Shown here: positions 1-64,000 of the stretch, piece after piece
Layout of the letters: every line of letters starts with the position of its first letter
Position numbering within the stretch: position 1 is the first letter of the stretch
From: a virus
IMG/VR virus record: IMGVR_UViG_3300027836_000009
Span: 1-64,000 of that record
Length of the DNA stretch: 64,000 nt
Strand: one strand, 5' to 3'
Position numbers and translations under genes: made by a program
The notes under the pieces: model-generated
What the model saw: only the letters and a program-made list of their open reading frames with translations
Told to the model about the DNA's origin: nothing
The model's database searches: none

Positions 1-1
1 T

Positions 2-580
2 AATACATCTCAAGGAGCTAGTTTAGTATGGAATGGAGTTACTTTTACGTTAGATACTTCTTTGCTAAATTATTCATATACAGCTATTATAACTACTATA
101 CCAGCAAGTGCAGTCCCTTCTGCAGGTAGTTTAATCGAAGTTACAGTTGGAAATTCAGTTACAAGTATTGGTACTGATGCTTTCTTACAGTGTAGCGGGT
201 TGACATCTGTAACATTTTCACCTAATTCAACACTTACAAGTATTGGTCTCAGATCGTTCGACAGTTGTTCATCATTGACAACTATAACAATTCCAAATTC
301 AGTTACAAGCATTGGTGCTTATGCGTTCTGGGCTTGTGCTGCATTGGCAACTATAACAATTCCAAATTCGGTTACAAGTATTGGTAATTTTGCATTCAGA
401 AGTTGTATTGCATTGTTAAATGTAGTAATTCCAAATTCAGTTACAAGTATTGGTGCAGATTCATTCTTGCTTTCCGGGTTGACAACTGTTACTATAGCAA
501 ATGGTCAATTAGGAATACTATCACCTAGCGCAAGTCAAGCCTTTTTTGGTGTAATAACTGTTCAAACTATTCAACCTTAA
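2..580 (+). CDS. BspA/TpLRR-type leucine-rich repeat protein, 5'-truncated by the window
   Basis: Repeats of TIPNSVTSIGxxAFxxCxxL; the frame stays open upstream of position 62 to the window edge (NTSQGASLVWNG...). Confidence 0.85.
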   Translation, partial: NTSQGASLVWNGVTFTLDTSLLNYSYTAIITTIPASAVPSAGSLIEVTVGNSVTSIGTDAFLQCSGLTSVTFSPNSTLTSIGLRSFDSCSSLTTITIPNSVTSIGAYAFWACAALATITIPNSVTSIGNFAFRSCIALLNVVIPNSVTSIGADSFLLSGLTTVTIANGQLGILSPSASQAFFGVITVQTIQP

Positions 581-707
581 TCGAGATAACTAATTTAGGT
601 TCTCTGTTTATCAGTGTACCAGAGTCATTAGATGAATCCGCTGTAAAGGAACATGTAATTTCTGCAATAATCAATAACGCAACCGCTTAGCCGTTGTGCT
701 AGGTGTC

Positions 708-733
708 AAGAGGGACTACGGTCCCTCTTTTTT
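708..733 (+). terminator. Rho-independent terminator
   Basis: AAGAGGGAC-TACG-GTCCCTCTT followed by a T-run; UNCG tetraloop. Confidence 0.9.
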
Positions 734-740
734 ATGTTAA

Positions 741-767
741 AAACTATCCTTAAATTTGTGAATATAA
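741..767 (+). promoter_or_regulatory. Bipartite phage promoter, class A (RAACTA-N12/13-GWATATAA)
   Basis: AAACTA-N13-GAATATAA, one of 7 intergenic copies. Confidence 0.65.
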
Positions 768-783
768 ATACAATAAATTTAAA

Positions 784-951
784 ATGAGTTTTAACAAAAA
801 ACGAGTTCCTCCTTTAAACGAATTAATTGAAGAGCTTGAAAAATATCCTGAGCATTTAAAGTTTTATCAAAAAGCTGATGCTCTTATAGGTCCACCTGAC
901 GCGGTTAACTACCTTATGTCATTAAATGAAGCTGATAATAATGACATCTAA
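784..951 (+). CDS. Small hypothetical protein (55 aa; not in the ORF track)
   Basis: ATG at 784 (MSFNKKRVPPLNELIEE...) to TAA at 951, directly after a promoter motif. Confidence 0.65.
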   Translation: MSFNKKRVPPLNELIEELEKYPEHLKFYQKADALIGPPDAVNYLMSLNEADNNDI

Positions 952-1045
952 AGGACCTTTATCTTTTACACAATAGATAACTAATTAAACTATTATTAAT
1001 ACATGAGAAGACTATATCTGATCTTCTTTACTAATTTTACAATCA

Positions 1046-2434
1046 ATGTTTGAAAAAATTGGCTTTATAGAAAATGATCCGAACAAGAAGAATATCTTGA
1101 TTACGGTAAGTCAAATGAAAACCCGCGAATATACATACGGATATGTTTACCCGCTTGTTGAAGTACTAAAAGAAAAATTCAATGTTTATTACTTTTACGA
1201 AGGTGGCCTTAAACACATTGAAGAATGTGGCTTTAAAAACGTTTACCGATTAAACAAAGGTAAGTACAATGATTTTAAGTCAGCAAATCTAAAAAGAAAA
1301 AAAGAACTTGAAACTTCTGACATATATAATCAAAACTTGATTGACTTGGAAATTGAAAAGTTCTTTAAAGATGAATACCAATTTTCGGATATCTTAATCG
1401 TTGATAATCACAACTTGATGTTACCGTTCAACCCACAAACATCACACCCAAAATTAAAGGAATTGTTTAATGATTACTTTGATAGCTTTGATGATGAAGA
1501 TCCTAGAGTTCTTGAAGAAATTGAAAGAGTTAACAATAAGTTGTTTAACCCAACTGCAAAAGGACTATCTCCACTTGCATTCCGTTATATGTATAAGAAC
1601 ATTATGTTATCCGTAATTGAATACATTAGTAAAAGTAACGATGCAATAATTCACCCACTTATCATGGACCCATCTGCTGCAATTCCTTTCTTTAAGTTTA
1701 AAGGATTGAAACATCGCTTTTGGTATTTCACTGATGACCACCGTCATTTACGAGAACTGTATGGATTCCCAATTGCCGAATTACAGCATCTTGTGTTTGA
1801 ACCTCATTGGCAAAACATTACGCCAACGAAAAAGAATCTTCTTGAAGAATTTGAAGTTAAAGAAGAAAAGATTCCTTTCTTTTTTGCGGGATCCTTGCTT
1901 AACGATAAAGGTAAACGAAAATATATCTGGAGAGATTTCTTTAAAGACTTTTCATATCCTGGTGCTAAACTCTATTTTAAAGTAAGTTTGATTTTAGGAA
2001 TGGATAAAGAATCTTTTGAGAATCTTAAATCTGATGTAATGAAACATCCAAACTTCTGTGGTGATTTTATGCCGAACGAAGAATATATGAGAGTTCTTAA
2101 AAGATGCAAGACTGCGTTCATTGCTCGTAATGTATCAGCAAATGGTGGATTCACATATCGTCATATGCAATATTTGTACTTTGGTGTTCTTCCTCTTTTT
2201 GATGACTTATATGACCCAGCCTATTTGTGGATACCAAAAGAATTTCAAGATAAGCTAACTGCAAAAAATCCTGAAGAATTACAAAAGCTAATTGAGTTTT
2301 ACGATAACAATGAATCTGAAAGATTAAAAGTTTTAAAAGATCTAAAGAAACATTTCCAAGTTGATGATTGGGTTGACAACTGGAAAGAGAAACTTGTTAA
2401 CACTGAGCTATTCAAAGATTATCTTTGGAAGTAG
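1046..2434 (+). CDS. GT-B glycosyltransferase, T4 DNA beta-glucosyltransferase-like
   Basis: C-terminal domain FFAGSL...GFTYRHMQYLYFGVLPLFDDLYDP resembles the BGT nucleotide-sugar-binding domain; DNA-modification gene context. Confidence 0.6.
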   Translation: MFEKIGFIENDPNKKNILITVSQMKTREYTYGYVYPLVEVLKEKFNVYYFYEGGLKHIEECGFKNVYRLNKGKYNDFKSANLKRKKELETSDIYNQNLIDLEIEKFFKDEYQFSDILIVDNHNLMLPFNPQTSHPKLKELFNDYFDSFDDEDPRVLEEIERVNNKLFNPTAKGLSPLAFRYMYKNIMLSVIEYISKSNDAIIHPLIMDPSAAIPFFKFKGLKHRFWYFTDDHRHLRELYGFPIAELQHLVFEPHWQNITPTKKNLLEEFEVKEEKIPFFFAGSLLNDKGKRKYIWRDFFKDFSYPGAKLYFKVSLILGMDKESFENLKSDVMKHPNFCGDFMPNEEYMRVLKRCKTAFIARNVSANGGFTYRHMQYLYFGVLPLFDDLYDPAYLWIPKEFQDKLTAKNPEELQKLIEFYDNNESERLKVLKDLKKHFQVDDWVDNWKEKLVNTELFKDYLWK

Positions 2435-2437
2435 GCA

Positions 2438-2463
2438 GAACTATTTAAGAAAAATGTATATAA
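2438..2463 (+). promoter_or_regulatory. Class A promoter
   Basis: GAACTA-N12-GTATATAA upstream of the transaldolase. Confidence 0.7.
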
Positions 2464-2486
2464 TATAAAATTCAAAATTTATAAGT

Positions 2487-3188
2487 ATGAGAGTAAAAAT
2501 CTTCGCAGACGGCGCAAACGAACAAAGTATGATTGACCGTAACAATTCAGAAATGATTTCTGGTTTAACGACAAATCCTACATTAATTCAAAAATCAGGT
2601 GTTACTGATTATTCTTCATTCATTAAAAGAATGTTACAGACAGTCAATGAAAAATCGTTTTCAGTTGAAGTTGTATCTGATGATCTTGAAGAAATGTACA
2701 CACAAGCAAAAACTATTGCTTCTTGGGGCGAAAACGTTTATGTTAAAATTCCAATCACAAACACAAAAGGTGAAACAGTTTACGATATCGTAAAAAGATT
2801 ATCTGATGAAGGAGTTAAAATAAACGTAACTGCTATGATGACAACTGAACAAGTTAATCATATCTTGCCTGCATTAGCAAATTCCCCAGCCGCATATATA
2901 TCTATATTTGCTGGCCGTATTGCTGACACTGGAATTGACCCAATGGATATTATGACAGAAACAATGACTACGTTAGGTGCTTACCCACAAGTTGAATTAA
3001 TTTGGGCATCTCCTCGTGAATTGTTAAACATTTTCCAGGCTGACTCTATCGGTTGTCATATTATTACTTGTACTGATGATATCATTAAAAAATTATCATT
3101 ACACGGTAAAGATTTAAGTGAGTATTCATTAGATACAGTTCAAATGTTTTATGATGATGCTCAAAAATTAAACTACACAATTGAATAA
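2487..3188 (+). CDS. tal: Transaldolase (small TalC-like family)
   Basis: IFADGA, GLTTNPTL, SVEV (acid-base Glu), VYVKIP (Schiff-base Lys), SIFAGRI (Phe, as in transaldolases rather than FSA). Confidence 0.92.
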   Translation: MRVKIFADGANEQSMIDRNNSEMISGLTTNPTLIQKSGVTDYSSFIKRMLQTVNEKSFSVEVVSDDLEEMYTQAKTIASWGENVYVKIPITNTKGETVYDIVKRLSDEGVKINVTAMMTTEQVNHILPALANSPAAYISIFAGRIADTGIDPMDIMTETMTTLGAYPQVELIWASPRELLNIFQADSIGCHIITCTDDIIKKLSLHGKDLSEYSLDTVQMFYDDAQKLNYTIE

Positions 3189-3191
3189 ATT

Positions 3192-4436
3192 ATGACTGAC
3201 AATTTCAATAATCCTAAAAGACTACATAACCTTTTTACTCTAAAGAAAGGCTGCAGCATCTTATGTGATATTGACGGAACTATTATCCAACATGAGAACA
3301 TTCCTGATTACTCAAAAGATATTGTTTTACTTGACGGTGCATTAGAGAAACTAGATGAATGGTATGCTGATAATGCTTATGTTGTATTAACGACAAGTAG
3401 AAATCCTGTGGATAAGGATCTGTTAGTTAAAGCTCTAGCAAAACAAAACATAAAATATGATTCATTGGTTATGGGTTTACCACCAGGACCAAGATATTTA
3501 GTAAACGATAAAAAACCTTATTCAGAAATAACTATGGCACAATCTTTTGAAGTTAAACGCGATGAAGGAATCAAAACAATTGGTCACTCATTTGCTGCAG
3601 TTAGTATTAAAGAAAATACTATCGAAAAAACATTACCTGCTGACGCAAACCAAACTCAATTAAACAAGTTTGCTTGGCAATATCAAACATTATCCGATTT
3701 GGGTAATATTGAAAACGTTAAACCTGCTATCCCACAGGTATACGAATTCTCTTCTCATAAATTCAGTATTGAGTATTTAGAAAAACATAAAGGAATCAAC
3801 CAATTTGATACTTACCAAAGAAGTGTGGTATTACCTTACGTTTTTGAATATGTAAACAATATGTACAGTATTGAAAATGAAACAATAGATTCAGAAAATC
3901 CATCTAGAGATTGGGACGAATGGTTTAAGTCTTTCATTGATGCAAAAATTTACGCAAAGAAATCTGATTTAGAAAAGTACGGTTTAGATACTTCAGTTTT
4001 TGAAGATATGAAAAACTACTTAGAAACAAATTATGAAACAATCAGACCATATTTCTTTGCAAGATATTTCCACGGAGATCTTACATACGAAAACATTTTG
4101 TTTTATAACTTTGATGTTAAGTTTATTGATTTTGATAATGATTATGTTTGGGGTCCTGTTGAACTTGACTTAGGAAAACTTACACAATCAATCATTACAA
4201 AATATGAAAGTTGGGATAACCCAGAAGAAGCAATCCAAAATGTTGAAGAAGAATTTGAAAGAGTACTTTACTTTTACACAGGGTTCGTTGGAGAACAAGC
4301 AAGGTCTAAAGCATACTTCTATTGTATCATTCACTTAATCAGAATGATCCCGTATCAAGCTCAACGTGATGTTAATCGTTGTCACATTGCTTTAGGTTGG
4401 GTTAAAGAATTATTTAACAGATTAAACAACAAATAA
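3192..4436 (+). CDS. HAD phosphatase fused to an APH/choline-kinase-like phosphotransferase
   Basis: N-terminal CDIDGT, LTTSR, NDKKP; C-terminal FHGDLTYENIL and FIDFD kinase motifs. Confidence 0.8.
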   Translation: MTDNFNNPKRLHNLFTLKKGCSILCDIDGTIIQHENIPDYSKDIVLLDGALEKLDEWYADNAYVVLTTSRNPVDKDLLVKALAKQNIKYDSLVMGLPPGPRYLVNDKKPYSEITMAQSFEVKRDEGIKTIGHSFAAVSIKENTIEKTLPADANQTQLNKFAWQYQTLSDLGNIENVKPAIPQVYEFSSHKFSIEYLEKHKGINQFDTYQRSVVLPYVFEYVNNMYSIENETIDSENPSRDWDEWFKSFIDAKIYAKKSDLEKYGLDTSVFEDMKNYLETNYETIRPYFFARYFHGDLTYENILFYNFDVKFIDFDNDYVWGPVELDLGKLTQSIITKYESWDNPEEAIQNVEEEFERVLYFYTGFVGEQARSKAYFYCIIHLIRMIPYQAQRDVNRCHIALGWVKELFNRLNNK

Positions 4437-4437
4437 C

Positions 4438-5151
4438 ATGGATGCAATAATACTAGCTGCAGGTAGGTCACAAAGATTTGGAGAAAACAAATTACTTATC
4501 CCTTTTGATTCTTTAACATTAACTGAACATTCCTTAAAGTTCTTAGCTGAAAATGGAATTACTGGTAAGATCGTTATTGTGATTAATAAAAGTGATGTTT
4601 ACATCAGCAATCGTGATAAGATCATTCAACCTGTAATGCATAGATTATTGGGTTCTCCTTATTATAGTGAAAACATTGAGTTCGTTTTCCAAAACCCTGA
4701 TGAATATGGACCTGCAGCTGCTATAAGATCGGCTGCAGGTAAAATAAAAGATGATTTTATTATTCTTTCAGGTGATAACTATTACAGTGGAAAAATTGAT
4801 ACAACATTCCCAGACGGCGCAACTGCCAAAGCTACTTTTAAATACTATCCAGATTCAGAACTTAACTTACGCCTTGCTTATGTTAACCTTGATGAAAACA
4901 AAATAATTGAGAAACCTCATAATTTTTCTAGTGGTGAATATTACTGTGGTTACATGATGTTGAAATATGAAGAATTAGAAAAAGTTAACACAATGGAAAT
5001 TTCGCCTCGTGGTGAATATGAAATAACTGACTTCTTTAATTCATCAAAAAAGAAAGCATTTGAACCGTTAAGTATTAAATGGACTGATATTACTTTTTAT
5101 GAAGATATCCCAACAGTTTTAAAGTATATTAAAGAAAACGCTAATAATTAA
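4438..5151 (+). CDS. Sugar-phosphate nucleotidyltransferase (RmlA/NTP_transferase family)
   Basis: IILAAGRSQRF, LSGDNY, IIEKP, SPRGEYEITD, WTDI. Confidence 0.9.
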   Translation: MDAIILAAGRSQRFGENKLLIPFDSLTLTEHSLKFLAENGITGKIVIVINKSDVYISNRDKIIQPVMHRLLGSPYYSENIEFVFQNPDEYGPAAAIRSAAGKIKDDFIILSGDNYYSGKIDTTFPDGATAKATFKYYPDSELNLRLAYVNLDENKIIEKPHNFSSGEYYCGYMMLKYEELEKVNTMEISPRGEYEITDFFNSSKKKAFEPLSIKWTDITFYEDIPTVLKYIKENANN

Positions 5152-5155
5152 CAAT

Positions 5156-5737
5156 ATGATACACAATTTTTACGATTGGGACGATACAATAGTTTTGACT
5201 CGTCCAGCAATTTATCTTTCTTATAGTTTTGCTTTAAAGAAAGTTGTTGACATTGATTTACCTCGTGGTGATTTTGATAAAAAACTTTACGCTAATGCTA
5301 ATGCTTATATGGCTCAATTAGGATTTACTGAAAAGACAATGCGTGAGGTAAAACGAGTTAAGAACGAAGTCTATCTTGATACTTATTGGGAAGATGTTAA
5401 AGTTCTTAAAACAGATTTTGACCCATACGAAAAACATTACATTGTTTCAAACACAACAACTGACGTAATTGAAACTTTATTGGAAAAATTTGATTTACGT
5501 CATAACTTTGATACAGTCGTAGGATCTGACGTTTATCTTGGCGTAAACCGTAAACCTGCTCCAGATTTATACAACTATGCATTCTCAAGAATTGAGAAAA
5601 ACTTTAATCCTGATAAAGATTGGGTTGTGATTCACGAGGATAGCATCTTTGGGTTAAACGCAGCACTAGCTTTTTTTGAAGATAATAAATACAAAATAAA
5701 AAACTTTAAAATTGTTTACTCTCCGCAAAATTTTTAA
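5156..5737 (+). CDS. HAD-family phosphatase/phosphomutase
   Basis: YDWDDTI, IVSN, RKPAPD, HEDS motifs. Confidence 0.8.
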   Translation: MIHNFYDWDDTIVLTRPAIYLSYSFALKKVVDIDLPRGDFDKKLYANANAYMAQLGFTEKTMREVKRVKNEVYLDTYWEDVKVLKTDFDPYEKHYIVSNTTTDVIETLLEKFDLRHNFDTVVGSDVYLGVNRKPAPDLYNYAFSRIEKNFNPDKDWVVIHEDSIFGLNAALAFFEDNKYKIKNFKIVYSPQNF

Positions 5738-5740
5738 TTA

Positions 5741-7066
5741 ATGAAAACTACAGGCCTGCGAATTGCGATCTTTCCAATGGGATCCGCAATTAAATTAAAA
5801 AAAGATAACATAAAAAGAAACGACGGTTCAATTGAGTACTATAAATCTGTATGGGCTCTAACACATAATGAAAATGTTGACCAAGTTTTAATTGTTCAAA
5901 AATCCGATTGGGATAAATTAACCGATGAAGAAAAAGCTGATCTTGATCCTCGTGGAGTTATCTTTGATGTTTATTCAGAATTAGGATTAAGAACTCCTAA
6001 TCTTTCAGGAGTTATTTCTGATGATGAATGGGAAAAGTACACTAATGTATATGAAGCATTAAAGGATTTACCTCAACCTGATTTTGGTATTGGGTTTCTT
6101 GCTCAAGGATACACTATTGTAAATATGCCAAATTTCTTATATAAGAAAACCGATCCAACAAAAAAGAATTCAGTATTAGCAATGACTGGACGCTACGCAG
6201 CTCCAATTGTGTATTACTTGAATATGTCAAAACTTCCTTACTTTGTAATTGCTACTGACCCTCGTTACTGTACTCGTAAATTGAAAAGACGTGATAGCGC
6301 AAACCGTCCGTTAGAATTTATTTCTCAGTACAATGATGTTTGTGAATTTACAGCAATCACAGAACACGATCCGTATTCACCAGAAGTTATGACACCAATT
6401 AAAATTACTTACTCAGGAATTGAGAGATTAGGATTAGTTGGTGAAAGAGCTGTTGCTCCAGATAATGAAAGAACAATTAAATTTGCGATATCTGCAATGC
6501 AATCTTCATACGGTGAAAACGCAACTAAAGATTTCCGTTTTGACGAATTAAAGAAATGGGTTCTTAACCAACCAGATTCTGAAGATTATCATATCTACGG
6601 AAGATGGACTGATTACTTTACAAAAGATCACCAACAATTTAAAGGTCTGATTCCTCACACGGAAATTGACGAAGCTTTTATCAACACAAGATATACATTA
6701 GTAATTCCTATTCGCCCAGATTGGGTTACTGGTAAATATGTTGAAATGATCCGAGTTGGATGTTTGCCATTCTTCCATCCAAAATACGATACTCAGTTTT
6801 CAACAATTCCTAAAGACCATTTCTTAAGGGTTAAAGATCCTGCTGATATGTATAAAAAAATAAAGTATCTTGATGAAAATCCTGAAGTAAGAATTAAACT
6901 TGTTAAAGAATTACAAGTTAAGTTTTTATTAGGCGTTCGTCAAGGAGATTTCTTTGCTAACATTCTTGATACTTTTTTAAAGAAACATGATTTGCCATTC
7001 AGTATCGCACCAGGCTATACTGAAGAATTAAAAAGAGTCGTTAAAAAAACAGTTAAACTATTTTAA
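5741..7066 (+). CDS. Second GT-B glycosyltransferase, DNA beta-glucosyltransferase-like
   Basis: IATDPRY, HIYGRW, TRYTLVIP...VTGKYVEMIRVGCLPFFHPKYD. Confidence 0.65.
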   Translation: MKTTGLRIAIFPMGSAIKLKKDNIKRNDGSIEYYKSVWALTHNENVDQVLIVQKSDWDKLTDEEKADLDPRGVIFDVYSELGLRTPNLSGVISDDEWEKYTNVYEALKDLPQPDFGIGFLAQGYTIVNMPNFLYKKTDPTKKNSVLAMTGRYAAPIVYYLNMSKLPYFVIATDPRYCTRKLKRRDSANRPLEFISQYNDVCEFTAITEHDPYSPEVMTPIKITYSGIERLGLVGERAVAPDNERTIKFAISAMQSSYGENATKDFRFDELKKWVLNQPDSEDYHIYGRWTDYFTKDHQQFKGLIPHTEIDEAFINTRYTLVIPIRPDWVTGKYVEMIRVGCLPFFHPKYDTQFSTIPKDHFLRVKDPADMYKKIKYLDENPEVRIKLVKELQVKFLLGVRQGDFFANILDTFLKKHDLPFSIAPGYTEELKRVVKKTVKLF

Positions 7067-8323
7067 ATGAAAAAGAAAATTAAGTATGGTGTTGTTGTTC
7101 CACTTATCGGTGGTATGACAATCGCAAATGAAAACGCAACAGGAGAGAAACCTACATTTATTTTATCTTATGAAGCATTTGCTGCAAATGACAAACATTG
7201 TGTAAACCGTTACAATGAAACTCCTTATGTGCTTGCTGACGGTGATACAAATGAAATTATGCCAACTGTTGTTAATGAAGAAACTGGAGAAGTAGAATAT
7301 GAATCTGCTTTTAGAGCAGATCTATTTGAAGAAGTTGATTTTGTTTCTGCAGTTTGCCCTTGCGCAGGTCTTTCAATGTTAAACTCAAATAACAATAAAG
7401 AAACAGCTTCTGCTCGTGGGTCTGATGCTGTTCAGAATGACTGGATGTATAAAACAGCTCGTCTTGTTCTTGAGAAAGTTAGTCCTAAAGTTTTATGGGG
7501 TGAAAATGCTCCAGGATTATATACTAACATGGGTGCTGGTGTTGTTGAAAAGTTAAGAGTAATTGGTAAAGAATATGGGTATTCTTTCTCAATGATTAAA
7601 ACTGATACGTTTTTACATGGAATTCCACAACATCGTCAAAGAACATTTTACTTCTTTTGGAAAGGCAGTGATGCTCCAATCTTAAACTATTTTGAAAAAG
7701 AATCTCCAATGTTAGGTGATTACTTGGACCAAATTCCTGAAGGCGCATCTTATATGGATAAACCGTTTATGGCTGACTTGACTGATAACAATTGGGTTAA
7801 GTTTATAAAAAGTGAAGGTTTTAGTCTTGAAGCACTTGCTGAAGATCCAAAATTAAACACAGTTTTTCAATGGATTCATGCTAAAGGTTTAAGAGATAAA
7901 GCAATTGAGTTTGGTGAAAGCATTGGTGATGAAGGAATGGTTAAGTTCTTAAATCACACAAAGAAAAAAGAAGCTGAAAACAAAGGCTGGTGGGATGGAA
8001 CTCCACTTGCATTTAAAACAGCAACAAACTCAATCATTGCTAAAAATTCTGCAATCATTCGTCCAGGTACTGAACGCGGAATTACATTACGTGAGGCAAT
8101 GTGGCTAATGGGTCTTCCTCATGATTTTGAAATGATGGGTAATGTAAACAATCATATCTGTCAAAATGTCCCTGTTAAAACAGCAACTGATTGGACATCT
8201 GAAGTTATAAGATTCTTAAACGGCGAGATTACAGAATTCGGTGGTGATTTTGTTAAACAGAATAACATTTCTAAAAAGATTGATTTTGCTGAGGCTTCAA
8301 TCAAAACAGCTGTATTGTTCTAA
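7067..8323 (+). CDS. DNA cytosine-C5 methyltransferase-like protein
   Basis: Motif IV CPCAGLS, VI GENAP, VIII PQHRQRTFYF, IX TLREAMWLMGLP, X CQNVP; motif I is atypical (VPLIGG). Confidence 0.85.
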   Translation: MKKKIKYGVVVPLIGGMTIANENATGEKPTFILSYEAFAANDKHCVNRYNETPYVLADGDTNEIMPTVVNEETGEVEYESAFRADLFEEVDFVSAVCPCAGLSMLNSNNNKETASARGSDAVQNDWMYKTARLVLEKVSPKVLWGENAPGLYTNMGAGVVEKLRVIGKEYGYSFSMIKTDTFLHGIPQHRQRTFYFFWKGSDAPILNYFEKESPMLGDYLDQIPEGASYMDKPFMADLTDNNWVKFIKSEGFSLEALAEDPKLNTVFQWIHAKGLRDKAIEFGESIGDEGMVKFLNHTKKKEAENKGWWDGTPLAFKTATNSIIAKNSAIIRPGTERGITLREAMWLMGLPHDFEMMGNVNNHICQNVPVKTATDWTSEVIRFLNGEITEFGGDFVKQNNISKKIDFAEASIKTAVLF

Positions 8324-8326
8324 ACA

Positions 8327-8353
8327 GAACTAAATACGTATTTGTGTATATAA
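8327..8353 (+). promoter_or_regulatory. Class A promoter
   Basis: GAACTA-N13-GTATATAA upstream of the dNMP kinase. Confidence 0.7.
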
Positions 8354-8365
8354 AATTTAAAGTAA

Positions 8366-8932
8366 ATGAAATTATTAATTTTTGAAGGATTGGATCGTTG
8401 TGGCAAAGATACGATTATAAATCATATCGCTGCTGATTATCCTCACTTAATTAGAGTTCATTGGGGGTTTCCGAAAGGTGAAACGAATGAAGAAAAAACA
8501 GAATATCAAGTTAAAACATTTAACGCTGAAATGTCTGTTCAAAGTAATCTTCGTCATATCTACGGCGCAAACTATTTTGAAGATGGAATTTATATCTGGA
8601 ATCGTTCACATATAGGTGAATATGTTTACGGACCAATGTATCGGGATAGCAATCCTGATACGTGGATTCCTGATCTTGAAAAAAGATATTTTGCTAATGA
8701 CCCTGATGTCTATTTAATTTATTTGCATGCTGATGTTGACTTTATATTAAAACAAGATGATGGACAATCATTTACAACTGACCGCAAGAAAAAAGTAAAA
8801 GAAATGAAGTTATTTAACGAAGCAGTTGATAACTCACTTATTAAAAACAAATTAAAAATAAAAGTAAATGACGGAAACGAATACATTTCAATTGACACCA
8901 TCTGCGGAATTATCAAAGATGCAATCTGCTAA
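8366..8932 (+). CDS. Thymidylate-kinase-like dNMP kinase
   Basis: P-loop FEGLDRCGKDT; WNRSHIGEYVYG. Confidence 0.85.
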   Translation: MKLLIFEGLDRCGKDTIINHIAADYPHLIRVHWGFPKGETNEEKTEYQVKTFNAEMSVQSNLRHIYGANYFEDGIYIWNRSHIGEYVYGPMYRDSNPDTWIPDLEKRYFANDPDVYLIYLHADVDFILKQDDGQSFTTDRKKKVKEMKLFNEAVDNSLIKNKLKIKVNDGNEYISIDTICGIIKDAIC

Positions 8933-9767
8933 CGAAGAAGTTTATCGTTTATTAAATAAAATCAATGAGGAAGGTTCTGAATCAGCTCCTCGCGGTTTAA
9001 AGGTTAGGGAATTGCATATGCATACATTAAAGTTATCTCCTAGCTTCCCTTTAATGGATTTTGAGGATCGCCCTTTTAACTTTAAATACTTTATGGGTGA
9101 AATGGCCTGGTATTTATTAAAAGACAGTAACATATCTTACATTAACAATTTCTCATCTTTCTGGAATCGCATTGCAGATCACGCAGGTAACGTTAATTCA
9201 AACTACGGTAAGTTATTATTTGGTGACCAACTTCAATGGGTTCTTGATACATTAAAAGCTGATATTAATTCAAGACAAGCAATTGCTTTTGTGAATCAAC
9301 CTAAATTCCAATATGAAGGAAATAAGGATTTTGTTTGCACAATGTATCTTAACTTTTGGGTTCGTGATAATAAACTAAACATGAAAGTTCAAATGAGATC
9401 TAACGATATCTTTTATGGTTTATCTTATGACGCACCTTTCTTTGCTTTCATTCAACAATCAGTATGGCACTGGTTAAGAAAAACATATCCTGAATTAGAA
9501 TTAGGTATGTATTATCACTCTGCGGATAACATTCACTATTATGAAAGACATTTTAATGTCGCAGAAAGCATTCAATCTACACAACCTAAAAATCCATTAT
9601 TCTTTCAACTTCGCGATCCTCTGTTCTTAATATCAAGCGGAACAATGCTGCCAACAACTGCAGGTATTAAATTTATACAAGATGTTCAAGAATTGATAAA
9701 TTCTGGTGAAACAATTACTCAAGAAGTATCTCGAGAAATATTAACTAAATACTTTTTTATTCAATAA
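8919..9767 (+). CDS. Thymidylate synthase family protein, probable dCMP hydroxymethylase-like enzyme
   Basis: SRQA, catalytic FVCT, MRSNDIFYGLSYD, NIHYYERH; likely start is ATG 8919 overlapping the kinase stop. Confidence 0.85.
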   Translation: MQSANEEVYRLLNKINEEGSESAPRGLKVRELHMHTLKLSPSFPLMDFEDRPFNFKYFMGEMAWYLLKDSNISYINNFSSFWNRIADHAGNVNSNYGKLLFGDQLQWVLDTLKADINSRQAIAFVNQPKFQYEGNKDFVCTMYLNFWVRDNKLNMKVQMRSNDIFYGLSYDAPFFAFIQQSVWHWLRKTYPELELGMYYHSADNIHYYERHFNVAESIQSTQPKNPLFFQLRDPLFLISSGTMLPTTAGIKFIQDVQELINSGETITQEVSREILTKYFFIQ

Positions 9768-9769
9768 TC

Positions 9770-10207
9770 ATGGAAAAAGAATTAACTACTAAAACGATTA
9801 AAATTGCAAGAACAAGAACTGGTGTACCTTGCTTATGGGAAAGCTTAATGAGTTTTGCCGATCTTAAAAGATCAACTGTAATACTTGATGAAAACGGGAA
9901 AGCAAAAACTGCTGTCTTTTTAAATGCTGAAAAGGAAAAGCAAGCATTAGTTCCAATTACTGAAGGAGATTTTATTTCAAAATCTTTTGAAGATAAAAAT
10001 GGAGTTGCTCTTTCATTGTTTAAAGTTTTGGAAATTTCTCCAATGAAAAACGAAGCAGTCATTGTTCCTGTTTATCGCAAGTCATCTTTTGTTAGCGAAG
10101 ATGTATACCCATCTGAGTATAAGGAAATGATCTTAAAGACTATCGCTAAATTAAATGGCGACATCAAAGTGGTTTCTTTACCACGTGAAAAAGAATATGC
10201 TGAATAA
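9770..10207 (+). CDS. Hypothetical protein
   Basis: 145-aa ORF tightly packed in the operon. Confidence 0.7.
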   Translation: MEKELTTKTIKIARTRTGVPCLWESLMSFADLKRSTVILDENGKAKTAVFLNAEKEKQALVPITEGDFISKSFEDKNGVALSLFKVLEISPMKNEAVIVPVYRKSSFVSEDVYPSEYKEMILKTIAKLNGDIKVVSLPREKEYAE

Positions 10208-10413
10208 TGAATTTTTTCGTATTCGTTCGACTAGAATCAGTTGATGAATTTTTAGAATGGACAAAGGATCCATCGGTTGACGCTCCAGAATCATTGAAAT
10301 TAAAAGTAAGAATCTGTTTTCCAAGATTCGCAGGCTTCACAATGATCGGAGTTGATAAAGATCTCTGGTTTAACATTAGAGATAATTTTGATAATGCAGG
10401 TAAGTGCATATGA
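10207..10413 (+). CDS. Hypothetical protein
   Basis: TAATG coupling to the upstream gene. Confidence 0.55.
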   Translation: MNFFVFVRLESVDEFLEWTKDPSVDAPESLKLKVRICFPRFAGFTMIGVDKDLWFNIRDNFDNAGKCI

Positions 10414-10700
10414 AAAAGGAAGTAACAAAAAAACAAGAAAAACAATTTGACGATTACGTACATTATCTTACAAAAGATCCTGTATGTATTATGAAAAAGA
10501 AAGGATCACCGCATCGTGTAGAGTTTCATCAAGACCTACGTGATGATTGGTTCTTTTATTGTATCACTCGTTCAACTAAAAAAGCGGATATAAGTCATGC
10601 CTCAATGATTATCCGTAAAGACCTCCCAGGATGGATAACATATCATCAATCTATGGGTTGGGCAATTGATAAGGAATTAACTATAAACATAACAGAATGA
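10404..10700 (+). CDS. Hypothetical protein
   Basis: Overlapping start/stop with neighbours; start may be 10410. Confidence 0.6.
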   Translation: MHMKKEVTKKQEKQFDDYVHYLTKDPVCIMKKKGSPHRVEFHQDLRDDWFFYCITRSTKKADISHASMIIRKDLPGWITYHQSMGWAIDKELTINITE

Positions 10701-10948
10701 AACATTTAATCTTTGATTTTTTTATTGATGCTTATAACCCAGTAGCCGCAGAGCACATCAATAAATTAGTAACCGAAATTAAAGAAGCAAGACTGCCTCT
10801 TTTTATTAATAATCAAACCGATGATTTGGGTATTGAAAGATATCATCTACAAGGATCCACTGAGGTGTATATTCGTTTTTTACAGCCTGAAGGTCACGAT
10901 CCTAACCTTGAGAAGTGGCAATATTCGCTTGAACATTTTCAAGAATAG
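10697..10948 (+). CDS. Hypothetical protein
   Basis: ATGA overlap with the upstream stop. Confidence 0.6.
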   Translation: MKHLIFDFFIDAYNPVAAEHINKLVTEIKEARLPLFINNQTDDLGIERYHLQGSTEVYIRFLQPEGHDPNLEKWQYSLEHFQE

Positions 10949-10950
10949 TT

Positions 10951-11115
10951 ATGAAAGTTACAATTCCAATTGAAGCTGTGTTAAACATCTTCCCAGCTGC
11001 TTACGATTTAAAAAACATGCCTCGTAAGAAAAAGAAAAAAATGAAAAAAGAATTCACGAAAGTTTTTAATCGTGAGTTTGAGCATTGGCTCGAAAATAAC
11101 AAAGAAATACTTTAA
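10951..11115 (+). CDS. Small basic hypothetical protein (54 aa; not in the ORF track)
   Basis: MKVTIPIEAV...MPRKKKKKMKK...; fills the gap between neighbours exactly. Confidence 0.6.
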   Translation: MKVTIPIEAVLNIFPAAYDLKNMPRKKKKKMKKEFTKVFNREFEHWLENNKEIL

Positions 11116-11118
11116 GAT

Positions 11119-11742
11119 ATGGGTGTTAATGCAAAAACATTTAATGATTTAATTAACGTAATTGATAATTACGTAACCGATTCTAGAACAAAAACTTTTA
11201 TTGAATTAGGTAAGCAAGAAACTTGGGGGACTATGGACATAAGATACATAAGAGATGTTTTAGATAAATCGTTTGCGTCATACTTATCAGTTGACTTGCA
11301 TCAAGAAGAAAACATTACAGTTTTTGATTTATCTAAACATAAGCCTGATATGTTTAGCGCAGACATTTTAACAAATTTTGGAACGTCTGAACATGTTGAA
11401 TATGAAGATGGACAATATAACTGTTGGAAAAATATACATGACTGGGTTAATGTTGGTGGGATATCATTACATGACGTCCCTTTAACAGGCTATTGGAAAA
11501 ATCATTGTAGATATTTTTATACTGATGAGTTTTTTAAAGAATTTGAAAAATTTGGTTATAAGATTTTAGATTTAAGACATCAAGATTCTTGGGGTGACCC
11601 ACTTATCTGGTGTGTTTTACAAAAAACTGAACATAAAGAATTCATGAGTTTTGAAACTTTTAAAAATCTAATAACTATTGATTACGATACAAGTTCAAAC
11701 ATTATAGCTGGTCACAATAACCCAAAAAAATTATCATTTTAA
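11119..11742 (+). CDS. Class I SAM-dependent methyltransferase
   Basis: IELGKQ, SVDL, DILTNFGTSEHV, VNVGG. Confidence 0.7.
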   Translation: MGVNAKTFNDLINVIDNYVTDSRTKTFIELGKQETWGTMDIRYIRDVLDKSFASYLSVDLHQEENITVFDLSKHKPDMFSADILTNFGTSEHVEYEDGQYNCWKNIHDWVNVGGISLHDVPLTGYWKNHCRYFYTDEFFKEFEKFGYKILDLRHQDSWGDPLIWCVLQKTEHKEFMSFETFKNLITIDYDTSSNIIAGHNNPKKLSF

Positions 11743-11744
11743 TT

Positions 11745-11963
11745 ATGAAAGAATATAATCACATTAAAACAACAAAAAATACTGACGGTAGTTACGTTTT
11801 AGATATCGTTGCTACCAGATGGGAATTGCTTAAAGCAATTTTTCGTGGTGAGTTAAGAACTGAATTGTCAGCAAATGCTGCTTCTAGCTTAAGTGCTAAA
11901 CTTTATATACCAAAGAAAAAGTATTATAAGAAGTCAGAAAAGGCAATCCTAAAAGGTGAATAA
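11745..11963 (+). CDS. Hypothetical protein
   Basis: 72-aa ORF in the operon. Confidence 0.6.
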   Translation: MKEYNHIKTTKNTDGSYVLDIVATRWELLKAIFRGELRTELSANAASSLSAKLYIPKKKYYKKSEKAILKGE

Positions 11964-11981
11964 ATAATAAAATAATTTAAC

Positions 11982-13160
11982 ATGGCAGAAAATCGCATTT
12001 GCTTGAATATGATCGTGAAGAATGAGTCACGAATCATTGAGAGATGTATAAGTAGTGTTTATCATCTGATAGATACTTGGTGTATTGTTGACACCGGTTC
12101 CACGGACGGAACTCAAGAAATCATTAAAAAATTACTTAAAGATAAACCTGGTGAACTAATTGAAAAGCCTTGGGTAAACTTTGGTCATAACCGTAATGAA
12201 GCTTTAGAACTTGCTAAAGAATGGGGCGAATGGACATTGTTAACCGATGCCGATATGGTTCTTATAGATAACGGATTTAGTAAAGACCAATTAAATCCTG
12301 ATGTTTGTGGATATGATGTTGAACAAGAAAATGGCGGAACACGTTATTACAATTTCAGAATCTTAAATAGTAGTAAAGATTGGAAATGTATTGGTGTAAC
12401 ACACGAATATTATTCCCCTAAAGAAGGAATGAAACAACGTGGTGCACTTAATAGTATTTTCTTTAACGATGTTAGTGACGGTGGATCTAAAGGTGACAAA
12501 TTCACACGTGATATTGCTCTGCTTGAGCAAGGCTTAATTGATGAACCTGAAAATCATCGCTATATGTTTTATCTTGCACAATCATATCGTGATACTGGTG
12601 TATATGATAAAGCAATTGAGTGGTACACAAAATGTTCTGGATGTAGTACTTGGGATGAAGAAAAATTCTTTGCTGCTTACATGATTGGCTGGTGCATGTG
12701 TTCAATGGTTGAACGTGATGATAAATCATACACAATTCAACAAATAGCTGAAAAAAGTTTAGCAGCTTGGATGATGCGTCCTTGGAGAGTTGAACCGATA
12801 TTCCAATTAGCTATGGAATATAAGAAAAGACAAATGTGGCAACATGCGTATCAACTTTTAAAAGTTTGTGCAAGTACAGATTATCCATCGGGTGATTTAC
12901 TTTTTATTGCAGCTGCAATATATGAAGGAATATCAACTGATGAATATTCTATTGCCGCTTATTGGGCTGGTAAATATGATGATTCTTCTGCTGCGTGTCA
13001 ACAGCTTCTTGAAATGGGATATAACCCAGTTCATTCAGGTAGAATTCGTAAAAATCTTTGGTATTCTGAAAACGCAAAAGGAACGTATTCTCAAGAAAAT
13101 TTACAGAAATATCTTAAAGCTAAAAAGGAATCTGTTGAAAATACATATTTAGCTTTATGA
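11982..13160 (+). CDS. GT2 glycosyltransferase with TPR repeats
   Basis: CLNMIVKNE, VDTGSTDGT, DAD, GVTHE; TPR-like FYLAQSYRD...AIEWY. Confidence 0.9.
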   Translation: MAENRICLNMIVKNESRIIERCISSVYHLIDTWCIVDTGSTDGTQEIIKKLLKDKPGELIEKPWVNFGHNRNEALELAKEWGEWTLLTDADMVLIDNGFSKDQLNPDVCGYDVEQENGGTRYYNFRILNSSKDWKCIGVTHEYYSPKEGMKQRGALNSIFFNDVSDGGSKGDKFTRDIALLEQGLIDEPENHRYMFYLAQSYRDTGVYDKAIEWYTKCSGCSTWDEEKFFAAYMIGWCMCSMVERDDKSYTIQQIAEKSLAAWMMRPWRVEPIFQLAMEYKKRQMWQHAYQLLKVCASTDYPSGDLLFIAAAIYEGISTDEYSIAAYWAGKYDDSSAACQQLLEMGYNPVHSGRIRKNLWYSENAKGTYSQENLQKYLKAKKESVENTYLAL

Positions 13161-13315
13161 TAGAAACATTTAATTTTAAAGGACATGTATATTTTGTTTT
13201 ACCTACAATAGGGTTTTGGAAAAATGACTATAATGAATTCAAAGAAGGGCTTCATTATGGTGTACAATTTAATTGGTTTAATTGGCAAATAGGAATAATA
13301 TGGAAAAAGAAATAA
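13157..13315 (+). CDS. Small hypothetical protein (52 aa; not in the ORF track)
   Basis: ATGA overlap with the GT2 stop; MIETFNFKGHVYFVLPTIGFW... Confidence 0.5.
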   Translation: MIETFNFKGHVYFVLPTIGFWKNDYNEFKEGLHYGVQFNWFNWQIGIIWKKK

Positions 13316-14997
13316 CAAACGGCAGAGATACACTTATCATAACTGCTCTACAAGGATATGGGATTGACGATATCCGTCCTTGGGTTGAAAGTTTAAAAAA
13401 CACAGGATATACTGGTGGCGTTTTAGCATTTAAGTATGATGATAATAAAGAAGTTGAAGATTACTTAATTGAGAACAACATTTCAATTTATAAAGGAATC
13501 CCAAATGGTCTTAATCACGTAGCAACACAAAGGTTTGCTGATTACGCAATTACTTTAGGCAATGAAACGTTGGAAAGTGTTGAATACGTATTACATACAG
13601 ATATTCGTGATGTAATATTTCAAGAAGATCCCACAACATGGATGAAACGTGGATTGGAAAAACATCACATATTAGCAAGTGCTGAAGGCATAACTTACAA
13701 TCATGAAGATTGGAACGGTGATGGCTTACAAAAACATTTTGGTAAAGAAATGTTTGACGAACTTAAAAATTATGAAACACTTTGTTCTGGTGTGATTGCT
13801 GGAAGAAAAACTGCTATAGCAGATCTTTTCATTACAATTTTTGAAATGTCTTTTTATTCTGGTGCGCCAGATGGATTTAATGACCAGCACTTTCATAACA
13901 TTGCAGTTCGTAAAGTATTTTCTGGTATAACAAACATACCTCGTGCTGATGAATCTTGGACAGCAAATCTTGGAACACTTATTGCGATTCCTATGAATGA
14001 TCCTAATTGGTCTTCGTCTGCAAGAACACCTTATAATTCATATGAAAGATTCCGTAAAGGCACATTTGTTGAAAACATGCTTGTGTTATTGCCTAAAATG
14101 GTTGATGGAAAAGTTTGTAACCAACAAAATGAGCCATACGCAATTGTACATCAGTATGATCGTTATCAGCCTTGGAAAGACAAATTGTTAAATGAATTAG
14201 GAATTGCTTCAGAAAAAGTTGTTGATAACACAACTGTTATTACTGCTCTTTATGATTTAAAAAGGGAAAACTGGAAAGGTTTTAGCAGGCCATTCCAAGA
14301 ATATAAAAATTGGATGAGATCAATACTTTCTTTTGACTCTCCTATGGTTATTTACGTTGACCCTTCTGATGTTGAGTTTATTGAAGAAGTAAGAAAAGAT
14401 AGAGCTGATAAAACAAAAATCATACCACTTAAATTTTCTGAATTAGTTACAAACATTAAGTATGGAAAGGACATTATATCTGTTATGAGTACTAATGAAT
14501 TTTTGGAAAATCAAACTGTGCCTAATCACCCACAAATAAAGTACCCAGATTATAATATCTTAATGCACGAAAAAGTTCAGTTTGTTAAAAGAGCTACGGT
14601 TGAGAATCCGTTTAACACTGAAAACTTTATGTGGCTAGATGCTGGTGTTTATCATATGAATAACAGAGTTGACTTGATTAACAAAAAATTCCCTAAGTTA
14701 AACATTACAGATAATAAGATACATTTAATTTACATTAATGAGCCTAAAGAATCCGATCTTGAATTAGAAAAATTCTACAAAGGACATAATGTAAGAATTA
14801 TTGGAACATCATGGGGAGGCAATAAAGATGCTATTATTGAATTCGTTAATGAATACGAAAACTTACTTGATGAATCAATAAGTAAAAATCTTATGGACCA
14901 AGATCAGTCGTTCCTTACTGTATGCGCTTTAAGAAGACCTGATATATGCGAAGTACACAAAGGTAATTGGGAATCAGCATTAAATTTCTGGTCATAA
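13300..14997 (+). CDS. Two-domain glycosyltransferase (GT-A-like plus HtrL/WlaTC-like)
   Basis: LHTDIRDVIFQ, NDQ, IVHQYDR; second domain TVITALYDL, FMWLDAG, DQDQ; likely start ATG 13300. Confidence 0.75.
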   Translation: MEKEITNGRDTLIITALQGYGIDDIRPWVESLKNTGYTGGVLAFKYDDNKEVEDYLIENNISIYKGIPNGLNHVATQRFADYAITLGNETLESVEYVLHTDIRDVIFQEDPTTWMKRGLEKHHILASAEGITYNHEDWNGDGLQKHFGKEMFDELKNYETLCSGVIAGRKTAIADLFITIFEMSFYSGAPDGFNDQHFHNIAVRKVFSGITNIPRADESWTANLGTLIAIPMNDPNWSSSARTPYNSYERFRKGTFVENMLVLLPKMVDGKVCNQQNEPYAIVHQYDRYQPWKDKLLNELGIASEKVVDNTTVITALYDLKRENWKGFSRPFQEYKNWMRSILSFDSPMVIYVDPSDVEFIEEVRKDRADKTKIIPLKFSELVTNIKYGKDIISVMSTNEFLENQTVPNHPQIKYPDYNILMHEKVQFVKRATVENPFNTENFMWLDAGVYHMNNRVDLINKKFPKLNITDNKIHLIYINEPKESDLELEKFYKGHNVRIIGTSWGGNKDAIIEFVNEYENLLDESISKNLMDQDQSFLTVCALRRPDICEVHKGNWESALNFWS

Positions 14998-15028
14998 ATA
15001 AAGTCTTATAATTATTAAAACAAATAAA

Positions 15029-15679
15029 ATGGATAAAGAAGTAGAAAAAATTAACGAAAACTTAAGAACAGGCGTGTGGACTGATTTGTGTCAATTAATG
15101 AAAGATTATAATAGTGATAAAAGTAATATTCACAATTACACAAAAGCGTATCAAGCTTTATTTTCAGATATTAAGTTGTCAGTTGAAAATGTTTTGGAAA
15201 TAGGAATAGGCACAAACAATACTGATGTTTTGTCAAGTATGGGTCCAGGCGGGACTCCAGGTGCTTCTTTAAGAGGTTGGCGAGATTATTTTAAAAACGC
15301 TCAAATTTGGGGTTGTGATGTTGATAAAAGAATCTTATTTGAAGAAGAAAGAATAACTACCTTTTATCTTGACCAATTACAAGATGACTTAATTTCTTTC
15401 TTACCTAATGAAACAATGTTTGATGTTATCATTGACGATGGCTTACATGATCATGCTGTAAACTTTTTTGTTTTAAGAAAATTATTCAAAAGATTAAAAC
15501 CAGGAGGATATTACATAATTGAGGATTTACTAAAAGGACAACAATTAACATCCTTATTTAGCAATTGGAATCCAGAGATAATGCCTGAGTTAACAGATTA
15601 TAACTGTGTTTACTTAGATATGCCAGGCACAAGTAAGCCTGATAATGTTTTATTTGTTATAAAAAAGAATGATGAATAA
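15029..15679 (+). CDS. SAM-dependent (sugar O-)methyltransferase
   Basis: VLEIGIG, GASLRGWRDYF, FDVIIDDGLH, LKPGGYYIIED. Confidence 0.85.
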   Translation: MDKEVEKINENLRTGVWTDLCQLMKDYNSDKSNIHNYTKAYQALFSDIKLSVENVLEIGIGTNNTDVLSSMGPGGTPGASLRGWRDYFKNAQIWGCDVDKRILFEEERITTFYLDQLQDDLISFLPNETMFDVIIDDGLHDHAVNFFVLRKLFKRLKPGGYYIIEDLLKGQQLTSLFSNWNPEIMPELTDYNCVYLDMPGTSKPDNVLFVIKKNDE

Positions 15680-17093
15680 AGTTCATTGTATATCATTTAT
15701 TACGCAAGGTGAACCTTTTGACAAAGGATTACCATTAGGACATTTAAAACAAAGATTAATTAACGAATATAGTCAATGCTTTGACAAAGTAACGATTTAT
15801 ACAGTAGACGATATCCCTGAAGAATTCCGAAGAGAATATGACCCTGAGATTTTTGAAACACGGTTTAACCCAGGATACCATAATGTAGGATATGGCGCTT
15901 TTAAGCCATATCTTATATTAAAAACGATGGAAGAATCGGATTGCGATATTATTTATTGGAGAGATGGTAATATTGATAAATGCCCATATTATTTGACAGG
16001 AAAAGAATCAGCAAGAAACTTATCAATAGATATATTATACGATATAAAAACTGATATATTTGTGCCGTTTGAAAATCCTAGCTGGCTAATTGGTAACACA
16101 ACTCCTTCTAGTGTGTTTGAAAAAATATTAGGTAGCGCTGCTGATAATTACGTGCAGTACCCACAAATGAATGCTGCATTAATAATCTGTAAGAAAACTG
16201 ATTATGTAAAAAATCTGCTAGAAGAATGGCTTAGTTGGATGAAACACGATGAGTTCTTTTATAGAGAACAACCTATTAATCACCCTGGCTACAATATGAA
16301 CTGTGGTGACCAAGGAGTTTTAAATGCAATTCTTTTAAAAGAAATAAGAAATGGAAATTTACCAGAAGGCTGGCCTTTTATAGGTTATGAAGATAGACAT
16401 TTTACATTAGACAAGTTATACAAAATAGAAAATATAAAAAAAATTATGAATACTGTTACTATTAATGAACACACGTTTTTCCCTGACAAATTAAGTAAAA
16501 ATCCTGTTATTGTCGATCTTGGATGCAGTGAAGGTGGATTCTTAAGAGATTTTAAAAATCAATTTGAGTATGGCACATATATAGGTGTCGAGGCAAATCC
16601 ACTTAATTATGAAAAAATTAAAAATCTTAACGATGATAATACATTCATACTTAATACAGCAGTTTGTTCTGAACAACGCAATGACGCAACAGTATCTTTT
16701 GTTGTTGCTGTTAATGATGGATCTTTAGGTTCATTTGTGTTTGATGAAAACAGTGTATCTTTGGCAAAGCCAGGAAACACAACTGAGAGGTTTACTGTGC
16801 CTACGATAAAAATATCTGAAATTTTTGAAAAATATAACTTAGAGAAAATTGATGTATTAAAAGTTGACATTGAAGGCGCAGAATGGGAAGTATTAGAAAG
16901 TCTTGATAAAAACATATTTGACAAAATACATCAAATATCTGTAGAATTCCATGATTTTATTGACCCAACTAAAAAAGATAGAACGAAAGAAATTGTTGAA
17001 AGACTTGAGTCGTTTGGGTATAAATCAATAATCAGTGGGGCTCCGTGGTTTTATGGAACAGAACACTTTGACTGTACGTTTTATAAAGATTAA
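15669..17093 (+). CDS. Glycosyltransferase-like domain fused to an FkbM-family methyltransferase
   Basis: AFKPYLI, YWRDG, GDQGVL; C-terminal VDLGCSEG, VEANP, LKVDIEGAE, QISVEFH. Confidence 0.8.
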   Translation: MMNKVHCISFITQGEPFDKGLPLGHLKQRLINEYSQCFDKVTIYTVDDIPEEFRREYDPEIFETRFNPGYHNVGYGAFKPYLILKTMEESDCDIIYWRDGNIDKCPYYLTGKESARNLSIDILYDIKTDIFVPFENPSWLIGNTTPSSVFEKILGSAADNYVQYPQMNAALIICKKTDYVKNLLEEWLSWMKHDEFFYREQPINHPGYNMNCGDQGVLNAILLKEIRNGNLPEGWPFIGYEDRHFTLDKLYKIENIKKIMNTVTINEHTFFPDKLSKNPVIVDLGCSEGGFLRDFKNQFEYGTYIGVEANPLNYEKIKNLNDDNTFILNTAVCSEQRNDATVSFVVAVNDGSLGSFVFDENSVSLAKPGNTTERFTVPTIKISEIFEKYNLEKIDVLKVDIEGAEWEVLESLDKNIFDKIHQISVEFHDFIDPTKKDRTKEIVERLESFGYKSIISGAPWFYGTEHFDCTFYKD

Positions 17094-17115
17094 TTAAATT
17101 GTTAATAACTTTATG

Positions 17116-17144
17116 CCCATAGATTTTTATCTATGGGTTTTTTT
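17116..17144 (+). terminator. Rho-independent terminator overlapping a host-type promoter region
   Basis: CCCATAGA-N6-TCTATGGG followed by T7. Confidence 0.8.
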
Positions 17145-17178
17145 GTTTATATTTAACTATAATTAAAATTTATCAATT

Positions 17179-17427
17179 ATGGAACAACAAGTTATCTCTG
17201 TTTTATTTCAACGTGGCAAAGACACGAAGATTAAAACAATCCACCCGGTGGGTGATGAACCAATACAGGTTTTTGTAATTCGTAGCGGTTGGCGAAATGT
17301 TGAAGATGAATATCACGTCATCACAGAATACGGTGATTTTGAGCATACTGAATATCAGTACTTGACAGAATCTCAAGTTCTTAATCAATTTGGTTTATCA
17401 CCAGAAGAATTAGCACAAGACAATTAA
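17179..17427 (+). CDS. Hypothetical protein
   Basis: 82-aa ORF after a promoter-like region. Confidence 0.65.
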   Translation: MEQQVISVLFQRGKDTKIKTIHPVGDEPIQVFVIRSGWRNVEDEYHVITEYGDFEHTEYQYLTESQVLNQFGLSPEELAQDN

Positions 17428-17447
17428 TTAACTTAAAATTAGCTATT

Positions 17448-17756
17448 ATGAAAATTACAGAAAACTTAAATGAAAAAGGACAAAAACTTTTAACCATTGG
17501 AATCGTTGCCATCTCAATCGTAGGTGGAATTTTTGCACACAAGATTTATCAAAAACTAAATGATGATAAGCCTTGTAAGTCAACTATCATTTATCCTGAA
17601 ATGAAAATGGTAAAAGAAACTTCAGTTGCCGTAAACGAAAGAGGCGAATTGATGTTAATTGATAGAAAGAATGGAACCTTTCAAATATATCAAGATAGCG
17701 TAGGGCAAATCATCTTTAAGATGTACGCAAACAAAATGTATTCATTTAAAAATTAA
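17448..17756 (+). CDS. Single-pass membrane protein
   Basis: Hydrophobic LLTIGIVAISIVGGIFA. Confidence 0.7.
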   Translation: MKITENLNEKGQKLLTIGIVAISIVGGIFAHKIYQKLNDDKPCKSTIIYPEMKMVKETSVAVNERGELMLIDRKNGTFQIYQDSVGQIIFKMYANKMYSFKN

Positions 17757-17760
17757 TCAT

Positions 17761-18297
17761 ATGAAAATCAAAGTATTTAAAATCTTAACAGTTGCTGTCT
17801 TATTTTTAATCGTTGTAAGTTTCAACGCAATAAAAGATAAACCGTCACAAGAACATGTTACTCCGTTGCCAACAGCTTACACATTTGGTGTTACCGAAAA
17901 CGAACCACCATGTTTAAGAATGTATGAAGCAATTGAAAAGTTTGCTAAAATGTACGGCGTTCCTAAAAGATACGCATACGGAATTGCTAGTTCTGAAACA
18001 GGTTACCAAGGTCCGTTTCATTGGAAATATAAACAATGTCAAACTTCTTGTGTAGGTGCTTTAGGCCCAATGCAAATAATGCCAAGCACTGCTGATATGA
18101 TGTGGCCAAATAAGGACATCTCACGAACTCGCCTTAAAAACGATATAGAATTTAATGTCCATACTAGTATGAAGCTTCTAAGGCAACTACATGACAAGTA
18201 TAATGATTGGAAAATAGTATTTGGTTGCTACAATACTGGAAGACCATTAATTAACGATTACGCAATTGCAGTTTACAATCATCAACCACAATTTTAA
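17761..18297 (+). CDS. SLT-type lytic transglycosylase with N-terminal signal or anchor
   Basis: SETG catalytic Glu, GALGPMQIMPSTA, CYNTG; hydrophobic N-terminus. Confidence 0.88.
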   Translation: MKIKVFKILTVAVLFLIVVSFNAIKDKPSQEHVTPLPTAYTFGVTENEPPCLRMYEAIEKFAKMYGVPKRYAYGIASSETGYQGPFHWKYKQCQTSCVGALGPMQIMPSTADMMWPNKDISRTRLKNDIEFNVHTSMKLLRQLHDKYNDWKIVFGCYNTGRPLINDYAIAVYNHQPQF

Positions 18298-18300
18298 AAA

Positions 18301-18357
18301 TTGTTAATAACTTATAGCAAAAAAGTTTGCATAAACAAGAATTTTGTATTAAATTTG
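18301..18357 (+). promoter_or_regulatory. Bacteroidota primary-sigma-type promoter with upstream TTGTTAATAACTT element
   Basis: TTTG (18326-18329)-N20-TAAATTTG (18350-18357) fits the -33/-7 consensus. Confidence 0.7.
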
Positions 18358-18382
18358 AATATAATTAATAAATCTAAATATT

Positions 18383-19522
18383 ATGAGAAACACAGGAGTT
18401 ATTGAGGAGATTATGGCAAATGCTAATCCCATCTTAGAAAAATTAAACAGCCGAGAAATTATCCAATTTCAAGTCAAAGAACTTGATTTAAACAATGGAA
18501 TTTCTTTAAGAGGTATTCCACTTGTAGGAAAAGCAATTGGCCGTATCTTTTACACTTTAAAAGTTCGTCCTAATTTTAATGATTTTGCTTCAAAAATGAC
18601 AACTAGTGATTTTAATTTAATATCACAGAAATTGAAATCTGCTGAAGCTGAAACAAAAATGTATGCAAAAATCGTTAAGAACGATAAAGGAAATCCTGAG
18701 ATTGTTGAATGCTACTACCACAATGATAAGAAAACACAATCTGACGCATCAGGTATTAACAACTACTTTGATTGGATGGCTGATTCTTTACAAAACAGTG
18801 AAAAGGATTATAGCTTAAAGAAATTTGGTTTCAACGCTCAGAAAGAAACATTTGAATTAATCTTGTTAGATGAAACACAAGAAAATAAAATTGATGCTTT
18901 TGGAACAGGACTTGATTTATGGAAAATGGGTGATCGTTTTGAGTTCAACTCATTAAAATTTGATTATGCTCCTTTCTTAGAAAGACTATCTTGCTCAAAC
19001 GGAAACACTGCATTAGAATATGGATTTGGCGCTGATATCAGTCATGCTAAATTTAATGACCGCCGTTTAGAATCTGTTATTCAAAAAGCATTATCTGTTA
19101 AGAATGAAACTGTACCTCTTATCTTACAACAGTCTGTAAACCACTTACAACAAAATAATGTATCAATGGCTGAGTTCTACCATTATCGCAAATTCTTTGA
19201 AAATCTGAATGATGATGGAATTTACACAGGTCTTATTAACAACTACTTTGATGATAAACCTTTTTACCAATCTTATGGAATTGATATTAAAGGAAAATCA
19301 AATAAATGGAAAAGCACAGCAAACACAGGTATTAATGCCTACGACTTCTTTAATATGATTACTTACGTTGCATCGCATCCTAAAGAAGTTCGTATGGACC
19401 GTGACCACCGCACACAATTACAAATCAACGCATCCAATCTTTTGTTTAAAAAGGATCTTGATTTGGAAGACATTGCTACATCTGTCAAAGTTGACTATCC
19501 TCGTTTAGCAGCAATGAATTAA
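18383..19522 (+). CDS. DUF932-like protein
   Basis: LERLSCSNG resembles the RLxCxNG motif; C-terminal NAYDFFNMIT. Confidence 0.5.
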   Translation: MRNTGVIEEIMANANPILEKLNSREIIQFQVKELDLNNGISLRGIPLVGKAIGRIFYTLKVRPNFNDFASKMTTSDFNLISQKLKSAEAETKMYAKIVKNDKGNPEIVECYYHNDKKTQSDASGINNYFDWMADSLQNSEKDYSLKKFGFNAQKETFELILLDETQENKIDAFGTGLDLWKMGDRFEFNSLKFDYAPFLERLSCSNGNTALEYGFGADISHAKFNDRRLESVIQKALSVKNETVPLILQQSVNHLQQNNVSMAEFYHYRKFFENLNDDGIYTGLINNYFDDKPFYQSYGIDIKGKSNKWKSTANTGINAYDFFNMITYVASHPKEVRMDRDHRTQLQINASNLLFKKDLDLEDIATSVKVDYPRLAAMN

Positions 19523-19547
19523 TACCTACACCACATAAATAAAAAGG

Positions 19548-19571
19548 ACCCTGCTTCGGCAGGGTTTTTTT
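19548..19571 (+). terminator. Rho-independent terminator
   Basis: ACCCTGC-TTCG-GCAGGGT followed by a T-run; cUUCGg loop. Confidence 0.92.
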
Positions 19572-19573
19572 AT

Positions 19574-19581
19574 GATATATA
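19574..19581 (+). promoter_or_regulatory. Putative late promoter, class B (RATATATA)
   Basis: GATATATA directly after a terminator and before the internal-protein cluster; the motif recurs before structural genes. Confidence 0.5.
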
Positions 19582-19598
19582 AAAAAAATCTAAACTCT

Positions 19599-19787
19599 AT
19601 GAATAACGGACACTTAAAAACTTTTGAGGATTTCGCAAAAGAACTTAAGAACAAAATCCCACAAGAAGGTGATAAGAAGCCTGAGAAAAAAAGCAAAATC
19701 ATATTAGGGCCAGATCCTCAGAACTCTTCGTCACCAACAAGTCAGGAAACTAATGTAGGAGCAAAATATCCTAATGGCGGATTATGA
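19599..19787 (+). CDS. Putative internal head protein (CTS-like N-terminus)
   Basis: MNNGHLKTFEDFAKE; likely start ATG 19599. Confidence 0.6.
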   Translation: MNNGHLKTFEDFAKELKNKIPQEGDKKPEKKSKIILGPDPQNSSSPTSQETNVGAKYPNGGL

Positions 19788-19966
19788 AAAAAACATTAAA
19801 AACATACGAAGAATTTATTGGTGATAAGTCAATGGATAAAGTTATTAAACATAGCAAGACAGTTAAAGTTGTGTCAACTAATACAAACAATCCTGGAAAA
19901 GAATATGACGATGAAGAAGATGGTGGAGACACACTTAATCAAAGTCCTTTAAATGGAAACAGATAA
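19784..19966 (+). CDS. Putative internal head protein (CTS-like)
   Basis: MKKTLKTYEEFI. Confidence 0.6.
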   Translation: MKKTLKTYEEFIGDKSMDKVIKHSKTVKVVSTNTNNPGKEYDDEEDGGDTLNQSPLNGNR

Positions 19967-20081
19967 CATGCCTGAGAGGAAAAGCTTTAGGGAATTATGG
20001 TCAATGAACTTGACCCTTTATTTGTTTATTCTTATTAAGGATACTTTAAGAAAGAATAAATATAGAAAATAATAAATTATA

Positions 20082-21236
20082 ATGTCATTACTAAATTACC
20101 AAGATTTCTTATTTGAAACATACGGCAAAATAAAATTGAGTGAAGCTCGTGAAAACTTGTTGAGAACAATATCAAAGTCGTATCTTTTAGAAGAAGAACA
20201 GTATGTTTTAGATTTTGTTATTCAAGAAGGCTTAACCAACGATTTCTTTTCGTTATATGAATCAAACGATGATATTATTCAAGAAAATTTTATTCAAAAA
20301 GCTAAAGAAAGATACGATAGAGCTAAAGAAGAAATAAAATCTCGCGGTAAAGAAGCACTCGATAAAATGAGTGATGCTACTAAAAATCTGGTTCAAGTTG
20401 GTGGAAACATATTAAAGCCAATTAAAACAATAATGCAAAAAATTGGTGAAGCAATTAAAAAGGCTTGGGAAGAAGCAAAAGCAATTGCGAATGAAGCAGT
20501 AAACAAGTATAAAGATAAGATATCCGAGAAAATCAAAAACTTAATTAAAGATAGCGATAAAAAGAAAAAGCTTAAAGACGAATTAAAAAATTTAGGCGAG
20601 ATGATTAGCGCAGGCACAAAGTACATCACAAGCGGTTTTTCTACTGACGCTGAAAAAGCTGCAGCTGCTGCTGCCTCATCTGATGATAAAAATGAATCTT
20701 TTTTAAACTACATTGAGTATGCAATATTAAACGAAATAACATCGGAAATTAATAAAGGCGTAAACATTGATGATATAATTGAATCCCTTAATGAAGAAGG
20801 ACACGGTCACGAGAAAAAAGGAGGGTTAAACATTCCCTTTGTAAGTAAAGTGATGAGCAAAATAGGTCATATGCCTCCGTTTAAATACTTTCACGATTTA
20901 GGCGCAAAAGCTGAAGATTTTACAAATAACAAATTATCACGAGCAAGTTTCTTAGTAAATAAAGTTGCTGATGGGCCTGCTCCTTATGAATATGTTGTTT
21001 TTGGATCTCTCGTTGGTGTTGCTGTTGGTTATTACACTGAAACATTTGCTAAAACTGGTGCTTTAGGCATACTTGCTGAATTTGGTATTCCAGGACTAGT
21101 CATTTTAAAAAGTTTAATTGGTGGAATAGGTCTTGCTTTAGCAATTTACGGAATTGCTGAATCCTTAGTTGGTAGCGAAGGCGAAGAGAAAAAGGAAGAA
21201 GAGAAGGAAGAAGACGAAAAAAAAGAAGAAGAATAA
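20082..21236 (+). CDS. Putative internal head protein, helical, with C-terminal hydrophobic segments and acidic tail
   Basis: MSLLNYQDFLFE; many internal (L/I)xE sites; Gly-rich hydrophobic helices. Confidence 0.65.
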   Translation: MSLLNYQDFLFETYGKIKLSEARENLLRTISKSYLLEEEQYVLDFVIQEGLTNDFFSLYESNDDIIQENFIQKAKERYDRAKEEIKSRGKEALDKMSDATKNLVQVGGNILKPIKTIMQKIGEAIKKAWEEAKAIANEAVNKYKDKISEKIKNLIKDSDKKKKLKDELKNLGEMISAGTKYITSGFSTDAEKAAAAAASSDDKNESFLNYIEYAILNEITSEINKGVNIDDIIESLNEEGHGHEKKGGLNIPFVSKVMSKIGHMPPFKYFHDLGAKAEDFTNNKLSRASFLVNKVADGPAPYEYVVFGSLVGVAVGYYTETFAKTGALGILAEFGIPGLVILKSLIGGIGLALAIYGIAESLVGSEGEEKKEEEKEEDEKKEEE

Positions 21237-22306
21237 TGACATTAAAACTTTACGAACAGTGGTTACTGACTGAAGGTGGCTGGGCTACAACAAAAACACA
21301 AGGGACAGTTATCAAGCCTCTTATTATTGCTGACTGCGTTAAAAAGACACGAGTTATTGCTGAAGAGTTTGCAGCTCACTGTAAAACTGTTGAACTGCCG
21401 CCTCTTGAATTTACAAAGCCAATCGGCAGCGGTACATGGTATGAAGAAGATATCGTATCACAGCCTGACAAAGTTTACGGAGACGTAGACTTTATGGTGT
21501 CTTATCCTGTTTTGGAATTAACAGGGAAAGATCGTCGTGCTGATGAAATCGCAACGGTTAAACTTTACAATAAAGAACTGATTGACTTCTTAAAGAATAA
21601 AAGATATTCGTTTATTGATATTGCTGAAACAATGACAGTTTCAAATGATGTATCATTAAAGTTTATTATGGAAGTTGAAACACCTGAAGGTGAAGGATGG
21701 ATTCAAGTAGACATTGTTGTTACGCATACTGATTATAAAGAATGGGCAATCTTTAGAATGACTCCTATTCGTAATGTAAAAGGATTTGTACTTGGTAACT
21801 TATATTCTTCTTTTGGAGAAGTTCTTGAAGTAAGTATTCAGCCTCGTGGAGTTAGAGCAAAATTTGCTGGTACTCAAATGGTTGCATATAGTAAAAGAGC
21901 TGGTACTGAGGAAAAACTTCTTACAGCAAACATTCAAACATTTATGCATGATATTGCTCGATTCTTTTGGGAAACAAGTGGCACTGATAAACCTTATGAA
22001 GAATCGTCTTCATTAAAAAGATGGAAAGGTATCAATCCACAGAACCCACGTTTTGAAGATCTTTGTGATGGGATTCGTGGAGTTGCTGAAACACTTGAGC
22101 AACTTGGTGAATTTGGCAGTGTTATCAAATATAAATCAGCAAAAGAATTATTAGATGCAGTAAAGAAGAGATATATAGAAAAGATGGAAACTGCAGGTAA
22201 CGCAGAGAAATTAAACAAAGCTGAAACGCCATCGGCAATTGCAGCTGCTGAAAAATTACGTAAGTTTGTTAAGGATTACACCGAATTAGCAGACAAGCTA
22301 TTATAA
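21236..22306 (+). CDS. Pol-beta-superfamily nucleotidyltransferase-like protein with CTS-like N-terminus
   Basis: MTLKLYEQWLLTEG; IGSG...GDVDF...IQVD triad. Confidence 0.65.
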   Translation: MTLKLYEQWLLTEGGWATTKTQGTVIKPLIIADCVKKTRVIAEEFAAHCKTVELPPLEFTKPIGSGTWYEEDIVSQPDKVYGDVDFMVSYPVLELTGKDRRADEIATVKLYNKELIDFLKNKRYSFIDIAETMTVSNDVSLKFIMEVETPEGEGWIQVDIVVTHTDYKEWAIFRMTPIRNVKGFVLGNLYSSFGEVLEVSIQPRGVRAKFAGTQMVAYSKRAGTEEKLLTANIQTFMHDIARFFWETSGTDKPYEESSSLKRWKGINPQNPRFEDLCDGIRGVAETLEQLGEFGSVIKYKSAKELLDAVKKRYIEKMETAGNAEKLNKAETPSAIAAAEKLRKFVKDYTELADKLL

Positions 22307-22309
22307 GGT

Positions 22310-22930
22310 ATGGAGTCAAACATATTAGTTGCTATAGTCACAGGGATATCATCAATCACAGTTGCGGTCATTACGGTCGTTGTTAAGGATTGGCTTGATA
22401 AAAGGAAAGTTGCTGAAAAAACAGCAAAAGATGAATGTGTTAAACATGAAGATTTGGACAACATGATGTATGTTCAAGAATTCATTGAAGCATTACGATT
22501 AGAATATAATTTTGACAGAGCTGGCATTTGTCAATTTCACAACGGAGGAAAGTTCTTTAAAGGACATTCAATGAAAAAATTTTCAATGAGTTTTGAGACA
22601 ACCAAACCAGGTATTGAAAAGATTAAACGTGGTATGCAAAATATCATGGTTTCAGAATTTCCTCATCTTATAAATGGTTTATTAAATGAAAATAGTTTAA
22701 CCATATATCAAGATACACAAGGCTTCCCAGCAACAACACGTGAAATGATATCTAACGGCATTGTTCAATCTATAAATATTCCTATCCGTGGTTTAAGCGG
22801 AGATCTTGCAGGATTTGTATTCTTGCACAATATTGGGGATCCTGGGGATCCAAGTGAAATGGTTAGTGAAGACGCAATTGATGATCTTTGCCGCCGAACA
22901 GATCAGATCTCAGGATACATTTTAAAATAA
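22310..22930 (+). CDS. Membrane-anchored GAF-domain protein, T4 holin T-like
   Basis: N-terminal TM; DRAGICQFHNG; PIRGLSGDLAGFVFL. Confidence 0.55.
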   Translation: MESNILVAIVTGISSITVAVITVVVKDWLDKRKVAEKTAKDECVKHEDLDNMMYVQEFIEALRLEYNFDRAGICQFHNGGKFFKGHSMKKFSMSFETTKPGIEKIKRGMQNIMVSEFPHLINGLLNENSLTIYQDTQGFPATTREMISNGIVQSINIPIRGLSGDLAGFVFLHNIGDPGDPSEMVSEDAIDDLCRRTDQISGYILK

Positions 22931-22941
22931 ACAAAATCATA

Positions 22942-23229
22942 ATGAAAAACTTATTAACAGGCTTAAAATGGTTAAAGACTGAAATACTTAATATGTATTC
23001 TTCAAGACCCACTTTTTTTTCAAAAAAACGTGTTGAGTCAGGAGTTGCATTTCTTATAGGACAATGGGGTATGGTGTTCTTTCTTTTAGAAAAACATACT
23101 ATTATGACAACTAGTGATTTAGCAATATGGGCTGGTATTGAATTTGCAGTATCAGGATATATGCTTAGCCAAATACAAAAAGAAAAGAAATCAGCAGTTC
23201 CGACTACAGAAGAAATAACAGAAAACTAA
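22942..23229 (+). CDS. Two-TM membrane protein
   Basis: SKKR followed by two hydrophobic segments; likely start ATG 22942. Confidence 0.65.
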   Translation: MKNLLTGLKWLKTEILNMYSSRPTFFSKKRVESGVAFLIGQWGMVFFLLEKHTIMTTSDLAIWAGIEFAVSGYMLSQIQKEKKSAVPTTEEITEN

Positions 23230-23232
23230 TAT

Positions 23233-23430
23233 ATGAAATACATTAAAACATTTGAAGCTTATTTGAATGAGCTTGAACTTCCTTTAAAAGGTGAAGACGA
23301 AAACACAAAAGGCAATAAAGACGTTGCAGCTGGTGAAGAAGAAGATGTAGTGAAAGGCGATGAAAAAGCTGACGCTAAAGGCGAAGAGGAAGAAGAGAAA
23401 GAAGAAGAAATTGATGCTGACGAAGCATAA
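23233..23430 (+). CDS. Acidic putative internal head protein (CTS-like)
   Basis: MKYIKTFEAYLNE. Confidence 0.7.
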   Translation: MKYIKTFEAYLNELELPLKGEDENTKGNKDVAAGEEEDVVKGDEKADAKGEEEEEKEEEIDADEA

Positions 23431-23444
23431 AATTATTTTATACA

Positions 23445-23819
23445 ATGAAAAACTTACAAACATACCAAGAATTCTTAAATGAACAAGAAGAAATTCTAAA
23501 CGAAGACATCAATTTGATAACAACAGTTATGTTGCTAGGTCAGGCTACGATTGTTGCAGCTGCAGTAATGGCAAGAGCGGGATATGATACACCCGATGAA
23601 AAATTAGCAGAGTGGTGGAATAAATGGAAAAGAGATCGTAGAGTTAATAAGATTTTAGATAAACTTAATGCTGATTCAGAAGTTCAACAATTTCTTACAT
23701 TGCCTCCTAAAGAACAAGAAGGTAAATGGAAAAAACTTGTAGATACAAAACTTAATAAAGAGGATAAAGATCTTCTTAATTCAATTTCTAGAGACCGAGT
23801 TAAAAAAGGTAAAATATAA
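23445..23819 (+). CDS. Putative internal head protein (CTS-like)
   Basis: MKNLQTYQEFLNE...ILNE. Confidence 0.7.
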   Translation: MKNLQTYQEFLNEQEEILNEDINLITTVMLLGQATIVAAAVMARAGYDTPDEKLAEWWNKWKRDRRVNKILDKLNADSEVQQFLTLPPKEQEGKWKKLVDTKLNKEDKDLLNSISRDRVKKGKI

Positions 23820-24280
23820 TGAAACACATAAAAACATTTGAGTCATACGTTAAAGAAGGCGTTGAGAAAAACAGCAAAGTTCTTGAATCCGAAGAATCTG
23901 TAAATGAATCAACAGATATAGATGTATCTGCATTAAGCGATGGTATGCTAAAAGAATTACGTAAGGTATTTAACGGTGTAAAGCATGGACTGTCTAATAA
24001 CGATTTACAGTTATTAGCAAAGATTACGATGGAGATCAAGAAAAGAGGTATTAAAGAATCTGTAGATGAATCTGTTATTAATGAAGGTATCATGTCATTA
24101 ACCGCATACTATAAGGATTATGATAGAGATGTAACTACTCCTGCTAAGAAAATTGATGATATACTTAATAAAGAAATTAAATCAGTTAGTAGCAAAAATG
24201 CTGTATTAGATTTGATTACTGATTTGGTTGAAGAATATGCAGTTGAATATGCAGACAACCGAGATCAAGAAAGATATTAA
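23819..24280 (+). CDS. Putative internal head protein (CTS-like) with repeated xNE/xES sites
   Basis: MKHIKTFESYVKE; SVNES; IKESVDESVINE. Confidence 0.7.
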   Translation: MKHIKTFESYVKEGVEKNSKVLESEESVNESTDIDVSALSDGMLKELRKVFNGVKHGLSNNDLQLLAKITMEIKKRGIKESVDESVINEGIMSLTAYYKDYDRDVTTPAKKIDDILNKEIKSVSSKNAVLDLITDLVEEYAVEYADNRDQERY

Positions 24281-24293
24281 AAATAAAATAAAA

Positions 24294-24599
24294 ATGAAAA
24301 ATATACACACATTTGAAGAGTTCTTAAATGAAGGAAAAGTTTCTTTTTCTAAAATGGAATTCACAGTAGCTTCGTTTGTAGATAACAAAGGACTTGCTAT
24401 TCAGTTTCTAGCAAATAATAAAACTTTAGACAATTTTAGTGCTAATGCAATGGTAAATGCAATAACTGCAATGATAAACAAAAACATATCTGACTTAAAT
24501 GGACTTTTATATTATGAAATTGGTAATGTAGCTGCAGGTATAGTATTTAGATTAGATCAATATGAATTTGGTAAAATGATAGAAAAACGACTTAAATAA
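24294..24599 (+). CDS. Putative internal head protein (CTS-like)
   Basis: Likely start ATG 24294: MKNIHTFEEFLNE. Confidence 0.7.
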   Translation: MKNIHTFEEFLNEGKVSFSKMEFTVASFVDNKGLAIQFLANNKTLDNFSANAMVNAITAMINKNISDLNGLLYYEIGNVAAGIVFRLDQYEFGKMIEKRLK

Positions 24600-24600
24600 T

Positions 24601-25146
24601 ATGAAATACGTACATACATTTGAAAGTTTCTTAAATGAAAAATTTGCTGATAAATATCCTAAGCAAATGTATATTGAACTACAGCCTAATGACATTTCTG
24701 ATTATGCTGATGAATTAGCAAATCTTGTAAATGTAGCATATGCTGATAAAGGCGGTAATCTTGAAATTAAGAACGGCGCAGATTTAAGAAAGTCTGACAT
24801 TACTTATTGGGTAGCAAAAGATATTGATGAAGATCCTAATGCAGATGTTGCAGTTGGAGGTAAGAAAACACCACATGGTGTTAAGATGACAGTTATGGGC
24901 CAAGATGGTTCTCGTGAAGCAAAAAAGGACGCAATCTTAAAAATGATTGAACTTATGAAGACTCGTGGTTTTTATGCTGAACTTGATACTGACTTAGCAC
25001 AAAAGTTAAATCTTACTCACGTTAAAGACGAAAAGAAAATACGTGATGTATTAAACAAAGACATTACTTATTTTAAAGACGGATCTTATGATCGTGATAT
25101 TGCTGGAGATACACATAGAAAAGTTCTTGTAGGAATGCCAAAATAA
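24601..25146 (+). CDS. Putative internal head protein (CTS-like), globular domain of unknown function
   Basis: MKYVHTFESFLNE. Confidence 0.7.
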   Translation: MKYVHTFESFLNEKFADKYPKQMYIELQPNDISDYADELANLVNVAYADKGGNLEIKNGADLRKSDITYWVAKDIDEDPNADVAVGGKKTPHGVKMTVMGQDGSREAKKDAILKMIELMKTRGFYAELDTDLAQKLNLTHVKDEKKIRDVLNKDITYFKDGSYDRDIAGDTHRKVLVGMPK

Positions 25147-25154
25147 TTCTAATC

Positions 25155-25859
25155 ATGAAATACATTAATAATTTTTCGGGTTGGGTTAACGAAAGTGTAT
25201 CAAGCAATGAAGCTGATAAAATCGTTTATGGAAATCAGCCAAAAGATTTACAAAAGTTAGCAGACGATAAAAACGATCCTATAAAAAATTGGTTTATAGA
25301 AAAAGGATTCGTTGATACGATTGTAAAAGAAACACCACTTAATAGCGGATCTCAAACAAGAAAAGATCTTGATACTATAGTTGAGAAAATGTCAAAAGCT
25401 ACGCCTGAAGATTTAGCGTTTGCTCGTTACATAGATGATGAAGCAAATATATCAAAAACTTTTATTGATTTATTAGGTAAATACGGACATAAAGTTTTTG
25501 AAGAAGAACATTTGTTTGTTGAAACTCAATCCGACGCAATCTTATTTTATTTAAAAGACGTAATTAATAGACCAAGACCGTATCAACTTGCTTATTATTA
25601 TAAAATTGATTTATACCCACTTATCAGAACTAACGCAATGACAGCTTCTTATCCAAGTGGACATGCTTTAGCAGGTATTATGATGAGTGAACATTACGCA
25701 AAACTTTATCCTGATGCTTCAGTTGAATTAAAAGAATTAGGAAACAAAATTGCTAACAGTAGAGAACTAACAGGAATTCATTATTCTTCTGATACAGAAA
25801 TATCTCGTAAGATATCAAAAATCATTATTGATAATAACTTGCTACAAATAAAAAAATGA
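25155..25859 (+). CDS. PAP2-superfamily phosphatase with CTS-like N-terminus
   Basis: KxxxxRPRP, SYPSGH, SRxxxGIHYxSD; MKYINNFSGWVNE. Confidence 0.88.
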   Translation: MKYINNFSGWVNESVSSNEADKIVYGNQPKDLQKLADDKNDPIKNWFIEKGFVDTIVKETPLNSGSQTRKDLDTIVEKMSKATPEDLAFARYIDDEANISKTFIDLLGKYGHKVFEEEHLFVETQSDAILFYLKDVINRPRPYQLAYYYKIDLYPLIRTNAMTASYPSGHALAGIMMSEHYAKLYPDASVELKELGNKIANSRELTGIHYSSDTEISRKISKIIIDNNLLQIKK

Positions 25860-26059
25860 AATTCTTAAAGTTCTTTTTTATAACAGGAACACAAAGGTGG
25901 GGTTCATTTATGTGGCTAGGTACACATTATAGCATGACACAAACAGATTGGCATTGGGTTCTTGAAACCTCATTATGCATAGGATTAGATTTGTTGCTTG
26001 TAATAGGTGTATTTTTAGAATGGAAAGAAATTCATAAACATAAAGATTCCGAAAACTAA
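25856..26059 (+). CDS. Small membrane protein
   Basis: ATGA overlap; hydrophobic segments. Confidence 0.55.
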   Translation: MKFLKFFFITGTQRWGSFMWLGTHYSMTQTDWHWVLETSLCIGLDLLLVIGVFLEWKEIHKHKDSEN

Positions 26060-26079
26060 ATAGACAGTTGTGTATATAA
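26053..26079 (+). promoter_or_regulatory. Class A promoter
   Basis: AAACTA-N13-GTATATAA. Confidence 0.7.
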
Positions 26080-26110
26080 TTTAAAATATTATTAATCTAA
26101 ACAAATTATT

Positions 26111-26332
26111 ATGGCACACTGGACAGTAAGAGTTAAGACTACTGAGGAAACTGATGACGGAAAGCTAATTAGAAAAATTGAGCCTTTCTTAGTAAAAGCA
26201 GATACAATTGAAGAATCACAAGCAAGAATTCGCGAGTACTTTAAAGGTATGACACTTGATTATGAATTTCATAGTGTAAGTAAAAGCAACATCATCGGTT
26301 ACATTGACAGTGAAGGTAATGTTTCAGAATAA
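26111..26332 (+). CDS. DUF4494-like protein
   Basis: W-x-V-x-V...DGK..KIEPFLVKADTIEESQARI resembles the Bacteroidota DUF4494 family. Confidence 0.65.
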   Translation: MAHWTVRVKTTEETDDGKLIRKIEPFLVKADTIEESQARIREYFKGMTLDYEFHSVSKSNIIGYIDSEGNVSE

Positions 26333-26350
26333 GAAACAATAAACGACTTT

Positions 26351-26374
26351 AGAGGGACTTTGTCCCTCTTTTTT
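26351..26374 (+). terminator. Rho-independent terminator
   Basis: AGAGGGAC-TTT-GTCCCTCT followed by a T-run. Confidence 0.88.
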
Positions 26375-26385
26375 AATTATCCCTT

Positions 26386-27360
26386 ATGAGTATAGAAAAA
26401 GTTTATATAGGTGATCTATATGTAGGAGATCTACATACTACAGATCCACAGTTTGAGCAAAAACTGAATAACATCAAAAATATAGTTGCTCAAGATTCTT
26501 TCTTAGAATTGTATCAAGCTATTGATGATGCACTCCCACAACAACTTGTAAAAGTTATTGGACCAAAACTTAAAAATCTAATCCAAACCTATTATTTAGG
26601 CGGTCCTGAAAATTTGCATATTCTTATAGAGCAAATTAAAAATCCAATCAACATAACACACGAATTAAGATCTTTTGTAGATCCTATTGAAATTTTAACC
26701 AATCATTATTCTTCTCTACCAAGAGAGTTCTTTGAAATTCTTTTTAAGGAACAGCCTGGTGATATGGGTCCTAGCGAATTACTTTTTACAATTTTTACAA
26801 GTCTTTCAAAAAGCGATAAAGGTGATTTATATGATTCTGAATATGATCGTAAGATTGAAGTAAAAGGCAGAAATGGTCGTTTGAGTGGAAAATGCAAAAT
26901 GCTAACTGGCTTATGTGCACTTGAAAAAATTAACAAGATTTTTGACTCAAACATTGAAAGCAGAGGAATAACAAAAGGTATTTTAGTTTTTGACATATAT
27001 AAGTTATTGAAACATAAGGACCTTTCTTTTGAAGAAGCTAAAGAATTCATTGACTCGCTTTCACAATTCCCAGAATCTTTTACATCAAGTAAACAACATC
27101 TTATTTTAAAAATATTGCATGGCCTATCCAAACCTGAAGATTTAGTTAACATTTTTATTGCTGTTCAAATTTTAAGTTACACAGATCATGGAGGTTTTAA
27201 TGATTTGTTAATCTTTAGTGATAAGAATCGTAAATGTCAGTTACTTAATGTAACCGATGCAACAATTGATGAAATTCTTGAGTATGGAAATCTTATAAGT
27301 TTCTCACCTTGGTATACAGGACATGAAACATCAATAGGTTTGATAAGAAAGACTCGATGA
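26386..27360 (+). CDS. Putative PD-(D/E)XK endonuclease
   Basis: MGPSE...KGDL...IEVKG..GRL catalytic-like pattern. Confidence 0.5.
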   Translation: MSIEKVYIGDLYVGDLHTTDPQFEQKLNNIKNIVAQDSFLELYQAIDDALPQQLVKVIGPKLKNLIQTYYLGGPENLHILIEQIKNPINITHELRSFVDPIEILTNHYSSLPREFFEILFKEQPGDMGPSELLFTIFTSLSKSDKGDLYDSEYDRKIEVKGRNGRLSGKCKMLTGLCALEKINKIFDSNIESRGITKGILVFDIYKLLKHKDLSFEEAKEFIDSLSQFPESFTSSKQHLILKILHGLSKPEDLVNIFIAVQILSYTDHGGFNDLLIFSDKNRKCQLLNVTDATIDEILEYGNLISFSPWYTGHETSIGLIRKTR

Positions 27361-27387
27361 ATATATAAAGAAAATAAAACACAAAAC

Positions 27388-29178
27388 ATGAGTCTTTTAA
27401 ACTACCAAAAATTTATATTAAATGAAGTTAGTATATTTAAAGATAAGTATAAAAAAGGAGGAGGTAAAAGTTTTACATTAAACACAACGTCTTCAAATTC
27501 AGACGCTGTAGAATTTGCGAATTTAATTATTGCTCAAGGAGCTGACGGAAATGGTGAATATCAAAGAGTTGATTATGATGAAAACGCGCCTACTATTAAT
27601 TGGAAAGGGGGAACAACGCATTCTATAACTATAGAAGATAAAAACGGTAAACGATTTAATCTATCATCTAATAGTAAAGATATATTGGGATATGTTTGTT
27701 TGGAATATAGCGAAAAATCTTTAGGCGGGAAACTTGATGCTGCAAAATATGAACAAGGAATTGTTTACTTTTATAATACTCAAGTTATGGGATTAGACGA
27801 AGATCAAGCTATTGCGCAAGGATCTCTTAATGATTCTGATACAGGATGGTTTACTAAACTTGAGAAAACATGTTTAGGCGTTGCTAAACAATTAGATTCT
27901 AATTTAGGACCTTTAATTTGGTCAGGAAGCGATTCTGTAAATACTAGTGCTGACTGGAAAAGCAGCGATAAAACGCCTAAGACTGACGTATATTCAGGAA
28001 AATCAAATAGCGGTAAGTTTTCTGTTAAAAAAACAGGTGGCTCACAATTAATGAGCGGGACTACTGAAGCAAAAGATGTGTTTAACGCTGCGCTTCAATA
28101 CTATAATCACTTTGAGAAAAAGAAATCTATCGTGTCTCCTGCTTTTATTGAAAATTTATCAAAAAAGGTTTCATATGTAGTTAAATCTGAAGAAGGCATT
28201 CAAAAACTTAAAGCAAATGCTCAAGAAGCATGGGTTTCTTTTAGATTAGGAACAGTATTAGATACAATACGCAAAAATAAACTTACATTGCCTATTGTTT
28301 TTCAAAAAGATCCAAATCGCCCAGCAACTGATAAAGCAATATCTGACGCAGCAGACGCTCACACAAAAGCTGAATTTGCATCAGCAGGAATTGGTGATAG
28401 ACGTGGAAATTGGGAAAGCAATTTAATTAAAGGCATTGATGACGGCCAGAAAATTTTTAATGGCTGGTGGGAAAAATCTTATTTGCCTACATTAGCATCT
28501 GTGCAGAAAGATGTATTATTAACAACCGTTTTAGAAGCTACTCAAGATCATCGTGAAGTACAAGAATCTTTAAGGGATGTTTTTCAAAATGATCCTGATT
28601 TTTTAAAGTGGCTTATTTATGAAGCCGCAACAGGGCAAGTAAAATTTAGCGGAAATGTCAATATTGATTCATCCACTGGTGTTACAGCAATTGCTGATAA
28701 GTTTTTGATATTTAATGATACTGGACTTGCTGAGCCTATTGCACCAATTACTATTGGATGGGCTAAGGATCATATTAAAGAAGTTAAAACAACGGTAGGG
28801 TTTAAGTCATCAGGAAGTAGGTCAGCTTCATCTATAAGATTAGCGATAGGTGGTAAATTAGACGAAAGTGAATCTCTTCAATTATCAGGCATGGAAAGAA
28901 TAATTTTTGAAGAATTTAATAAACTAAATAATGATTTATTAGCATTAAATGAATCCTTTATTGATTCTTTTAAGAAAACACTTAATAACGTAAAAACTTT
29001 TGCGGCTCAAACTTGGACTGCTGTGACAAACGCAATTTCTTATTTTTATCAAAATATAATAGTAAGAATTTCTAAAGCATTTACAGATGTATTCAGTCAA
29101 GGAATTGATGCTATATGTAGTTTTTTTGGTTTTACAATAGACGGAGCAGTTGACGGAGAAATTAACATAAGTTTTTAA
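27388..29178 (+). CDS. Putative internal head protein with a restriction-endonuclease-like domain
   Basis: MSLLNYQKFILNE; YEQG...TPKTDV...FSVKK..GSQLMSG. Confidence 0.55.
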   Translation: MSLLNYQKFILNEVSIFKDKYKKGGGKSFTLNTTSSNSDAVEFANLIIAQGADGNGEYQRVDYDENAPTINWKGGTTHSITIEDKNGKRFNLSSNSKDILGYVCLEYSEKSLGGKLDAAKYEQGIVYFYNTQVMGLDEDQAIAQGSLNDSDTGWFTKLEKTCLGVAKQLDSNLGPLIWSGSDSVNTSADWKSSDKTPKTDVYSGKSNSGKFSVKKTGGSQLMSGTTEAKDVFNAALQYYNHFEKKKSIVSPAFIENLSKKVSYVVKSEEGIQKLKANAQEAWVSFRLGTVLDTIRKNKLTLPIVFQKDPNRPATDKAISDAADAHTKAEFASAGIGDRRGNWESNLIKGIDDGQKIFNGWWEKSYLPTLASVQKDVLLTTVLEATQDHREVQESLRDVFQNDPDFLKWLIYEAATGQVKFSGNVNIDSSTGVTAIADKFLIFNDTGLAEPIAPITIGWAKDHIKEVKTTVGFKSSGSRSASSIRLAIGGKLDESESLQLSGMERIIFEEFNKLNNDLLALNESFIDSFKKTLNNVKTFAAQTWTAVTNAISYFYQNIIVRISKAFTDVFSQGIDAICSFFGFTIDGAVDGEINISF

Positions 29179-29203
29179 CAAAAGAAATTAAAGATAAACG
29201 ATT

Positions 29204-29272
29204 AGGACCGTTTGCTTGTTACGACAAGTTTAGACTGCAGAGATTCGCTATCATCTGCAGTCTTCCTTTTTT
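29204..29272 (+). ncRNA. Candidate structured RNA (three-way junction) that may also act as a terminator
   Basis: AGGA/TCCT closing stem; CTTGT-TACG-ACAAG hairpin; AGACTGCAGA...TCTGCAGTCT hairpin; T-run. Confidence 0.45.
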
Positions 29273-29273
29273 A

Positions 29274-29299
29274 GAACTATTTCAAATTGATGAATATAA
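29274..29299 (+). promoter_or_regulatory. Class A promoter
   Basis: GAACTA-N12-GAATATAA. Confidence 0.7.
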
Positions 29300-29315
29300 T
29301 ATAAAAATCATAATT

Positions 29316-29555
29316 ATGTCAAACGAAAATTTAGAAAAATTAGAAAAATTAGAAAACATAACATATCCTGATTGGGATAACGTTATCGTACAATTGTGCC
29401 AAGGTGAAAAAGGAATTGCTAACATCAAAATGCAACGTCAAGATATGGAAGCAATTCAAGCATTACATGGAAGTGAAAGAACTGAAGTTATTGAAATGAT
29501 GCTTCAAGCACTTGAAGAACAAGTTAAACAATCTGAACCAACACAAGAAGATTAA
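29316..29555 (+). CDS. Hypothetical protein
   Basis: 79-aa ORF after a promoter. Confidence 0.7.
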   Translation: MSNENLEKLEKLENITYPDWDNVIVQLCQGEKGIANIKMQRQDMEAIQALHGSERTEVIEMMLQALEEQVKQSEPTQED

Positions 29556-29881
29556 TGCCTTACGTAAAAGATTTTACGGAACTTACAGGTAAAGGATCTT
29601 TTAGTATGGAAGTTCCTAATTGGGTGCCTTTAACGATTGAATATGGATATGATCGTATAAGTTTAGCAACATATTTTTTCTGGCGCATATCAGGAACACA
29701 ACACACCTTTCGTATTAATTATAACGATTTAATGACAGAAACAAATGGGAATTTGGAAGAACATATTTCAACGTTTCTCAAAGGATTCAGAAACGACTAT
29801 CTTACCTGGGCCCGAGACGGTTTCTCCGTTGACTGGATGCGAGAATACCACAGAGAATACAGAAATTTTATTGAACTTTAA
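29555..29881 (+). CDS. Hypothetical protein
   Basis: TAATG coupling. Confidence 0.7.
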   Translation: MPYVKDFTELTGKGSFSMEVPNWVPLTIEYGYDRISLATYFFWRISGTQHTFRINYNDLMTETNGNLEEHISTFLKGFRNDYLTWARDGFSVDWMREYHREYRNFIEL

Positions 29882-29909
29882 AGAGGGAATATATACTAAA
29901 ACAAAAACA

Positions 29910-30488
29910 ATGAGTGATATTAAAACTTTCCAATGGCTTAAAGGCGAAAGATCAGGGGAATTCGTAAAATGGGATGGTACAATAGTTCAAGACGGGGATC
30001 TTAACTTTTTACAATTTGAAGACGGATCACGAGGTAACGAAAATTTATTAAACGATTTTTTCATTGAGGTACCTAGTGAACACGAGCCTTTTTACATTAC
30101 GGAAAAAATGGAAAATAAGTATGCACAGGATGTTCAAACAATGAATGACCATTTGCATAATTCACATGAATTAAAACAACAAGATTCGTTTCCAGCACCC
30201 GGCATTTTTCAAACTAACACACAGCCAGATAACCCAATTGCTAAATTGTTAAAAGATAGTAAGAAAATAAAATCATCTATAGAAATTTCGATTGTAGTTG
30301 ACATACCACCGATTGAACTTATGAAGGTTTTGTCTGATTCTTATGACGATGGTGAAAAACGAGTTCTTGATTATTTGTCAAGCAGTTTAAGTTCAGAAGA
30401 TATTAAGAAACAAATAGCCCATCAGATTTGGGTAAATTCATTCGCAAAAAAGAAAACGAAAAGCACAAGAATAAATGAAGCAATATAA
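29910..30488 (+). CDS. Hypothetical protein
   Basis: Likely start ATG 29910 (MSDIKTFQW) after AATATATA. Confidence 0.7.
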   Translation: MSDIKTFQWLKGERSGEFVKWDGTIVQDGDLNFLQFEDGSRGNENLLNDFFIEVPSEHEPFYITEKMENKYAQDVQTMNDHLHNSHELKQQDSFPAPGIFQTNTQPDNPIAKLLKDSKKIKSSIEISIVVDIPPIELMKVLSDSYDDGEKRVLDYLSSSLSSEDIKKQIAHQIWVNSFAKKKTKSTRINEAI

Positions 30489-31017
30489 CGTATTATTTGA
30501 AGATAAGTGGTTTCAAGTTGTTGACATAGAAGGCCAGATAGGTTTAAAGAACAAAGAAATGTCAGTTGCTATTATGCCATATCGTGTAAACGAATTAGGA
30601 GTAATAACTGAAATAGGATTACTTAAAGAACTAAATTATTTTAGAGAAGGAAACTATGCACAAACACTTATCACAGGAACAATTGAAAAAGAAGACGATT
30701 CCCTTTTGTTAGCGGCAAAAAGAGAACTTCTTGAAGAAGGTGGATTTGAACTTACTGAAGATGATAACGAAAGATGGTTATTCTTAGGGCCTGTTTATTT
30801 ATATAAGACTAGTGACCAAATGATCCCCGTATTTGCTGTTGACGTAACTGGAGTTGAACAAAGAAAAGCAGACGGAGACGGATCGGTTAAAGAAGAAAAG
30901 TCTGAATTAGAAATGGTTGAAATAGGAAACGGAATTTCATCGTCTGAAGCATTAGTATTATCATCCTTCTTAAAACTATTTAATTATATGTACGCTAAAA
31001 CTTTAAATTATGTATAA
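30475..31017 (+). CDS. NUDIX hydrolase
   Basis: Nudix box GTIEKEDDSLLLAAKRELLEEGG. Confidence 0.85.
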   Translation: MKQYNVLFEDKWFQVVDIEGQIGLKNKEMSVAIMPYRVNELGVITEIGLLKELNYFREGNYAQTLITGTIEKEDDSLLLAAKRELLEEGGFELTEDDNERWLFLGPVYLYKTSDQMIPVFAVDVTGVEQRKADGDGSVKEEKSELEMVEIGNGISSSEALVLSSFLKLFNYMYAKTLNYV

Positions 31018-31363
31018 CAGAAAAGAAAGAAGAAATCTTGAAAAACGCATAGGTCTTTTTAAAGAAGTTAAAGATATGCCAGCTGATAAAAAAGCTGAGT
31101 TTTCAAGAAGAAAGCAAGAAGCAGGTCACCAAATTTATTTAAAGAATCTTGAAGATGTTACAAATAAATTAATGGAAGCTGAAGCAGAAAGATATTCACA
31201 ACAACTTGCAAAACTTGTAGAAAGTGGTATTGAACATTCTGACGCAGAAAAAATCCTGGAAAAAAACATCACAACTGAAGAAGCAAGAAAAGAAAAGTTA
31301 GCAGAACGTCGTGAAAGACAAGCCGCAGCTTACGCTGAAAAACTTGCAGCAACTAAAAAATAA
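31010..31363 (+). CDS. Charged coiled-coil hypothetical protein
   Basis: NRKERR N-terminus; E/K/A-rich. Confidence 0.7.
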   Translation: MYNRKERRNLEKRIGLFKEVKDMPADKKAEFSRRKQEAGHQIYLKNLEDVTNKLMEAEAERYSQQLAKLVESGIEHSDAEKILEKNITTEEARKEKLAERRERQAAAYAEKLAATKK

Positions 31364-31367
31364 CATT

Positions 31368-31826
31368 GTGCAATTGAATCTTTACATCACATTCGACGAT
31401 AAGTCAAAAATCAAAAAGTGTTTCTTAAACCTACGTAAGTATCTTATTATAGAAATCTCGGAGGTAATTGAAAGCTTAGGCTTTGACCAAAATGATTTAG
31501 ACGACTGTAAGTCGTTTATTATAAATCAAGAAATCTTAAAATTGATTAAGGATGGTAGTAGCGGTAGGAAATTATTAGGAATCGTTTATAGCAATCCAAA
31601 TCTTAACGATGAAATTGCTAGAGGAATAATTCATTACGTTGAAGAAGTTAAAAATATTGAAAAAGCAATATTCTTAACTGACAAAGATGTACATGATGAA
31701 TTTATTGAACTATTTGAAGAAGCTATCTTTTACCCTACAATGAAAAAGGTTCATATTGTTGAATGCAAAGTTGTTCCTATTGTCTGGCTTGACCGACTGA
31801 ATGAATTAAACGAAGAATTTATATAA
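31368..31826 (+). CDS. Hypothetical protein
   Basis: Likely GTG start at 31368; ends at the terminator. Confidence 0.65.
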   Translation: MQLNLYITFDDKSKIKKCFLNLRKYLIIEISEVIESLGFDQNDLDDCKSFIINQEILKLIKDGSSGRKLLGIVYSNPNLNDEIARGIIHYVEEVKNIEKAIFLTDKDVHDEFIELFEEAIFYPTMKKVHIVECKVVPIVWLDRLNELNEEFI

Positions 31827-31858
31827 AAAAACTGCAGGTTTAAACCTGCAGTTTTTTT
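31825..31858. terminator. Bidirectional terminator between convergent genes
   Basis: Perfect palindrome AAAAAAACTGCAGGTTTAAACCTGCAGTTTTTTT. Confidence 0.9.
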
Positions 31859-32052
31859 TATTCCTCATCATTATCTTTTGGCTTCTCAAGTTTTTCTTGA
31901 GTTTGCTGAATTGTTTTTAATAAGGTTTGCTTAGGACCCATATTTCTCATAGCCAATGGCTTATTAACTTTTGGCTTTGTTGTAAACGGCTTCTTTTCTT
32001 GTTGTTTACCCAATGACAAAAAGTCTCGAGTAAACTTGGCGTTTTGTTTCAT
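31858..32052 (-). CDS. Small basic hypothetical protein
   Basis: Coupled to the 32055-32306 gene; ends at the bidirectional terminator. Confidence 0.6.
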   Translation of the reverse strand: MKQNAKFTRDFLSLGKQQEKKPFTTKPKVNKPLAMRNMGPKQTLLKTIQQTQEKLEKPKDNDEE

Positions 32053-32054
32053 AA

Positions 32055-32306
32055 TTAATTAGGTATAGCTGGTGACGATTTAGGTTTCTCACCAGTTTTT
32101 AAATATCCTTTAATTGCTTGCATATTATGATGCGCAATCGTAATCTTATCTTGAACCCAAGCTTCTAAATCAACATCATCATTAATCATACCAGCGATAT
32201 CTTGAGCATCTTTTGATATTTCTTCCAATTTTGGTTTATACATAAACCCTTCAGACTCTTCGTTCATATCTTGAACGTATTCATTATAGCTTTTAACTGT
32301 ACTCAT
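32055..32306 (-). CDS. Putative internal head protein (CTS-like)
   Basis: MSTVKSYNEYVQDMNE; LEAWVQDKIT motif. Confidence 0.7.
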   Translation of the reverse strand: MSTVKSYNEYVQDMNEESEGFMYKPKLEEISKDAQDIAGMINDDVDLEAWVQDKITIAHHNMQAIKGYLKTGEKPKSSPAIPN

Positions 32307-32324
32307 TTTCGTTATACTTTATTT

Positions 32325-32361
32325 TATATATTTATGTGTCATTTACATAAAGTAATATATA
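32325..32361. promoter_or_regulatory. Divergent pair of class B promoters
   Basis: AATATATA on the - strand (32325-32332) and + strand (32354-32361) between divergent genes. Confidence 0.55.
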
Positions 32362-32382
32362 GAAAAAATAGCAAGTATAATA

Positions 32383-34677
32383 ATGGCTACAGGCACGAAT
32401 GCACAAGCAACCAACCCGCCATCTCCTCCCTATCTGATAGAGATTGTTGGTCCATCTGCTTCCGGTTTACAAGTAAATTACTTAACTGAACCACCTTTTA
32501 TTAATCAAGAAACACCTGAGGAAGAACCTCAAGAAGATGATGTGCCAGTTCCTGAAGGCTCAACAGCAGAAACTTCATTATCAAGTAGTACAGGAACAAG
32601 TCCAGAAAGTGGAACAAGTGGTTCAACTGGAGCAGGAGCTCCTGTGGAGGACCCTGCAGCTTCAACAAAAATACCTGCATTTTTAAATAAGTCAGAAGCC
32701 GAAGTTAGGTCAACATATCCTACGGGAACTGTTTATCCTGAAGCAGCAGGAACTGGTGGTACTGCAACTATCGATACAACAACTGGAGATGATACAGGCA
32801 ATTCAGCTACGCTAGATGGTGACGGAGAAGTGCCTCTTGACCCAAGATTAATTTATCTTGTATCCGAACTTGATAATTCAGTTATCTATTCATTTTCATC
32901 AAAGGATTCGGTAATGGCACCACTATCTGACGGATTTGTTGTTAAAGATCCTAAAGATCCAAACACTGTTATAAGCGCAAATGATCCTAGATATACAGCA
33001 GATGATGCAAAAGGTTTAACCGAATTTTACGGCGTTCCTTCCATAATGAACTACAATGCTTACATTAACATTCAAGCAGCTGGAGGTAAAAACGGTAATA
33101 AGTTTTTAATTGACCGTGAAAATCAACCTAAGTTTTATGAATTTAGCGGAGGCGGTATTCAAAACGCGGAAACACCAGGCACAAACGATATCACAGTAAC
33201 GTCATTAGTTAATTGGGCACAACAAGATAGGAATCAAAAGTTCCCATATAAGTATCAAGATTTTGTATATCTTAAATGGTGGAAGAAAATTCCACTTAAC
33301 TATATGATTACTTTAAGAAGATACCCTGCACCAACAATTGACTCTGTAGGATCTGCTGAAGAAGCAAAAGGACAAGTTTCTAAAGATAAGCTATTACCTG
33401 TAGCAACAGCAATAACATTTTTAGGTGAAGACACAGGTAATAAAATATCAACGATTCTTGGTCCTATTGAAGCAGGCTTAAGATGGAAAGATGTTAAAGC
33501 AGATGTTTGGGAAGTTTCTTTTAACGGTTCTAAAGCATCAGCTGACTCACCAGCACCAGGATTAGCTAAAGTATTAGGTTTAATTAATGGTGGACCAGGC
33601 GGAGCAAATCCACAAGTTGATAACGGAACACCGCTTGACCCATATAATAATGGGCCTTACTCAAATAAAGTTCTTGGTCCTGTTACAGTTATTGACCAAG
33701 TTCAAGCTCGTGATCGTGGTGTTAATTTCAAACATGAACTAAGTCTTATATTTGAATATTCAGCAAGATCTATTGGTGGTATTAATACGAAAGCTGCAAT
33801 GTTGGATATAATCGGTAACTTAATGATACTTACGTATAATGAAGCTCAATTTTGGGGTGGTATGAACCGATTCATGCCTCAAGGCCAAGGCGGGGATCTT
33901 GACCCATTCTTAGGTGGCCCTGCTGGTCGTTCTGCTTGGCTAAACGGTAATCCTGAAGGATTCTTTAAAGCAGTAGGAGATCAGTTTACAAAAGCTTTTG
34001 ATACATTAGGTGATGTCTTTAATAAATTCTTTGAAGATCCTATTGGAGGACTGAAGGAGCTTGCGGGTAAAGGTATGCAAACTTACATGAAGTTAAACAC
34101 AACTGCAGCTAAAGGACAAATGCAAGGTATTCACTCATTATTAACTGGAGCACCAGTTGGTGAATGGCACGTTACGGTAGGTAACCCAATGAATCCAATG
34201 ATGATGATTGGTAACTTAATATGCACAGGAATTAAAATTGAATTTAATGATGAACTTGGCCCTGATGACTTCCCAACTGAATTAAAAGCAACAATCTCAC
34301 TTGACCATGGTATGGCTCGAGACAGATCAGGAATTGAGTCAATGTTTAACCGCGGTCAAGGTCGTTTATATTCATTACCTAAAGGTTACGAAGAATCTCT
34401 TTCATCGGTTAATATGACTGCAGTTGATAAAACAACAGGCAAAGACTACGGAGCTAATCCTAGTGAAGTTGAAGTAACAAAAAGTAGTACGCCTGGCACA
34501 AGTAATTCAAATGGCAGACCGAAAAGTAATGCAAGTAGGAGAAGCCCTTCAAGTGGTGACCCAGGGATTATTGATGGAATATTTGGTTACTATAAGCAAT
34601 CGTTTGTTCCTCGCGTAAAAAGTACTTCATCTGCAATTTATAGTCACGGTGTTAAATTCGTTGCAAGCAAAACTTAA
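32383..34677 (+). CDS. Putative baseplate/tail-tube-associated structural protein
   Basis: First gene of the baseplate module; C-terminal ICTGIKIEF...FPTELKATISL resembles tube-like domains; low-complexity N-terminus. Confidence 0.5.
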   Translation: MATGTNAQATNPPSPPYLIEIVGPSASGLQVNYLTEPPFINQETPEEEPQEDDVPVPEGSTAETSLSSSTGTSPESGTSGSTGAGAPVEDPAASTKIPAFLNKSEAEVRSTYPTGTVYPEAAGTGGTATIDTTTGDDTGNSATLDGDGEVPLDPRLIYLVSELDNSVIYSFSSKDSVMAPLSDGFVVKDPKDPNTVISANDPRYTADDAKGLTEFYGVPSIMNYNAYINIQAAGGKNGNKFLIDRENQPKFYEFSGGGIQNAETPGTNDITVTSLVNWAQQDRNQKFPYKYQDFVYLKWWKKIPLNYMITLRRYPAPTIDSVGSAEEAKGQVSKDKLLPVATAITFLGEDTGNKISTILGPIEAGLRWKDVKADVWEVSFNGSKASADSPAPGLAKVLGLINGGPGGANPQVDNGTPLDPYNNGPYSNKVLGPVTVIDQVQARDRGVNFKHELSLIFEYSARSIGGINTKAAMLDIIGNLMILTYNEAQFWGGMNRFMPQGQGGDLDPFLGGPAGRSAWLNGNPEGFFKAVGDQFTKAFDTLGDVFNKFFEDPIGGLKELAGKGMQTYMKLNTTAAKGQMQGIHSLLTGAPVGEWHVTVGNPMNPMMMIGNLICTGIKIEFNDELGPDDFPTELKATISLDHGMARDRSGIESMFNRGQGRLYSLPKGYEESLSSVNMTAVDKTTGKDYGANPSEVEVTKSSTPGTSNSNGRPKSNASRRSPSSGDPGIIDGIFGYYKQSFVPRVKSTSSAIYSHGVKFVASKT

Positions 34678-34692
34678 AATTAATCTCTATAT

Positions 34693-35310
34693 ATGTTACC
34701 ATTTTTATATACACAAGATACTAAAAAAGAAATAACTCACCCACAAACAGGTGTTAAATATGTTGATCTTTTAGAAAAAGATATTGTTTACGGTGATACA
34801 AATAATGGGCCACAAGGAGTTGCTTATTATCTTATCACCGCAGATACTGCAATGCGACCAGACTTAATATCAAAAAGCATGTATGGGAATTTTGACCAAG
34901 TTGAAAAAATGTTAAAATTTAACGGCATATCAAATCCTTTAAGTCTTGATGAAGGCGACATATTAATACAATGGGATATCTTTTCATTAGAACGTAATAT
35001 GAGAAGTCGTAATAATGAAGGGGAAGCTAAAATGGATGTAAGAAAACAATACATCACACCTGAAAAGAAATCAAAAATTGATCCTGCTTTACAAGAATTT
35101 AATAAAAGACTTACAGCTAAGAAAATTCCTGATACTGCGTTACCGCCTAATTACGCAAACTTTGGGGAAAAAGAAATTGAACTACGAAACGGAACAATGG
35201 TTTTTGGCGCTAATGTAAGTAAAAGTAGTAATGGTGCTGCTGGAAACGAACCTTTAGCAAGAACTGAATATATTAAAAATTTGGTGAATAACCGAAATAA
35301 TAACTTATAA
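34693..35310 (+). CDS. Baseplate wedge protein, T4 gp53/LysM-like
   Basis: MRPDLISKSMYG...LKFNGISNPLSLDEGDIL. Confidence 0.75.
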   Translation: MLPFLYTQDTKKEITHPQTGVKYVDLLEKDIVYGDTNNGPQGVAYYLITADTAMRPDLISKSMYGNFDQVEKMLKFNGISNPLSLDEGDILIQWDIFSLERNMRSRNNEGEAKMDVRKQYITPEKKSKIDPALQEFNKRLTAKKIPDTALPPNYANFGEKEIELRNGTMVFGANVSKSSNGAAGNEPLARTEYIKNLVNNRNNNL

Positions 35311-35312
35311 AT

Positions 35313-36818
35313 ATGGCAAATGATAAATCAGTCATAAGATCTCTATTTGGTCCAACTATAAAATTGGATGATATGGTATTAGAAGATTTATCCACAGGTA
35401 CGTCTGCTGAAGTTGATGCTAAAGGTGGAAAAAGCGGAAGACAATACCAAAATACATTAGGAACAGACTATCCTTTTATTATTATAAATAGTTACGTATT
35501 TAATGTTGGCGAAATTATTGACTTTGAAATTGATGCAGATGGCTTTTTGCCTAGTATTGACTTAACAGTATCAATGTCTAATACAGCTGGCTTTAAAACA
35601 ACAAAATTTCCAAAAGATGGGGATATCATATCTGTTTTTATTAGAGCAAAGAATGATGCGTTTAAACCGATTCGTAATGATTATTTGATAACATATGTTG
35701 ATAGTGGGCCTGGTAGTTCAGAAGGCCGAGGTTCAACAATAACATTAAGAGGAAGTCTTTTTATACCTCACATGGACGATGAAGTTATTAAATCATTTGA
35801 AGGTACTTCAGTTGATGTACTGCAAAAAATTTGTAAAGAACTGAAGCTAGGATTCGCAACAAACGAAGATACTACCGACGATTCACAAATTTGGATATGT
35901 CCAGGTGACACTCTAAGGAACACAATTACAAGTATTGTAGATCATGCTTACAAAGATGATAAAAGCTTTTTTAAATGCTTTATTGATGTTTTTTATCATT
36001 TAAACTTTGTTAATGTTAATACTCAAGTTGCTAGCGAAGGCAAAATGACTGCAGCCATACTTGACATTGTTTTTATGAAAGACGATAAGCCAGATCTTGC
36101 TTTAGAAAAATCTTCACAACAACAAGTTAAGAAATTCTTATGTGATATGGATAACTTTAAAGATACGAATATGTTTATTGAAACATACACAGTACAAAAT
36201 AATAGTTCTGACATATCAAAAAGATGGGGCTACAAAACGTTTGCCCAATTTTATGACCAACAAACACAGGATACTTGGAGCTTATATGTAGATCCTATTG
36301 TAACTGATGGCGCAAATGATACTGCAATCTTATTAAAAGGTAGACCGTATCCTAAAGCTGCTGATGGAACAGCTGAAGAAAAATATTGGGAAAAACAAAA
36401 TAGATATGTTTGGCTAGGTGTGCAATCAAAAAATTCACATGATATGTATCTTTATTCAGAAATCTGGAATAGAAGAAATCTTGAAGAACTTGACAAATTA
36501 TATATTGAAGCTCACGTTACACGTTGGAACCCAAACATATATCGAGGTGAAAAGATTCCTATCTTATTACATTCGTTTGGTGATATCAACGATAGGGTTG
36601 CCAACAGAACTCCCAATGATGCAAACTTACCTACTAGTGAAACTGCTCCTACAGCAAATCAATTCTACAGTGGATATTATATGGTTGATGGTATCAAATT
36701 AAAGTACACAATTTCTAAAACTGATACATCAAGTAGTCCACCAGCTGAAGGAACACCAGGTATGACACAAGTTTTTTTATTACGTAGAAGAGAATGGCCA
36801 ATTCCTGCTACCGGTTAA
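35313..36818 (+). CDS. Baseplate hub protein, gp27-like
   Basis: Position between gp53 and gp5; SFEGTSVDVLQKI...; YSGYYMVDGIK. Confidence 0.55.
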   Translation: MANDKSVIRSLFGPTIKLDDMVLEDLSTGTSAEVDAKGGKSGRQYQNTLGTDYPFIIINSYVFNVGEIIDFEIDADGFLPSIDLTVSMSNTAGFKTTKFPKDGDIISVFIRAKNDAFKPIRNDYLITYVDSGPGSSEGRGSTITLRGSLFIPHMDDEVIKSFEGTSVDVLQKICKELKLGFATNEDTTDDSQIWICPGDTLRNTITSIVDHAYKDDKSFFKCFIDVFYHLNFVNVNTQVASEGKMTAAILDIVFMKDDKPDLALEKSSQQQVKKFLCDMDNFKDTNMFIETYTVQNNSSDISKRWGYKTFAQFYDQQTQDTWSLYVDPIVTDGANDTAILLKGRPYPKAADGTAEEKYWEKQNRYVWLGVQSKNSHDMYLYSEIWNRRNLEELDKLYIEAHVTRWNPNIYRGEKIPILLHSFGDINDRVANRTPNDANLPTSETAPTANQFYSGYYMVDGIKLKYTISKTDTSSSPPAEGTPGMTQVFLLRRREWPIPATG

Positions 36819-36835
36819 AAATGAATATATAAATT

Positions 36836-38971
36836 ATGCAATATACAGATAAACTAACAAAAGGTTTTTTAAACGGTAATGGCTTTCTAACTCAAGACGC
36901 GCGTTCACAAGGCGTTGGTAGTGGTATAAGATATGATATTGAAGATCCTACTTATTTAGGATTTTATTGGCACATAGTGCCAAACACTGTTAAAGATCCA
37001 CTTAATTATGATTTAGATTATTTGCCTCAAGGATTATTTTTACCTGAGGATCATCCTGATTCAGCTATAGATTATTTAAAAAGAACTGGTGAATATTACC
37101 GCGCCAATATGATGCGTGAATTTTCTGAAGGTTTTAAAACATTATTACGAGATCAACCTTGGGCTTGGGACAAAGTATCTGGGCTTGGTGAAATTTCAAA
37201 AATAGATCCAAAACAAAACTTTAGAGGTAAAGAGAAAAAAATAATTTTTGAAGGCAACGAAACAATTTCTATGCGTTTAACTTATCTTTTGGATCTTTAT
37301 CGCAAAGCTGCGTTTGACCCAATTTACATGAGGTGGAAATTGCCTGAAACTCAAAGACTTTTTGAAATGCGAGTTGTTGTTGCTGAAATCCGAACTTTAG
37401 GTAATGGATTTGGTGGAATTAATGAGCCAGCAACTTTTATAGATTTTATTTTTGAAGAATGTGAATTTACAGCTATTGAAGATGGCTTTGAACACATTGA
37501 TGAATTAACCAATTACCCAGGTGAATCTCCTAGGGTTAAATTTGGTATAAAAGTTGGTCGTATTCGTGAAAGCAATCATTATGGTTTATTTGGTGCTCTT
37601 TTAGCTGATACATTTCAACCTTGGATGAATGGTAAAGGTTTTGGTTCAGCTGCTTTTAATGAATTAACACGAGCAGTTAACCCAACTGGTGAAGCAATTA
37701 ATTTAGCAGGTACTATATTACAAGCACTTAGATCACCAGATGGTATAAATGATTACTTAACTCCTGATAGCATAAGATCTGATAGAGAACAAAGGTTTGC
37801 TGCAGGCAGCGATTCTCGTATTAGGCCAGACGGAACGTTTAAATGGTCAGAAGTTGGTGAAATATTAAAAGGTATTGATGTTGCGACAGAAGGAATTAAT
37901 ATTGGTTTAAGAGAAGCACCTAATAATGAATCCGAGCAACCATTAGGTAATAATAATCCTGAAGAGCCACAGAAAAATACGGATCCTACAGATTTAGGAA
38001 AGGGGGATTTAACAACAGTAGGGAAGCCAATAGGAAAAGGCGATTTACAAGTACAAAAAAGTCAGCAAGAATCTTTTTTAGGTAGGGCTATTCGTAATTA
38101 CATAGACCAACAAATCAATGCAGCTAAACTAGGAAACGTTTATGGTTTTTCTTTAGCAAACATAAGTGCTCAATTAGCGCTTGCTGCTCAAGATCCACTT
38201 TATGCTGCACAACAGCTTATACAAAAACTTTCAAAGCCTAAGCCGCCTGGAACTTTAGGTAACATAGGAATAAGTAAAACGCAAACAAACTTATTACAAA
38301 TATTTGCTTCAACATTATCAAATGCAAATGCTGAATATTCAGCCGCAGCTAAAAAAGCAAAGGCTTCACAAATATTAACTGGTAAGCCTGGAACTGAAAC
38401 GTTAGCAAACGCAATTGACCCTTCTGGAAACCCAGGAAAAGCTTTTGACGCGCCTAAGCCTTCAAGTTCATTGATAAACCCAATTGATAAATTATTATTA
38501 GGTGGTAGTTCAAATTTAGTAGGTAATCCTGGGAAAGAAATAATTTCAGGTTCACCTTCATCAATACAAGGATCGTTAGGAAAAGAACCTTTAATGATCC
38601 CACCAAAAAGTACAGGCGATGATAAAATAAAACTTGAAGGGCCACAAGTTAATCTTGTAGGTGATCCAGGAAAAACTGAGTTATTAGGAAACAGTTTATC
38701 ATCAAGTGCTGAATCAGCGGTTGAACTTAGCGGACCAAATGTAAGTATAAGCGGTAAACTTGATAAAGAAATTCTTGAAGGCGAAGGTTCTTTTTCTGGT
38801 GATTCATTAGGACAAGAAAAACTTACAGGTGAAGGATCTTTATCTGGTGATTCGTTAGGTCAAGAACAACTTAAAGCGCCACAATCAGGTCCTGCCGAAA
38901 AACCTGGAGCTGAAGAACTTAAAGGACCAGTTATTAAAAATGAGAAATTAGGTAATATAGGATTATCATGA
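36836..38971 (+). CDS. Tail/baseplate structural protein with repetitive Gly/Pro C-terminus
   Basis: EDPTYLGF N-terminal domain; approx. 16-aa degenerate repeats at the C-terminus. Confidence 0.55.
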   Translation: MQYTDKLTKGFLNGNGFLTQDARSQGVGSGIRYDIEDPTYLGFYWHIVPNTVKDPLNYDLDYLPQGLFLPEDHPDSAIDYLKRTGEYYRANMMREFSEGFKTLLRDQPWAWDKVSGLGEISKIDPKQNFRGKEKKIIFEGNETISMRLTYLLDLYRKAAFDPIYMRWKLPETQRLFEMRVVVAEIRTLGNGFGGINEPATFIDFIFEECEFTAIEDGFEHIDELTNYPGESPRVKFGIKVGRIRESNHYGLFGALLADTFQPWMNGKGFGSAAFNELTRAVNPTGEAINLAGTILQALRSPDGINDYLTPDSIRSDREQRFAAGSDSRIRPDGTFKWSEVGEILKGIDVATEGINIGLREAPNNESEQPLGNNNPEEPQKNTDPTDLGKGDLTTVGKPIGKGDLQVQKSQQESFLGRAIRNYIDQQINAAKLGNVYGFSLANISAQLALAAQDPLYAAQQLIQKLSKPKPPGTLGNIGISKTQTNLLQIFASTLSNANAEYSAAAKKAKASQILTGKPGTETLANAIDPSGNPGKAFDAPKPSSSLINPIDKLLLGGSSNLVGNPGKEIISGSPSSIQGSLGKEPLMIPPKSTGDDKIKLEGPQVNLVGDPGKTELLGNSLSSSAESAVELSGPNVSISGKLDKEILEGEGSFSGDSLGQEKLTGEGSLSGDSLGQEQLKAPQSGPAEKPGAEELKGPVIKNEKLGNIGLS
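38780..38875 (+). repeat. 48-nt tandem coding repeat (2 copies)
   Basis: GEGSFSGDSLGQEKLT / GEGSLSGDSLGQEQLK. Confidence 0.8.
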
Positions 38972-39708
38972 GAGGATTATCAAAAGAAGTTTTAAAAGCA
39001 TCATATTTTATTGGAAAAATAGTTGATGCAGACGATCCCGATAAGGAAGGGAAAGCTAAGATCCGTGTGTTTGGTTTATTTGACGATTTAGAAGATGACA
39101 AGCTTCCTTGGTATCAGCCATTTAATCGTCAAATGTTTTCAGGCGATGGCGGGTTTGCTGATATATCAATTCCAAAGAAAGATGTGTTTGTACAAGTCAG
39201 ATTTTCTGAAGGTAATGTTTATTCAGGCGAATATGCGTCAATCCAAAATTTTAGCGAAGCTGTTAAAAAAGATATTTCTGATACATATCTAAATTCGCAT
39301 GTCCTTGCATATGATACTGAAGAAGAATTAAAAGTTTATTATACACCAGGCAAAGGTTTGGTTATAACTTTAAAAAGTTCTTTAATTAATATTGCACCAG
39401 ATTCAAGTATCGTAATTGAACACAAAGATACTAAAAGTTCAATTTATTTAGTAGGCGATGAAATACAAATATCATCAGAAAACACTGTTAACGTTACAAC
39501 AAAAAATGTTGTTATAGATCATAGTGAAACTGTTGAACTTGGTGCTGGAGCTAGTGAACGACTTGTTCTTGGTGATTCATTTAAAAGTTTTTTTAATTCA
39601 CACGTACATATTGGAAACTTAGGTGCTCCAACAACACCACCTACTATGCCAATGTTAGATGTATTATTAAGCGGCAAAGCTAGTCAACCCGTAGTTAAAA
39701 CAGTATAA
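38968..39708 (+). CDS. Baseplate central spike, gp5/gpV-like
   Basis: OB fold GKIVDADDPDKEGKAKIRVFG...LPW; C-terminal FNSHVH metal-binding tip. Confidence 0.85.
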   Translation: MRGLSKEVLKASYFIGKIVDADDPDKEGKAKIRVFGLFDDLEDDKLPWYQPFNRQMFSGDGGFADISIPKKDVFVQVRFSEGNVYSGEYASIQNFSEAVKKDISDTYLNSHVLAYDTEEELKVYYTPGKGLVITLKSSLINIAPDSSIVIEHKDTKSSIYLVGDEIQISSENTVNVTTKNVVIDHSETVELGAGASERLVLGDSFKSFFNSHVHIGNLGAPTTPPTMPMLDVLLSGKASQPVVKTV

Positions 39709-39724
39709 ACCAAATATTAAAAAT

Positions 39725-40291
39725 ATGTTAGTACCAGAAGTATTAGAACAACAATTAAAGAAAGCTTTCGAAGATCTTCAGCCTACAATAGAATCTGAAC
39801 TGAACACTCATTTTTCTGCAAAAATGACAGGTCACACAGCGCTAGGTGTTAATGAAGATCTTGACATGGGTGGAATTGTAGAAACTGAAAGTGTTAATAG
39901 CATTTACACAGTTCAAGAAAAAACTGATAAGTGGGCTATTGAAAATCCGGCAGGAGAAATTAATTCAACAATATTACGAGCAGTATATAAAGATAAGCTA
40001 TGGACTGAAGTTTCAAAAAACTGGGCAAAAAGTTTATCTGAACATATCTCGAAAGATATCACAATGACAATGTCAAAAGAATTAGCTCCTGCATTAACAG
40101 AAATTATAACTGACTATTTAAAATCTGCAACGATATCAGTAATTATACCAGCACTCGCGATAAACATCCCAAGCCCCACTGGACTTCCAATACCGAATCC
40201 ATTACCATTGGAACTTCTTCTTAGCCCAATCATACCAGACGCAATAGAAGCTTTATTGTTTAAGATTAATTCGTTTGGTGGAATAAAGTAA
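39725..40291 (+). CDS. Hypothetical protein (baseplate module)
   Basis: 188-aa ORF after the spike gene. Confidence 0.65.
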   Translation: MLVPEVLEQQLKKAFEDLQPTIESELNTHFSAKMTGHTALGVNEDLDMGGIVETESVNSIYTVQEKTDKWAIENPAGEINSTILRAVYKDKLWTEVSKNWAKSLSEHISKDITMTMSKELAPALTEIITDYLKSATISVIIPALAINIPSPTGLPIPNPLPLELLLSPIIPDAIEALLFKINSFGGIK

Positions 40292-40336
40292 TTAGTTATC
40301 TTAGGGTATGATATATACCTTAACAAAAATAAAAAT

Positions 40337-41533
40337 ATGATCATTCAAAAAACATTAGAAGAAGCGTCTTGGGAAGCAATAATGCAACAAGACAAGAAGA
40401 CTCCCAACCCGGAGATCTTGGAGAAGTACGGAGTAAAAGTTTTTAACAATCAGCCTTATGCTTTAGAGTATTACGAAAAGGTGTTTTTAGGTTCGGATCC
40501 TGAAAGTAAAGAACCAATTATTGGGGAATCTCGTAGAATCTTAACTATCAATTCAGTTAACGATAAAGATATGTTAGTTACATTAAGTGGATTTGTTGAA
40601 GCCTCAATTGATATTAGAGGTGAAAAACATTTCTGTTCTTTAATGAATACTACGCCAGCTGATTTATTAGAGTGGTTAAAAGAAACTGAAAACAGAGAAT
40701 CGTTTGTTGCTAGCGGACATACCGTTATTGTTGAAATGATTAAGCCGTATGTTAAAGCTTCAATTTCAAAAGGACATTCATTAAAAATGAAGTCTGAATT
40801 CTTTGGGGAAATTCGTAAACCGTCTGCGGCATATTACGGAAAAATCAAAGAAAAGAACGGAGGAGGATTTATTATTAACGTACAAGGAATTGACGGATTC
40901 TTACCTGGGTCATTAGCTGCAACAAATATCGTTCGTGATTTTGACTCAATGTTAGGAAAAGAAATTCCAGTAATGGTTGAAGATTACTTAAAAGAAAGTG
41001 ACACATTTGTTTTTTCTTATAAGAAATATATTAGTACTGTGATGAACAGTAAAATTAATGAACTTGATTTAGACAAAAAATACGCAGGTACAGTAACTGG
41101 AAGTGCGAAGTATGGTGTCTTTGTTGAATTTGATGAACTTTTTACAGGTTTAATTCATACAAGCAAAATGACTCCGGAATTGCATAACAAATTTGTTAAA
41201 GGAACATTTAAATCTGGAGACAAAGTTGAATTTTGGATAAAAGAAATTACTGACGATAAGAAATTGATCTTAACTGATGAAGATCCTTCAATTCGTCGTA
41301 ATCAATTAGAAGAATTCAAAACTGCAAGCCTAGGAAAAATTGTTGAAGCTGAAGTTGTTTCAGTTCAACCGTTTGGTGTACTATTTAAAGTTCAAAAAGA
41401 TATTGTTGGTTTAGTTTCCCAAAAAGAAATCAAGACCAAGAAAAAGAACTACTCAATTGGTGACAAAGTAATGGTTACAATTGATAGAGTTCACAACGAT
41501 AAAATTTTCCTTTCACTGCCAAATGAAGATTAA
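40337..41533 (+). CDS. Ribosomal protein S1-like multi-S1-domain protein
   Basis: GGFIINVQGIDGFLPGS; GTVTGSAKYGVFVEF..FTGLIHTS; AEVVSVQPFGVL. Confidence 0.85.
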   Translation: MIIQKTLEEASWEAIMQQDKKTPNPEILEKYGVKVFNNQPYALEYYEKVFLGSDPESKEPIIGESRRILTINSVNDKDMLVTLSGFVEASIDIRGEKHFCSLMNTTPADLLEWLKETENRESFVASGHTVIVEMIKPYVKASISKGHSLKMKSEFFGEIRKPSAAYYGKIKEKNGGGFIINVQGIDGFLPGSLAATNIVRDFDSMLGKEIPVMVEDYLKESDTFVFSYKKYISTVMNSKINELDLDKKYAGTVTGSAKYGVFVEFDELFTGLIHTSKMTPELHNKFVKGTFKSGDKVEFWIKEITDDKKLILTDEDPSIRRNQLEEFKTASLGKIVEAEVVSVQPFGVLFKVQKDIVGLVSQKEIKTKKKNYSIGDKVMVTIDRVHNDKIFLSLPNED

Positions 41534-42938
41534 AAAGAACTACTCAAAAGCTGAAGTACTTGACGGAATTAAAATAGGATTCGAGTTTGAATTCTATTCC
41601 TCACTTGATGTTTTTGAAACTGCAAAACAATTAGCTAAATATACTAAGAAGAGAGTGGTAGTTCCACTTTCTCTTAGTGATATTTCAAATCCTAAACCAC
41701 TTTACCATTCACCAGTTACACCAACTGCTGATATCTTTAAACTTGAACCTGATTACTCAGGAGGTAAAAAGATGTGTGAACTTGTAACAGGACCTATAAA
41801 ATATGCAGATGCCAGAAACATCTTAATTAAAGTTTTTGAGTGGATTCAATCAAATGGTTATACAAATGAAAGATGTTCAATTCACGTTAACATGAGTATT
41901 GACGGTGATGTTGTTCCAACTTTATACACAATTCAAAACATAAACATACCAAAGTTTATTCTTTCGTTTGATGAAAACAAAATTTTTGACAAATTTCCTG
42001 AACGTAAAGATAGTGTTTATGCAAGAAGTATAAAACAAATCAGACCTAACCGAGTTCTTTTTTATTCTCCAACGCTTGAAGATTTTAGTCGTTCAACACT
42101 TAATCTTCCGTCTGACGAAAAATACTACGGTGTTAACTTTTTGAAAGCTGAGAAAGGATATCTTGAATATCGTTACTTAGGTGGGAAAGATTATCAAAAG
42201 AAAAGCAAAGTTATTCTTGACATAATTGATTACCAAGCTTTACATTTATTTGACACACTTAACTTTACAGGTTTTAGTGATAAAGAAAGAGCTGACTTTA
42301 AAAAGATGATAGATCTTGACAAAAAGATTTATGAAGGCTTTAGTAAATATTCGGAATTTAGAAAGAAATTTCCTGATATTAAAGTTGGTGTTGATATGGT
42401 TGACGATCCACAAGTTCTTGAAGCTGTTTGGGGTAATTTGAGAGAGAAATTATATGAATTAATCGTTACAGGTAAAATGTCAAAAGGTGAGTTTAATTAC
42501 GATACTGAATTAGGACGTTACCAATTGAAGAAAACAAAACTTAAAAACTGTAATCTTTCTGATTTTGAATTTATTGATTGTGAAATAGAAGGTATTATGA
42601 CAAGATCTTGGTTTTACGAATGTAAAATTAAAAACAGTCGTATAACAGAAAGTGAGTTTTTAAAAGCAAACACAATTGACTTTTCAAAAATTGCTGATAG
42701 TGAATTACATGTAGGTAATACTTGTAATGACTGTTACATTGAGAATAAAAAAATGAGTATCAACTGTGAAGTTAATGCTGGTGTTATTCGTAACGGCGAA
42801 ATTGGTAAATTAGCAAAAATATCAAAAGATACACTTATCGTTGAAGGTCAGCCTGCTGAATCTGGAAACGCTGGTAGTAGTTCTTATAGTGATCCTAATC
42901 AAGATAAGAATAATAAGAAAAAAATAAAAGAAAAATAA
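41523..42938 (+). CDS. Putative amidoligase (COOH-NH2 ligase) with C-terminal beta-helix-like repeats
   Basis: IGFEFEF, EPDYS, ELVTGP, CSIHVN, KYYGVN, LEYRYLGG; likely start ATG 41523. Confidence 0.75.
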   Translation: MKIKKNYSKAEVLDGIKIGFEFEFYSSLDVFETAKQLAKYTKKRVVVPLSLSDISNPKPLYHSPVTPTADIFKLEPDYSGGKKMCELVTGPIKYADARNILIKVFEWIQSNGYTNERCSIHVNMSIDGDVVPTLYTIQNINIPKFILSFDENKIFDKFPERKDSVYARSIKQIRPNRVLFYSPTLEDFSRSTLNLPSDEKYYGVNFLKAEKGYLEYRYLGGKDYQKKSKVILDIIDYQALHLFDTLNFTGFSDKERADFKKMIDLDKKIYEGFSKYSEFRKKFPDIKVGVDMVDDPQVLEAVWGNLREKLYELIVTGKMSKGEFNYDTELGRYQLKKTKLKNCNLSDFEFIDCEIEGIMTRSWFYECKIKNSRITESEFLKANTIDFSKIADSELHVGNTCNDCYIENKKMSINCEVNAGVIRNGEIGKLAKISKDTLIVEGQPAESGNAGSSSYSDPNQDKNNKKKIKEK

Positions 42939-42940
42939 TC

Positions 42941-43309
42941 ATGAAGTACATTAAAAAATTTGAAGATTATGTTGCTTCTTATAAAGACAGCAATCTTCAA
43001 AATGATGACGAGGAACAATTCAAAAAAGCTGCAAAAGTAACAACTAACGAAAGTGGTTTTGTTATTGAATATAATGATGATAAAGTTACAATTGAAAGCG
43101 GTCTTGATGAAGGTAATGAAGAAGTTCCTGTAGATGAAATTGCTGAAGCACTAAAAAAACTTGGCGCTGAAACTGTTACTTTTGAAAATGAAGATGGTGA
43201 AACTGAATCTCATCCAGTTAATGAGTTTTTAAGAAAATTGAATCCGCTTCGTTGGAAATTATCAAAGAAACATAGGTCAATTGCTGGTGCAATAAAAGAC
43301 GACGAATAA
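42941..43309 (+). CDS. Acidic putative internal head protein (CTS-like)
   Basis: MKYIKKFEDYV. Confidence 0.6.
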   Translation: MKYIKKFEDYVASYKDSNLQNDDEEQFKKAAKVTTNESGFVIEYNDDKVTIESGLDEGNEEVPVDEIAEALKKLGAETVTFENEDGETESHPVNEFLRKLNPLRWKLSKKHRSIAGAIKDDE

Positions 43310-43324
43310 AATTATCATAATGAC

Positions 43325-44056
43325 ATGACTAGAGATGAATTAATTGAAATGGTGAACGCTGAGGTTACAGGAAGTGGTTCCTTGCCATATTCAGTTCCTC
43401 CTAGGGAATCTGAACGTATCGTCAATCAAGCTCTTAATTGGTTTTATGCAAATTACGGTCCTTCTGTTGAAACTCAATATTATGTAATTGAGAAAGCTTG
43501 GTTTACCAGTGATGAGTTTAAAAAGACAAGAAGTATTCTCTTGCCTGAATGTGTTATGTCAATTACCGAATGTAAAGAAATTAGTGGAGGCGGTCGTTTA
43601 GGAACAATTGACAAAGACTTTTCTGACAACCGTTTACTTGCAGCTGAGATTTATCTTGCACCTTTTGCTTCTGATGATTTAGTTTTAAGAACTGCTCAAT
43701 ATTCATATTGGGATTTAACTAAAGCGTTCATTCTTGAAAAGGTACGTTTTGATTTTAATAGAAATACTCATCGTTTAAAAATCACAGGTCGTAACCCAAA
43801 GAAAAATGTTTTCATTGACACGCTTGTAAAAATTGAAGAAAACAAATTATATGATGATTGGTTTTTTCAAAGATGGGTTACTGCTCAAACAAAAATATCT
43901 CTAGCAAATATTATTGGATTCTTTCAATTCAACTTGCCTGGCGGAATTGCTGTTAATGCTGACGGTTTAAGAGATGATGGTAAAGAAGAGATCGAACAAA
44001 TTAAACAAAGAATAGATGACGAGAACACACCAGATTGGTTCTACATCTTCCATTAA
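43325..44056 (+). CDS. Neck/head-completion protein, T4 gp13-like
   Basis: C-terminal LPGGIAVNADGLRDDGKEEIEQIKQRI. Confidence 0.75.
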   Translation: MTRDELIEMVNAEVTGSGSLPYSVPPRESERIVNQALNWFYANYGPSVETQYYVIEKAWFTSDEFKKTRSILLPECVMSITECKEISGGGRLGTIDKDFSDNRLLAAEIYLAPFASDDLVLRTAQYSYWDLTKAFILEKVRFDFNRNTHRLKITGRNPKKNVFIDTLVKIEENKLYDDWFFQRWVTAQTKISLANIIGFFQFNLPGGIAVNADGLRDDGKEEIEQIKQRIDDENTPDWFYIFH

Positions 44057-44062
44057 TAAATT

Positions 44063-44425
44063 ATGTTAAAAGAAATTTATTGCCGAAACGAAAACGATCC
44101 TAAATATGTTAACACCATATTGGAAACGACAGATGCGATAGAAGCACTCTTAACAAAATTACGCATGATCCTCTTTACTGCAAGAGGTGAAGTCCTTGGA
44201 TATCCTAATTTAGGCCTAGATCTTGATTCTATGTTGTTTGAGTTAAATTACTCAGGATTCCAAATCCAACGAGACTTTTATGCGCAAATTGCGTCATATT
44301 GTCCTGAAGCTAAAAATTATAAAATAAATATTGAAGTCAATTTCGTACCAGGAAGTGTTAGGGATATCTGCTACATAGATATATACATAGACGGTACAAA
44401 GTATCTAGGTGTCGTCGCAAAATAA
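44063..44425 (+). CDS. Baseplate protein, gp25-like
   Basis: LRMILFTARGEVLGYPNLGLDL..MLFE. Confidence 0.8.
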   Translation: MLKEIYCRNENDPKYVNTILETTDAIEALLTKLRMILFTARGEVLGYPNLGLDLDSMLFELNYSGFQIQRDFYAQIASYCPEAKNYKINIEVNFVPGSVRDICYIDIYIDGTKYLGVVAK

Positions 44426-44435
44426 GACATCAGAA

Positions 44436-46133
44436 ATGGCATTAGAAATTTTTAAGTATAACAGGATTCGTTTTGAGCAACTTTATCAAGACTCTAAAGA
44501 TTACCTCACAAATAAATTTTTACAAGTTGGGGATGTGTTCTCTCCAGCCAGTGCATACGGTCAGCTTTTAGGTGTAATAATTGATTTAGGTAAACTTATC
44601 TTTTATTATGTTGAAGACAGTATTACTGAATTAAACATCTACACGGCAACTCGTGATTCATCAATCCGAAGTCTTGCCAGAATCGCTGGGCATAACCCAA
44701 CGCGAGCAATTGCTGCATCAGGTACAGTTATGATATCATATAACGGTAACCCAATTGATATGTATGGCAATACAGCAATCATCCCTAATTACACTAGAAT
44801 TATTAATAATGCTACAGGTTTAACATATACAATTGTTGCCGATAGTGAAGATATAAGAGTTCAACTTAGTGGTTCAACTACAATTGAAACTAAATTACTT
44901 CAAGGAATCATTGAAGCTCAAACTGTTACAGGAACAGGATTTGCATTACAATCATATAACATAAATGTAAAAAGAGGATCACAAGTTGATAACTTCTTTG
45001 TGTATGTTTATGTAAATGGGGAAAAGTGGCAAACATACGATTCTATTTATGATATGCCATATGAAAAGAAAGGCGTTGTTGTAAAAACAGGTATTAATGC
45101 AGGTATTGACCTTTACTTTGGTAACGGTTTCTTTGGATCAATTCCTGATTTAGGTGCTTCTATTAGAGTTGAGTACTTATCAACAAGTGGAAACGCTGGA
45201 AACATTCTTGAAGGCGAAACTACACAATTTACATTTGTTGATGATGTTTACGATTTAGCAGGTAACGTTATTCCTATTAATGATGCTGTTAAATTAAACA
45301 TTGGTAAACCTATCATTTTTGGATCTGATGCTGAACCTATTTACTTAACAAGAATTCTTGCGCCAAAAACAAGTAGATCATACGTATTAGCAAATGCTGA
45401 TTCTTACGTTTACTTTTTAGAAAAATTTAATATCTTTAGTGTAATTGATGCTTTTAATACATTTGATGATAATGACTTAAGTGACGATAATGTTGTTTAC
45501 TTATTTTTAATACCAGACGTAAATAAAAGAAAGCCATCAAACGCTGATTACTTTACTGTTCCTATTAAGTTATTTACGCTATCTGAAGCAGAGAAAAATA
45601 AAGTATATGATTTTATTGAACAAAGCGGGCAAAAGATAATCACAACAGTTGTTAAAATTGTTGACCCAATCATAAAGAAATACGTTCTTAATATAAACAT
45701 TACTGCATATGAAGGGTATAGTAAAGATAATGTAAGACAACAAATCATTTCTAAATGTAGCGATTATTTCTTAAAGAATCGTCGTAGAGATCGTATACCA
45801 AAATCTGATCTTATTTCAATCATTGAAAACATACAAGGTGTTGACTCAGTTAACTTGTGGTTTGTTGGTGAAGAAAATGAATACATTAAATCAGACCCAG
45901 CAAATGCTTCTTTACCTGACGTAGGAATTGATACATTTGGTGACATTGTTATTAATCGTGGTGAGTATGCACTTATAAGAGGGGGTTGGAATGATCGTAA
46001 TGGATATGTTTATTATGATACTTCATCAGCAACTAAGCCTGGAAGTATTAATATTGCATTTGGTAAAGATTCGTCAAACTCAATTAATATGGAATTACAT
46101 CGTATAAATGTAGATAGCATAAAAACATCTTAA
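44436..46133 (+). CDS. Baseplate wedge protein, gp6-like
   Basis: TATRDSSIRSLARIAGHNP, LYFGNGFFGSIP, VEYLSTSGNAGN; likely start ATG 44436. Confidence 0.85.
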   Translation: MALEIFKYNRIRFEQLYQDSKDYLTNKFLQVGDVFSPASAYGQLLGVIIDLGKLIFYYVEDSITELNIYTATRDSSIRSLARIAGHNPTRAIAASGTVMISYNGNPIDMYGNTAIIPNYTRIINNATGLTYTIVADSEDIRVQLSGSTTIETKLLQGIIEAQTVTGTGFALQSYNINVKRGSQVDNFFVYVYVNGEKWQTYDSIYDMPYEKKGVVVKTGINAGIDLYFGNGFFGSIPDLGASIRVEYLSTSGNAGNILEGETTQFTFVDDVYDLAGNVIPINDAVKLNIGKPIIFGSDAEPIYLTRILAPKTSRSYVLANADSYVYFLEKFNIFSVIDAFNTFDDNDLSDDNVVYLFLIPDVNKRKPSNADYFTVPIKLFTLSEAEKNKVYDFIEQSGQKIITTVVKIVDPIIKKYVLNINITAYEGYSKDNVRQQIISKCSDYFLKNRRRDRIPKSDLISIIENIQGVDSVNLWFVGEENEYIKSDPANASLPDVGIDTFGDIVINRGEYALIRGGWNDRNGYVYYDTSSATKPGSINIAFGKDSSNSINMELHRINVDSIKTS

Positions 46134-46138
46134 TTATC

Positions 46139-46405
46139 ATGGAATATAAAAAAGGAAAATATTTAACTAGAGAAAGTTATTATGATGTTATGCATCACCA
46201 GTTTGATGACCTGAAAAATAACGGTTTTGACTGGAGGGATAAAATGATGACAAATTCAGTGTCAGGATATCTTTTAAGCGATCCTAAACGATTAACGATA
46301 ATTAAAAAGTTTACAGAAATGATGGTGTATATCATGGATTGCGCAAGTCAAATCAAGAAAGCTTTTAATTATACGGTAAATAAAAACTACAAGCACTTAA
46401 ATTAA
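46139..46405 (+). CDS. Hypothetical protein (baseplate module)
   Basis: TAATG coupling to the next gene. Confidence 0.65.
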   Translation: MEYKKGKYLTRESYYDVMHHQFDDLKNNGFDWRDKMMTNSVSGYLLSDPKRLTIIKKFTEMMVYIMDCASQIKKAFNYTVNKNYKHLN

Positions 46406-49400
46406 TGTTACTAACGAATCGATTTAAGCTTTTTAATAAGCAAGGATATAACCTTAACCCGGACTATACAAGTCCTATAGGCGTAATTATAAACGATCCT
46501 GAAGGTATAGGTTACGGAGCTGTGATTAATGCTTACACAAACCCAAGTGGTGAAATTACTTACGTAGAAATTTTAAGTGGTGGTAGCGATTATTCAACAG
46601 ATACATACTTTGAATTTTTTGATGAATTTACAGGTTCAAGATTTGTCACTAGCACTAGCGATATAACATTAAGTGTCACCGGTGAAATCTTATCATTTAT
46701 AATTCCTATAAGTTCAAACAATAAAGGTTTTACATATCCGTCTACAACATTTTTTGTTAACGAATTCTTAGAGCCTGTTTCAACTGGACTTATAGCAACG
46801 GATCACATTTTCGTTATTGAGAATGTTTTTGATTCTGACGGTAGAGAAACATATACTAAACCTAGAGTTGAAGAATACGGTCCGTTTAACATTGCTTCGT
46901 ATAGCAGCAATGGTCTTACAGCAAATATCAAAATTGAAACATTTGCTATAACAGGATCAGTTCTTGGTGGGAATCTTAATAGGATAGTTGGAATACCTGC
47001 ATTATTGATACCTAACTTAAAAGTAGGTATGTATCTTATTGGTACTGGAATTCCAACAAACACAAAGATTACTGAAATAAACACAACGTATAATTACATA
47101 ACTGTTTCAAATAATCTTGTATTAACTGGTGCTTATTCGTTTACTTGTTATGAACCACATAATTTAAGAAAAGGAAATAAGATACGTATTTTTGATACAT
47201 CATCGCCAACTCTTTTAGATGGGGAACAAGTTGTAACTGGTGTAACAATTACTGACATTTATTTTGCCAGTACTCAAACTATATCAACGACTGTAACATC
47301 AACTACTCAGTTTGGTGTTATTCCTGTTTATAGTGCGTACTTAACACCTAGTAGTGATTCTGAGTTTTTCTTATTTGATGTTTCTTATAATGTAGATTAC
47401 CCAACAATTAATAAAAGAAAACAAGTTTACTTTCAATTAAATAATGCTTCGTTAGCAAGCCCCGCGGATTCAATTCCATCAGGAACTAACACAATTTATC
47501 AAAGAACAGTAAACGAATACATTCATAAAGAATCGCTGCAGTTTAATATCGGACTTCAATCAGACGTTGAAGGCGTGTACACAGCACAAATTATGATTGA
47601 CGATATTACATATCCTACACCTAAGAAAATATTTGTAGGACTGTATGAAGGTGAAACAATACCTGAAGATGAACGATTAGGTTCATTGCTTGAAAACTTT
47701 GGTCGCGATGTTGACATGGAGGAAGAACTTATTATGCGTGATTCTGATGTCAATGAAGATCGTGTAGATAATAAGTTGTTAAACGAGAAAAGAAAAGAGA
47801 TGTTACTTGAAGGAGATAACATCTGGCCTTATGTAGGTTCTTATCGTGGTTTGGTTAACATCGTTAACTGGTTTGGCTATTATGATATTCGTATTAAAGA
47901 ATATTGGTTAAATGTAAATATTGAAGACGAGTACTATGGTAAGTATCGTCAAATGGAAATTCCTTTTCAGCTTAAAGATAAAGCAAAGGAAAGCGAAATG
48001 ATATCTTTACTTCCAAGTAGCCACTATAAGAAGACAAATAAATTTGGACTGTATTATGATATTGTTAGAAATAGTGGGGAATTTGACGAATTTGGTGTAC
48101 CTGTTACAGAAGATGCGTTTGCTTATACAAACGAGGAAGTTTTAATAAAACTTTTTGCATTAAAAAGATACTTAAAAAATAAATTCTTACCTCTTAATAC
48201 AAGAATCGTTGATATTACAGGCGAAGGTGTTTATTATGAAAGATACGCAGTAAACAGTTGGTACGATCCTAACGTTTATTTAAACATTGAATTAACTCGT
48301 GATATTGATTTTAAAACAAATTCACCAGTTCAAATAATTGATGCAAGGCCTTTTGATAATAATGATGGGATGACAAGTCCCGATATGAATACTCTTGTGT
48401 CAAATTACTACAACCAATTTAAAATTTCAGATGCATTTATTGATAACCCAGGTGGACCATACTATGGTGTTATACCTCTTGTTTCATTTGTAGGAAATTC
48501 TGTTAATCAGCCTCGAGGCATTGTTAAAATGAAAGGCAATGTAGCATCTATAACGTTTGCTTCTGTTACAGGAACTGGCTATTTAGCTGGAGACGTTATA
48601 ACATTAGCAGGAGGCTCTTATATAAATCCTATACGTTTAACAGTAACAAATGTTAACGCAAATGGCGGTGTCATTGATGCTGATATTTTAGCAGGTCCTG
48701 ACCAAGGATCTCTTTATGCTTCATTACCACCAACTTTTTACCAAGCACTTGTATTAAGACCAAGTGGTACAACTTTTTTTGTTCCTAACGCAACTGGGTT
48801 TAATTGTCTTGCTACTGACATCCCGTTAATTGCTGAAGATATTTATTTCTACGATCGTTTTGACAGCGGCGAAACATTTTCAACATTGCCTACCGCAGTT
48901 TTCTCGCCAGCAATAGGCGGTATATCTGCATTATTAGATGTAACTACTGTTCCTGGAACACCTATTGGTTATTTTACCGATACTGATACAGTAGATCCTT
49001 GGGTTGATGCTCCAGGTATTCCTGTGGGTGGTCCTCTTAATTTGTCAACATCTTTTGATGTTACATGGGATGATATGCAATACGTATGGAAAGATTTAAG
49101 CGGTGCGTCTGACGCGTCTTTTAAGGCATGGGTAGATGGTCAGCTTCAAGCAATTGAGATTCTTAACCCAGGAACTGACTATGCTTATGCACCAGATATA
49201 TTTGTATCAGGAGGAGGAGGGTTTGGCGGGACAGCTGATTCTTCAATTATTAACGGCAAGATTAAGATACTTGAATATGAAATACTAACTGTTAGTAACT
49301 CAGTAGGTATTAATGACTTAATAACTGTCACGCCTGCATTACCTGTAGCTGGCTTATATCAAGTAAGTATTAATAAAATTGTTAAAAGCCCTAATGTACC

Positions 49401-52400
49401 TGACGGTACAATGACAAGCATAGTTAATCAGCCGCTTGATGAAATTGAATTATCTCTATACGATGGTTCGGCAATTACAACAGCGTTAGCGCCCGGTGAT
49501 AAAATTTACATACACGAAGGTATAAATGTTTTAACAAGTGGTACTTATTTAGAATCTCCAACAGTATCAGCAAATGGCGGTAGAGGTGATTCTTACACTT
49601 GGGATAAAATGGGAAGATACGATATGTATCAAATGGCATGGAGAATTTCTTTGACTGGTCCTGAAAATCCTAATCAACAGTTTAACTATTATACTGATAT
49701 AAAGCCTATAGATGAACTTATAAATCATACTGTATTGTTACCTTATGAAGGTGTTTACGCAGTAGAAATGGTGATATATGATACAGATAACAATTTCTTA
49801 ATTAAAAGAAAAGATATAACTGTGACAATGCCATATGCAAACTTTTCGTTTGTTGCAAGATTTGTTACTGATTGTGTTGACACGTGGGATGATTTAGCTC
49901 AAGTACCTACTCCGGTGTTTTCGCAAACGCCAGGTCAATTAAACCCACCAGACAATGAAGGACCTCTTTATGATTGGGATCATGCAACTGGTCGTTGGGT
50001 AAATCCAGTGTTTAACCCAACAACATGGGATGATTCAGAAATCACATGGAATCATTTAGAAGGAGGACCTTTATCTGTATTTAATGATTATAATTTCCCA
50101 TTAGAAAATCCTTTAGAAGTGATCCAAATCTCTGCAGAAGATAATCTTGAATACTATGTTTTATCATATAAAGATTCAACAACAAATCCTGCTGTAGTTA
50201 ACCCAACGATATCTGTCTTTGGGCAAAGACCATATCCAAAAATTGAACCTTTAATAAATCCTAATGATTGGATTTTTATTAGAAGAGATGATGTTACATA
50301 TCAATTAGAAGTGTTATACACAGATTATTCTGTGGCTAATGAAACTAAAATTGAATTAACTACAACTCCGCCATTAGCGTTTACACAAAATCCAACTACG
50401 TGGGAAGTTCTTAGAGAAATAGGCGGCACTATTGTATTAAAAGGAAATCAAATATACGATCCTATCACAAATCCTACAGGTATTGAAATTGGAAAGTACA
50501 TTAGATTAATTGGTGTTGACGATGTACCAAAACAAAAAAGAGTAGGAATTGTTGGAAAAGATAATTACGCAGGAAATCCTAATTACATAGTTTTAAATGG
50601 TGATGTTAACAATTACACAAAAGGTGGCGAAATTGGAAAGATTTATAAAATACGTAATTACGATTCAGCAAATGGCAATCTTAATTGGAATTCTGTAGAA
50701 TCTACGTCAGCTTGGGTAGTAAGACCAGGAATAACTGATAATGTTGAAAAAAATAAATATGTAGGTAAACTTTATATTAATAGTTCGATTGAAGTAGGGT
50801 GTTTACCTGCGGTCCCATCATCTGAAATAAGACCAGGGTTTACAAACATTATTATTTTTGTTCAACTTGATGGCAAAATTATTTATGAACAAAGATTAAG
50901 AACTTTACATACGTTCTTTGACACTAGTAACACTGGTGTTATTTATGATGTATGGAACGGAGCTGGAGTAAATTATAATGGAATTCATGTAATTGACATT
51001 TCTACAGTTGACGGCGGTGAATTATTTAATTTAAACGCGCAGCTTGCCGATTGGTTTACAGCTGGTGCTTCAATTTGGCTGGAGTATGAATATAATGAAT
51101 TTCCAACTCGTACTTATTTAGGTTTAGGATCTGCTGGTGTACCAGAAGTTTATATGGACTTTAATATGTTCCCACCATCAGGCGAATTTATAAGTGCAGA
51201 CCTAAGTTCATTCCCTGCGTCATCATTACCTTTTACAGGTTGGTATTATGATCATGGCATAGCAACTGGTGATTACAGTTTATACGTAGTAAACACAGGT
51301 ACTTGGAGAAATGGATTAGGCACAATTATAACTGTTGATGATTCAGCTTCTGAATTGCTTAGAAGTTCATCGAGTTTTACCGCATATCAATATGACTTTG
51401 ATACTGATAATTCAGAAAAGTATATTGGTTCATTAACTAAAACATGGGAAAATTCTCAACTTATTAATTGGACTGAAGCATGTAACCAATCATGGGATAC
51501 ATATGATTATCAAGATAACTTAGGTTGTAATTTTAACTTAAGCAAAATTGCGCAAAACGGCGGAATACAAATGAATAACGATATTAGTTTCTTATTCACT
51601 GGAATTGTAGGTGGTATGTCACCGGCACAGCAATGGTCACAAGCACTTTATGAATTAAGAAAAACTGATAACCCATCACTTTCAAGATTTAGTTATCAAC
51701 TTAATAGCGTTTCAGATATGAAATTTATATTAGGAAGAGTTGATACATACACGGATCCTACAAAGATATTTGATTACCAAACTTCTGGTCCAACCCCAGT
51801 TGTAGGAGATGTCATTGTTGCTGAAAACGTCGGACCTGCTCAAGATATTGTTAATGTAACATCTGATTTAGAATTAGCAAATCCTATACCTAAAAAGGTT
51901 GCTTTTACAGCAACGGCTACTGCTGGTGATTATTCAATTAAGAATATTACAGGCTTAATGGAATCTGAAATTTATATAGGAGATACAATCACAGGTCCTG
52001 GATTACCCGTTACGCCAAGTACTGGAGCAACAGTTTTAGAAATATATGCTTATGATGGTGTTGTTAGAACTTTAAGATTATCTGAACCTGCGTCAGTAAA
52101 TGCAACATGGAATACTTATTACTTAGAATGGGTAACGCCTGCAAACAGTTTATTAGGTTTACAACATTTATTGGAAAACGGAACTTTTTTAATTGATGCA
52201 TTTGCGAATACGCCAAGTGTTGACCAATTAGGATGGTTAATTGGACAAAATGGTATTGAATTCTATAATGAAGTAACAAGATCAAACGATCCTATTTCAC
52301 ATACATATCCTATTAAAAATCTTTATCACAATGTAGGCTATGGAATCGGTAAAGTTGGTGGTTTCTTAACGGGGATGAAAGAACTTGTAATTAATGAAAG

Positions 52401-52860
52401 ATCATTACAAGTTTATTTTTATGAAGGCATAAATCCAAATGCTGGTGAACCTGGATGGTATCCTGCAGCTTCGTTAGCGCCTGCTTATTCATTTTTTAAT
52501 GACCCAGCTTTTAGTAATGTTTTAGAAGCTGAAACACAATCTAATCGTTTACCTTATGAATCAGCAATAGGCGGATCTTGGAGATGGGAAGATTCAATTA
52601 TAGGAACGCTACCTGCAAAAATACCACAAGGCACAAGCGTTTTACTTACACCGGATGCAAGTAAAATAGCAGGAAAAACAAAATTTGGTTGGAAGATATA
52701 TGAAGATTCAAATCTTCTTGTCGAAACAACTGACCCAACTATCTTATGGGAATTTTCATACCCGGGTAAGTTCACTGTTGAATTAACCATAGAAGATACA
52801 AACGGTAATGTAAGAATAGATACGAAAAAAGATTTCTTTGAAGTTTATGGCGAAAACTAA
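46405..52860 (+). CDS. Very large baseplate wedge/tail protein (gp7-like) with C-terminal PKD-like domain
   Basis: 2151 aa; YVGSYRGLVNIVNWFGY wedge-like motif; beta-rich; PGKFTVELTIEDTNGN. Confidence 0.65.
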   Translation: MLLTNRFKLFNKQGYNLNPDYTSPIGVIINDPEGIGYGAVINAYTNPSGEITYVEILSGGSDYSTDTYFEFFDEFTGSRFVTSTSDITLSVTGEILSFIIPISSNNKGFTYPSTTFFVNEFLEPVSTGLIATDHIFVIENVFDSDGRETYTKPRVEEYGPFNIASYSSNGLTANIKIETFAITGSVLGGNLNRIVGIPALLIPNLKVGMYLIGTGIPTNTKITEINTTYNYITVSNNLVLTGAYSFTCYEPHNLRKGNKIRIFDTSSPTLLDGEQVVTGVTITDIYFASTQTISTTVTSTTQFGVIPVYSAYLTPSSDSEFFLFDVSYNVDYPTINKRKQVYFQLNNASLASPADSIPSGTNTIYQRTVNEYIHKESLQFNIGLQSDVEGVYTAQIMIDDITYPTPKKIFVGLYEGETIPEDERLGSLLENFGRDVDMEEELIMRDSDVNEDRVDNKLLNEKRKEMLLEGDNIWPYVGSYRGLVNIVNWFGYYDIRIKEYWLNVNIEDEYYGKYRQMEIPFQLKDKAKESEMISLLPSSHYKKTNKFGLYYDIVRNSGEFDEFGVPVTEDAFAYTNEEVLIKLFALKRYLKNKFLPLNTRIVDITGEGVYYERYAVNSWYDPNVYLNIELTRDIDFKTNSPVQIIDARPFDNNDGMTSPDMNTLVSNYYNQFKISDAFIDNPGGPYYGVIPLVSFVGNSVNQPRGIVKMKGNVASITFASVTGTGYLAGDVITLAGGSYINPIRLTVTNVNANGGVIDADILAGPDQGSLYASLPPTFYQALVLRPSGTTFFVPNATGFNCLATDIPLIAEDIYFYDRFDSGETFSTLPTAVFSPAIGGISALLDVTTVPGTPIGYFTDTDTVDPWVDAPGIPVGGPLNLSTSFDVTWDDMQYVWKDLSGASDASFKAWVDGQLQAIEILNPGTDYAYAPDIFVSGGGGFGGTADSSIINGKIKILEYEILTVSNSVGINDLITVTPALPVAGLYQVSINKIVKSPNVPDGTMTSIVNQPLDEIELSLYDGSAITTALAPGDKIYIHEGINVLTSGTYLESPTVSANGGRGDSYTWDKMGRYDMYQMAWRISLTGPENPNQQFNYYTDIKPIDELINHTVLLPYEGVYAVEMVIYDTDNNFLIKRKDITVTMPYANFSFVARFVTDCVDTWDDLAQVPTPVFSQTPGQLNPPDNEGPLYDWDHATGRWVNPVFNPTTWDDSEITWNHLEGGPLSVFNDYNFPLENPLEVIQISAEDNLEYYVLSYKDSTTNPAVVNPTISVFGQRPYPKIEPLINPNDWIFIRRDDVTYQLEVLYTDYSVANETKIELTTTPPLAFTQNPTTWEVLREIGGTIVLKGNQIYDPITNPTGIEIGKYIRLIGVDDVPKQKRVGIVGKDNYAGNPNYIVLNGDVNNYTKGGEIGKIYKIRNYDSANGNLNWNSVESTSAWVVRPGITDNVEKNKYVGKLYINSSIEVGCLPAVPSSEIRPGFTNIIIFVQLDGKIIYEQRLRTLHTFFDTSNTGVIYDVWNGAGVNYNGIHVIDISTVDGGELFNLNAQLADWFTAGASIWLEYEYNEFPTRTYLGLGSAGVPEVYMDFNMFPPSGEFISADLSSFPASSLPFTGWYYDHGIATGDYSLYVVNTGTWRNGLGTIITVDDSASELLRSSSSFTAYQYDFDTDNSEKYIGSLTKTWENSQLINWTEACNQSWDTYDYQDNLGCNFNLSKIAQNGGIQMNNDISFLFTGIVGGMSPAQQWSQALYELRKTDNPSLSRFSYQLNSVSDMKFILGRVDTYTDPTKIFDYQTSGPTPVVGDVIVAENVGPAQDIVNVTSDLELANPIPKKVAFTATATAGDYSIKNITGLMESEIYIGDTITGPGLPVTPSTGATVLEIYAYDGVVRTLRLSEPASVNATWNTYYLEWVTPANSLLGLQHLLENGTFLIDAFANTPSVDQLGWLIGQNGIEFYNEVTRSNDPISHTYPIKNLYHNVGYGIGKVGGFLTGMKELVINERSLQVYFYEGINPNAGEPGWYPAASLAPAYSFFNDPAFSNVLEAETQSNRLPYESAIGGSWRWEDSIIGTLPAKIPQGTSVLLTPDASKIAGKTKFGWKIYEDSNLLVETTDPTILWEFSYPGKFTVELTIEDTNGNVRIDTKKDFFEVYGEN

Positions 52861-54259
52861 TAGATTAATAATTAATGTGCCTGACGCTTTATTAAAAGCT
52901 CAAGACCAATTTTTAAGAACACCTTCTATTGAAGATGGTAATAGTGATGATGTGCTACAAGGAAAGATATACACATCTGAGTTAACAATTAATGATAACT
53001 ATAGTGTAAATTATACATCAAGTATAACAAAAGTTGACTTTCAAAATATAAAGTCAGGAAATTTTTACATTGTTAACATACATTGTTCATATCTTGCGCA
53101 ACAAGCAAGCGTAGCAGCAACAAATCCTGGACTATACGGGTCTGAATTAATAAAAACAGGTGAGCCGTTCACAATTATAAGTTCAACTGGTGATTATGTA
53201 AGAGGTGTTGTTTCGGAAATTGTTGAAATTATACCTACGCAATTACAATCTAATTATCCTGAAGTTTGGGAGTATAATTTTGAACTTTCATGTATTATTG
53301 CGCAAGGCAATCCTAAAGAAATCTCGCCAGGCCAGTGGTTTATTTGGAAAAGACAAATGTATCAAGATCATTCAACATTTAATGAAGCATATCCGCCAGT
53401 TAATTTAACTGCGTCTTTTAATTCAACGACAAAAGAAATCTTCTTTTATTGGGATGATGTTAATCAATCAAGTAGAACTTACAGGCTACAGCTAAGAGAC
53501 CCATCAGATAGTATTACCCCTTACATATATAAAACACAAGTTCATGGCCCGCTATCAAATAGCGATACTTCGTTAAAAGCTTTTGTTAATAATGGAAATG
53601 TACAAACAATTAAAATAGTTGAGCCGGGCGTAGGTTTAAATTCCAATCGTTCTTTAATAATTAAAGGAGTTGGAACAGGCGCAGTTTGGGCAACTCGTCT
53701 TGATAATAAAGGAGCATTAATGATAAACACGTTTGATGTTTGTGCCATATCTGGTTCTGCAAATCCTTCATACCTTGAACTTGGTTTATTTGCAAGAAAG
53801 ACACGTCCTGAATATGGCGGCACATATCCGCTACCTACAATTAATTCATACATTGAAGGTTTACCGCCTTTAGGCACAACAACAAATTTTTATGTGCATT
53901 CTATATTATATTCAGGCAGACAATTTGGAATTGAGGTTCGCGATGCTGATACAGGATTGGGGGTAGACATTACACAAGAATGGTATGATGAAGTTCTTAA
54001 ATCTGAAATCAAAACACATGATGGTGTATATAAAATACAAAACGGATCAGGATATAATTACAGAACATTGGCTAGTGTAAAAACTATACCTAATGGCGTT
54101 CGTGCTTATTGGGATCCCGTTTTTGGAGTACCTACCAATTCAGCTCCGTTTAATTATTCAACAAATAAACTCTGGGCTTGGTCAGTATCCGCAACATATG
54201 ATGAGATAAATAAACTATACACAGAATGGACAGCAGAAGAATACATAAACCTAGCATAA
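52847..54259 (+). CDS. Structural protein with FN3-like segment
   Basis: PPVNLTASF...FYWDDV...YRLQLR; likely start ATG 52847. Confidence 0.55.
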   Translation: MAKTNRLIINVPDALLKAQDQFLRTPSIEDGNSDDVLQGKIYTSELTINDNYSVNYTSSITKVDFQNIKSGNFYIVNIHCSYLAQQASVAATNPGLYGSELIKTGEPFTIISSTGDYVRGVVSEIVEIIPTQLQSNYPEVWEYNFELSCIIAQGNPKEISPGQWFIWKRQMYQDHSTFNEAYPPVNLTASFNSTTKEIFFYWDDVNQSSRTYRLQLRDPSDSITPYIYKTQVHGPLSNSDTSLKAFVNNGNVQTIKIVEPGVGLNSNRSLIIKGVGTGAVWATRLDNKGALMINTFDVCAISGSANPSYLELGLFARKTRPEYGGTYPLPTINSYIEGLPPLGTTTNFYVHSILYSGRQFGIEVRDADTGLGVDITQEWYDEVLKSEIKTHDGVYKIQNGSGYNYRTLASVKTIPNGVRAYWDPVFGVPTNSAPFNYSTNKLWAWSVSATYDEINKLYTEWTAEEYINLA

Positions 54260-54813
54260 ACGAAATTTCAATAAAAGGGAAACGATCTGAAAAGCTTGCT
54301 ATATTTGACTTAGATGATACGCTCATCATTTCACAAGCGAAGATACAGGTCATAGATCCTAAATCGGGGAGGGTTCTTAAATCCCTTACACCGGAACAAT
54401 TTAACCATTATGTACATGATCACAATCACGCATTATCATTTACTGAATTTGAGGATGCGGAAATTTTGAGAAGATCTACATTTATAACAGAGATATTGGA
54501 AAAGTTATTAAATTTTTACACCAGCGGAGTACATGTCTCAATTGTAACAGCAAGATCTAATACAAAACTGATTCGTGATTTTTTCTTAGAAAAAGGAATA
54601 AACATTCACCCGGATTTGGTGTTTGCCGTAAATGATCCCAGGTATAATTTTAAAGGTAATGTTGCCGAAAAGAAAAAGCAAGCAATACACGGGCTCATAG
54701 AATACGGTTATAAAGATTTAGTTTTCTTTGACGACAACGATGACAATCTCCGATTAGCAAAAGAAATTGAAAAGGAGAAAGATGTCAAAGTTGAAACTGT
54801 CAAAGTTGGTTGA
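54226..54813 (+). CDS. HAD-family phosphatase
   Basis: IFDLDDTL, VTARS, FFDDNDDNL. Confidence 0.8.
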   Translation: MDSRRIHKPSINEISIKGKRSEKLAIFDLDDTLIISQAKIQVIDPKSGRVLKSLTPEQFNHYVHDHNHALSFTEFEDAEILRRSTFITEILEKLLNFYTSGVHVSIVTARSNTKLIRDFFLEKGINIHPDLVFAVNDPRYNFKGNVAEKKKQAIHGLIEYGYKDLVFFDDNDDNLRLAKEIEKEKDVKVETVKVG

Positions 54814-54853
54814 AATTATATAGGACGAGATCCTATGCAAAAAATAAAAGATT

Positions 54854-55642
54854 ATGGCAAGACCTAAAAATAAAGCCAAGACAGATGAATACTTTGATGA
54901 AGTATTTCCACTTGGATATACATCTTCATCACAAACATCAAACAAGTTTAATCTTGATAAGATTACGGTTGATTTGAAATGTAAAAATCCAAACCAAAAA
55001 ACTTTTATTAACTTAATCAGTGATAACAAAATTACAATCGCTGCTGGCCCTGCAGGAACAGGGAAAACATATCTTGCTTGCGCACAAGCATTGAAAATGT
55101 TAAAGTCAGATCCAAAATTTAAAAGAATAATACTTGTAAAAAGTGTAACGGTTTTAGAAGGCGAAGAAATAGGATTCCTAAAAGGAGATATGAAAGAAAA
55201 AATGTATCCTTTTACAATTTCTTTTCTTGATAACTTTCACAAACTTATTGGAGAAGGCATAACACAAATCATGCTTGACATGGGACTTATTCAAGTTCTA
55301 CCATTAGCTTATATTCGTGGTCGTTCAATTGACAACGCAATCATAATCGTTGACGAAGCTCAAAACATTACTAAAAAGAATATGAGGTCTACATTGACCC
55401 GTATCGGTACTGATTCTATAATGATCATTACAGGTGATACTAAACAAATTGATATGAAGAATCATCAGATGTCTTCACTCGAATTGGTTGTTCACTTATT
55501 TGCCGATAAGCCTAATATAGGAGTATTGGAATTTGATAAAAATGATATCGTTAGGGATCCTATCGTTATGTTAATCGAACAAACTTTTGATGATTGGGAA
55601 GAATCCCAAACAACTACACATCCTAAAAAGGATATTTCGTAA
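54854..55642 (+). CDS. phoH: PhoH-family ATPase
   Basis: GPAGTGKT, LAYIRGRS, VDEAQN, GDTKQID. Confidence 0.93.
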   Translation: MARPKNKAKTDEYFDEVFPLGYTSSSQTSNKFNLDKITVDLKCKNPNQKTFINLISDNKITIAAGPAGTGKTYLACAQALKMLKSDPKFKRIILVKSVTVLEGEEIGFLKGDMKEKMYPFTISFLDNFHKLIGEGITQIMLDMGLIQVLPLAYIRGRSIDNAIIIVDEAQNITKKNMRSTLTRIGTDSIMIITGDTKQIDMKNHQMSSLELVVHLFADKPNIGVLEFDKNDIVRDPIVMLIEQTFDDWEESQTTTHPKKDIS

Positions 55643-56075
55643 TATAACCAATTTTTGAATTAAACCAATGTTCGCCGTATGAAACAAATAACTGTTCTTC
55701 GGCGGATATTGGTTTTATTGTTTTTATACCAATAAGATTAAGTTCGTAGTCAGCAATAAACTGACAATTATTATCATCTTTATGATTATACAGAGCCACC
55801 CATCCCATTGGGAATCCACCGTCTGCTTGCCAGTTCACAGTGTATTGGTCAAGTTTTAAATCTCCGTTTGGAATTCCTTCAGCTTGACAAGACCAAATTG
55901 CTATTTCCATTAACTGTCGTGGATAAACAACAACAGGAGCTATTTCAATAATAACTCCGTCGTTGATGTTTTCTTTTGTAAAAATCCCCCAGCCGCCTAT
56001 TTGTGGAACTGACTGAATTTCTAATCTCGAATCTATAAAAGGTTTATAATTCGAGTCCTGAAGATTTTTTTGCAT
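55623..56075 (-). CDS. SET-domain protein (lysine methyltransferase-like)
   Basis: GWGIFT, LYNH, IKPISAEEQLFVSYG. Confidence 0.85.
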   Translation of the reverse strand: MQKNLQDSNYKPFIDSRLEIQSVPQIGGWGIFTKENINDGVIIEIAPVVVYPRQLMEIAIWSCQAEGIPNGDLKLDQYTVNWQADGGFPMGWVALYNHKDDNNCQFIADYELNLIGIKTIKPISAEEQLFVSYGEHWFNSKIGYITKYPF

Positions 56076-56334
56076 TACAAGTACTTTTTAAATTTTCAGG
56101 AAAATCTGGTACTTGAGAATAAACAAACTCAGGTACTTTCCCACATTTTTTACAAATGACAACATCCATAGGTAGATATTCTTCTTTGCCACTTGGACTC
56201 AATAATGCTGGTAATCTTTTAAATATAGATACAGATTCAAATAGCTGTGGTTCCTCATCACATCCTACCCATTCTAATGTTCGTGGATCGACTCTCATCT
56301 GTCCTAATCCATCTTCTTTTCCTAGATTCATCAT
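56044..56334 (-). CDS. Small protein with CxxC zinc-ribbon-like motif
   Basis: FKRLPALLSPSGKE..PM.V.ICKKCG. Confidence 0.7.
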   Translation of the reverse strand: MMNLGKEDGLGQMRVDPRTLEWVGCDEEPQLFESVSIFKRLPALLSPSGKEEYLPMDVVICKKCGKVPEFVYSQVPDFPENLKSTCNAKKSSGLEL

Positions 56335-56423
56335 TCTTTCTTTTCTTATGTTTCTACTGTTGTTTACTATCTTAGTCTACCTACTTCAATCTATCTATCC
56401 TTCCACCTGACTAACCGTATAGT

Positions 56424-56449
56424 TTTTATACATAGTTTGTAAATAGTTC
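56424..56449 (-). promoter_or_regulatory. Class A promoter (minus strand)
   Basis: Reverse complement GAACTA-N12-GTATAAAA. Confidence 0.6.
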
Positions 56450-56459
56450 TGTCTAATAT

Positions 56460-56486
56460 GAACTAATTAAAGAAAAATGTATATAA
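56460..56486 (+). promoter_or_regulatory. Class A promoter
   Basis: GAACTA-N13-GTATATAA. Confidence 0.7.
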
Positions 56487-56507
56487 AAATTAAAATAAAT
56501 TAAAATT

Positions 56508-57230
56508 ATGTTTAGTGAAAGTAAATTAAAAACAATGCTGTTCTTTGATATTGAAACAGCTGGTAAGTATTCAAACTACGAAGAATTTGAAAACGCAGAT
56601 CCTGCAGGTGCTGAGATGTGGCATAAGAAAATGAATCGTCAAAAAATTGAAGACTACAAAAAAGGTTATGAACAAAACGTTGCTCTTTATCCAGAGTTTG
56701 GACAAATCGTAACAATGTCGTATGGCTTATGGAATCCTGATAAATATGCAGGAGGGAACGGTTATAATGTAGGTTCAATAACATTAGATGACGGCGATAC
56801 TGAATATGATTCTTTAAAAAGAATTGCGATGGTATTTCATAATGCATCAGCAAACGGTTTAGTTCCTACCGGCTGGAATATCAAAAACTTTGACGTTCCG
56901 TGGATTGTTCGTAAATTACATAATGTAGGATTACAAGTTCCATCTTGCTTAAGTACTTATGATAAAAAGCCTTGGGAAGTTGGTGTTATTGATTTAAAAG
57001 AAATGTGGAAAAGTAATTCAAGTCTTGATGTAACTTTTGAAGAAGCTGCTTATAGTATGGGAATCCCAACTCCTAAAGATGACATTGATGGAAGTCAAGT
57101 ACATGAAACATATCATAATTATGGATTGGATAGAATTCAAACTTATTGTGAAAAAGACGTTAAGACAATGATTCATCTTGTTACTGCTATTTCAAAAATT
57201 TACAACCCAGGAGTATTAAAAACTGTTTAA
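56508..57230 (+). CDS. DEDDy 3'-5' exonuclease (PolB-exonuclease-like)
   Basis: FFDIET, GWNIKNFD, YCEKDV. Confidence 0.88.
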   Translation: MFSESKLKTMLFFDIETAGKYSNYEEFENADPAGAEMWHKKMNRQKIEDYKKGYEQNVALYPEFGQIVTMSYGLWNPDKYAGGNGYNVGSITLDDGDTEYDSLKRIAMVFHNASANGLVPTGWNIKNFDVPWIVRKLHNVGLQVPSCLSTYDKKPWEVGVIDLKEMWKSNSSLDVTFEEAAYSMGIPTPKDDIDGSQVHETYHNYGLDRIQTYCEKDVKTMIHLVTAISKIYNPGVLKTV

Positions 57231-57231
57231 T

Positions 57232-58059
57232 ATGCCTGAATTAGCAGAAGTAAAAATAATGTCCGACTTCATTAATAATGTTGTCGGCATTGACCCATTT
57301 TTTGAAGTTGTTGAAAAATCAGAAGTTTCAAAAGTAAAAACTGATCTTGATGTTTTTGAAGGAGGAATCTTTGCTATTTCTGCTCAATCACGTGGAAAGG
57401 AATTAATGCTTAATCTTGAACTTGTTGGCGGTGACATTAATGGCGTTTTAATGAAAAGACTATCTTGTTCAATGGGTATGAGCGGTAATTGGATTTACAT
57501 AAAGAAAGATAGTGCAAAATTAGAAACAGCTTTAAAACATGCGCATTTAAGATTCATAAGTACTCGAGGCAATTACTTAATTCTCTATGACGTAAGAAGA
57601 TTCGCAAAGTGGAAATGGGCAGATACTTGGAATAAAGGCAGAGGTAACTGTCCGCTAATTGAATATAATGATTTTAATCTTGTTTTAAGAACAAACATAT
57701 TTAAACATAAAGATTTTAATAAACCTATTTGCGAAGTTTTAATGAATCAGAAATGGTTTAACGGTGTTGGTAATTATTTAAGAGCTGAAATACTTTATCG
57801 GTTAAACATTAATCCTTTTCAGTCCGCCAACCAATTAACAGATCAAGATGTTGATCTTTTATGTACAATTACACATCTTTGTGTTAGAGATGCATATCAA
57901 TTAGGTGGTGGCCAATTAAAAGATTGGTATAATCCTAATGGTATAAGTGGTGATACATTTAAAGAATGGGTTATGTGTTATGGCAAATTAAGTTCAATGG
58001 TTGATAAAACAGGCCGCAAGTTTTGGTATGATCCAAAATGGGAATCTTACCGAGTTTAG
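57232..58059 (+). CDS. Fpg/Nei DNA glycosylase, NEIL1-like
   Basis: MPELAEV, SRGKEL, GMSG, DVRRF, H2TH NGVGNYLRAEILYR, no C4 zinc finger. Confidence 0.92.
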   Translation: MPELAEVKIMSDFINNVVGIDPFFEVVEKSEVSKVKTDLDVFEGGIFAISAQSRGKELMLNLELVGGDINGVLMKRLSCSMGMSGNWIYIKKDSAKLETALKHAHLRFISTRGNYLILYDVRRFAKWKWADTWNKGRGNCPLIEYNDFNLVLRTNIFKHKDFNKPICEVLMNQKWFNGVGNYLRAEILYRLNINPFQSANQLTDQDVDLLCTITHLCVRDAYQLGGGQLKDWYNPNGISGDTFKEWVMCYGKLSSMVDKTGRKFWYDPKWESYRV

Positions 58060-58065
58060 CAATTA

Positions 58066-58073
58066 GATATATA
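58066..58073 (+). promoter_or_regulatory. Putative late promoter, class B
   Basis: GATATATA upstream of a structural operon. Confidence 0.5.
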
Positions 58074-58103
58074 AAACAAATCATAAGAAAATAACTTAGA
58101 AAA

Positions 58104-58919
58104 ATGGCAAACATTTCAATCACGGAATTGTTAGGAGGGGATAATATCGCAGGATCTCGTATAACAATTAACGACAACTTCAAAAAATTAACAAACGCAA
58201 TCAATACTCTTGAAGGACGTTTGGACACTTCTTTTAACCCAGGTGGAGCCTTAAATGTAGGTAACGCAATTATTAAGAAGTACACTAATCCTGCATCAGC
58301 ACAAATATTTACATGTGAAGCTACTGGTTTATTCCAAGGCAATTTAAATGTCGCATTAAGTTTAGGTGTTACGCAAAGTATAACAGTTGCACAAAGCTTA
58401 ACTGTTAATAAAAATATAACTTTTGATGGTTCAGCTGTTGGCGGTGGAACATTAACATCTGCAGTGCCTTCAACTTTTTCTAATGAATTCCGTATTTCAC
58501 AATTAGGAACAGGTGGTTTATTGTTAGATCCACAAACTTTAACAGGAGGCACAACAACAAGAACAATGGCTCCAGGCACGTTAAATAACAGATCAGTGTT
58601 AAGACTTAACTTGTCAGCTTATACTGGTACAGCACCATCTGATTGTGATACTATTAATTTACCAGCAGGTAATTTAGGACAAATTGTAACTATCTTTATA
58701 CAAACACCAATTACATCAGGCATTTCATTAAGTACATTTACAATCGGAACTGCAAATTTAGCAACTTCTGCGCCAATTGAATTTAAAGCAATATCAAGTC
58801 TATCTTTTGCAAGTACAGACGTTAAAAAATTAGCGGTAACGTTATTTTATGATAATTCTGGTTGGAGAGTAATAAGTGCAGCTAATCCAGGTGATAGCGT
58901 ATACTCAATTGAATACTAA
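58104..58919 (+). CDS. Baseplate/fibre-type structural protein
   Basis: N-terminal GDNIAGSRITINDNF (gp9/gp10-like); Thr/Gly/Ser-rich beta structure. Confidence 0.6.
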   Translation: MANISITELLGGDNIAGSRITINDNFKKLTNAINTLEGRLDTSFNPGGALNVGNAIIKKYTNPASAQIFTCEATGLFQGNLNVALSLGVTQSITVAQSLTVNKNITFDGSAVGGGTLTSAVPSTFSNEFRISQLGTGGLLLDPQTLTGGTTTRTMAPGTLNNRSVLRLNLSAYTGTAPSDCDTINLPAGNLGQIVTIFIQTPITSGISLSTFTIGTANLATSAPIEFKAISSLSFASTDVKKLAVTLFYDNSGWRVISAANPGDSVYSIEY

Positions 58920-58936
58920 AAAATTAGAGACCTTAA

Positions 58937-61081
58937 ATGATAGCTCCATTAATTAAACCAATCCGTTTACAGGGTGGTACATTTTATACGTTTTCATCAG
59001 CATCAGAAGATTTAGGACTGTCTTTGAATAATTCGCAAAAGAAATTTAAGTTTTCTACATTTGCGTTATTAAACATACCTGACATAAAATCTTCTCCGTT
59101 AGGTGAAAATAATATAGGCTTGTCAAATACACCTGGCGCGTTTACAGTTATTGACCAAAGCAAGACATTAAATGATTACTTTGCGGAATCATTACAAAAT
59201 TACTGTCTTAACTTAGAATCAATGATCACATCTGATCCTGATTATGATCCAACATTAAGTCGTACAGTTTCTGAACGTGTTTTTTATAAATGGTTAAAGG
59301 AAATTGGAGCAATTCGTTTTCGTGAAGCTAATGCAAGTGAATTAAGTTCAAACATATACGGTTTAAGATGGGTTGAAGAAGATGAAACACCAACTTACAA
59401 AAGAGTTGTAAGATATGTTGGTGATATAAACATCATTAATAGTGTTAGAAATAATTTTAATGCTTTTACTGAAGTTTATATTTACGTTCCTACATCACAT
59501 GGTAACACACCAACTGTATTATTTAATTCAATTAGTGATGCTAATTATGCTCCTAATAAAGTTTTTACAAACACACCCGAAAATCCTTTAGCTGCTGAAT
59601 ACTTAAACGGTAGAGATGCTGCAACTGTTCAGCCTGCAGGTTTAAGTACATTAGCGTTTTTTGACAGTGATACATTTACTTATACAGTTGATGATCCACA
59701 AAGTACATTAGGTGAATACTATTACTATAGTCCTGTTACAAATTCTTACATTCAAGAAGGATTCCCAGGGTTCCAGTGGTGGTTCCCAAATCCAATTGCG
59801 AATACGTATTTCTTAGAGCCTGCTGCATTTGGTGATTCAGCAAATGACAAGTTTAAAATTGAAAGTACTTATAAAATTGTAGAATACACAAGATCACGTC
59901 TCGATGGTATTTCAGTTGAATTTAAAACCGATGTTTATGCAGGAATTAAAGGCGCTATAACAGATTTTGGTACATTTAATGATTCAGCATTAGCACAATC
60001 TTTTGATTTTAATGCTGTACTTATTTATTATGATTTATACGATCCATTAAATCCTAGCGATTCAACAACTAACTTATTTGGAGTTTTATTCCTAGATAAT
60101 GTAGATCCTCTTGCAAGTGGTGGCGGATACATACCAAGATTAACAAAATATAAGCCTAATTCATTAACAGGTGATAACGGTAACTCTTATGCTTACCGAG
60201 TTAACTTGAAGTTTGATTTGAATACTCAAGATACTTCAATTGAGACAAACATTAATAACTATAACCCATTTTCATTACAGCTCTATATGGATGCTTTAAA
60301 TGAAATGAATGCTGCAGTTACAATATTAATGAATAACAATCAGTTAGTTAATGATCTTTATGCTGAATTTCAAAACTTACAAAGTTTAATTTTATCTAAT
60401 GAAACTGCGCAACAGATTGAAGCTCGAATGACAGCTTTAGAAGATAGCATTACAACGAACGCAGGGCTTTACGCAAATACAACAAACATCTTAAACTTAA
60501 TTCAACGAAATTACGAAGAGATAACAAACATTTATAAAAATCAGACAAGTGTTCAAATGTCTTATAACCTGGATCTTTTACAACCAGGTCAAGGTATTTA
60601 TTTAGATAAGAGTCAAGCAGGGACTGTTCAGATTGTGAACACGAATCAGCAATTTAATTTAGGAACTAAACCTCTTGTTTCAATCTTAGATGATTTCTTA
60701 TCAAATCCTAACAGTTATTCATACGTTAAACCACTTATAGATTTTACAAATTATATTAAGATAACAGACGGCACACCAAACAACCCACTTATTGTTGACC
60801 GTGATGTTGTAATGTACATCGATGATACAAATAAAAGTTGGCAAAAAGGCCAAGTATTAAGAATATCTTTTGTTAATGGTATTGACTTAAATAACGCAAA
60901 CGGCAAATTTAACTTTATTGTGTATTCTGATGCAACTGATTACTTGAACACAGGATTCCCTTATTCAGCTGAAATTGGTTTTATTACTTATCTTGATTTT
61001 GAGAATAAAGGAAATTCTCCAATTATTGAACTTGTATGTTTAGATCCTGCGACATTTACGTTTGCAGTTGATATATTCTAA
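58937..61081 (+). CDS. Putative virion structural protein
   Basis: 714 aa; central coiled coil; late operon context. Confidence 0.6.
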   Translation: MIAPLIKPIRLQGGTFYTFSSASEDLGLSLNNSQKKFKFSTFALLNIPDIKSSPLGENNIGLSNTPGAFTVIDQSKTLNDYFAESLQNYCLNLESMITSDPDYDPTLSRTVSERVFYKWLKEIGAIRFREANASELSSNIYGLRWVEEDETPTYKRVVRYVGDINIINSVRNNFNAFTEVYIYVPTSHGNTPTVLFNSISDANYAPNKVFTNTPENPLAAEYLNGRDAATVQPAGLSTLAFFDSDTFTYTVDDPQSTLGEYYYYSPVTNSYIQEGFPGFQWWFPNPIANTYFLEPAAFGDSANDKFKIESTYKIVEYTRSRLDGISVEFKTDVYAGIKGAITDFGTFNDSALAQSFDFNAVLIYYDLYDPLNPSDSTTNLFGVLFLDNVDPLASGGGYIPRLTKYKPNSLTGDNGNSYAYRVNLKFDLNTQDTSIETNINNYNPFSLQLYMDALNEMNAAVTILMNNNQLVNDLYAEFQNLQSLILSNETAQQIEARMTALEDSITTNAGLYANTTNILNLIQRNYEEITNIYKNQTSVQMSYNLDLLQPGQGIYLDKSQAGTVQIVNTNQQFNLGTKPLVSILDDFLSNPNSYSYVKPLIDFTNYIKITDGTPNNPLIVDRDVVMYIDDTNKSWQKGQVLRISFVNGIDLNNANGKFNFIVYSDATDYLNTGFPYSAEIGFITYLDFENKGNSPIIELVCLDPATFTFAVDIF

Positions 61082-61102
61082 TATTCTAAAAAATTAAAAA
61101 AT

Positions 61103-64000
61103 ATGAGCACACCTAATACGACTGAAAATAGTCTTGGCACAATATTAGCTAATTTTATTCGCTTACAAAATAATTCATTAGATACACTGCAGGCAATTCA
61201 AACTGCAACAACTTCTAATGCGGATACTGTAGCTATAACTGTTTCAAACAGCGATGGAACAACTACGTCATACACAATCCCTTCGTTTGGGTATCTTAAA
61301 GGCAGTATTGATAGAATTGATAACACAATTCAAAAACTAACAGGATTTGACGGTAGCGATGCTTATATAAGAATGCCTGATGGAACATTTAAAAGAATTT
61401 ACCAAGCAGCACTTATAAAGAATCCTGCACCAATTGGTAATCTTACAGTTCCGTCAAAATTCATTACTGAAAATAATTATTTCTTTGAGAGTATGTACAC
61501 ACCTGCTCTTAAAGTTAGTTTTGATGTAACGCCTTACATACCACAACAAGAATCAAAAATTTATGCTCAACGATTAATTCTTAATCTTGACGATAAAACG
61601 AAACAAGATTATTTTAACAATAACTTAAAAGGTAAAAATAATCTTGATTATGTGCAGCTTCTTGTTGGCTTACAAAAACAAAACATTAATTATTTTACAG
61701 ACGATGCTGTTCTTGACATGCCTCTTTCAATTGTAAGATATGCCGGTGATTTTTTAGTTGTAAACATACAAGATAGAGAAGTTACAAATCCTGATGGTAG
61801 TACAGGTAAAAAGAGATGGTACTTATTTAATAAGTTATCATATACCGATAATCTTTCGTTAACAAAAGATACGCTTTCATTAAAAATAGGTGATCGCCTT
61901 GTTAAAGGCGAAACGATGTATGAAATAGTAGAAATTGATAATTCAACAAAATACGTTAGAGTTACAAGATTAAATGGATACGACCCTTTTATCGTTGGTG
62001 AACCTGTAGGATTTTATTCTGAAACATTCTCGCCTAAAATTGCTAATGTAGGAATCGGCTTTAACGAATATAATGTTATTTTCTTTAGAACTGTTAATGA
62101 TGAAGAAAACTTAATCTCTACAATTTATTCACCAGGCGTTGCTTTTGCTACTAATGACTTAAGTACTGAAACTGGTGCAGGAACAATGATAATGAAAGAT
62201 TTTTATCAAAAGAATGTTCTTGATTTTGGTAACATTTTATTATCACAAGCAAAAGAAAATAAAATATCAGCAGTTGATGGTATTACACCGATAGCTCCTG
62301 AGTTAGATCCGTCAAACTTTAAAGTTGTTACAATTAACGATCATAAACTTGACCAAGCTGAGATTGACTCAATCAGAAAGAAACAATCTGATAAGGTTAC
62401 ACTTGAGTCTGAGATTACTGAATTAGAAAAATCAATTGATAAAAAGAAAGAAGAACTAAATTCACGTAAGTTTAATTCGGATACTGAACGTCGTGGAGTT
62501 AAAAATGAATTAGATAATTTAATTCGCGAGAAAAGCACAAAATCTTCCCTCTATGCATCTATTGTAAAAGAACTTGCGGTTATTGCTGAACAAAAACCGG
62601 CAGCATTAGACACACCTAAATTTCGTATTAGAGGGTTCTTTAATATGCCTGACCCACAATATAGTGAGAAAACAGGTAACCAAAGTGTAATGCAATTTAG
62701 AATCTATTGGAGATACGTTAGGCCTGATGGAAGTCAAAATAATGTTCAGCAGTTTGACTTTATTGATGCAAATGGACAAATTAAAAAAGGTACTTACTCA
62801 AATTTAAATGAATACACATCAGCTATACGAGCAAAAATATACGATGTAGGCACAGGTAAATACGTATGGGCTTCAGAAGATATTGAAAATCCCGATGCTG
62901 TAAATATTAACCAAATTGATATTCCTATTAGTAAAGGTGAAAAAGTTGAGTTTTATGTAATTTCAGTTTCTGAAGCAGGCTGGCCTGATAACCCTCTTCT
63001 TTCAAATTCTTCTAATGTTATATCAATTGACTTTCCTACTGATCTTGCTACTGAAGATGAAGCAACTATTGCGCTTCAACAAGCAAATGCAGAAGCTGTG
63101 CGAGTTCAACTTAATAATGATTTAGCTGCTAAAGGAATTGATACCCATTTAGAAAGTTCATTCTTTGTCGGCCAAAAATATTATGCTCACAATGCTGAAA
63201 CAGTTTCTTCAGGATATTATACGTCTGAAGGCAATGTTATTACACTTTTACAAAAACTTCAAGAATATGAAATAAGAATTCTTGAATTAGAAAATAGAGC
63301 TAATCGTGTTGCTGGTATTCTTAGCATATATCTGATTGATCCTGATAAGAAAACTAAAACAGCTATTACACGAGGAAGTGTTATTCAACTTTTTGCTGGC
63401 TATTACTTAGATTATGTAACATTATTACCTGTTAATGAGAGACGTGGCGCAATTGTAAATAAGACATACCAAATTTCATTAGAAAACGCTGAGGCAACAC
63501 CTTTACAATTAATTTCAAGATTCCCAGGTGGAATTGGTGCTGCTTTGCCTACTACATTAACAACAGCAAATATTCCTGTGTTCCCTTCAGTACAACCGTT
63601 TGTGTCTCCGTATAATACAACGACTTTATTCCCAACTACTAGTGATAGCGATTATAATAACTTTAGATTATATGACCAAACGCCTATAGTTCAAACTTCT
63701 ATACAAAAAGATGATACAAATAACGGTAACAAGTACGCAACAGCGTTTTATCAAAGCGGCCAATCAAAAGGGCAATACATTTATAGCAGATTTAAAGATG
63801 TAGGACTTGTTAACAATTTATATGAAAATCCAATAACAGGAAGATATTATGTTCCACCAACGCCAACTACGTCAGGTGCCGTTAACGCGGAAACATGGAT
63901 ATGGAATGGAACATATTCATTGACAAATGTCCCTAATGGCGGTTTAGCTGGTGAAATTAGCGATTTTTGTATACATACAGATCACCCAGCAATAAACCCA
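61103..64000 (+). CDS. Large putative structural protein, 3'-truncated (>960 aa; not in the ORF track)
   Basis: ATG at 61103 (MSTPNTTENSLGTILANF...). No closed + strand ORF is listed beyond 61081, consistent with a frame open to the window end. Coiled coil near 62350-62580. Confidence 0.8.
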   Translation, partial: MSTPNTTENSLGTILANFIRLQNNSLDTLQAIQTATTSNADTVAITVSNSDGTTTSYTIPSFGYLKGSIDRIDNTIQKLTGFDGSDAYIRMPDGTFKRIYQAALIKNPAPIGNLTVPSKFITENNYFFESMYTPALKVSFDVTPYIPQQESKIYAQRLILNLDDKTKQDYFNNNLKGKNNLDYVQLLVGLQKQNINYFTDDAVLDMPLSIVRYAGDFLVVNIQDREVTNPDGSTGKKRWYLFNKLSYTDNLSLTKDTLSLKIGDRLVKGETMYEIVEIDNSTKYVRVTRLNGYDPFIVGEPVGFYSETFSPKIANVGIGFNEYNVIFFRTVNDEENLISTIYSPGVAFATNDLSTETGAGTMIMKDFYQKNVLDFGNILLSQAKENKISAVDGITPIAPELDPSNFKVVTINDHKLDQAEIDSIRKKQSDKVTLESEITELEKSIDKKKEELNSRKFNSDTERRGVKNELDNLIREKSTKSSLYASIVKELAVIAEQKPAALDTPKFRIRGFFNMPDPQYSEKTGNQSVMQFRIYWRYVRPDGSQNNVQQFDFIDANGQIKKGTYSNLNEYTSAIRAKIYDVGTGKYVWASEDIENPDAVNINQIDIPISKGEKVEFYVISVSEAGWPDNPLLSNSSNVISIDFPTDLATEDEATIALQQANAEAVRVQLNNDLAAKGIDTHLESSFFVGQKYYAHNAETVSSGYYTSEGNVITLLQKLQEYEIRILELENRANRVAGILSIYLIDPDKKTKTAITRGSVIQLFAGYYLDYVTLLPVNERRGAIVNKTYQISLENAEATPLQLISRFPGGIGAALPTTLTTANIPVFPSVQPFVSPYNTTTLFPTTSDSDYNNFRLYDQTPIVQTSIQKDDTNNGNKYATAFYQSGQSKGQYIYSRFKDVGLVNNLYENPITGRYYVPPTPTTSGAVNAETWIWNGTYSLTNVPNGGLAGEISDFCIHTDHPAINP

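Follow-up and report, generated by a model that had tools for sequence, protein, structure and literature searches.

A phage locus in which a transaldolase heads a set of sugar-processing genes between two glycosyltransferase genes raises the question of which sugar this enzyme supplies, and to which acceptor. The window analyzed here is a stretch of 64,000 nucleotides from the viral record IMGVR_UViG_3300027836_000009; the source record measures 92 kb, approximately 32% of the estimated genome, and belongs to a large uncultured phage, probably of a Bacteroidota host. We put the chance at slightly better than even that the region is a pre-replicative cytosine hypermodification locus whose transaldolase (Tal) cassette feeds the GT-B enzymes and leads to heptosylated 5hmC.

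Layout of the locus

An earlier note on this DNA had described nine genes and a shared promoter motif in one locus, and all of them were recovered by ORF analysis, family searches and a motif count, with every ORF in place on the plus strand between 1046 and 9767. The features, all on the plus strand, are:

743..767 (+), promoter-like motif ACTA-N15-ATATAA, 5' of orf55 and GT-B #1 (motif count and sequence reading)
1046..2434 (+), GT-B #1, T4 BGT-like, predicted DNA glycosyltransferase (PF13524, weak; AF2 pLDDT 89.3)
2440..2463 (+), same promoter-like motif class, directly 5' of tal (motif count and sequence reading)
2487..3188 (+), transaldolase, TIGR02134 type (PF00923, 5.9e-41; TIGR02134, 310.8 bits, cut-off 282)
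3192..4436 (+), HAD-kinase: N-terminal AfhF-like HAD phosphatase and C-terminal APH-fold/EcKL-like sugar kinase (phrog_1238; EcKL/APH)
4438..5151 (+), sugar-1-phosphate nucleotidyltransferase (NTase), motif LAAGRSQRFG (PF12804, PF00483, TIGR03992)
5156..5737 (+), HAD_2 hydrolase, candidate sugar-phosphate phosphatase/mutase or nucleotidase (PF13419, 1.4e-10)
5741..7066 (+), GT-B #2, T4 BGT-like, predicted 5hmC-DNA glycosyltransferase (AF2 pLDDT 88.5)
7067..8323 (+), C5 DNA MTase-like protein of a phage-specific family, PLIGG replacing motif I (PF00145, 6e-16)
8329..8353 (+), same promoter-like motif class, 5' of the kinase and TS pair (motif count and sequence reading)
8366..8932 (+), Tmk-like nucleotide kinase, predicted 5hm-dCMP kinase (phrog_761; P-loop EGLDRCGKDT)
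8868..9767 (+), TS homologue, predicted dCMP hydroxymethylase (PF00303, 5e-22; signature DCRSNDD)
9770..10207 (+), conserved 145-aa protein, immediately 3' of the TS homologue

From tal through the HAD-kinase, NTase, HAD_2 and GT-B #2 genes to the MTase-like gene, the intergenic gaps measure only 0-4 nt, and these genes therefore form a single tight operon. The transaldolase-headed cassette is placed between the two GT-B genes. The motif ACTA-N14-15-ATATAA occurs six times in the 64 kb, always on the plus strand (expectation 1.04), a number reached by none of 100 shuffled sequences. Three of the six matches, at 743, 2440 and 8329, are directly upstream of orf55/GT-B #1, tal and the Tmk-like kinase. 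Genes for GT2-TPR, HtrL_YibB and FkbM proteins are found at 11982-17093, 2 kb downstream of the locus.

The modified base and its glycosyltransferases

The best PDB match of the TS homologue is T4 dCMP hydroxymethylase (1b49, a chain of the 1b5e/1b5d set; 5e-17). Its residues D143, C146, R166, S167, N168, D169 and D177 are identical to those of T4 gp42 (E. coli ThyA numbering for C146), which is in agreement with the earlier proposal of cytosine as the target. The catalytic Cys is present (DFVCT, aligned with DFMCT in T4), the N177 to Asp exchange for cytosine specificity is found in GLSYD (T4: GFRND, ThyA: GVPFN), and an Asp occupies the L143 column, where an acidic residue admits water and leads to hydroxymethyl instead of methyl (Lee et al., PMC13326640). 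The D169N mark of 5-hydroxy-dCMP synthases of the RB69 gp48 type is absent (RSND here, RSQN in RB69 gp48); with D169 retained, the protein is therefore not of the 5hoC type. Judged by these residues, it is predicted to be a gp42-type dCMP hydroxymethylase, and the ATG at 8919 may be its real start.

The Tmk-like kinase matches RB69 gp45, a member of the RB69 cytosine-modification cluster (BLAST, 25% identity, E 4.7e-6), and is paired with a TS homologue also in the viral contigs L084, L085, L090, L094 and L131. The 145-aa protein, which has no match in Pfam or PHROG, is found in copies with 39-67% identity, adjacent or close to the 3' side of the TS homologue, in L084, L085, L090 and L094. In the proposed pathway, the TS homologue would convert dCMP into 5-hydroxymethyl-dCMP, the Tmk-like kinase would phosphorylate this product toward the triphosphate, and 5hmC would then be incorporated into DNA, to be glycosylated after replication by the two T4-BGT-like GT-B enzymes.

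A structural check against T4 BGT, already suggested in the earlier note, gave T4 BGT as the best solved match for the AF2 models of both GT-B enzymes. T4 beta-glucosyltransferase 1bgt ranks first in the PDB for GT-B #1 (E 4.8e-7), and PDB ranks 1-6 are all T4 BGT for GT-B #2 (E 4e-8 to 1.5e-6); the TM scores are 0.5-0.6, with generic GT-B folds close behind BGT. As modelled, both enzymes are T4 BGT-like in fold, and in view of their genomic linkage to the gp42-type TS homologue, 5hmC in DNA is their predicted acceptor. GT-B #1 may not use a Tal-derived donor, because its orthologue at the same position in L084, a phage without Tal, is 68% identical. A GT-B #2 homologue is located not more than about 2.5 kb upstream of the MTase-like gene, and often adjacent to it, in 38 of 80 loci.

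The MTase-like protein belongs to a large phage family, found in at least 496 viral contigs and always linked with TS homologues of the gp42 type. Motifs IV (CPCAG), VI (GENAP) and VIII (QHRQR) are present in the protein of the locus, and PLIGG, PCA, ENxP, QxRxR and QNVP are invariant in 25 sequences of the family. Replacement of cytosine could be partial, with this protein acting as an ordinary SAM-dependent C5-MTase that guards the leftover cytosines, and 5mC together with glycosyl-5hmC would then provide a two-tier protection. We consider this possible, but only tentatively so. The catalytic motifs PC, ENx and QxRxR, together with a QNVP that resembles motif X, are invariant and speak for it, DNA-protecting phage C5-MTs are common, and the 92-kb record yielded neither a dCTPase (MazG) nor a dUTPase, although the missing dCTPase weighs little because the record is incomplete. 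However, the FxGxGG of motif I is replaced by PLIGG in all 25 sequences, and the acidic residue of motif II is not conserved, the residue at this position varying among them. Moreover, the genes of the family consistently follow a DNA GT gene immediately on its 3' side and lie close to a TS homologue of the gp42 type, which would not be expected for a free-standing protective MTase.

The transaldolase cassette and its sugar

Transaldolases carry Glu60 and Phe132 (TacTal numbering), whereas FSA enzymes have Gln and Tyr, as is known from work on TalB and FSA. Aligned with the Thermoplasma transaldolase 3s0c, the Tal of the locus keeps D6, T30, E60, K86, N108, T110 and F132; with the Schiff-base Lys, Glu60 and Phe132 all present, its catalytic residues are of the Tal and not of the FSA type. 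Residues 6-112 of the HAD-kinase match phrog_1238 (2.6e-9), which is apparently the PHROG family of RB69 gp51/AfhF, because both bear the same misleading label 'phosphoheptose isomerase'. The motifs DIDGT and HGDLTYEN...IDFDND are readable in its sequence, and DxDGT and GDxxxEN...IDxDND are invariant in 16 homologues, most of which are NTase-HAD-kinase triple fusions. NTases with 35-43% identity adjoin GT-B #2/MTase-like genes in L091-L109 and in L094. The HAD_2 hydrolase has an intact DWDDT motif, weak NCBIfam matches to sugar phosphatases as well as to YjjG-type nucleotidases, and homologues in phage G (gp310) and L094.

As the earlier note had observed, the locus has no isomerase: no SIS/SIS_2 domain was found even in the 92-kb record (about 32% of the genome), nor in two complete viruses bearing the Tal module, and an A5P isomerase was not found in the record either. 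An aldoheptose would therefore require a host enzyme. With a transaldolase and not an A5P isomerase as the feeder, a sugar other than arabinose is expected.

For the heptosylation that we favor, the transaldolase would form the phosphate of a ketose, with sedoheptulose 7-phosphate as the most probable product. The APH-fold kinase would phosphorylate its anomeric position, the fused AfhF-like HAD domain would strip the terminal phosphate, and the NTase would produce the NDP-sugar donor, with heptosylated 5hmC as the end product. The gene families, catalytic signatures, modelled folds, operon structure and synteny across viruses are observed, whereas we infer the substrates, the nucleotide and the sugar of this scheme (candidates are a keto- or aldoheptose or an octose), as well as the use of the donor by both GTs; the roles of the HAD_2 hydrolase and the MTase-like protein are putative. 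The order kinase, HAD phosphatase, NTase is that of the phage HY126 AfhE/AfhF work, as cited in Lee et al. (PMC13326640).

The earlier statement that no phage base of this kind had been described is outdated. Pyle, Lund, O'Toole and Saleh (bioRxiv 10.1101/2023.12.21.572611; Pyle et al., 2023) report that the subclass III cluster of metavirome 'contig 53' yields mono- and di-heptosyl-5hmC in E. coli, the heptose being assigned by mass only, and that a HAD-APH bifunctional enzyme, a cytidylyltransferase and a BGT-like GT-B are necessary. Heptosylated cytosine therefore has a precedent, and because the same enzyme trio gave heptosyl-5hmC there, a C7 sugar is plausible here by analogy. Compared by description, 'contig 53' and our locus share the HAD-APH enzyme, a separate NTase, a T4-BGT-like GT-B and a C5-MT gene. 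In contrast to the gp42-type TS homologue here, 5hmC arises in 'contig 53' after replication by a C5-MT and a TET-like dioxygenase, and the paper mentions no transaldolase. The C5-MT/5mYOX/GT phage clusters (Burke 2021, Pyle 2023) likewise have a TET/JBP-type dioxygenase beside the C5-MT, whereas no Tet_JBP/TET-type dioxygenase (PF12851) was found in our record or in the contigs of five relatives, all of them incomplete.

Distribution of the module and comparison with known systems

In 15 of 15 other, unrelated viral contigs with a HAD-kinase homologue, Tal is located within about 2 kb of it. Neither gene order nor strand is constant among them, and the identity does not exceed 28-43%. At the level of sequence, this adjacency supports a transaldolase-fed NDP-sugar module. 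Together with the operon shared with GT-B #2, it also bears out the earlier view that Tal works together with the kinase, the phosphatase and the NTase. The expected neighborhood of tal and dCMP-hydroxymethylase-like genes did not hold elsewhere: no TS or MTase homologue was detected by tblastn in any of the 15 contigs, and in the annotated loci (about 10 of the 15) the neighbors are glycan genes, namely WavE, GT2, GT10, DUF5672, SDR epimerase/dehydratase, NeuB and sugar methyltransferases.

These neighbors would fit a cassette sugar destined for a non-DNA acceptor, such as virion or other proteins or glycans on which the GT2-TPR, HtrL_YibB and FkbM gene products act, while the DNA part remains as proposed and the DNA GTs use a host UDP-hexose. 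The nearby GT2-TPR, HtrL_YibB and FkbM genes, a homologue of the downstream GT2-TPR in the Tal glycan cluster of L005 and the close similarity of GT-B #1 to its orthologue in the Tal-less L084 point in the same direction. We nevertheless regard such a destination as unlikely, since the cassette shares its operon with GT-B #2 and the MTase-like gene and the same trio feeds a DNA GT in Pyle et al. Furthermore, the GT2-TPR, HtrL and FkbM genes are kept in L084 and L085, both without Tal, and are therefore independent of it.

The DNA locus of the relatives holds other sugar-activation genes, which is a further argument against a non-DNA acceptor. The closest ones retain GT-B #1, GT-B #2, the MTase-like gene, the kinase and the TS homologue, but carry an AfhE/AfhF-like pair in place of Tal, and tal is absent from their entire contigs; the Tal cassette is therefore a module swap. 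The AfhE architecture (NTase-kinase fusion and separate HAD) is found in the relatives L084, L085, L053, L119 and L131, and L090 bears a PF11440 DNA alpha-GT. Since the same backbone is combined with other sugar modules and with this alpha-GT, we assign the wider locus type to DNA glycosylation. The synteny of tal with the GT/TS genes that the earlier note had counted on thus holds in this operon (GT-B #2), but not in the closest relatives sharing the GT/MTase/TS genes.

The Afh clusters of RB69, DLP3 and HY126 make arabinosyl-5-hydroxycytosine (Lee et al., NAR 2026, PMC13326640). Like our locus, they contain a TS homologue, a Tmk-like kinase, several GT-Bs, a HAD phosphatase (AfhF), an APH-fold kinase and an NTase (AfhE), and a central-metabolism enzyme supplies the sugar phosphate; in BLAST, the kinase and the TS homologue were the only detected matches. 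The differences concern the base (5hoC through D169N and flavin, whereas D169 and the gp42 signature are kept here), the feeder (arabinose-5-phosphate isomerase instead of transaldolase), the fusion (NTase-kinase instead of HAD-kinase with a separate NTase) and the MTase-like gene, which the Afh clusters lack.

An alternative is that the DNA carries a phage-activated hexose or pentose, similar to the arabinose of RB69, and that Tal only rebalances pentose-phosphate intermediates and so provides, for instance, F6P or a pentose phosphate. We judge this improbable. Its supporting points are that the sugar phosphate activated by AfhE/AfhF-type enzymes of RB69-like phages is arabinose 5-phosphate (Lee et al., PMC13326640), that in L078 an NTase-kinase of similar type is paired with the pentose-pathway enzyme ribulose-phosphate 3-epimerase, that F6P is also a transaldolase product, and that the record and the two complete module-bearing viruses showed no heptose isomerase. 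However, host F6P and pentose phosphates are abundant, which leaves the strict 15/15 adjacency unexplained, and neither arabinose nor another pentose precursor is a direct transaldolase product. The HAD-APH architecture found here is also the one that yielded heptose masses (Pyle et al.).

T4, with gp42, gp1 and alpha- and beta-glucosyltransferase, shares the dCMP hydroxymethylase signature and BGT-like GT folds with the locus, but draws on host UDP-glucose, encodes no sugar-nucleotide pathway and has no C5-MTase-like partner. The octose pathway of lincomycin (LmbR/LmbN/LmbP/LmbK/LmbO) starts with a transaldolase, followed by kinase, HAD phosphatase and nucleotidyltransferase steps. To our knowledge, no other well-known pathway to an NDP-sugar has a dedicated transaldolase as its first enzyme. 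Likened by description, the viral locus has four of these activities, whereas no counterpart of the LmbN isomerase required in this cellular antibiotic synthesis was found in the 92-kb record.

Heptosylation of 5hmC by this locus would be a variation on a known anti-restriction strategy of phages, and its unusual part would be a transaldolase-headed cassette, placed between DNA GT genes, with which the phage makes its own donor.

Organization of the locus and its phage

The locus at 1046-9767 consists of nine genes, whose positions and families stand as an earlier note had given them: GT-B #1, transaldolase (Tal), HAD-kinase, nucleotidyltransferase (NTase), a second HAD protein (HAD2), GT-B #2, a methyltransferase (MTase)-like protein, a Tmk-like kinase and a TS homologue.

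Features of the window referred to in the text (strand where given)
2-580: BspA-type leucine-rich-repeat protein at the contig start (PF13306, 8e-57)
1046-9767, + strand: modification locus
2487-5737, + strand: sugar cassette (Tal, HAD-kinase, NTase, HAD2), between the two GT-B genes
7067-8323, + strand: MTase-like protein
9770-10207: orf145, 145 aa, without family match
11982-13160: GT2 plus TPR
13282-14997: HtrL_YibB-domain protein
15669-17093: FkbM methyltransferase
32383-34677: structural protein

From tal through the MTase-like gene, the spacers measure 0-4 nt. The shared promoter class proposed earlier was also recovered: ACTA-N14-15-ATATAA occurs six times in the window, always on the + strand, versus 1.04 expected, and three of these promoter-like sites lie upstream of orf55/GT-B #1, of tal and of the kinase/TS pair. 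Spacing and sites together divide the locus into three co-regulated units: GT-B #1; Tal-HAD-kinase-NTase-HAD2-GT-B #2-MTase-like; and kinase-TS homologue-orf145. The remaining copies of the motif are located at 26055, 29276 and 56462. A protein-atlas search with orf145 returned nothing; copies with 39-67% identity are found immediately or closely 3' of the TS homologue in four related viral contigs (L084, L085, L090, L094), and the protein may be a further nucleotide-pool enzyme.

The window makes up the first 64 kb of a 92,113-bp IMG/VR viral record with a CheckV completeness of about 32%, so the phage genome is probably around 280 kb in size. GC content is about 32%. Longer records of 127.8 kb and 96.3 kb carry the same GT-B #1. 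The locus had no megablast match among GenBank phages, and the metagenome scan returned solely an identical copy in a second metagenome (L165). The top matches of the structural protein are Prevotella Lak phages together with Flavobacterium, Tenacibaculum and Chryseobacterium phages; combined with the BspA-type protein, they point, if weakly, to a host that is probably a member of the Bacteroidota.

The predicted base, the glycosyltransferases and the MTase-like family

Aligned to T4 dCMP hydroxymethylase (gp42) and ThyA, the TS homologue has Asp at L143, the catalytic Cys146, RSND at 166-169 and Asp at N177, and equals gp42 at 7/7 signature positions. N177D denotes dCMP as substrate, L143D/E a non-methyl product, and D169N is the mark of 5-hydroxy-dCMP synthases (Lee et al., NAR 2026, PMC13326640). 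Whereas RB69 gp48 reads RSQN, the window protein reads RSND, which together with the gp42 signature predicts 5hm-dCMP, and not 5ho-dCMP or dTMP, as its product. 5hoC chemistry was rejected because D169 is retained. The Tmk-like kinase, which overlaps the TS homologue, has a homologue in gp45, the nucleotide kinase encoded in the RB69 cluster.

For both GT-B enzymes, AlphaFold2 models (GT-B #1: pLDDT 89.3, alignment of 20 sequences; GT-B #2: pLDDT 88.5, 24 sequences) had T4 beta-glucosyltransferase (BGT) as their closest solved structure. BGT was the top PDB match of GT-B #1 (4.8e-7) and accounted for all six best matches of GT-B #2 (E 4e-8 to 1.5e-6). TM scores are 0.5-0.6, with generic GT-B enzymes close behind; Pyle et al. 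(bioRxiv 10.1101/2023.12.21.572611) report an equal level of similarity for their proven DNA glycosyltransferases.

The MTase-like protein is a member of a phage-specific family present on at least 496 IMG/VR contigs (including L084-L163), and its nearest clusters in a protein-atlas search are viral PF00145 clusters. The family retains PC, ENx, QxRxR and QNVP; motif I FxGxGG is replaced by an invariant PLIGG, and the motif II acid is not conserved. Among the best 80 of the at least 496 loci, 38 have a BGT-like homologue up to about 2.5 kb upstream of the MTase-like gene, often adjacent, and two (L137, L138) carry an AGT-like glycosyltransferase directly 5' of it. A TS homologue on the same fragment follows the gp42 pattern at 7/7 positions in 41/41 cases, Bacillus phage G gp319 among them; cyanophage S-TIM5 gp076 departs at position 143 only. 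A TET/JBP domain was found neither in the window's record nor in the contigs of five relatives, all of which are incomplete. Next to an enzyme that has already filled C5, a C5-MTase-like protein might methylate the remaining cytosines, act chemically on 5hmC or serve as an accessory.

Copies of the gene also occur in phage G (gp301), S-TIM5 (gp080) and Pseudoalteromonas phage XG4. The phage G stretch gp301-gp319 (L003) additionally encodes two glycosyltransferases annotated as alpha-glucosyltransferases, NTase, HAD, a possible kinase (gp311), Tmk, dCMP deaminase and the gp42-signature TS homologue. This kit resembles that of the window and suggests that phage G DNA may be modified with glycosyl-5hmC.

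The sugar cassette and its transaldolase

The 414-aa HAD-kinase fuses an APH-fold kinase to a HAD domain like that of AfhF, the HAD phosphatase which acts with the NTase-kinase fusion AfhE in arabinosyl-5hoC phages. The order of reactions proposed for the cassette is that given for AfhE/AfhF by Lee et al. (PMC13326640), citing work on phage HY126: arabinose 5-phosphate is phosphorylated at C1 by the kinase, loses its terminal phosphate to the HAD enzyme and is activated by the NTase. The HAD domain matches phrog_1238. Both this family and RB69 gp51 are labelled 'phosphoheptose isomerase', a hint, though no proof, that gp51 is a member. We discarded the label as misleading, as the window residues matching phrog_1238 carry the HAD motif DIDGT; gp51 has been modelled as a HAD-like phosphatase (Lee et al., NAR 2026, PMC13326640).

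The catalytic motifs of the HAD-kinase do not vary among 16 homologues. Of its 63 homologues in the database, most are NTase-HAD-kinase triple fusions of ~620 aa with the NTase at the N-terminus, and the closest four (P0001-P0004) share 59-88% identity. Single-protein scans of IMG/VR were negative for the HAD-kinase, P0003 and P0004, and a genome-contig scan with the HAD-kinase alignment returned no cellular relative, its patterns being too narrow for this to count as evidence of absence. An IMG/VR scan located full-length homologues at 15 viral loci (kinase identity 28-43%), and at every one of them a transaldolase homologue lies within about 2 kb; seven of these are upstream and eight downstream, and one is encoded on the opposite strand. 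Every copy sampled matched TIGR02134. This linkage strongly supports the earlier proposal that Tal opens the module's pathway rather than being a stand-alone auxiliary gene of pentose-phosphate metabolism.

The window Tal carries E60 and F132, which we take to be the transaldolase signature (E60 in TacTal being the general-base position), with a Q/Y pair marking the aldolase FSA. On these residues, its products should be ketose phosphates, and an FSA-type aldolase making arabinose 5-phosphate was rejected for this copy. Nine of the 15 module-linked viral Tals (L004, L005, L011-L013, L015-L018) have Gln at the E60 position and keep Phe132, a combination that is neither the Tal nor the FSA signature. 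A SIS isomerase, noted as missing from the locus, was not found in the 92-kb record (about 32% of the genome) either, nor in two complete module-bearing viruses.

Module exchange and the possible sugar

About ten of the 15 loci are annotated, and there the Tal module is flanked by WavE-like, GT2, GT10, DUF5672, SDR epimerase/dehydratase, NeuB or sugar methyltransferase genes, or by nuclease/terminase/portal genes. Tblastn with the TS and MTase-like proteins of the window yielded a homologue at 0/15 of these loci. The module is a portable sugar-nucleotide unit and not DNA-specific.

The closest relatives of the phage, L084 (51-68% identity), L085/86, L090 and L094, largely preserve the order GT-B #1-GT-B #2-MTase-like-kinase-TS-orf145, and Tal and HAD-kinase are absent throughout their contigs of up to 238 kb. 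Hence the linkage of tal to the GT/TS genes holds in the window but not in these relatives, an outcome that the earlier note had named as refuting its proposal and that counts against it in part. In L084, a GT25 gene occupies the cassette's place, and upstream of GT-B #1 a small HAD and an NTase-APH fusion reproduce the AfhE/AfhF architecture; no such fusion is present in the window's 92-kb record. Consequently, the cassette at 2487-5737 is a module swap within a conserved DNA-glycosylation backbone, and the distinctive feature of the locus is this transaldolase-fed donor cassette between two BGT-like glycosyltransferases.

Several further observations concern these relatives. The HAD and NTase-APH genes of L084 occupy the position held in the window by the BspA-type protein. 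A second group of glycan genes (11982-17093) is kept in the Tal-less L084 and L085, including GT2-TPR and HtrL; it may serve DNA glycan extension or act on a virion protein. TROVE-domain (Ro60-like) proteins and an ECF-type sigma factor are encoded upstream of the modification locus in L084 (372-1997) and L090 (764-2386). In another viral contig, L078, a ribulose-phosphate 3-epimerase (10899-11597) stands beside an NTase-APH fusion, HAD, a BGT-like glycosyltransferase, an MTase-like gene and a gp42-type TS homologue; it is another pentose-pathway enzyme recruited to feed a DNA-sugar module.

The earlier note knew of no described phage base of this kind. Heptose on cytosine has, however, already been described for the metavirome cluster contig 53, in which a bifunctional HAD-like/APH-like protein, a cytidylyltransferase and a GT-B resembling BGT were all needed in E. 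coli for mono- and di-heptosyl-5hmC, assigned by mass (Pyle et al., bioRxiv 10.1101/2023.12.21.572611). The window locus has the same three components, and by this analogy heptose would be the best guess for its phage, although a tentative one, rated at somewhat below even chances. Pyle et al. make no mention of a transaldolase, and our full-text literature search brought up no account of a viral sugar-nucleotide module headed by Tal.

With its gene content confirmed, the locus falls among cytosine hypermodification systems of the type seen in T4, RB69 and contig 53. It probably performs DNA 5hmC glycosylation, and that the cassette feeds this reaction is a reasonably probable reading. We consider it unlikely that the Tal module, present in phages and in contigs that IMG/VR labels giant-virus MAGs, is an undescribed viral pathway converting a transaldolase product straight to NDP-ketoheptose or NDP-octose with no isomerase, that in this phage the sugar goes onto 5hmC to form a new DNA base, and that, in addition, the PLIGG family is not a methyltransferase but a novel enzyme for 5hmC or glycosyl-5hmC in DNA.

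Glycosylation of its DNA determines how sensitive a phage is to restriction, CRISPR and type IV systems, and the donor sugar differs among phages. The donor sugar emerges here as an arms-race variable, with one backbone of hydroxymethylase, BGT-like glycosyltransferases and MTase-like protein exchanging whole sugar-nucleotide modules. The MTase-like family with its altered cofactor motif, on at least about 500 viral contigs, is unaccounted for in current models of cytosine hypermodification. The conserved module of transaldolase, kinase, phosphatase and NTase may give viruses a new way of making an activated higher-carbon sugar.

What the first reader, a model, noticed from the sequence alone, without database searches (positions are those of the whole stretch)
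19599..43309. Family of 13 unrelated proteins sharing a T4 capsid-targeting-like N-terminal peptide: a candidate injected-protein arsenal
Seen N-termini: MNNGHLKTFEDFAKE (19599), MKKTLKTYEEFI (19784), MSLLNYQDFLFE (20082), MTLKLYEQWLLTE (21236), MKYIKTFEAYLNE (23233), MKNLQTYQEFLNE (23445), MKHIKTFESYVKE (23819), MKNIHTFEEFLNE (24294), MKYVHTFESFLNE (24601), MKYINNFSGWVNE (25155), MSLLNYQKFILNE (27388), MSTVKSYNEYVQDMNE (32306, - strand), MKYIKKFEDYV (42941). Consensus is [ILV]-x-x-[FY]-x-x-[FYW]-[LIV]-x-E, and the bodies are unrelated. Known: T4 internal proteins carry a roughly 10-aa CTS (MKTYQEFIAE-like) that directs packaging into the prohead and is removed by gp21 after (L/I)-x-E. Inference: a modular tag-plus-cargo system much larger than T4's three internal proteins, with six tandem cassettes at 23233-25859 and enzymatic cargo delivered with the DNA.
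Basis: partly seen in the sequence, partly recalled or inferred. Interest (0 to 1): 0.82.

Follow-up and report, generated by a model that had tools for sequence, protein, structure and literature searches.

The report
T4-like capsid-loading tags on many genes
A fragment of an uncultured giant phage puts a short N-terminal peptide, nearly the one phage T4 uses to load proteins into its head, on at least 16 unrelated proteins including two enzymes, so it probably packs a much larger protein cargo than T4; no experiment has tested this.

Summary
All 13 N-termini are in the sequence. The motif heads 13 of 88 genes where about 0.5 is expected (P about 3e-14), and the bodies share no similarity. 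Three more members lie beyond the window.

A scoring matrix built only from these 13 tags picks the N-termini of T4 IPIII and IPII as its two best hits in the whole T4 genome. In a 238-kb relative it finds about 30 tagged genes, many around a T4-type capsid gene and an S77 (gp21-type) head protease.

Orthologue comparisons place the leader/body junction exactly after [LIV]-x-E, the T4 protease cut motif.

- One cargo is a pol-beta/PolX-like nucleotidyltransferase (model pLDDT 94, tag disordered).
- Another is a PAP2 phosphatase with all three catalytic motifs.

The tagged genes carry the same promoter-like box as the baseplate genes.

Weak points:
- The 92-kb contig (about 32% of the genome) holds no protease or capsid gene.
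- Virion presence, cleavage and injection are untested.
- Some members may be prohead-core parts rather than effectors.

PAU and another jumbo phage each carry their own different tag on about 20 proteins. This scan has noted the same phenomenon on other genomes. I found no paper describing it.

The parts
19574..19581 (+). promoter-like box GATATATA, 17 nt before the first tagged gene; heads the run 19599-26332
   Evidence: the same [GA]ATATATA box lies 17-30 nt upstream of the baseplate/fibre genes 32383, 36836, 40337, 58104 and 72812; hairpin terminator 19548-19565 just upstream
19599..19787 (+). tagged gene, 62 aa, MNNGHLKTFEDFAKE|
19784..19966 (+). tagged gene, 60 aa, MKKTLKTYEEFIGD (no E at the junction)
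20082..21236 (+). tagged gene, 384 aa, MSLLNYQDFLFE|; coiled-coil middle, Gly-rich hydrophobic C-terminal segments, poly-E tail
   Evidence: weak PHROG matches to tape-measure proteins
21236..22306 (+). tagged gene, 356 aa, MTLKLYEQWLLTE|GGWATTKTQ; pol-beta/PolX-like nucleotidyltransferase
   Evidence: invariant GS...GDxD...D; model pLDDT 94.3 with residues 1-12 below 50; pol beta Z 10.8; junction conserved in 71 of 72 representatives that have sequence ahead of the GGW motif
23233..23430 (+). tagged cassette 1, 65 aa, MKYIKTFEAYLNE|; 44% D+E
23445..23819 (+). tagged cassette 2, 124 aa, MKNLQTYQEFLNE|; 6 of 8 identical to the T4 core TYQEFIAE
23819..24280 (+). tagged cassette 3, 153 aa, MKHIKTFESYVKE|
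24294..24599 (+). tagged cassette 4, 101 aa, MKNIHTFEEFLNE|
24601..25146 (+). tagged cassette 5, 181 aa, MKYVHTFESFLNE|; orthologue in G005 has the same junction
25155..25859 (+). tagged cassette 6, 234 aa, MKYINNFSGWVNE|; PAP2 / class A acid phosphatase-like enzyme
   Evidence: Pfam PAP2 25.9 bits, cut-off 27.2; PDB acid phosphatases E 7e-6; motifs KX6RP, PSGH and SRX5HX3D present
26351..26369 (+). terminator-like hairpin closing the run of genes that starts at 19599
27360..27367 (+). promoter-like box AATATATA, 20 nt before 27388
27388..29178 (+). tagged gene, 596 aa, MSLLNYQKFILNE|; widespread phage family whose members carry different leaders
32055..32306 (-). tagged gene, 83 aa, MSTVKSYNEYVQDMNE|; promoter-like box at 32332 on the minus strand
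42941..43309 (+). tagged gene, 122 aa, MKYIKKFEDYVAS (no cut motif after the tag), between the amidoligase and neck-like genes

Best explanation
The shared peptide is a capsid (prohead-core) targeting sequence of the T4 type.

Inferred mechanism:
1. The tagged proteins are made late, together with the structural proteins.
2. The amphipathic h-x-x-[FY]-x-x-[FYW]-h helix docks them to the scaffolding core while the gp23-type shell assembles around it.
3. The S77 (gp21-type) head protease removes the tag after [LIV]-x-E.
4. The mature proteins stay in the head with the DNA.

The cargo set includes a PolX-like nucleotidyltransferase, a PAP2 phosphatase, membrane-segment proteins and many small proteins of unknown function. 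It is far larger than T4's and turns over quickly between relatives.

Shown here: the tag family, its N-terminal specificity, its likeness to the T4 CTS, the leader/body junction, the enzyme identities, and the protease and capsid genes in relatives.

Inferred: docking, cleavage and virion residence. Least certain: ejection into the host and action there.
For: (1) Enrichment: 13 of 88 N-termini against 0.54 expected.

(2) A matrix built from the 13 tags alone, scanned over all six frames of T4, ranks the IPIII and IPII N-termini first and second at 20.1 bits. The T4 leaders were read from NC_000866: MKTYQEFIAE|A and MKTFKEF...ITE|A.

(3) The same matrix on relative G005 (238 kb, 53% identity in a 1215-aa protein): 13 of the 16 hits at 17.5 bits or more are ORF N-termini. 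In G001, which uses another tag, only 1 of 11 hits is.

(4) G005 has a gp23-family capsid protein (132.7 bits) starting MNLLNE|, an S77/S80 protease, and 17 tagged genes within 30 kb of it. S77 is also present in G007, G008, PAU, LR756500, G001, G002 and G003.

(5) Junction evidence:
- Orthologue pairs keep the residues after E while the leaders differ, for example ..LLTE|GGWATTKTQGT against ..FIAE|GGWATTKTQGT, and ..FITE|GKKG against ..FLAE|GKKG.
- Of the 86 of the 150 best-listed representatives of the NTase family (186 in all) that show the GGW motif, 45 have a short leader ending [LIVMF]xE, 26 have a long N-extension with the same junction, 14 look leaderless and 1 is other.
- Some 'leaderless' ones hide an in-frame leader with a TTG or GTG start.
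- Homologues of the 596-aa protein carry classic MKSFNSF[IL]xE|AS leaders or other leaders ending LNE.

(6) In the AlphaFold model of 21236 the tag (residues 1-12) has pLDDT below 50 on a body of 94.

(7) The promoter-like box [GA]ATATATA is shared with baseplate and fibre genes.

(8) No identifiable replication, metabolic or tail protein in the contig carries the tag.

(9) PAU depositors annotated three of its tag-bearing proteins as 'internal capsid protein'.

(10) T4 background: the CTS loads internal proteins into the scaffolding core and is removed by gp21 (PMC3012670, PMC5694885).
Against: - No S77 protease, capsid or scaffold gene lies in the 92-kb contig. They are inferred from relatives at about 53% identity.
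- There are no proteomic or N-terminal data for any member.
- The tagged cluster lies next to the baseplate module, not a head module.
- Two to three members (19784, 42941, partly 32306) lack the cut motif right after the tag.
- The mature proteins are mostly net acidic (-16 to +3), whereas T4's mature IPs are net basic (+2 to +10).
- T4 gp61.1, a 54-aa protein beside the primase gene that is not annotated as a virion protein, also starts MKTFKEFIKE, so the peptide alone does not prove packaging.
- The hxE before GGW is also present in long multidomain homologues, so it could partly be a conserved feature of the domain rather than only a cut site.
Confidence: 0.7

Rival explanations
1. The tag does target proteins to the prohead, but most bearers are prohead-core or scaffold accessory proteins. 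Like T4 gp22, gp67 and gp68, they would be chopped up and expelled during maturation rather than injected as effectors.
For: PAU's annotated scaffolding protein gp152 carries the PAU tag, and many tagged ORFs are small and sit between the portal, protease and capsid genes. Several proteins here are small and very acidic, for example 23233 with 44% D+E. In T4 the core proteins are cut into short fragments (PMC5694885).
Against: At least two bearers are full-size enzymes with intact catalytic motifs, which would be pointless if they were degraded. The set turns over fast between relatives: only 8 of 16 have an orthologue in G005. That fits accessory cargo better than an assembly core.
Confidence: 0.15
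2. The peptide is a docking or recognition tag for something other than the head core: attachment to the tail or baseplate, a partner chaperone, or a modifying enzyme that recognises a shared leader (as proposed elsewhere in this scan for a radical-SAM-linked leader).
For: The cluster lies directly upstream of the baseplate module, and 42941 sits inside it. 20082 gives weak tape-measure matches. T4 gp61.1 shows that the peptide occurs on a protein not annotated as a virion protein.
Against: No baseplate, sheath or tube protein has the tag. The tag's nearest match in T4 is the IP leader. In relatives the tagged genes crowd around the protease and capsid genes. No radical-SAM enzyme is present in this contig, G005 or PAU. 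The tag always runs into the protease cut motif.
Confidence: 0.1
3. The similarity reflects DNA-level causes (a translation-initiation sequence, recent duplication, or a recombination cassette boundary) with no role for the peptide itself.
For: The tags are A/T-rich 5' coding sequence in a 32% GC genome. Six cassettes are tandem. In T-even phages the conserved CTS flanks a polymorphic IP locus (Repoila et al. 1994, as cited in PMC3012670).
Against: Codons vary synonymously, and F/Y/W and L/I/V interchange while the spacing is kept. The upstream DNA is unrelated. The motif is kept across phages with about 50% protein identity and resembles T4's peptide.
Confidence: 0.03

Closest known systems
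Capsid targeting sequence (CTS) of phage T4 internal proteins IPI, IPII, IPIII and Alt, removed by the gp21 prohead protease (Mullaney and Black 1996, as cited in PMC3012670 and PMC5694885)
   Same: A 10-20-residue N-terminal leader with an aromatic-x-x-aromatic-hydrophobic core, ending in [LI]xE, placed on otherwise unrelated proteins. The best member shares 6 of 8 core residues with T4 (TYQEFLNE against TYQEFIAE). The lineage has an S77 protease and a gp23-type capsid protein.
   Different: - At least 16 bearers in 92 kb and about 30 in a relative, against a handful in T4.
- The host lineage is probably Bacteroidota; this rests only on the hosts of the cultured relatives.
- The cargo includes a PolX-like NTase and a PAP2 phosphatase.
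- The mature proteins are mostly acidic, not basic.
- The protease in relatives is a 614-635-aa protein with a long C-terminal extension.
- Nothing has been tested experimentally.
Polymorphic internal-protein locus of T-even phages (Repoila et al. 1994, cited in PMC3012670)
   Same: Unrelated bodies behind a conserved CTS, with rapid turnover between related phages and a tandem arrangement.
   Different: There the locus holds a few genes in close relatives of T4. Here there are six tandem cassettes plus dispersed members, and sister lineages have switched to quite different tag sequences (PAU MKTLxxLYE, G001 MNKxELKQLIKEE).
Propeptide-bearing head and ejection proteins of phiKZ-like giant phages (phiKZ, SPN3US), cut by an S80 protease
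   Same: Dozens of head-internal proteins are processed by a gp21-related protease at x-x-E motifs, and some are ejected into the host (PMC5694885, PMC13282480).
   Different: Most of those propeptides are long (four of over 100 residues, one of 79; only gp45's, at 20 residues, is T4-like) and have no common short N-terminal tag (PMC5694885). Here the leaders are short, stereotyped and T4-like.
Sphingomonas phage PAU 'internal capsid proteins' gp142, gp154, gp270 (GenBank JQ362498 annotation)
   Same: PAU is a related jumbo phage that matched the 1215-aa protein at 28.8% identity. These three proteins start with PAU's own shared leader ending KLNE, and PAU encodes an S77 protease.
   Different: The PAU leader sequence differs (MK[TS]LxxLYExKLNE). 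Only 3 of about 20 bearers are annotated, and I found no paper describing the tag family.

Membership tests
T4-type CTS / internal head protein system | Short N-terminal leader resembling the T4 CTS on otherwise unrelated proteins | tested here: met
   The matrix built from the 13 tags ranks T4 IPIII and IPII first and second in the six-frame T4 genome. The bodies are unrelated.
T4-type CTS / internal head protein system | Leader ends in the gp21 cleavage motif (L/I)-x-E | tested here: met
   Eleven of 13 have [LIVAM]-x-E at or just after the tag end (10 if only L/I/V/M is allowed at the first position, since 19599 has AKE); 19784 and 42941 do not. The junction is kept in orthologues and across the NTase family.
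T4-type CTS / internal head protein system | The phage encodes an S77 (gp21-type) prohead protease | tested here: inconclusive
   None in the 92-kb contig, which is 32% complete. Present in the relatives G005, G007 and G008, and in PAU and LR756500.
T4-type CTS / internal head protein system | gp23-type capsid protein assembled on a scaffolding core | tested here: inconclusive
   Not in this contig. G005 has PF07068 Gp23 at 132.7 bits beside the protease. PAU has annotated scaffold and capsid genes.
T4-type CTS / internal head protein system | Leader is a separable module, dispensable for the fold of the body | tested here: met
   Leaders are swapped between homologues, truly leaderless homologues exist (L175, L180), and the tag is disordered in a pLDDT 94 model.
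T4-type CTS / internal head protein system | Proteins are present in virions with the leader removed | not testable with these tools
   This needs virion mass spectrometry. The only hint is the depositors' label 'internal capsid protein' on three PAU bearers.
T4-type CTS / internal head protein system | Late expression together with head genes | tested here: inconclusive
   The promoter-like box [GA]ATATATA is shared with baseplate and fibre genes. There are no expression data.
PAP2 / class A acid phosphatase (gene 25155) | Signature motifs KX6RP, PSGH, SRX5HX3D | tested here: met
   KDVINRPRP, YPSGH and SRELTGIHYSSD are seen in the alignment to 7f18_A, E 7e-6.
PAP2 / class A acid phosphatase (gene 25155) | Pfam PF01569 above the gathering score | tested here: not met
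   25.9 bits against a cut-off of 27.2. A borderline miss, so I call it PAP2-like.
Pol-beta superfamily / family X polymerase-like NTase (gene 21236) | G[SG]...D-x-D...D catalytic pattern | tested here: met
   G64 S65, G82 D83 x D85 and D159 are invariant in 50 sequences.
Pol-beta superfamily / family X polymerase-like NTase (gene 21236) | Palm plus thumb fold of family X polymerases | tested here: met
   VIA-align gives pol beta Z 10.8 (rmsd 3.9, 195 aligned), TdT 10.3 and ASFV PolX 9.9, above the generic NTases at 8.3 or less. Foldseek probability is 1.0 but TM only 0.3-0.48.
Pol-beta superfamily / family X polymerase-like NTase (gene 21236) | Sequence-profile membership (Pfam NTP_transf_2 or DNA_pol_B_palm) | tested here: not met
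   No Pfam or PHROG family and no PDB sequence match. It is a fold-level relative only.

The most novel reading that the evidence does not exclude
Jumbo phages of this T4-related, probably Bacteroidota-infecting group use an expanded 'address code'. Each lineage has a private short N-terminal tag (here hxT[FY]xx[FY]LNE, in PAU MKTLxxLYE, in G001 MNKxELKQLIKEE) that co-evolves with its scaffold and protease. The tag loads 20-35 different, rapidly exchanged proteins into the head, including a PolX-like nucleotidyltransferase, PAP2 phosphatases and LicD-type transferases. These proteins would be injected with the DNA as a pre-made first wave against the host. The tag would then be a sequence-only predictor of injected effectors across thousands of uncultured phages.
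Probability: 0.4. Interest if true: 0.75.

Novelty: new variant of a known kind. Interest (0 to 1): 0.6.

Why it matters
If the tag works as in T4, virion-packaged and possibly injected proteins of uncultured giant phages could be read directly from sequence. It would then point to a large pool of uncharacterised early-acting proteins, including candidate anti-defence factors, DNA-end or nucleotide-modifying enzymes and envelope-lipid phosphatases.

The near-identity of the peptide between T4 and a distant jumbo phage suggests that the CTS, scaffold and S77-protease loading system is ancient. The lineage-specific tag switches offer a natural experiment on how an address code co-evolves with its receptor.

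It also has a practical use. T4's CTS is already used to package foreign proteins, and these phages may offer orthogonal tags.

Tried and rejected
- Megablast of 19000-30000 against 50,697 phage records found no match.
- tblastn of the NTase-like protein against the same records found no match. Its profile was absent from PAU, T4, G001, G002 and LR756500.
- A single-protein scan of IMG/VR with the 596-aa protein found nothing; the alignment was needed.
- Alignment A2 was too divergent for the search for related loci.
- The structure of the 596-aa protein came out poor (pLDDT 57.8, pTM 0.37), so I ran no fold search and make no fold claim.
- Pfam on eight long multidomain homologues of the NTase gave almost nothing.
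- The radical-SAM leader alternative was rejected: no radical-SAM gene in this contig, G005 or PAU.
- 11119 (MGVNAKTFNDLINV) joined the N-terminus cluster. I treat it as a chance member because it has no aromatic pair and no E.
- Literature searches (PMC7824862, PMC13282480) found no description of expanded CTS families in PAU-like or huge phages. This covers the held open-access library only.
Full report
**What the DNA is.** The window is the first 64 kb of a 92,113-bp IMG/VR virus record that CheckV rates about 32% complete. This implies a jumbo phage of roughly 290 kb, with 32% GC.
- It encodes a myovirus baseplate module at 32.4-54 kb: gp5-like hub protein at 38968, baseplate-J-like at 44436, neck-like at 43325.
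- Sheath and tube genes lie at 81-84 kb, and T4-like replication genes (gp32-like SSB, primase, helicase) at 85-91 kb.
- A conserved 1215-aa protein links it to an uncultured 462-kb phage (LR756500, 34% identity). At 25-31% identity it also matches Flavobacterium phage MaF61, Sphingomonas phage PAU, Tenacibaculum phages PTm1/PTm5/pT24, Chryseobacterium phages MA9V-1/2 and the Lak megaphages.
- Closer uncultured relatives exist in IMG/VR at 52-73% identity, including G005 at 238 kb and 84% complete.

**The observation.** All 13 N-termini are present as described.
- The pattern [ILVM]xx[FYW]xx[FYW][ILVA] begins within the first nine residues of 13 of 88 called genes. It occurs 19 times in 28,121 internal positions, two of which are the 19599 and 24294 tags with their later start codons. 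The expectation is 0.54 and P is about 3e-14.
- Three more members lie beyond the window, at 84109, 90800 and 91198.
- The bodies share no detectable similarity; the best pairwise E is 0.017 in a 16-sequence database.
- The DNA under the tags varies synonymously and the upstream DNA is unrelated, so it is the peptide that is conserved.
The others deviate at the last positions, and 19784 and 42941 lack the terminal E.

**Is it the T4 tag?** I read the T4 leaders from NC_000866 rather than from memory. IPII and IPIII start MKTYQEFIAE|A, and IPI starts MKTFKEF...ITE|A.
- A position matrix built only from the 13 window tags, scanned over all six frames of T4, ranks the IPIII and IPII N-termini first and second (20.1 bits). 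Fourth is the N-terminus of gp61.1, a small T4 protein that is not annotated as a virion protein.
- The best member here (23445, TYQEFLNE) shares 6 of 8 core residues with T4.
- The likeness is therefore measured, not recalled. The gp61.1 hit is a reminder that the peptide alone does not prove packaging.

**Independent test in a relative.** I scanned G005 with the same matrix.
- Thirteen of the 16 hits at 17.5 bits or more are ORF N-termini. In all, 26 to about 34 genes are tagged.
- G005 carries a gp23-family major capsid protein (PF07068, 132.7 bits) that itself starts MNLLNE|.
- Next to it is a 614-aa protein with an N-terminal S77/S80 protease domain, and just upstream a tagged LicD-family enzyme.
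- Seventeen tagged genes lie within 30 kb of the protease.
- S77 proteases are also present in G007, G008, PAU, LR756500, G001, G002 and G003.
- The contig under study has none. With two thirds of the genome missing, that absence is uninformative.

**The leader/body junction.** Four lines of evidence agree on where the leader ends.
- (a) Orthologue pairs between this phage and G005 diverge in the leader but resume identity right after the E..LLTE|GGWATTKTQGT against ..FIAE|GGWATTKTQGT..FITE|GKKG against ..FLAE|GKKG, and ..AIRE|AEEK against ..LIRE|AEEK.
- (b) The family of 21236 has 186 representatives among 1.84 billion proteins. Of the 86 among the 150 best-listed that show the mature N-terminal motif GGWxTxKTQ, 45 have a 5-21-residue leader ending [LIVMF]xE, 26 have a long N-terminal extension with the same junction, 14 appear leaderless and 1 is other.
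- Several of the 'leaderless' ones turned out to have an in-frame CTS-like leader with a TTG or GTG start that gene callers missed (KNIKSFTDFLQINE|M, RIIESFQGFLKIQE|M). Their genomes encode S77. Others (L175, L180) are truly leaderless.
- (c) Homologues of the 596-aa protein carry this phage's leader in close relatives. In other phages they carry textbook T4-like leaders (MKSFNSF[IL]xE|AS). In a third group they carry a quite different 55-residue leader that still ends [TS]LNE.
- (d) In a confident AlphaFold model of 21236 (pLDDT 94.3, pTM 0.91), only residues 1-12 fall below pLDDT 50.
- Caveat: because hxE also precedes GGW in long multidomain homologues, part of that conservation could belong to the domain itself.

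**Regulation.** A box [GA]ATATATA lies 17-30 nt upstream of the start codons of the tagged genes 19599, 27388, 32306 (minus strand) and 90800. It lies at the same distance upstream of the baseplate and fibre genes 32383, 36836, 40337, 58104 and 72812. Nine of its 13 plus-strand occurrences are intergenic.
- A hairpin terminator (19548-19565) precedes the first box, and another (26351-26369) closes the run.
- The genes 19599 to 26332, ten of them tagged, therefore look like one late transcription unit.
- This is pattern evidence only.

**Cargo.**
- 25155 is PAP2-like. Pfam gives 25.9 bits, just under the 27.2 cut-off, but class A acid phosphatases in the PDB match at E 7e-6 and all three catalytic motifs are present.
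- 21236 has the invariant GS...GDxD...D pattern. Its model matches the palm-thumb of family X polymerases best (pol beta Z 10.8, TdT 10.3, ASFV PolX 9.9), above the generic nucleotidyltransferases at 8.3 or less.
- The closest viral model to 21236 is the C-terminal part of a 1096-aa ParB/Srx-containing multidomain protein.
- 20082 and the out-of-window 84109 have Gly-rich hydrophobic C-terminal segments.
- The remaining bodies have no family.
- Only 8 of the 16 have an orthologue in G005, so the set turns over fast.
- Unlike T4's basic IPs, most mature proteins here are net acidic.

**A wider pattern.** Clustering N-termini de novo shows that sister lineages have their own tags.
- PAU has MK[TS]LxxLYE on 20 proteins, 16 of them within 30 kb of its protease. 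They include its annotated scaffolding protein and the three proteins its depositors call 'internal capsid protein'.
- The complete 299-kb G001 has MNKxELKQLIKEE...L[KNQ]E on 20 proteins, 14 of them near its protease.
- All of these tags contain or end in [LI]xE.
- The general architecture is therefore a lineage-specific helix followed by a protease site.
- Earlier notes of this scan report the same phenomenon on other genomes. I did not re-test those.

**Verdict.** The best reading (about 0.7) is a T4-type capsid-targeting and processing system, greatly expanded and carrying enzymes.
- Whether the cargo is injected and acts on the host is an inference by analogy with T4 IPI* and Alt (PMC3012670, PMC5694885), at about 0.4.
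- A subset may be prohead-core components.
- I found no paper describing such expanded tag families in PAU-like or huge phages in the held library. The nearest record is the PAU GenBank annotation.
- I class it as a new variant of a known kind, of solid but not exceptional interest. It is directly testable by virion N-terminal proteomics in a cultured relative.

Noticed in passing
window 19574, 27360, 32332(-), 32354, 36824, 40310, 58066; genome 72775, 90774: The box [GA]ATATATA lies 17-30 nt upstream of start codons of structural and tagged genes. It is a candidate late-promoter motif of this phage and differs from T4's TATAAATA, which shows no such placement here.
   Followed up: partly
L143:9224-11065 (G005), also LR756500, G007, G008, G010, G011: In this lineage the S77/S80 prohead protease domain is the N-terminal third of a 614-681-aa ORF with a long, partly coiled-coil C-terminal extension. 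This may be a protease-scaffold fusion, and it is a candidate receptor for the tags.
   Followed up: no
L158, L161, L162, L163, L167, L172 (IMG/VR): Homologues of the NTase that gene callers start at MGGW... have an in-frame CTS-like leader upstream with a TTG or GTG start codon. Automated annotation therefore undercounts tagged proteins.
   Followed up: partly
T4 NC_000866 18966-19130 (gene 61.1): T4 gp61.1, a 54-aa hypothetical protein beside the primase gene, starts MKTFKEFIKE, a CTS-like peptide. In this phage two tagged genes (90800, 91198) also sit just after the helicase and primase genes.
   Followed up: no
L143:11821-12540 (G005): A LicD-family (phosphocholine/phosphotransferase-type) enzyme carries the tag MNIKNYTDWLNE| and lies beside a methyltransferase, just upstream of the head protease gene.
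   Followed up: no
window 40337-42938: A protein with three S1 RNA-binding domains (PF00575, 74.8 bits) overlaps an amidoligase-like protein with a pentapeptide-repeat C-terminus, inside the baseplate/neck module and behind its own ATATATA box. One long homologue of the tagged NTase (P0107) also contains an amidoligase domain.
   Followed up: no
window 20082-21236: This tagged 384-aa protein has a lysine/glutamate-rich coiled-coil middle, weak tape-measure matches, Gly-zipper-like hydrophobic segments near the C-terminus and a poly-Glu/Lys tail. It could be a membrane-inserting ejection protein.
   Followed up: no
window 22310-23229, 25856-26059: Untagged small proteins with N-terminal transmembrane segments are interspersed among the tagged genes in the same transcription unit.
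   Followed up: no
window 27388-29178 family (A1; 270 IMG/VR loci): This is a large, uncharacterised phage protein family with invariant PKTD, SxKxxGG and YEAA[TS]G motifs. The ESM Atlas lists a structurally similar 718-aa cluster (TM 0.39 to a low-confidence model) in which 18% of members carry a PAP2 domain. Its function is unknown and its model was poor.
   Followed up: partly

Follow-up and report, generated by a model that had tools for sequence, protein, structure and literature searches.

The window analysed here comprises 64,000 nucleotides, positions 1 to 64,000 of the IMG/VR virus record IMGVR_UViG_3300027836_000009, and belongs to a 92-kb contig with a CheckV completeness of ~32%. 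Between 19.6 and 29.2 kb it carries genes beginning with a peptide that resembles the capsid targeting sequence (CTS) of phage T4 (Table 1; proteins are named by the first position of their genes). Tagged genes lying head to tail were spaced 0–14 nt apart, and a further gene with a tag-like start (42941) sat inside the block of baseplate and neck genes. Homologues of the 19784 protein were found on L002, L003 and G003. A gp6-like baseplate protein showed 36–41% identity to its nearest named relatives, the Lak and LR756500 phages, and the window would derive from a huge myophage that is a distant relative of both; a cultured relative was sought and none was found.

Table 1. Tagged genes and candidate cut sites in the window.
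Feature	Position	Strand	Remarks
Small tagged protein MNNGHLKTFEDFAKE...	19599..19787	+	Tag end A-K-E, not [LIV]xE
Small tagged protein, 'EEFIGD' subgroup	19784..19966	+	Asp replaces Glu of other tags
384-aa tagged protein 20082	20082..21236	+	Tag 1–12; acidic spacer 13–68; Lys-rich helical 69–238; hydrophobic Gly-zipper 239–365; acidic tail 366–384
Candidate cut site L10-F-E12, tag end of 20082	20109..20117	+	[LIVM]xE in 35/45 aligned representatives
Candidate cut site I66-Q-E68, propeptide end of 20082	20277..20285	+	[LIVM]xE in 84/96 aligned representatives
Candidate cut site L236-N-E238 of 20082	20787..20795	+	[LIVM]xE in 94/117 aligned representatives
356-aa tagged protein MTLKLYEQWLLTE...	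21236..22306	+	No internal [LIVM]NE; [LIV]xE 7 vs 7.1 expected
65-aa tagged protein, very acidic	23233..23430	+	Tag MKYIKTFEAYLNE
124-aa tagged protein	23445..23819	+	Tag end LNE13; second LNE 18–20, then one hydrophobic segment 24–42
153-aa tagged two-module protein 23819	23819..24280	+	Tag 1–13; linker 14–30; module A 31–89; module B 90–153
Candidate cut site V28-N-E30 of 23819	23900..23908	+	Ends low-confidence linker (residues 12–31)
Candidate cut site I87-N-E89 of 23819, between modules A and B	24077..24085	+	N88 and E89 invariant, 31/31
101-aa tagged protein MKNIHTFEEFLNE	24294..24599	+	Tag site only
181-aa tagged protein MKYVHTFESFLNE	24601..25146	+	Tag site only
234-aa tagged protein	25155..25859	+	Weak match to PAP2 phosphatase (25.9 bits; cut-off 27.2)
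596-aa tagged protein 27388	27388..29178	+	Tag MSLLNYQKFILNE, close to 20082 tag
Candidate cut site I506-F-E508 of 27388	28903..28911	+	[LIVM]xE in 93% of 15 aligned
Candidate cut site L520-N-E522 of 27388	28945..28953	+	[LIVM]xE in 93% of 15 aligned
122-aa protein, tag-like start MKYIKKFEDYVASY	42941..43309	+	Residues 1–18 without [LIV]xE

The leader and its T4 counterparts

Translation of the T4 internal protein genes gave the start MKTYQEFIAE for both IPIII and IPII and MKTFKEFTST for IPI. The window tags, among them MKNLQTYQEFLNE, MKYIKTFEAYLNE and MKTFKEFKYT, resembled these starts (MKTYQEFIAE or MKTFKEF...) over ~10–20 residues and were aromatic at the targeting positions; the comparison supports reading the tags as T4-type capsid targeting sequences. 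A strict tag pattern at the DNA level matched five times in the contig and nine times in LR756500, versus no match in either when the pattern was reversed. [LIV]xE, the motif at the leader end, fell inside residues 1–18 in 12 of the 15 tagged contig proteins, the exceptions being 19599 (AKE), 19784 (IGD) and 42941 (none).

The available part of one report describes the first 10 residues of T4 IPIII as a targeting segment that is later removed, its processing being controlled by residues 8 and 10 (PMC9026906). The short N-terminal leaders of the T4 proteins IPI, IPII, IPIII and Alt and those of the window proteins are close to identical in sequence, and in both systems a leader ending in [LI]xE stands on unrelated, fast-changing cargo; the window leader is three residues longer than that of T4 and favours [LIV]-N-E at its end. 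Both T4 and some huge phages related to the window phage encode a gp21-family protease. Unlike the T4 internal proteins, some of the putative window cargo contains internal candidate sites that are conserved, as well as modules that are exchanged between proteins, both seen in the sequence. Among the matches listed in a search of the full-text literature, no paper was found that ties capsid targeting sequences to megaphages.

Motif counts and conservation at module joints

It had been proposed that clusters of internal [LIV]xE sites mark tagged proteins for polyprotein-like processing, and all of the strings quoted in support were found in the sequence where they had been placed, including KVLESEESVNES and IKESVDESVINEG in 23819. 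Motifs were counted over the whole 92-kb contig (15 tagged and 68 untagged proteins) with expectations derived from shuffles. [LIV]xE past residue 15 occurred 66 times in tagged proteins vs. 50.8 expected (1.30x), and untagged proteins had 391 sites vs. 338.6 expected (1.16x). For single proteins, the counts were 8 vs. 3.9 expected in 23819 (p = 0.014, uncorrected for 15 proteins), 14 vs. 9.9 in 20082 (p = 0.09) and 9 vs. 6.0 in 27388 (p = 0.11). Raw [LIV]xE clustering was not clearly beyond chance expectation, and the broad claim of enrichment was weak when set against a Glu-rich background, which is the comparison that the initial annotation had itself put forward; what stood well above chance was the conservation of particular sites at linkers and joints.

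The narrower motif [LIVM]NE, which ends most tags and was picked after the sites had been seen, was found 10 times in tagged proteins vs. 3.1 expected (Poisson P = 0.0013) and 37 times in untagged proteins vs. 24.8 expected (Fisher p = 0.011 for tagged vs. untagged rate). Tagged proteins of related contigs held 18 such sites vs. 5.0 expected, 14 of them in 20082-family proteins, and the 31 small tagged proteins on these contigs showed no internal enrichment (4 vs. 2.6 expected). This last count, the similar raw excess of [LIV]xE in tagged and untagged proteins, and an uncorrected p < 0.05 in only one of 15 tagged proteins would all fit a by-product of composition, in which Glu/Leu/Ile-rich helices and linkers generate the clusters and the conserved cases are ordinary structural residues. 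However, conserved Glu columns in the three tagged families had a conserved [LIVM] at offset -2 in 12 of 25 cases, compared with 27 of 275 for the other 11 offsets pooled (Fisher 7e-6), whereas 18 untagged families from the same phages, in alignments of 5–8 sequences that were shallower than the tagged ones (15–32), gave 49 of 233 at offset -2 and were flat at every offset (18–24%).

The sites of 20082 are LFE12, LSE21, LLE37, IQE49, LYE60, IQE68, ILNE218 and IIESLNE238. Conservation was assessed in 150 representatives of pairwise identity ≤50%, the family having 158 or more clusters at 50% identity. For many representatives the match lies largely or entirely in the C-terminal domain, and some of these may be fragments. 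The tag end and positions 68 and 238 were the top three [LIVM]xE positions of the whole protein (the median over positions was 5%); that the best-kept positions coincide with the end of the tag and with domain joints speaks against composition. LSE21 and LYE60, also named at the outset, were poorly conserved. E238 follows a variable-length linker, lies directly N-terminal to the hydrophobic domain and was unchanged in all 32 close homologues, and the joints of this family were kept down to about 20–25% identity; LNE238, singled out at the outset, was thus conserved in diverged homologues at a predicted domain boundary. Because the AF2 model of 20082 was poor (mean pLDDT 44.7), conservation and hydropathy were used to set its domain limits. 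The hydrophobic glycine-zipper piece at the C-terminus, which had been put forward as a possible membrane-inserting ejection component, is real and conserved, and its membrane role we can only infer. Searches of LR756500 and Lak-C1 found no member of the family.

Two other identities were considered for 20082 and rejected. PHROG matches to tail tape measure proteins were partial (E 6e-6 to 5e-3) and confined to the Lys-rich helical part, and the gene has tagged genes as neighbours rather than a tail block, its counterpart on the related contig G006 sitting next to the capsid gene. An ElaB/YqjD/DUF883 or gas-vesicle-type assignment had no such Pfam match at E ≤ 0.01. These names occur only as source labels on some homologues.

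For 23819, AF2 predicted two confident helical modules (32–80 and 90–148) and two low-confidence linkers (12–31 and 81–89), with VNE30 and INE89 at the linker ends. These 29 linker residues held five of nine [LIV]xE sites (binomial p = 0.016). Across 31 aligned sequences, E30 was invariant and N29 was kept in at least 90%, [LIVM]-N-E immediately preceded module B in all 31, and N88/E89 stayed constant while adjacent linker residues varied. Module B occurred elsewhere as tag+B, tag+linker+B, tag+X+B and tag+X+A+B, and in P0080 and P0072 it stood directly behind the tag without module A. In four sequences, module A instead led into one of three further, unrelated C-terminal parts, with the NE joint as the point of exchange each time. 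The family therefore combines independently occurring modules with a constant joint motif, as a polyprotein would, and VNE30 and INE89, which had been noticed as separating the modules, proved to be conserved in diverged homologues at module boundaries and predicted linkers. An NE joint that is invariant in spite of module exchange also argues against the compositional explanation, which we consider quite improbable.

A different account of the same joints is that they are scars of gene fusion, left by recombination at conserved tag-coding DNA and recording ancestry instead of present cutting. Modules are indeed found both fused and as separate tagged genes, the tagged genes lie close together head to tail, and P0075 and P0084 carry a whole tag inside the protein. 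The internal joints of 20082, 23819 and 27388, however, retain the three residues of the cutting half of the motif and lack the aromatic targeting half, and neither the invariance of N88/E89 beside variable neighbours nor the survival of the 20082-family joints in such diverged sequences would be expected of scars, so that we judge this account highly improbable.

The C-terminal ~74 residues of 27388 make up a helical part of their own, which is conserved. The three strings reported before this domain (LDE, IFE508 and LNE522) were all present, but only the latter two were conserved, LDE being poorly so; LNE522 lies behind a variable-length linker and ahead of the last domain.

Head proteases in relatives and the proposed processing

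Peptidase_S77 (the gp21 family) was detected above the Pfam cut-off in LR756500 (44.8 bits), Lak-C1 (57.6) and G006 (45.5), a 425-kb contig carrying a 20082-family gene; T4, as a positive control, scored 372. A protease-scaffold fusion in G006 is followed by the capsid protein gene, whose product starts MKLLNE, and then by several tagged genes in a row (MKQRIPTLDEFINE...), among them the 20082-family member ~3 kb from the capsid gene. The protease-scaffold protein held six [LIVM]NE vs. 1.47 expected, and the 20082-family member had five within residues 1–90. Capsid proteins of related huge phages carry a short leader with [LI]NE at its end, and that of LR756500 starts MIKLINE. Protease, scaffold and capsid genes were not found on the 92-kb fragment (~32% complete), and the closer related contigs lacked the protease family in 5/5 searched and the capsid family in 3/3 searched; therefore, the protease link rests on more distant relatives. 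The prohead protease invoked at the outset is thus documented as a gp21-type enzyme in relatives but not as a gene on the fragment itself. T4 gp21 is reported not to cut every LxE.

Because the cutting motif is kept at module joints, the three families are probably cut inside the capsid. On balance, we think it probable, from the sequence comparisons, that the tagged proteins are CTS-addressed head cargo and that 20082, 23819 and 27388 are in addition cut by the head protease at their joints. The tag would attach each protein to the head core during assembly and thereby bring it into the prohead, where a T4 gp21-type protease would cut after Glu in [LIV]-x-E (mostly [LIV]-N-E here) and remove the tag; the joints of the three proteins would most likely be cut by this protease too. 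In 20082, the 68-residue acidic N-terminal propeptide would be degraded at several sites, and a further cut would then part the Lys-rich helical 69–238 from the hydrophobic glycine-zipper 239–384. Cutting would part the two small helical modules of 23819, and would free or remove the final ~74 residues of 27388. The motifs and their conservation, the exchange of modules at the joints and, in relatives, the protease and the leader motif of the capsid protein are observed; that the proteins are packaged and cut, what becomes of the pieces and what they might do once injected are inferred, and the several small effectors first proposed would be a putative outcome.

Precedents exist in phiKZ, 201phi2-1 and SPN3US, in which, according to the available parts of two reports, a gp21-related protease cuts after Glu within a three-residue motif (PMC9026906, PMC10052503) and several cuts take off the propeptides in SPN3US (PMC10052503). 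The long propeptides of these giant phages contain several redundant sites, and residues 1–68 of 20082 look alike; the N-terminal site cluster, first read as a source of effectors, looks like a degradable propeptide, which fits better. Nearly all mapped cuts in these phages, as far as the available accounts go, remove N-terminal propeptides, whereas the window also has internal candidate sites. A T4-like tag common to many small proteins and module exchange at cut sites are not described for the three phages in the available parts of the same reports (PMC9026906, PMC10052503).

These precedents lend weight to another explanation, in which processing stops at the removal of N-terminal propeptides (the tag, plus the acidic spacer to E68 in 20082, degraded at several redundant sites), each protein yields one mature product and there is no polyprotein; module A of 23819 would then serve either as an adaptor for core binding or as a long, conserved propeptide, and E238 of 20082 and E508/E522 of 27388 would be structurally conserved and uncut. 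Of the 14 cleavages mapped in SPN3US, 13 take away an N-terminal propeptide, long ones being cut repeatedly, in the available part of the report (PMC10052503). The five [LIVM]NE near the start of the G006 protein and the adaptor-like position of module A before several unrelated C-terminal modules agree with this. Nevertheless, E238 with [LIVM] at -2 matches the conservation of the tag site in the 150 diverged representatives and comes after a variable-length linker, module B occurs behind the tag without module A, and a cut close to the C-terminus is also described for T4 Alt (PMC9026906, available part). We therefore regard removal of propeptides alone as rather unlikely. Cutting at the joints, the reading we prefer, involves a motif that differs from that of phiKZ, 201phi2-1 and SPN3US, in which P3 is described as a small residue (S/A/G).

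It is possible, and we offer it as a tentative proposal, that this lineage writes its packaged proteome as a T4-like tag plus [LIV]-N-E joints, with shuffled modules cut in the capsid, and that the 20082 family is a core component whose glycine-zipper piece, freed at E238, inserts into the membrane of the host as DNA is ejected. Knowledge of huge phages comes almost entirely from metagenomes. If the interpretation is true, the proteins that uncultured huge phages package and probably inject, along with the mature pieces these give, would be predictable from sequence, and the predicted cut sites would give exact peptides for metaproteome searches. The 20082 family, in particular, offers a specific candidate for an internal or ejection protein conserved among huge phages.

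The source genome and its tagged genes

The record whose first 64 kb form the window is linear, 92,113 bp long and ~32% complete according to CheckV. Its gp6-like baseplate protein was most similar to that of LR756500, an uncultured phage of 462 kb (41% identity), and next to those of Lak megaphages (36%) and the 636–735-kb phages LR756501-4; thus, the window was taken to cover part of the genome of a large or huge myophage. Its G+C content is ~32%, the plus strand carries nearly all genes, and other genes in it serve DNA modification, nucleotide metabolism and the baseplate. There were no tRNA genes in the window, matches to the T4 late promoter TATAAATA were not enriched (5 vs. 11 expected), and no obvious Shine-Dalgarno motif was seen in 19 upstream regions, the leaders being A+T-rich. 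Tagged genes within the main cluster were separated by 0–14 nt, and the cluster itself was bracketed by G+C-rich hairpins with T runs (see table).

A shared start peptide, with a consensus of approximately M-K-x-[IL]-x-T-[FY]-E-x-[FY]-[LIV]-N-E, was present on 12 proteins in the window and three on the remaining contig, and 12 of these 15 tags contained [LIV]xE inside the first 18 residues. Tags of the same kind occurred on many unrelated small proteins of related contigs (50 of 861 ORFs by a loose pattern, 3 of the 50 being false). A strict DNA pattern of the tag gave 5 matches in the contig and 9 in LR756500, and the reversed pattern gave 0; as the tag strings differ at third codon positions, conservation is at the protein level. 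For comparison, the T4 internal proteins IPIII and IPII, translated here from their genes, start with MKTYQEFIAE and IPI with MKTFKEFTST, while protein 23445 of the window has MKNLQTYQEFLNE and protein 84109, encoded outside it, has MKTFKEFKYT.

Some tagged proteins displayed features of their own. Protein 21236 contains a G-S...D-V-D pattern that may resemble nucleotidyltransferase active sites; it had no match in Pfam and no informative match in PHROG. Protein 25155 matched the PAP2-superfamily phosphatases slightly below the Pfam cut-off (25.9 vs. 27.2 bits) and may be a packaged enzyme. According to PMC9026906, the first 10 residues of T4 IPIII are enough for head loading, with residues 4 and 7 governing targeting and residues 8 and 10 governing cutting by the head protease gp21; Asp at the corresponding tag position blocks cutting while still allowing loading. 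By analogy, a subgroup of small proteins whose tag ends in F-I-G-D, with Asp replacing Glu, may keep the tag.

Coordinates of features in the window and in related sequences (L-numbers and G003, related contigs or loci; G006, a 425,361-bp contig)
Feature	Sequence	Coordinates	Details
SLT-domain transglycosylase	window	17761-18297	42.5 bits; hydrophobic N-terminus; directly upstream of tagged cluster; position kept on L006, L010, L011, G003
Hairpin with T run	window	19548-19565	G+C-rich
F-I-G-D tagged protein	window	19784-19966	homologues on L002, L003, L004, L010-L012, G003
Protein 20082	window	20082-21236	tagged
Protein 21236	window	21236-22306	tagged; 356 aa; homologues directly after 20082 homologue on L002 and L008
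Protein 23819	window	23819-24280	tagged; modules A (31-89) and B (90-153)
Protein 25155	window	25155-25859	tagged
Hairpin with T run	window	26351-26369	G+C-rich
Protein 27388	window	27388-29178	tagged
gp6-like baseplate protein	window	44436-46133	
Protein 84109	contig, outside window	84109-84444	111 aa; first seven residues (MKTFKEF) identical to T4 IPI; C-terminal Gly-rich hydrophobic stretch resembling that of 20082
Protease-scaffold fusion	LR756500 (L027)		632 aa
Protease-scaffold fusion	G006 (L050)	12541-14592	683 aa

Internal sites in three tagged families

The initial annotation had proposed that [LIV]xE sites cluster inside tagged proteins. All of the strings it quoted were found in their places, but the raw count was weak relative to chance: past residue 15, tagged proteins had 66 sites vs. 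50.8 expected and untagged proteins 391 vs. 338.6 (1000 shuffles per protein), and 23819 was the only protein that stood out by itself (8 vs. 3.9, uncorrected p = 0.014). [LIVM]NE, which ends most tags, was found 10 times vs. 3.1 expected in tagged proteins (3.25-fold) and at 1.49-fold in untagged ones, although this motif was picked post hoc with the sites already seen and the expectations were analytic. Tagged proteins of related contigs contained 18 such sites vs. 5.0 expected, 14 of which were in the 20082 family; there was no enrichment in 31 small tagged proteins (4 vs. 2.6) or in 130 untagged homologues (52 vs. 46.9) of these contigs. Since the excess was carried by the 20082 family and absent from the small tagged proteins, internal sites are a trait of a few families and not of tagged proteins generally.

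In an alignment of all 32 homologues of 20082 that were found, E12, E68 and E238 were invariant or nearly so, each with a variable-length stretch before it and a conserved block after it. Among close homologues, LLE37, IQE49 and IIE234 were kept in 72–88%, and LSE21 and LYE60 were not conserved. When 1.84 billion representatives were searched with a profile, 158 proteins reached E ≤ 0.001; the best 150 listed were aligned to the profile and scored for [LIVM]xE with a one-residue shift allowed. Of the sequences aligned at residue 68, 84 of 96 had the motif (44 with Asn at P2); at residue 238, 94 of 117 had it (62 with Gly or Ser following the Glu), and at the end of the tag, 35 of 45 did. These three positions ranked above all others (median 5%, 95th percentile 41%). 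Family members from other lineages start with different tag variants, e.g. MKHRIPTLNEYVNE.

The AF2 model of 20082 (32 sequences) was poor, with a mean pLDDT of 44.7; PDB profile searches with alignment profiles A1 and A3 gave chance-level matches only (best E 0.04 and 0.66), and an ESM Atlas look-up of residues 239-384 gave uninformative scores (≤ 0.79). In the search for cultured relatives, we obtained no tblastn match for 20082 or the 20082-family representative P0128 in 50,697 phage records and no family-profile match in LR756500, Lak-C1 (another huge-phage relative) or T4, and a cluster look-up of 10 diverse representatives returned only the name 'hypothetical protein'. A tape-measure identity was rejected because PHROG matches were partial, covering only the Lys-rich helical part (E 6e-6 to 5e-3), and because the gene lies among tagged genes and, in G006, beside the capsid gene.

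The search with 23819 returned 50 homologues, 30 of which were aligned with the window protein, hand-picked for identity range and to include all unusual lengths. E30, N88 and E89 were invariant and G90 nearly so. The majority consisted of tag, A and B; others had tag and B (P0080), tag, linker and B (P0072), tag, another part (X) and B (P0071), tag, X, A and B (P0037), other parts ahead of B (P0082, P0085), or A with one of three different C-terminal parts behind it (P0073/74, P0076, P0077). In every arrangement, those of P0075 and P0084 included, [LIVM]NE stood before the next module, such that domain make-up varied and the joint was constant. P0075 and P0084, both module-B proteins, carry the whole tag inside the protein, after a conserved Gly/Pro-rich N-terminal piece of ~45–50 residues; either their start codons were miscalled or the tag is able to act internally. 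The AF2 model of 23819 (mean pLDDT 66.8) contained two helical modules predicted with confidence (32-80 and 90-148), and its low-confidence stretches (12-31 and 81-89) end at VNE30 and INE89.

For 27388, 15 of 17 matches were aligned, the two omitted covering just 8–13% of the query. IFE508 and LNE522 were kept in 93% and LDE in 60%; the N-terminal part of more distant members (~60 residues) is of a different kind but still finishes with L-[NDHT]-E where it aligns with the tag end.

The three families together had 25 Glu columns with ≥ 80% conservation. Of these 25, 12 had a conserved [LIVM] at offset -2, relative to 27 of 275 at the eleven other offsets between -6 and +6 (Fisher 7e-6). The control comprised the 18 untagged proteins for which 14 related contigs and loci supplied five or more distinct sequences; here, the corresponding figure was 49 of 233, and every offset fell within 18–24%. 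The higher control baseline reflects shallower alignments; the relevant feature of the control is its flatness across offsets.

Head protease and capsid genes in relatives

Neither Peptidase_S77, the family of gp21, nor Gp23 was matched on the 92-kb fragment or on five closer contigs (26–84 kb), every one of which was searched for the protease family and three for the capsid family. Viral-contig scans for a larger, closer protease-bearing relative gave one short locus each with alignment profiles A1 and A2 and none with proteins P0016 and P0030. With T4 as positive control, Peptidase_S77 was found above the Pfam cut-off in LR756500, Lak-C1 and G006, the last identified by a genome-contig scan with P0128.

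On one strand and in this order, G006 encodes a protease-scaffold fusion (6 [LIVM]NE vs. 1.47 expected), a 569-aa capsid protein starting MKLLNE, a 287-aa ORF and a series of genes, the 20082-family member among them, whose products begin with MKQRIPTLDEFINE or a close variant. In LR756500, a capsid protein starting MIKLINE follows the fusion. The long helical, repeat-rich C-terminal part fused to the gp21-like protease domain looks like a scaffold; in T4, protease and scaffold are separate genes. Although it bears this head module of a phage together with numerous tagged genes, the G006 contig C1 (L046/L050) is filed under an archaeal metagenome-assembled genome, and is very probably a wrongly binned huge-phage contig.

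In both LR756500 and G006 the leader of the capsid protein ends in the same three residues as the tags of the cargo, and in G006 these residues are also frequent in the scaffold, as would be expected of a T4-like maturation protease preferring [LIV]-N-E. The window phage is putatively linked to a head protease through these relatives only.

Putative processing of the tagged proteins

Judged from sequence, the most economical explanation of the internal joints is that they are head-protease sites. An alternative, that they are extra targeting signals, is argued against by the fact that they carry the cutting half of the tag without its aromatic targeting residues. Cutting of 20082 by a head protease would yield an acidic piece (13-68, net charge -7), a Lys-rich piece (69-238, 32 K+R and 30 D+E) and a piece spanning 239-384, in which a GxxxGxxxG segment (308-316) is followed by a highly hydrophobic region (328-363) and then by an acidic tail. 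On the basis of its hydropathy and conserved glycines, this last piece may insert into a membrane, as initially proposed. The N-terminal sites of 20082 had been read as releasing a set of small effectors, which is a poorer fit than a degraded propeptide. Multi-site propeptides are degraded and lost in SPN3US and phiKZ (PMC10052503, PMC9026906), and these offer the better analogy, by which residues 1-68 of 20082 would likewise be a multi-site propeptide that is degraded and lost.
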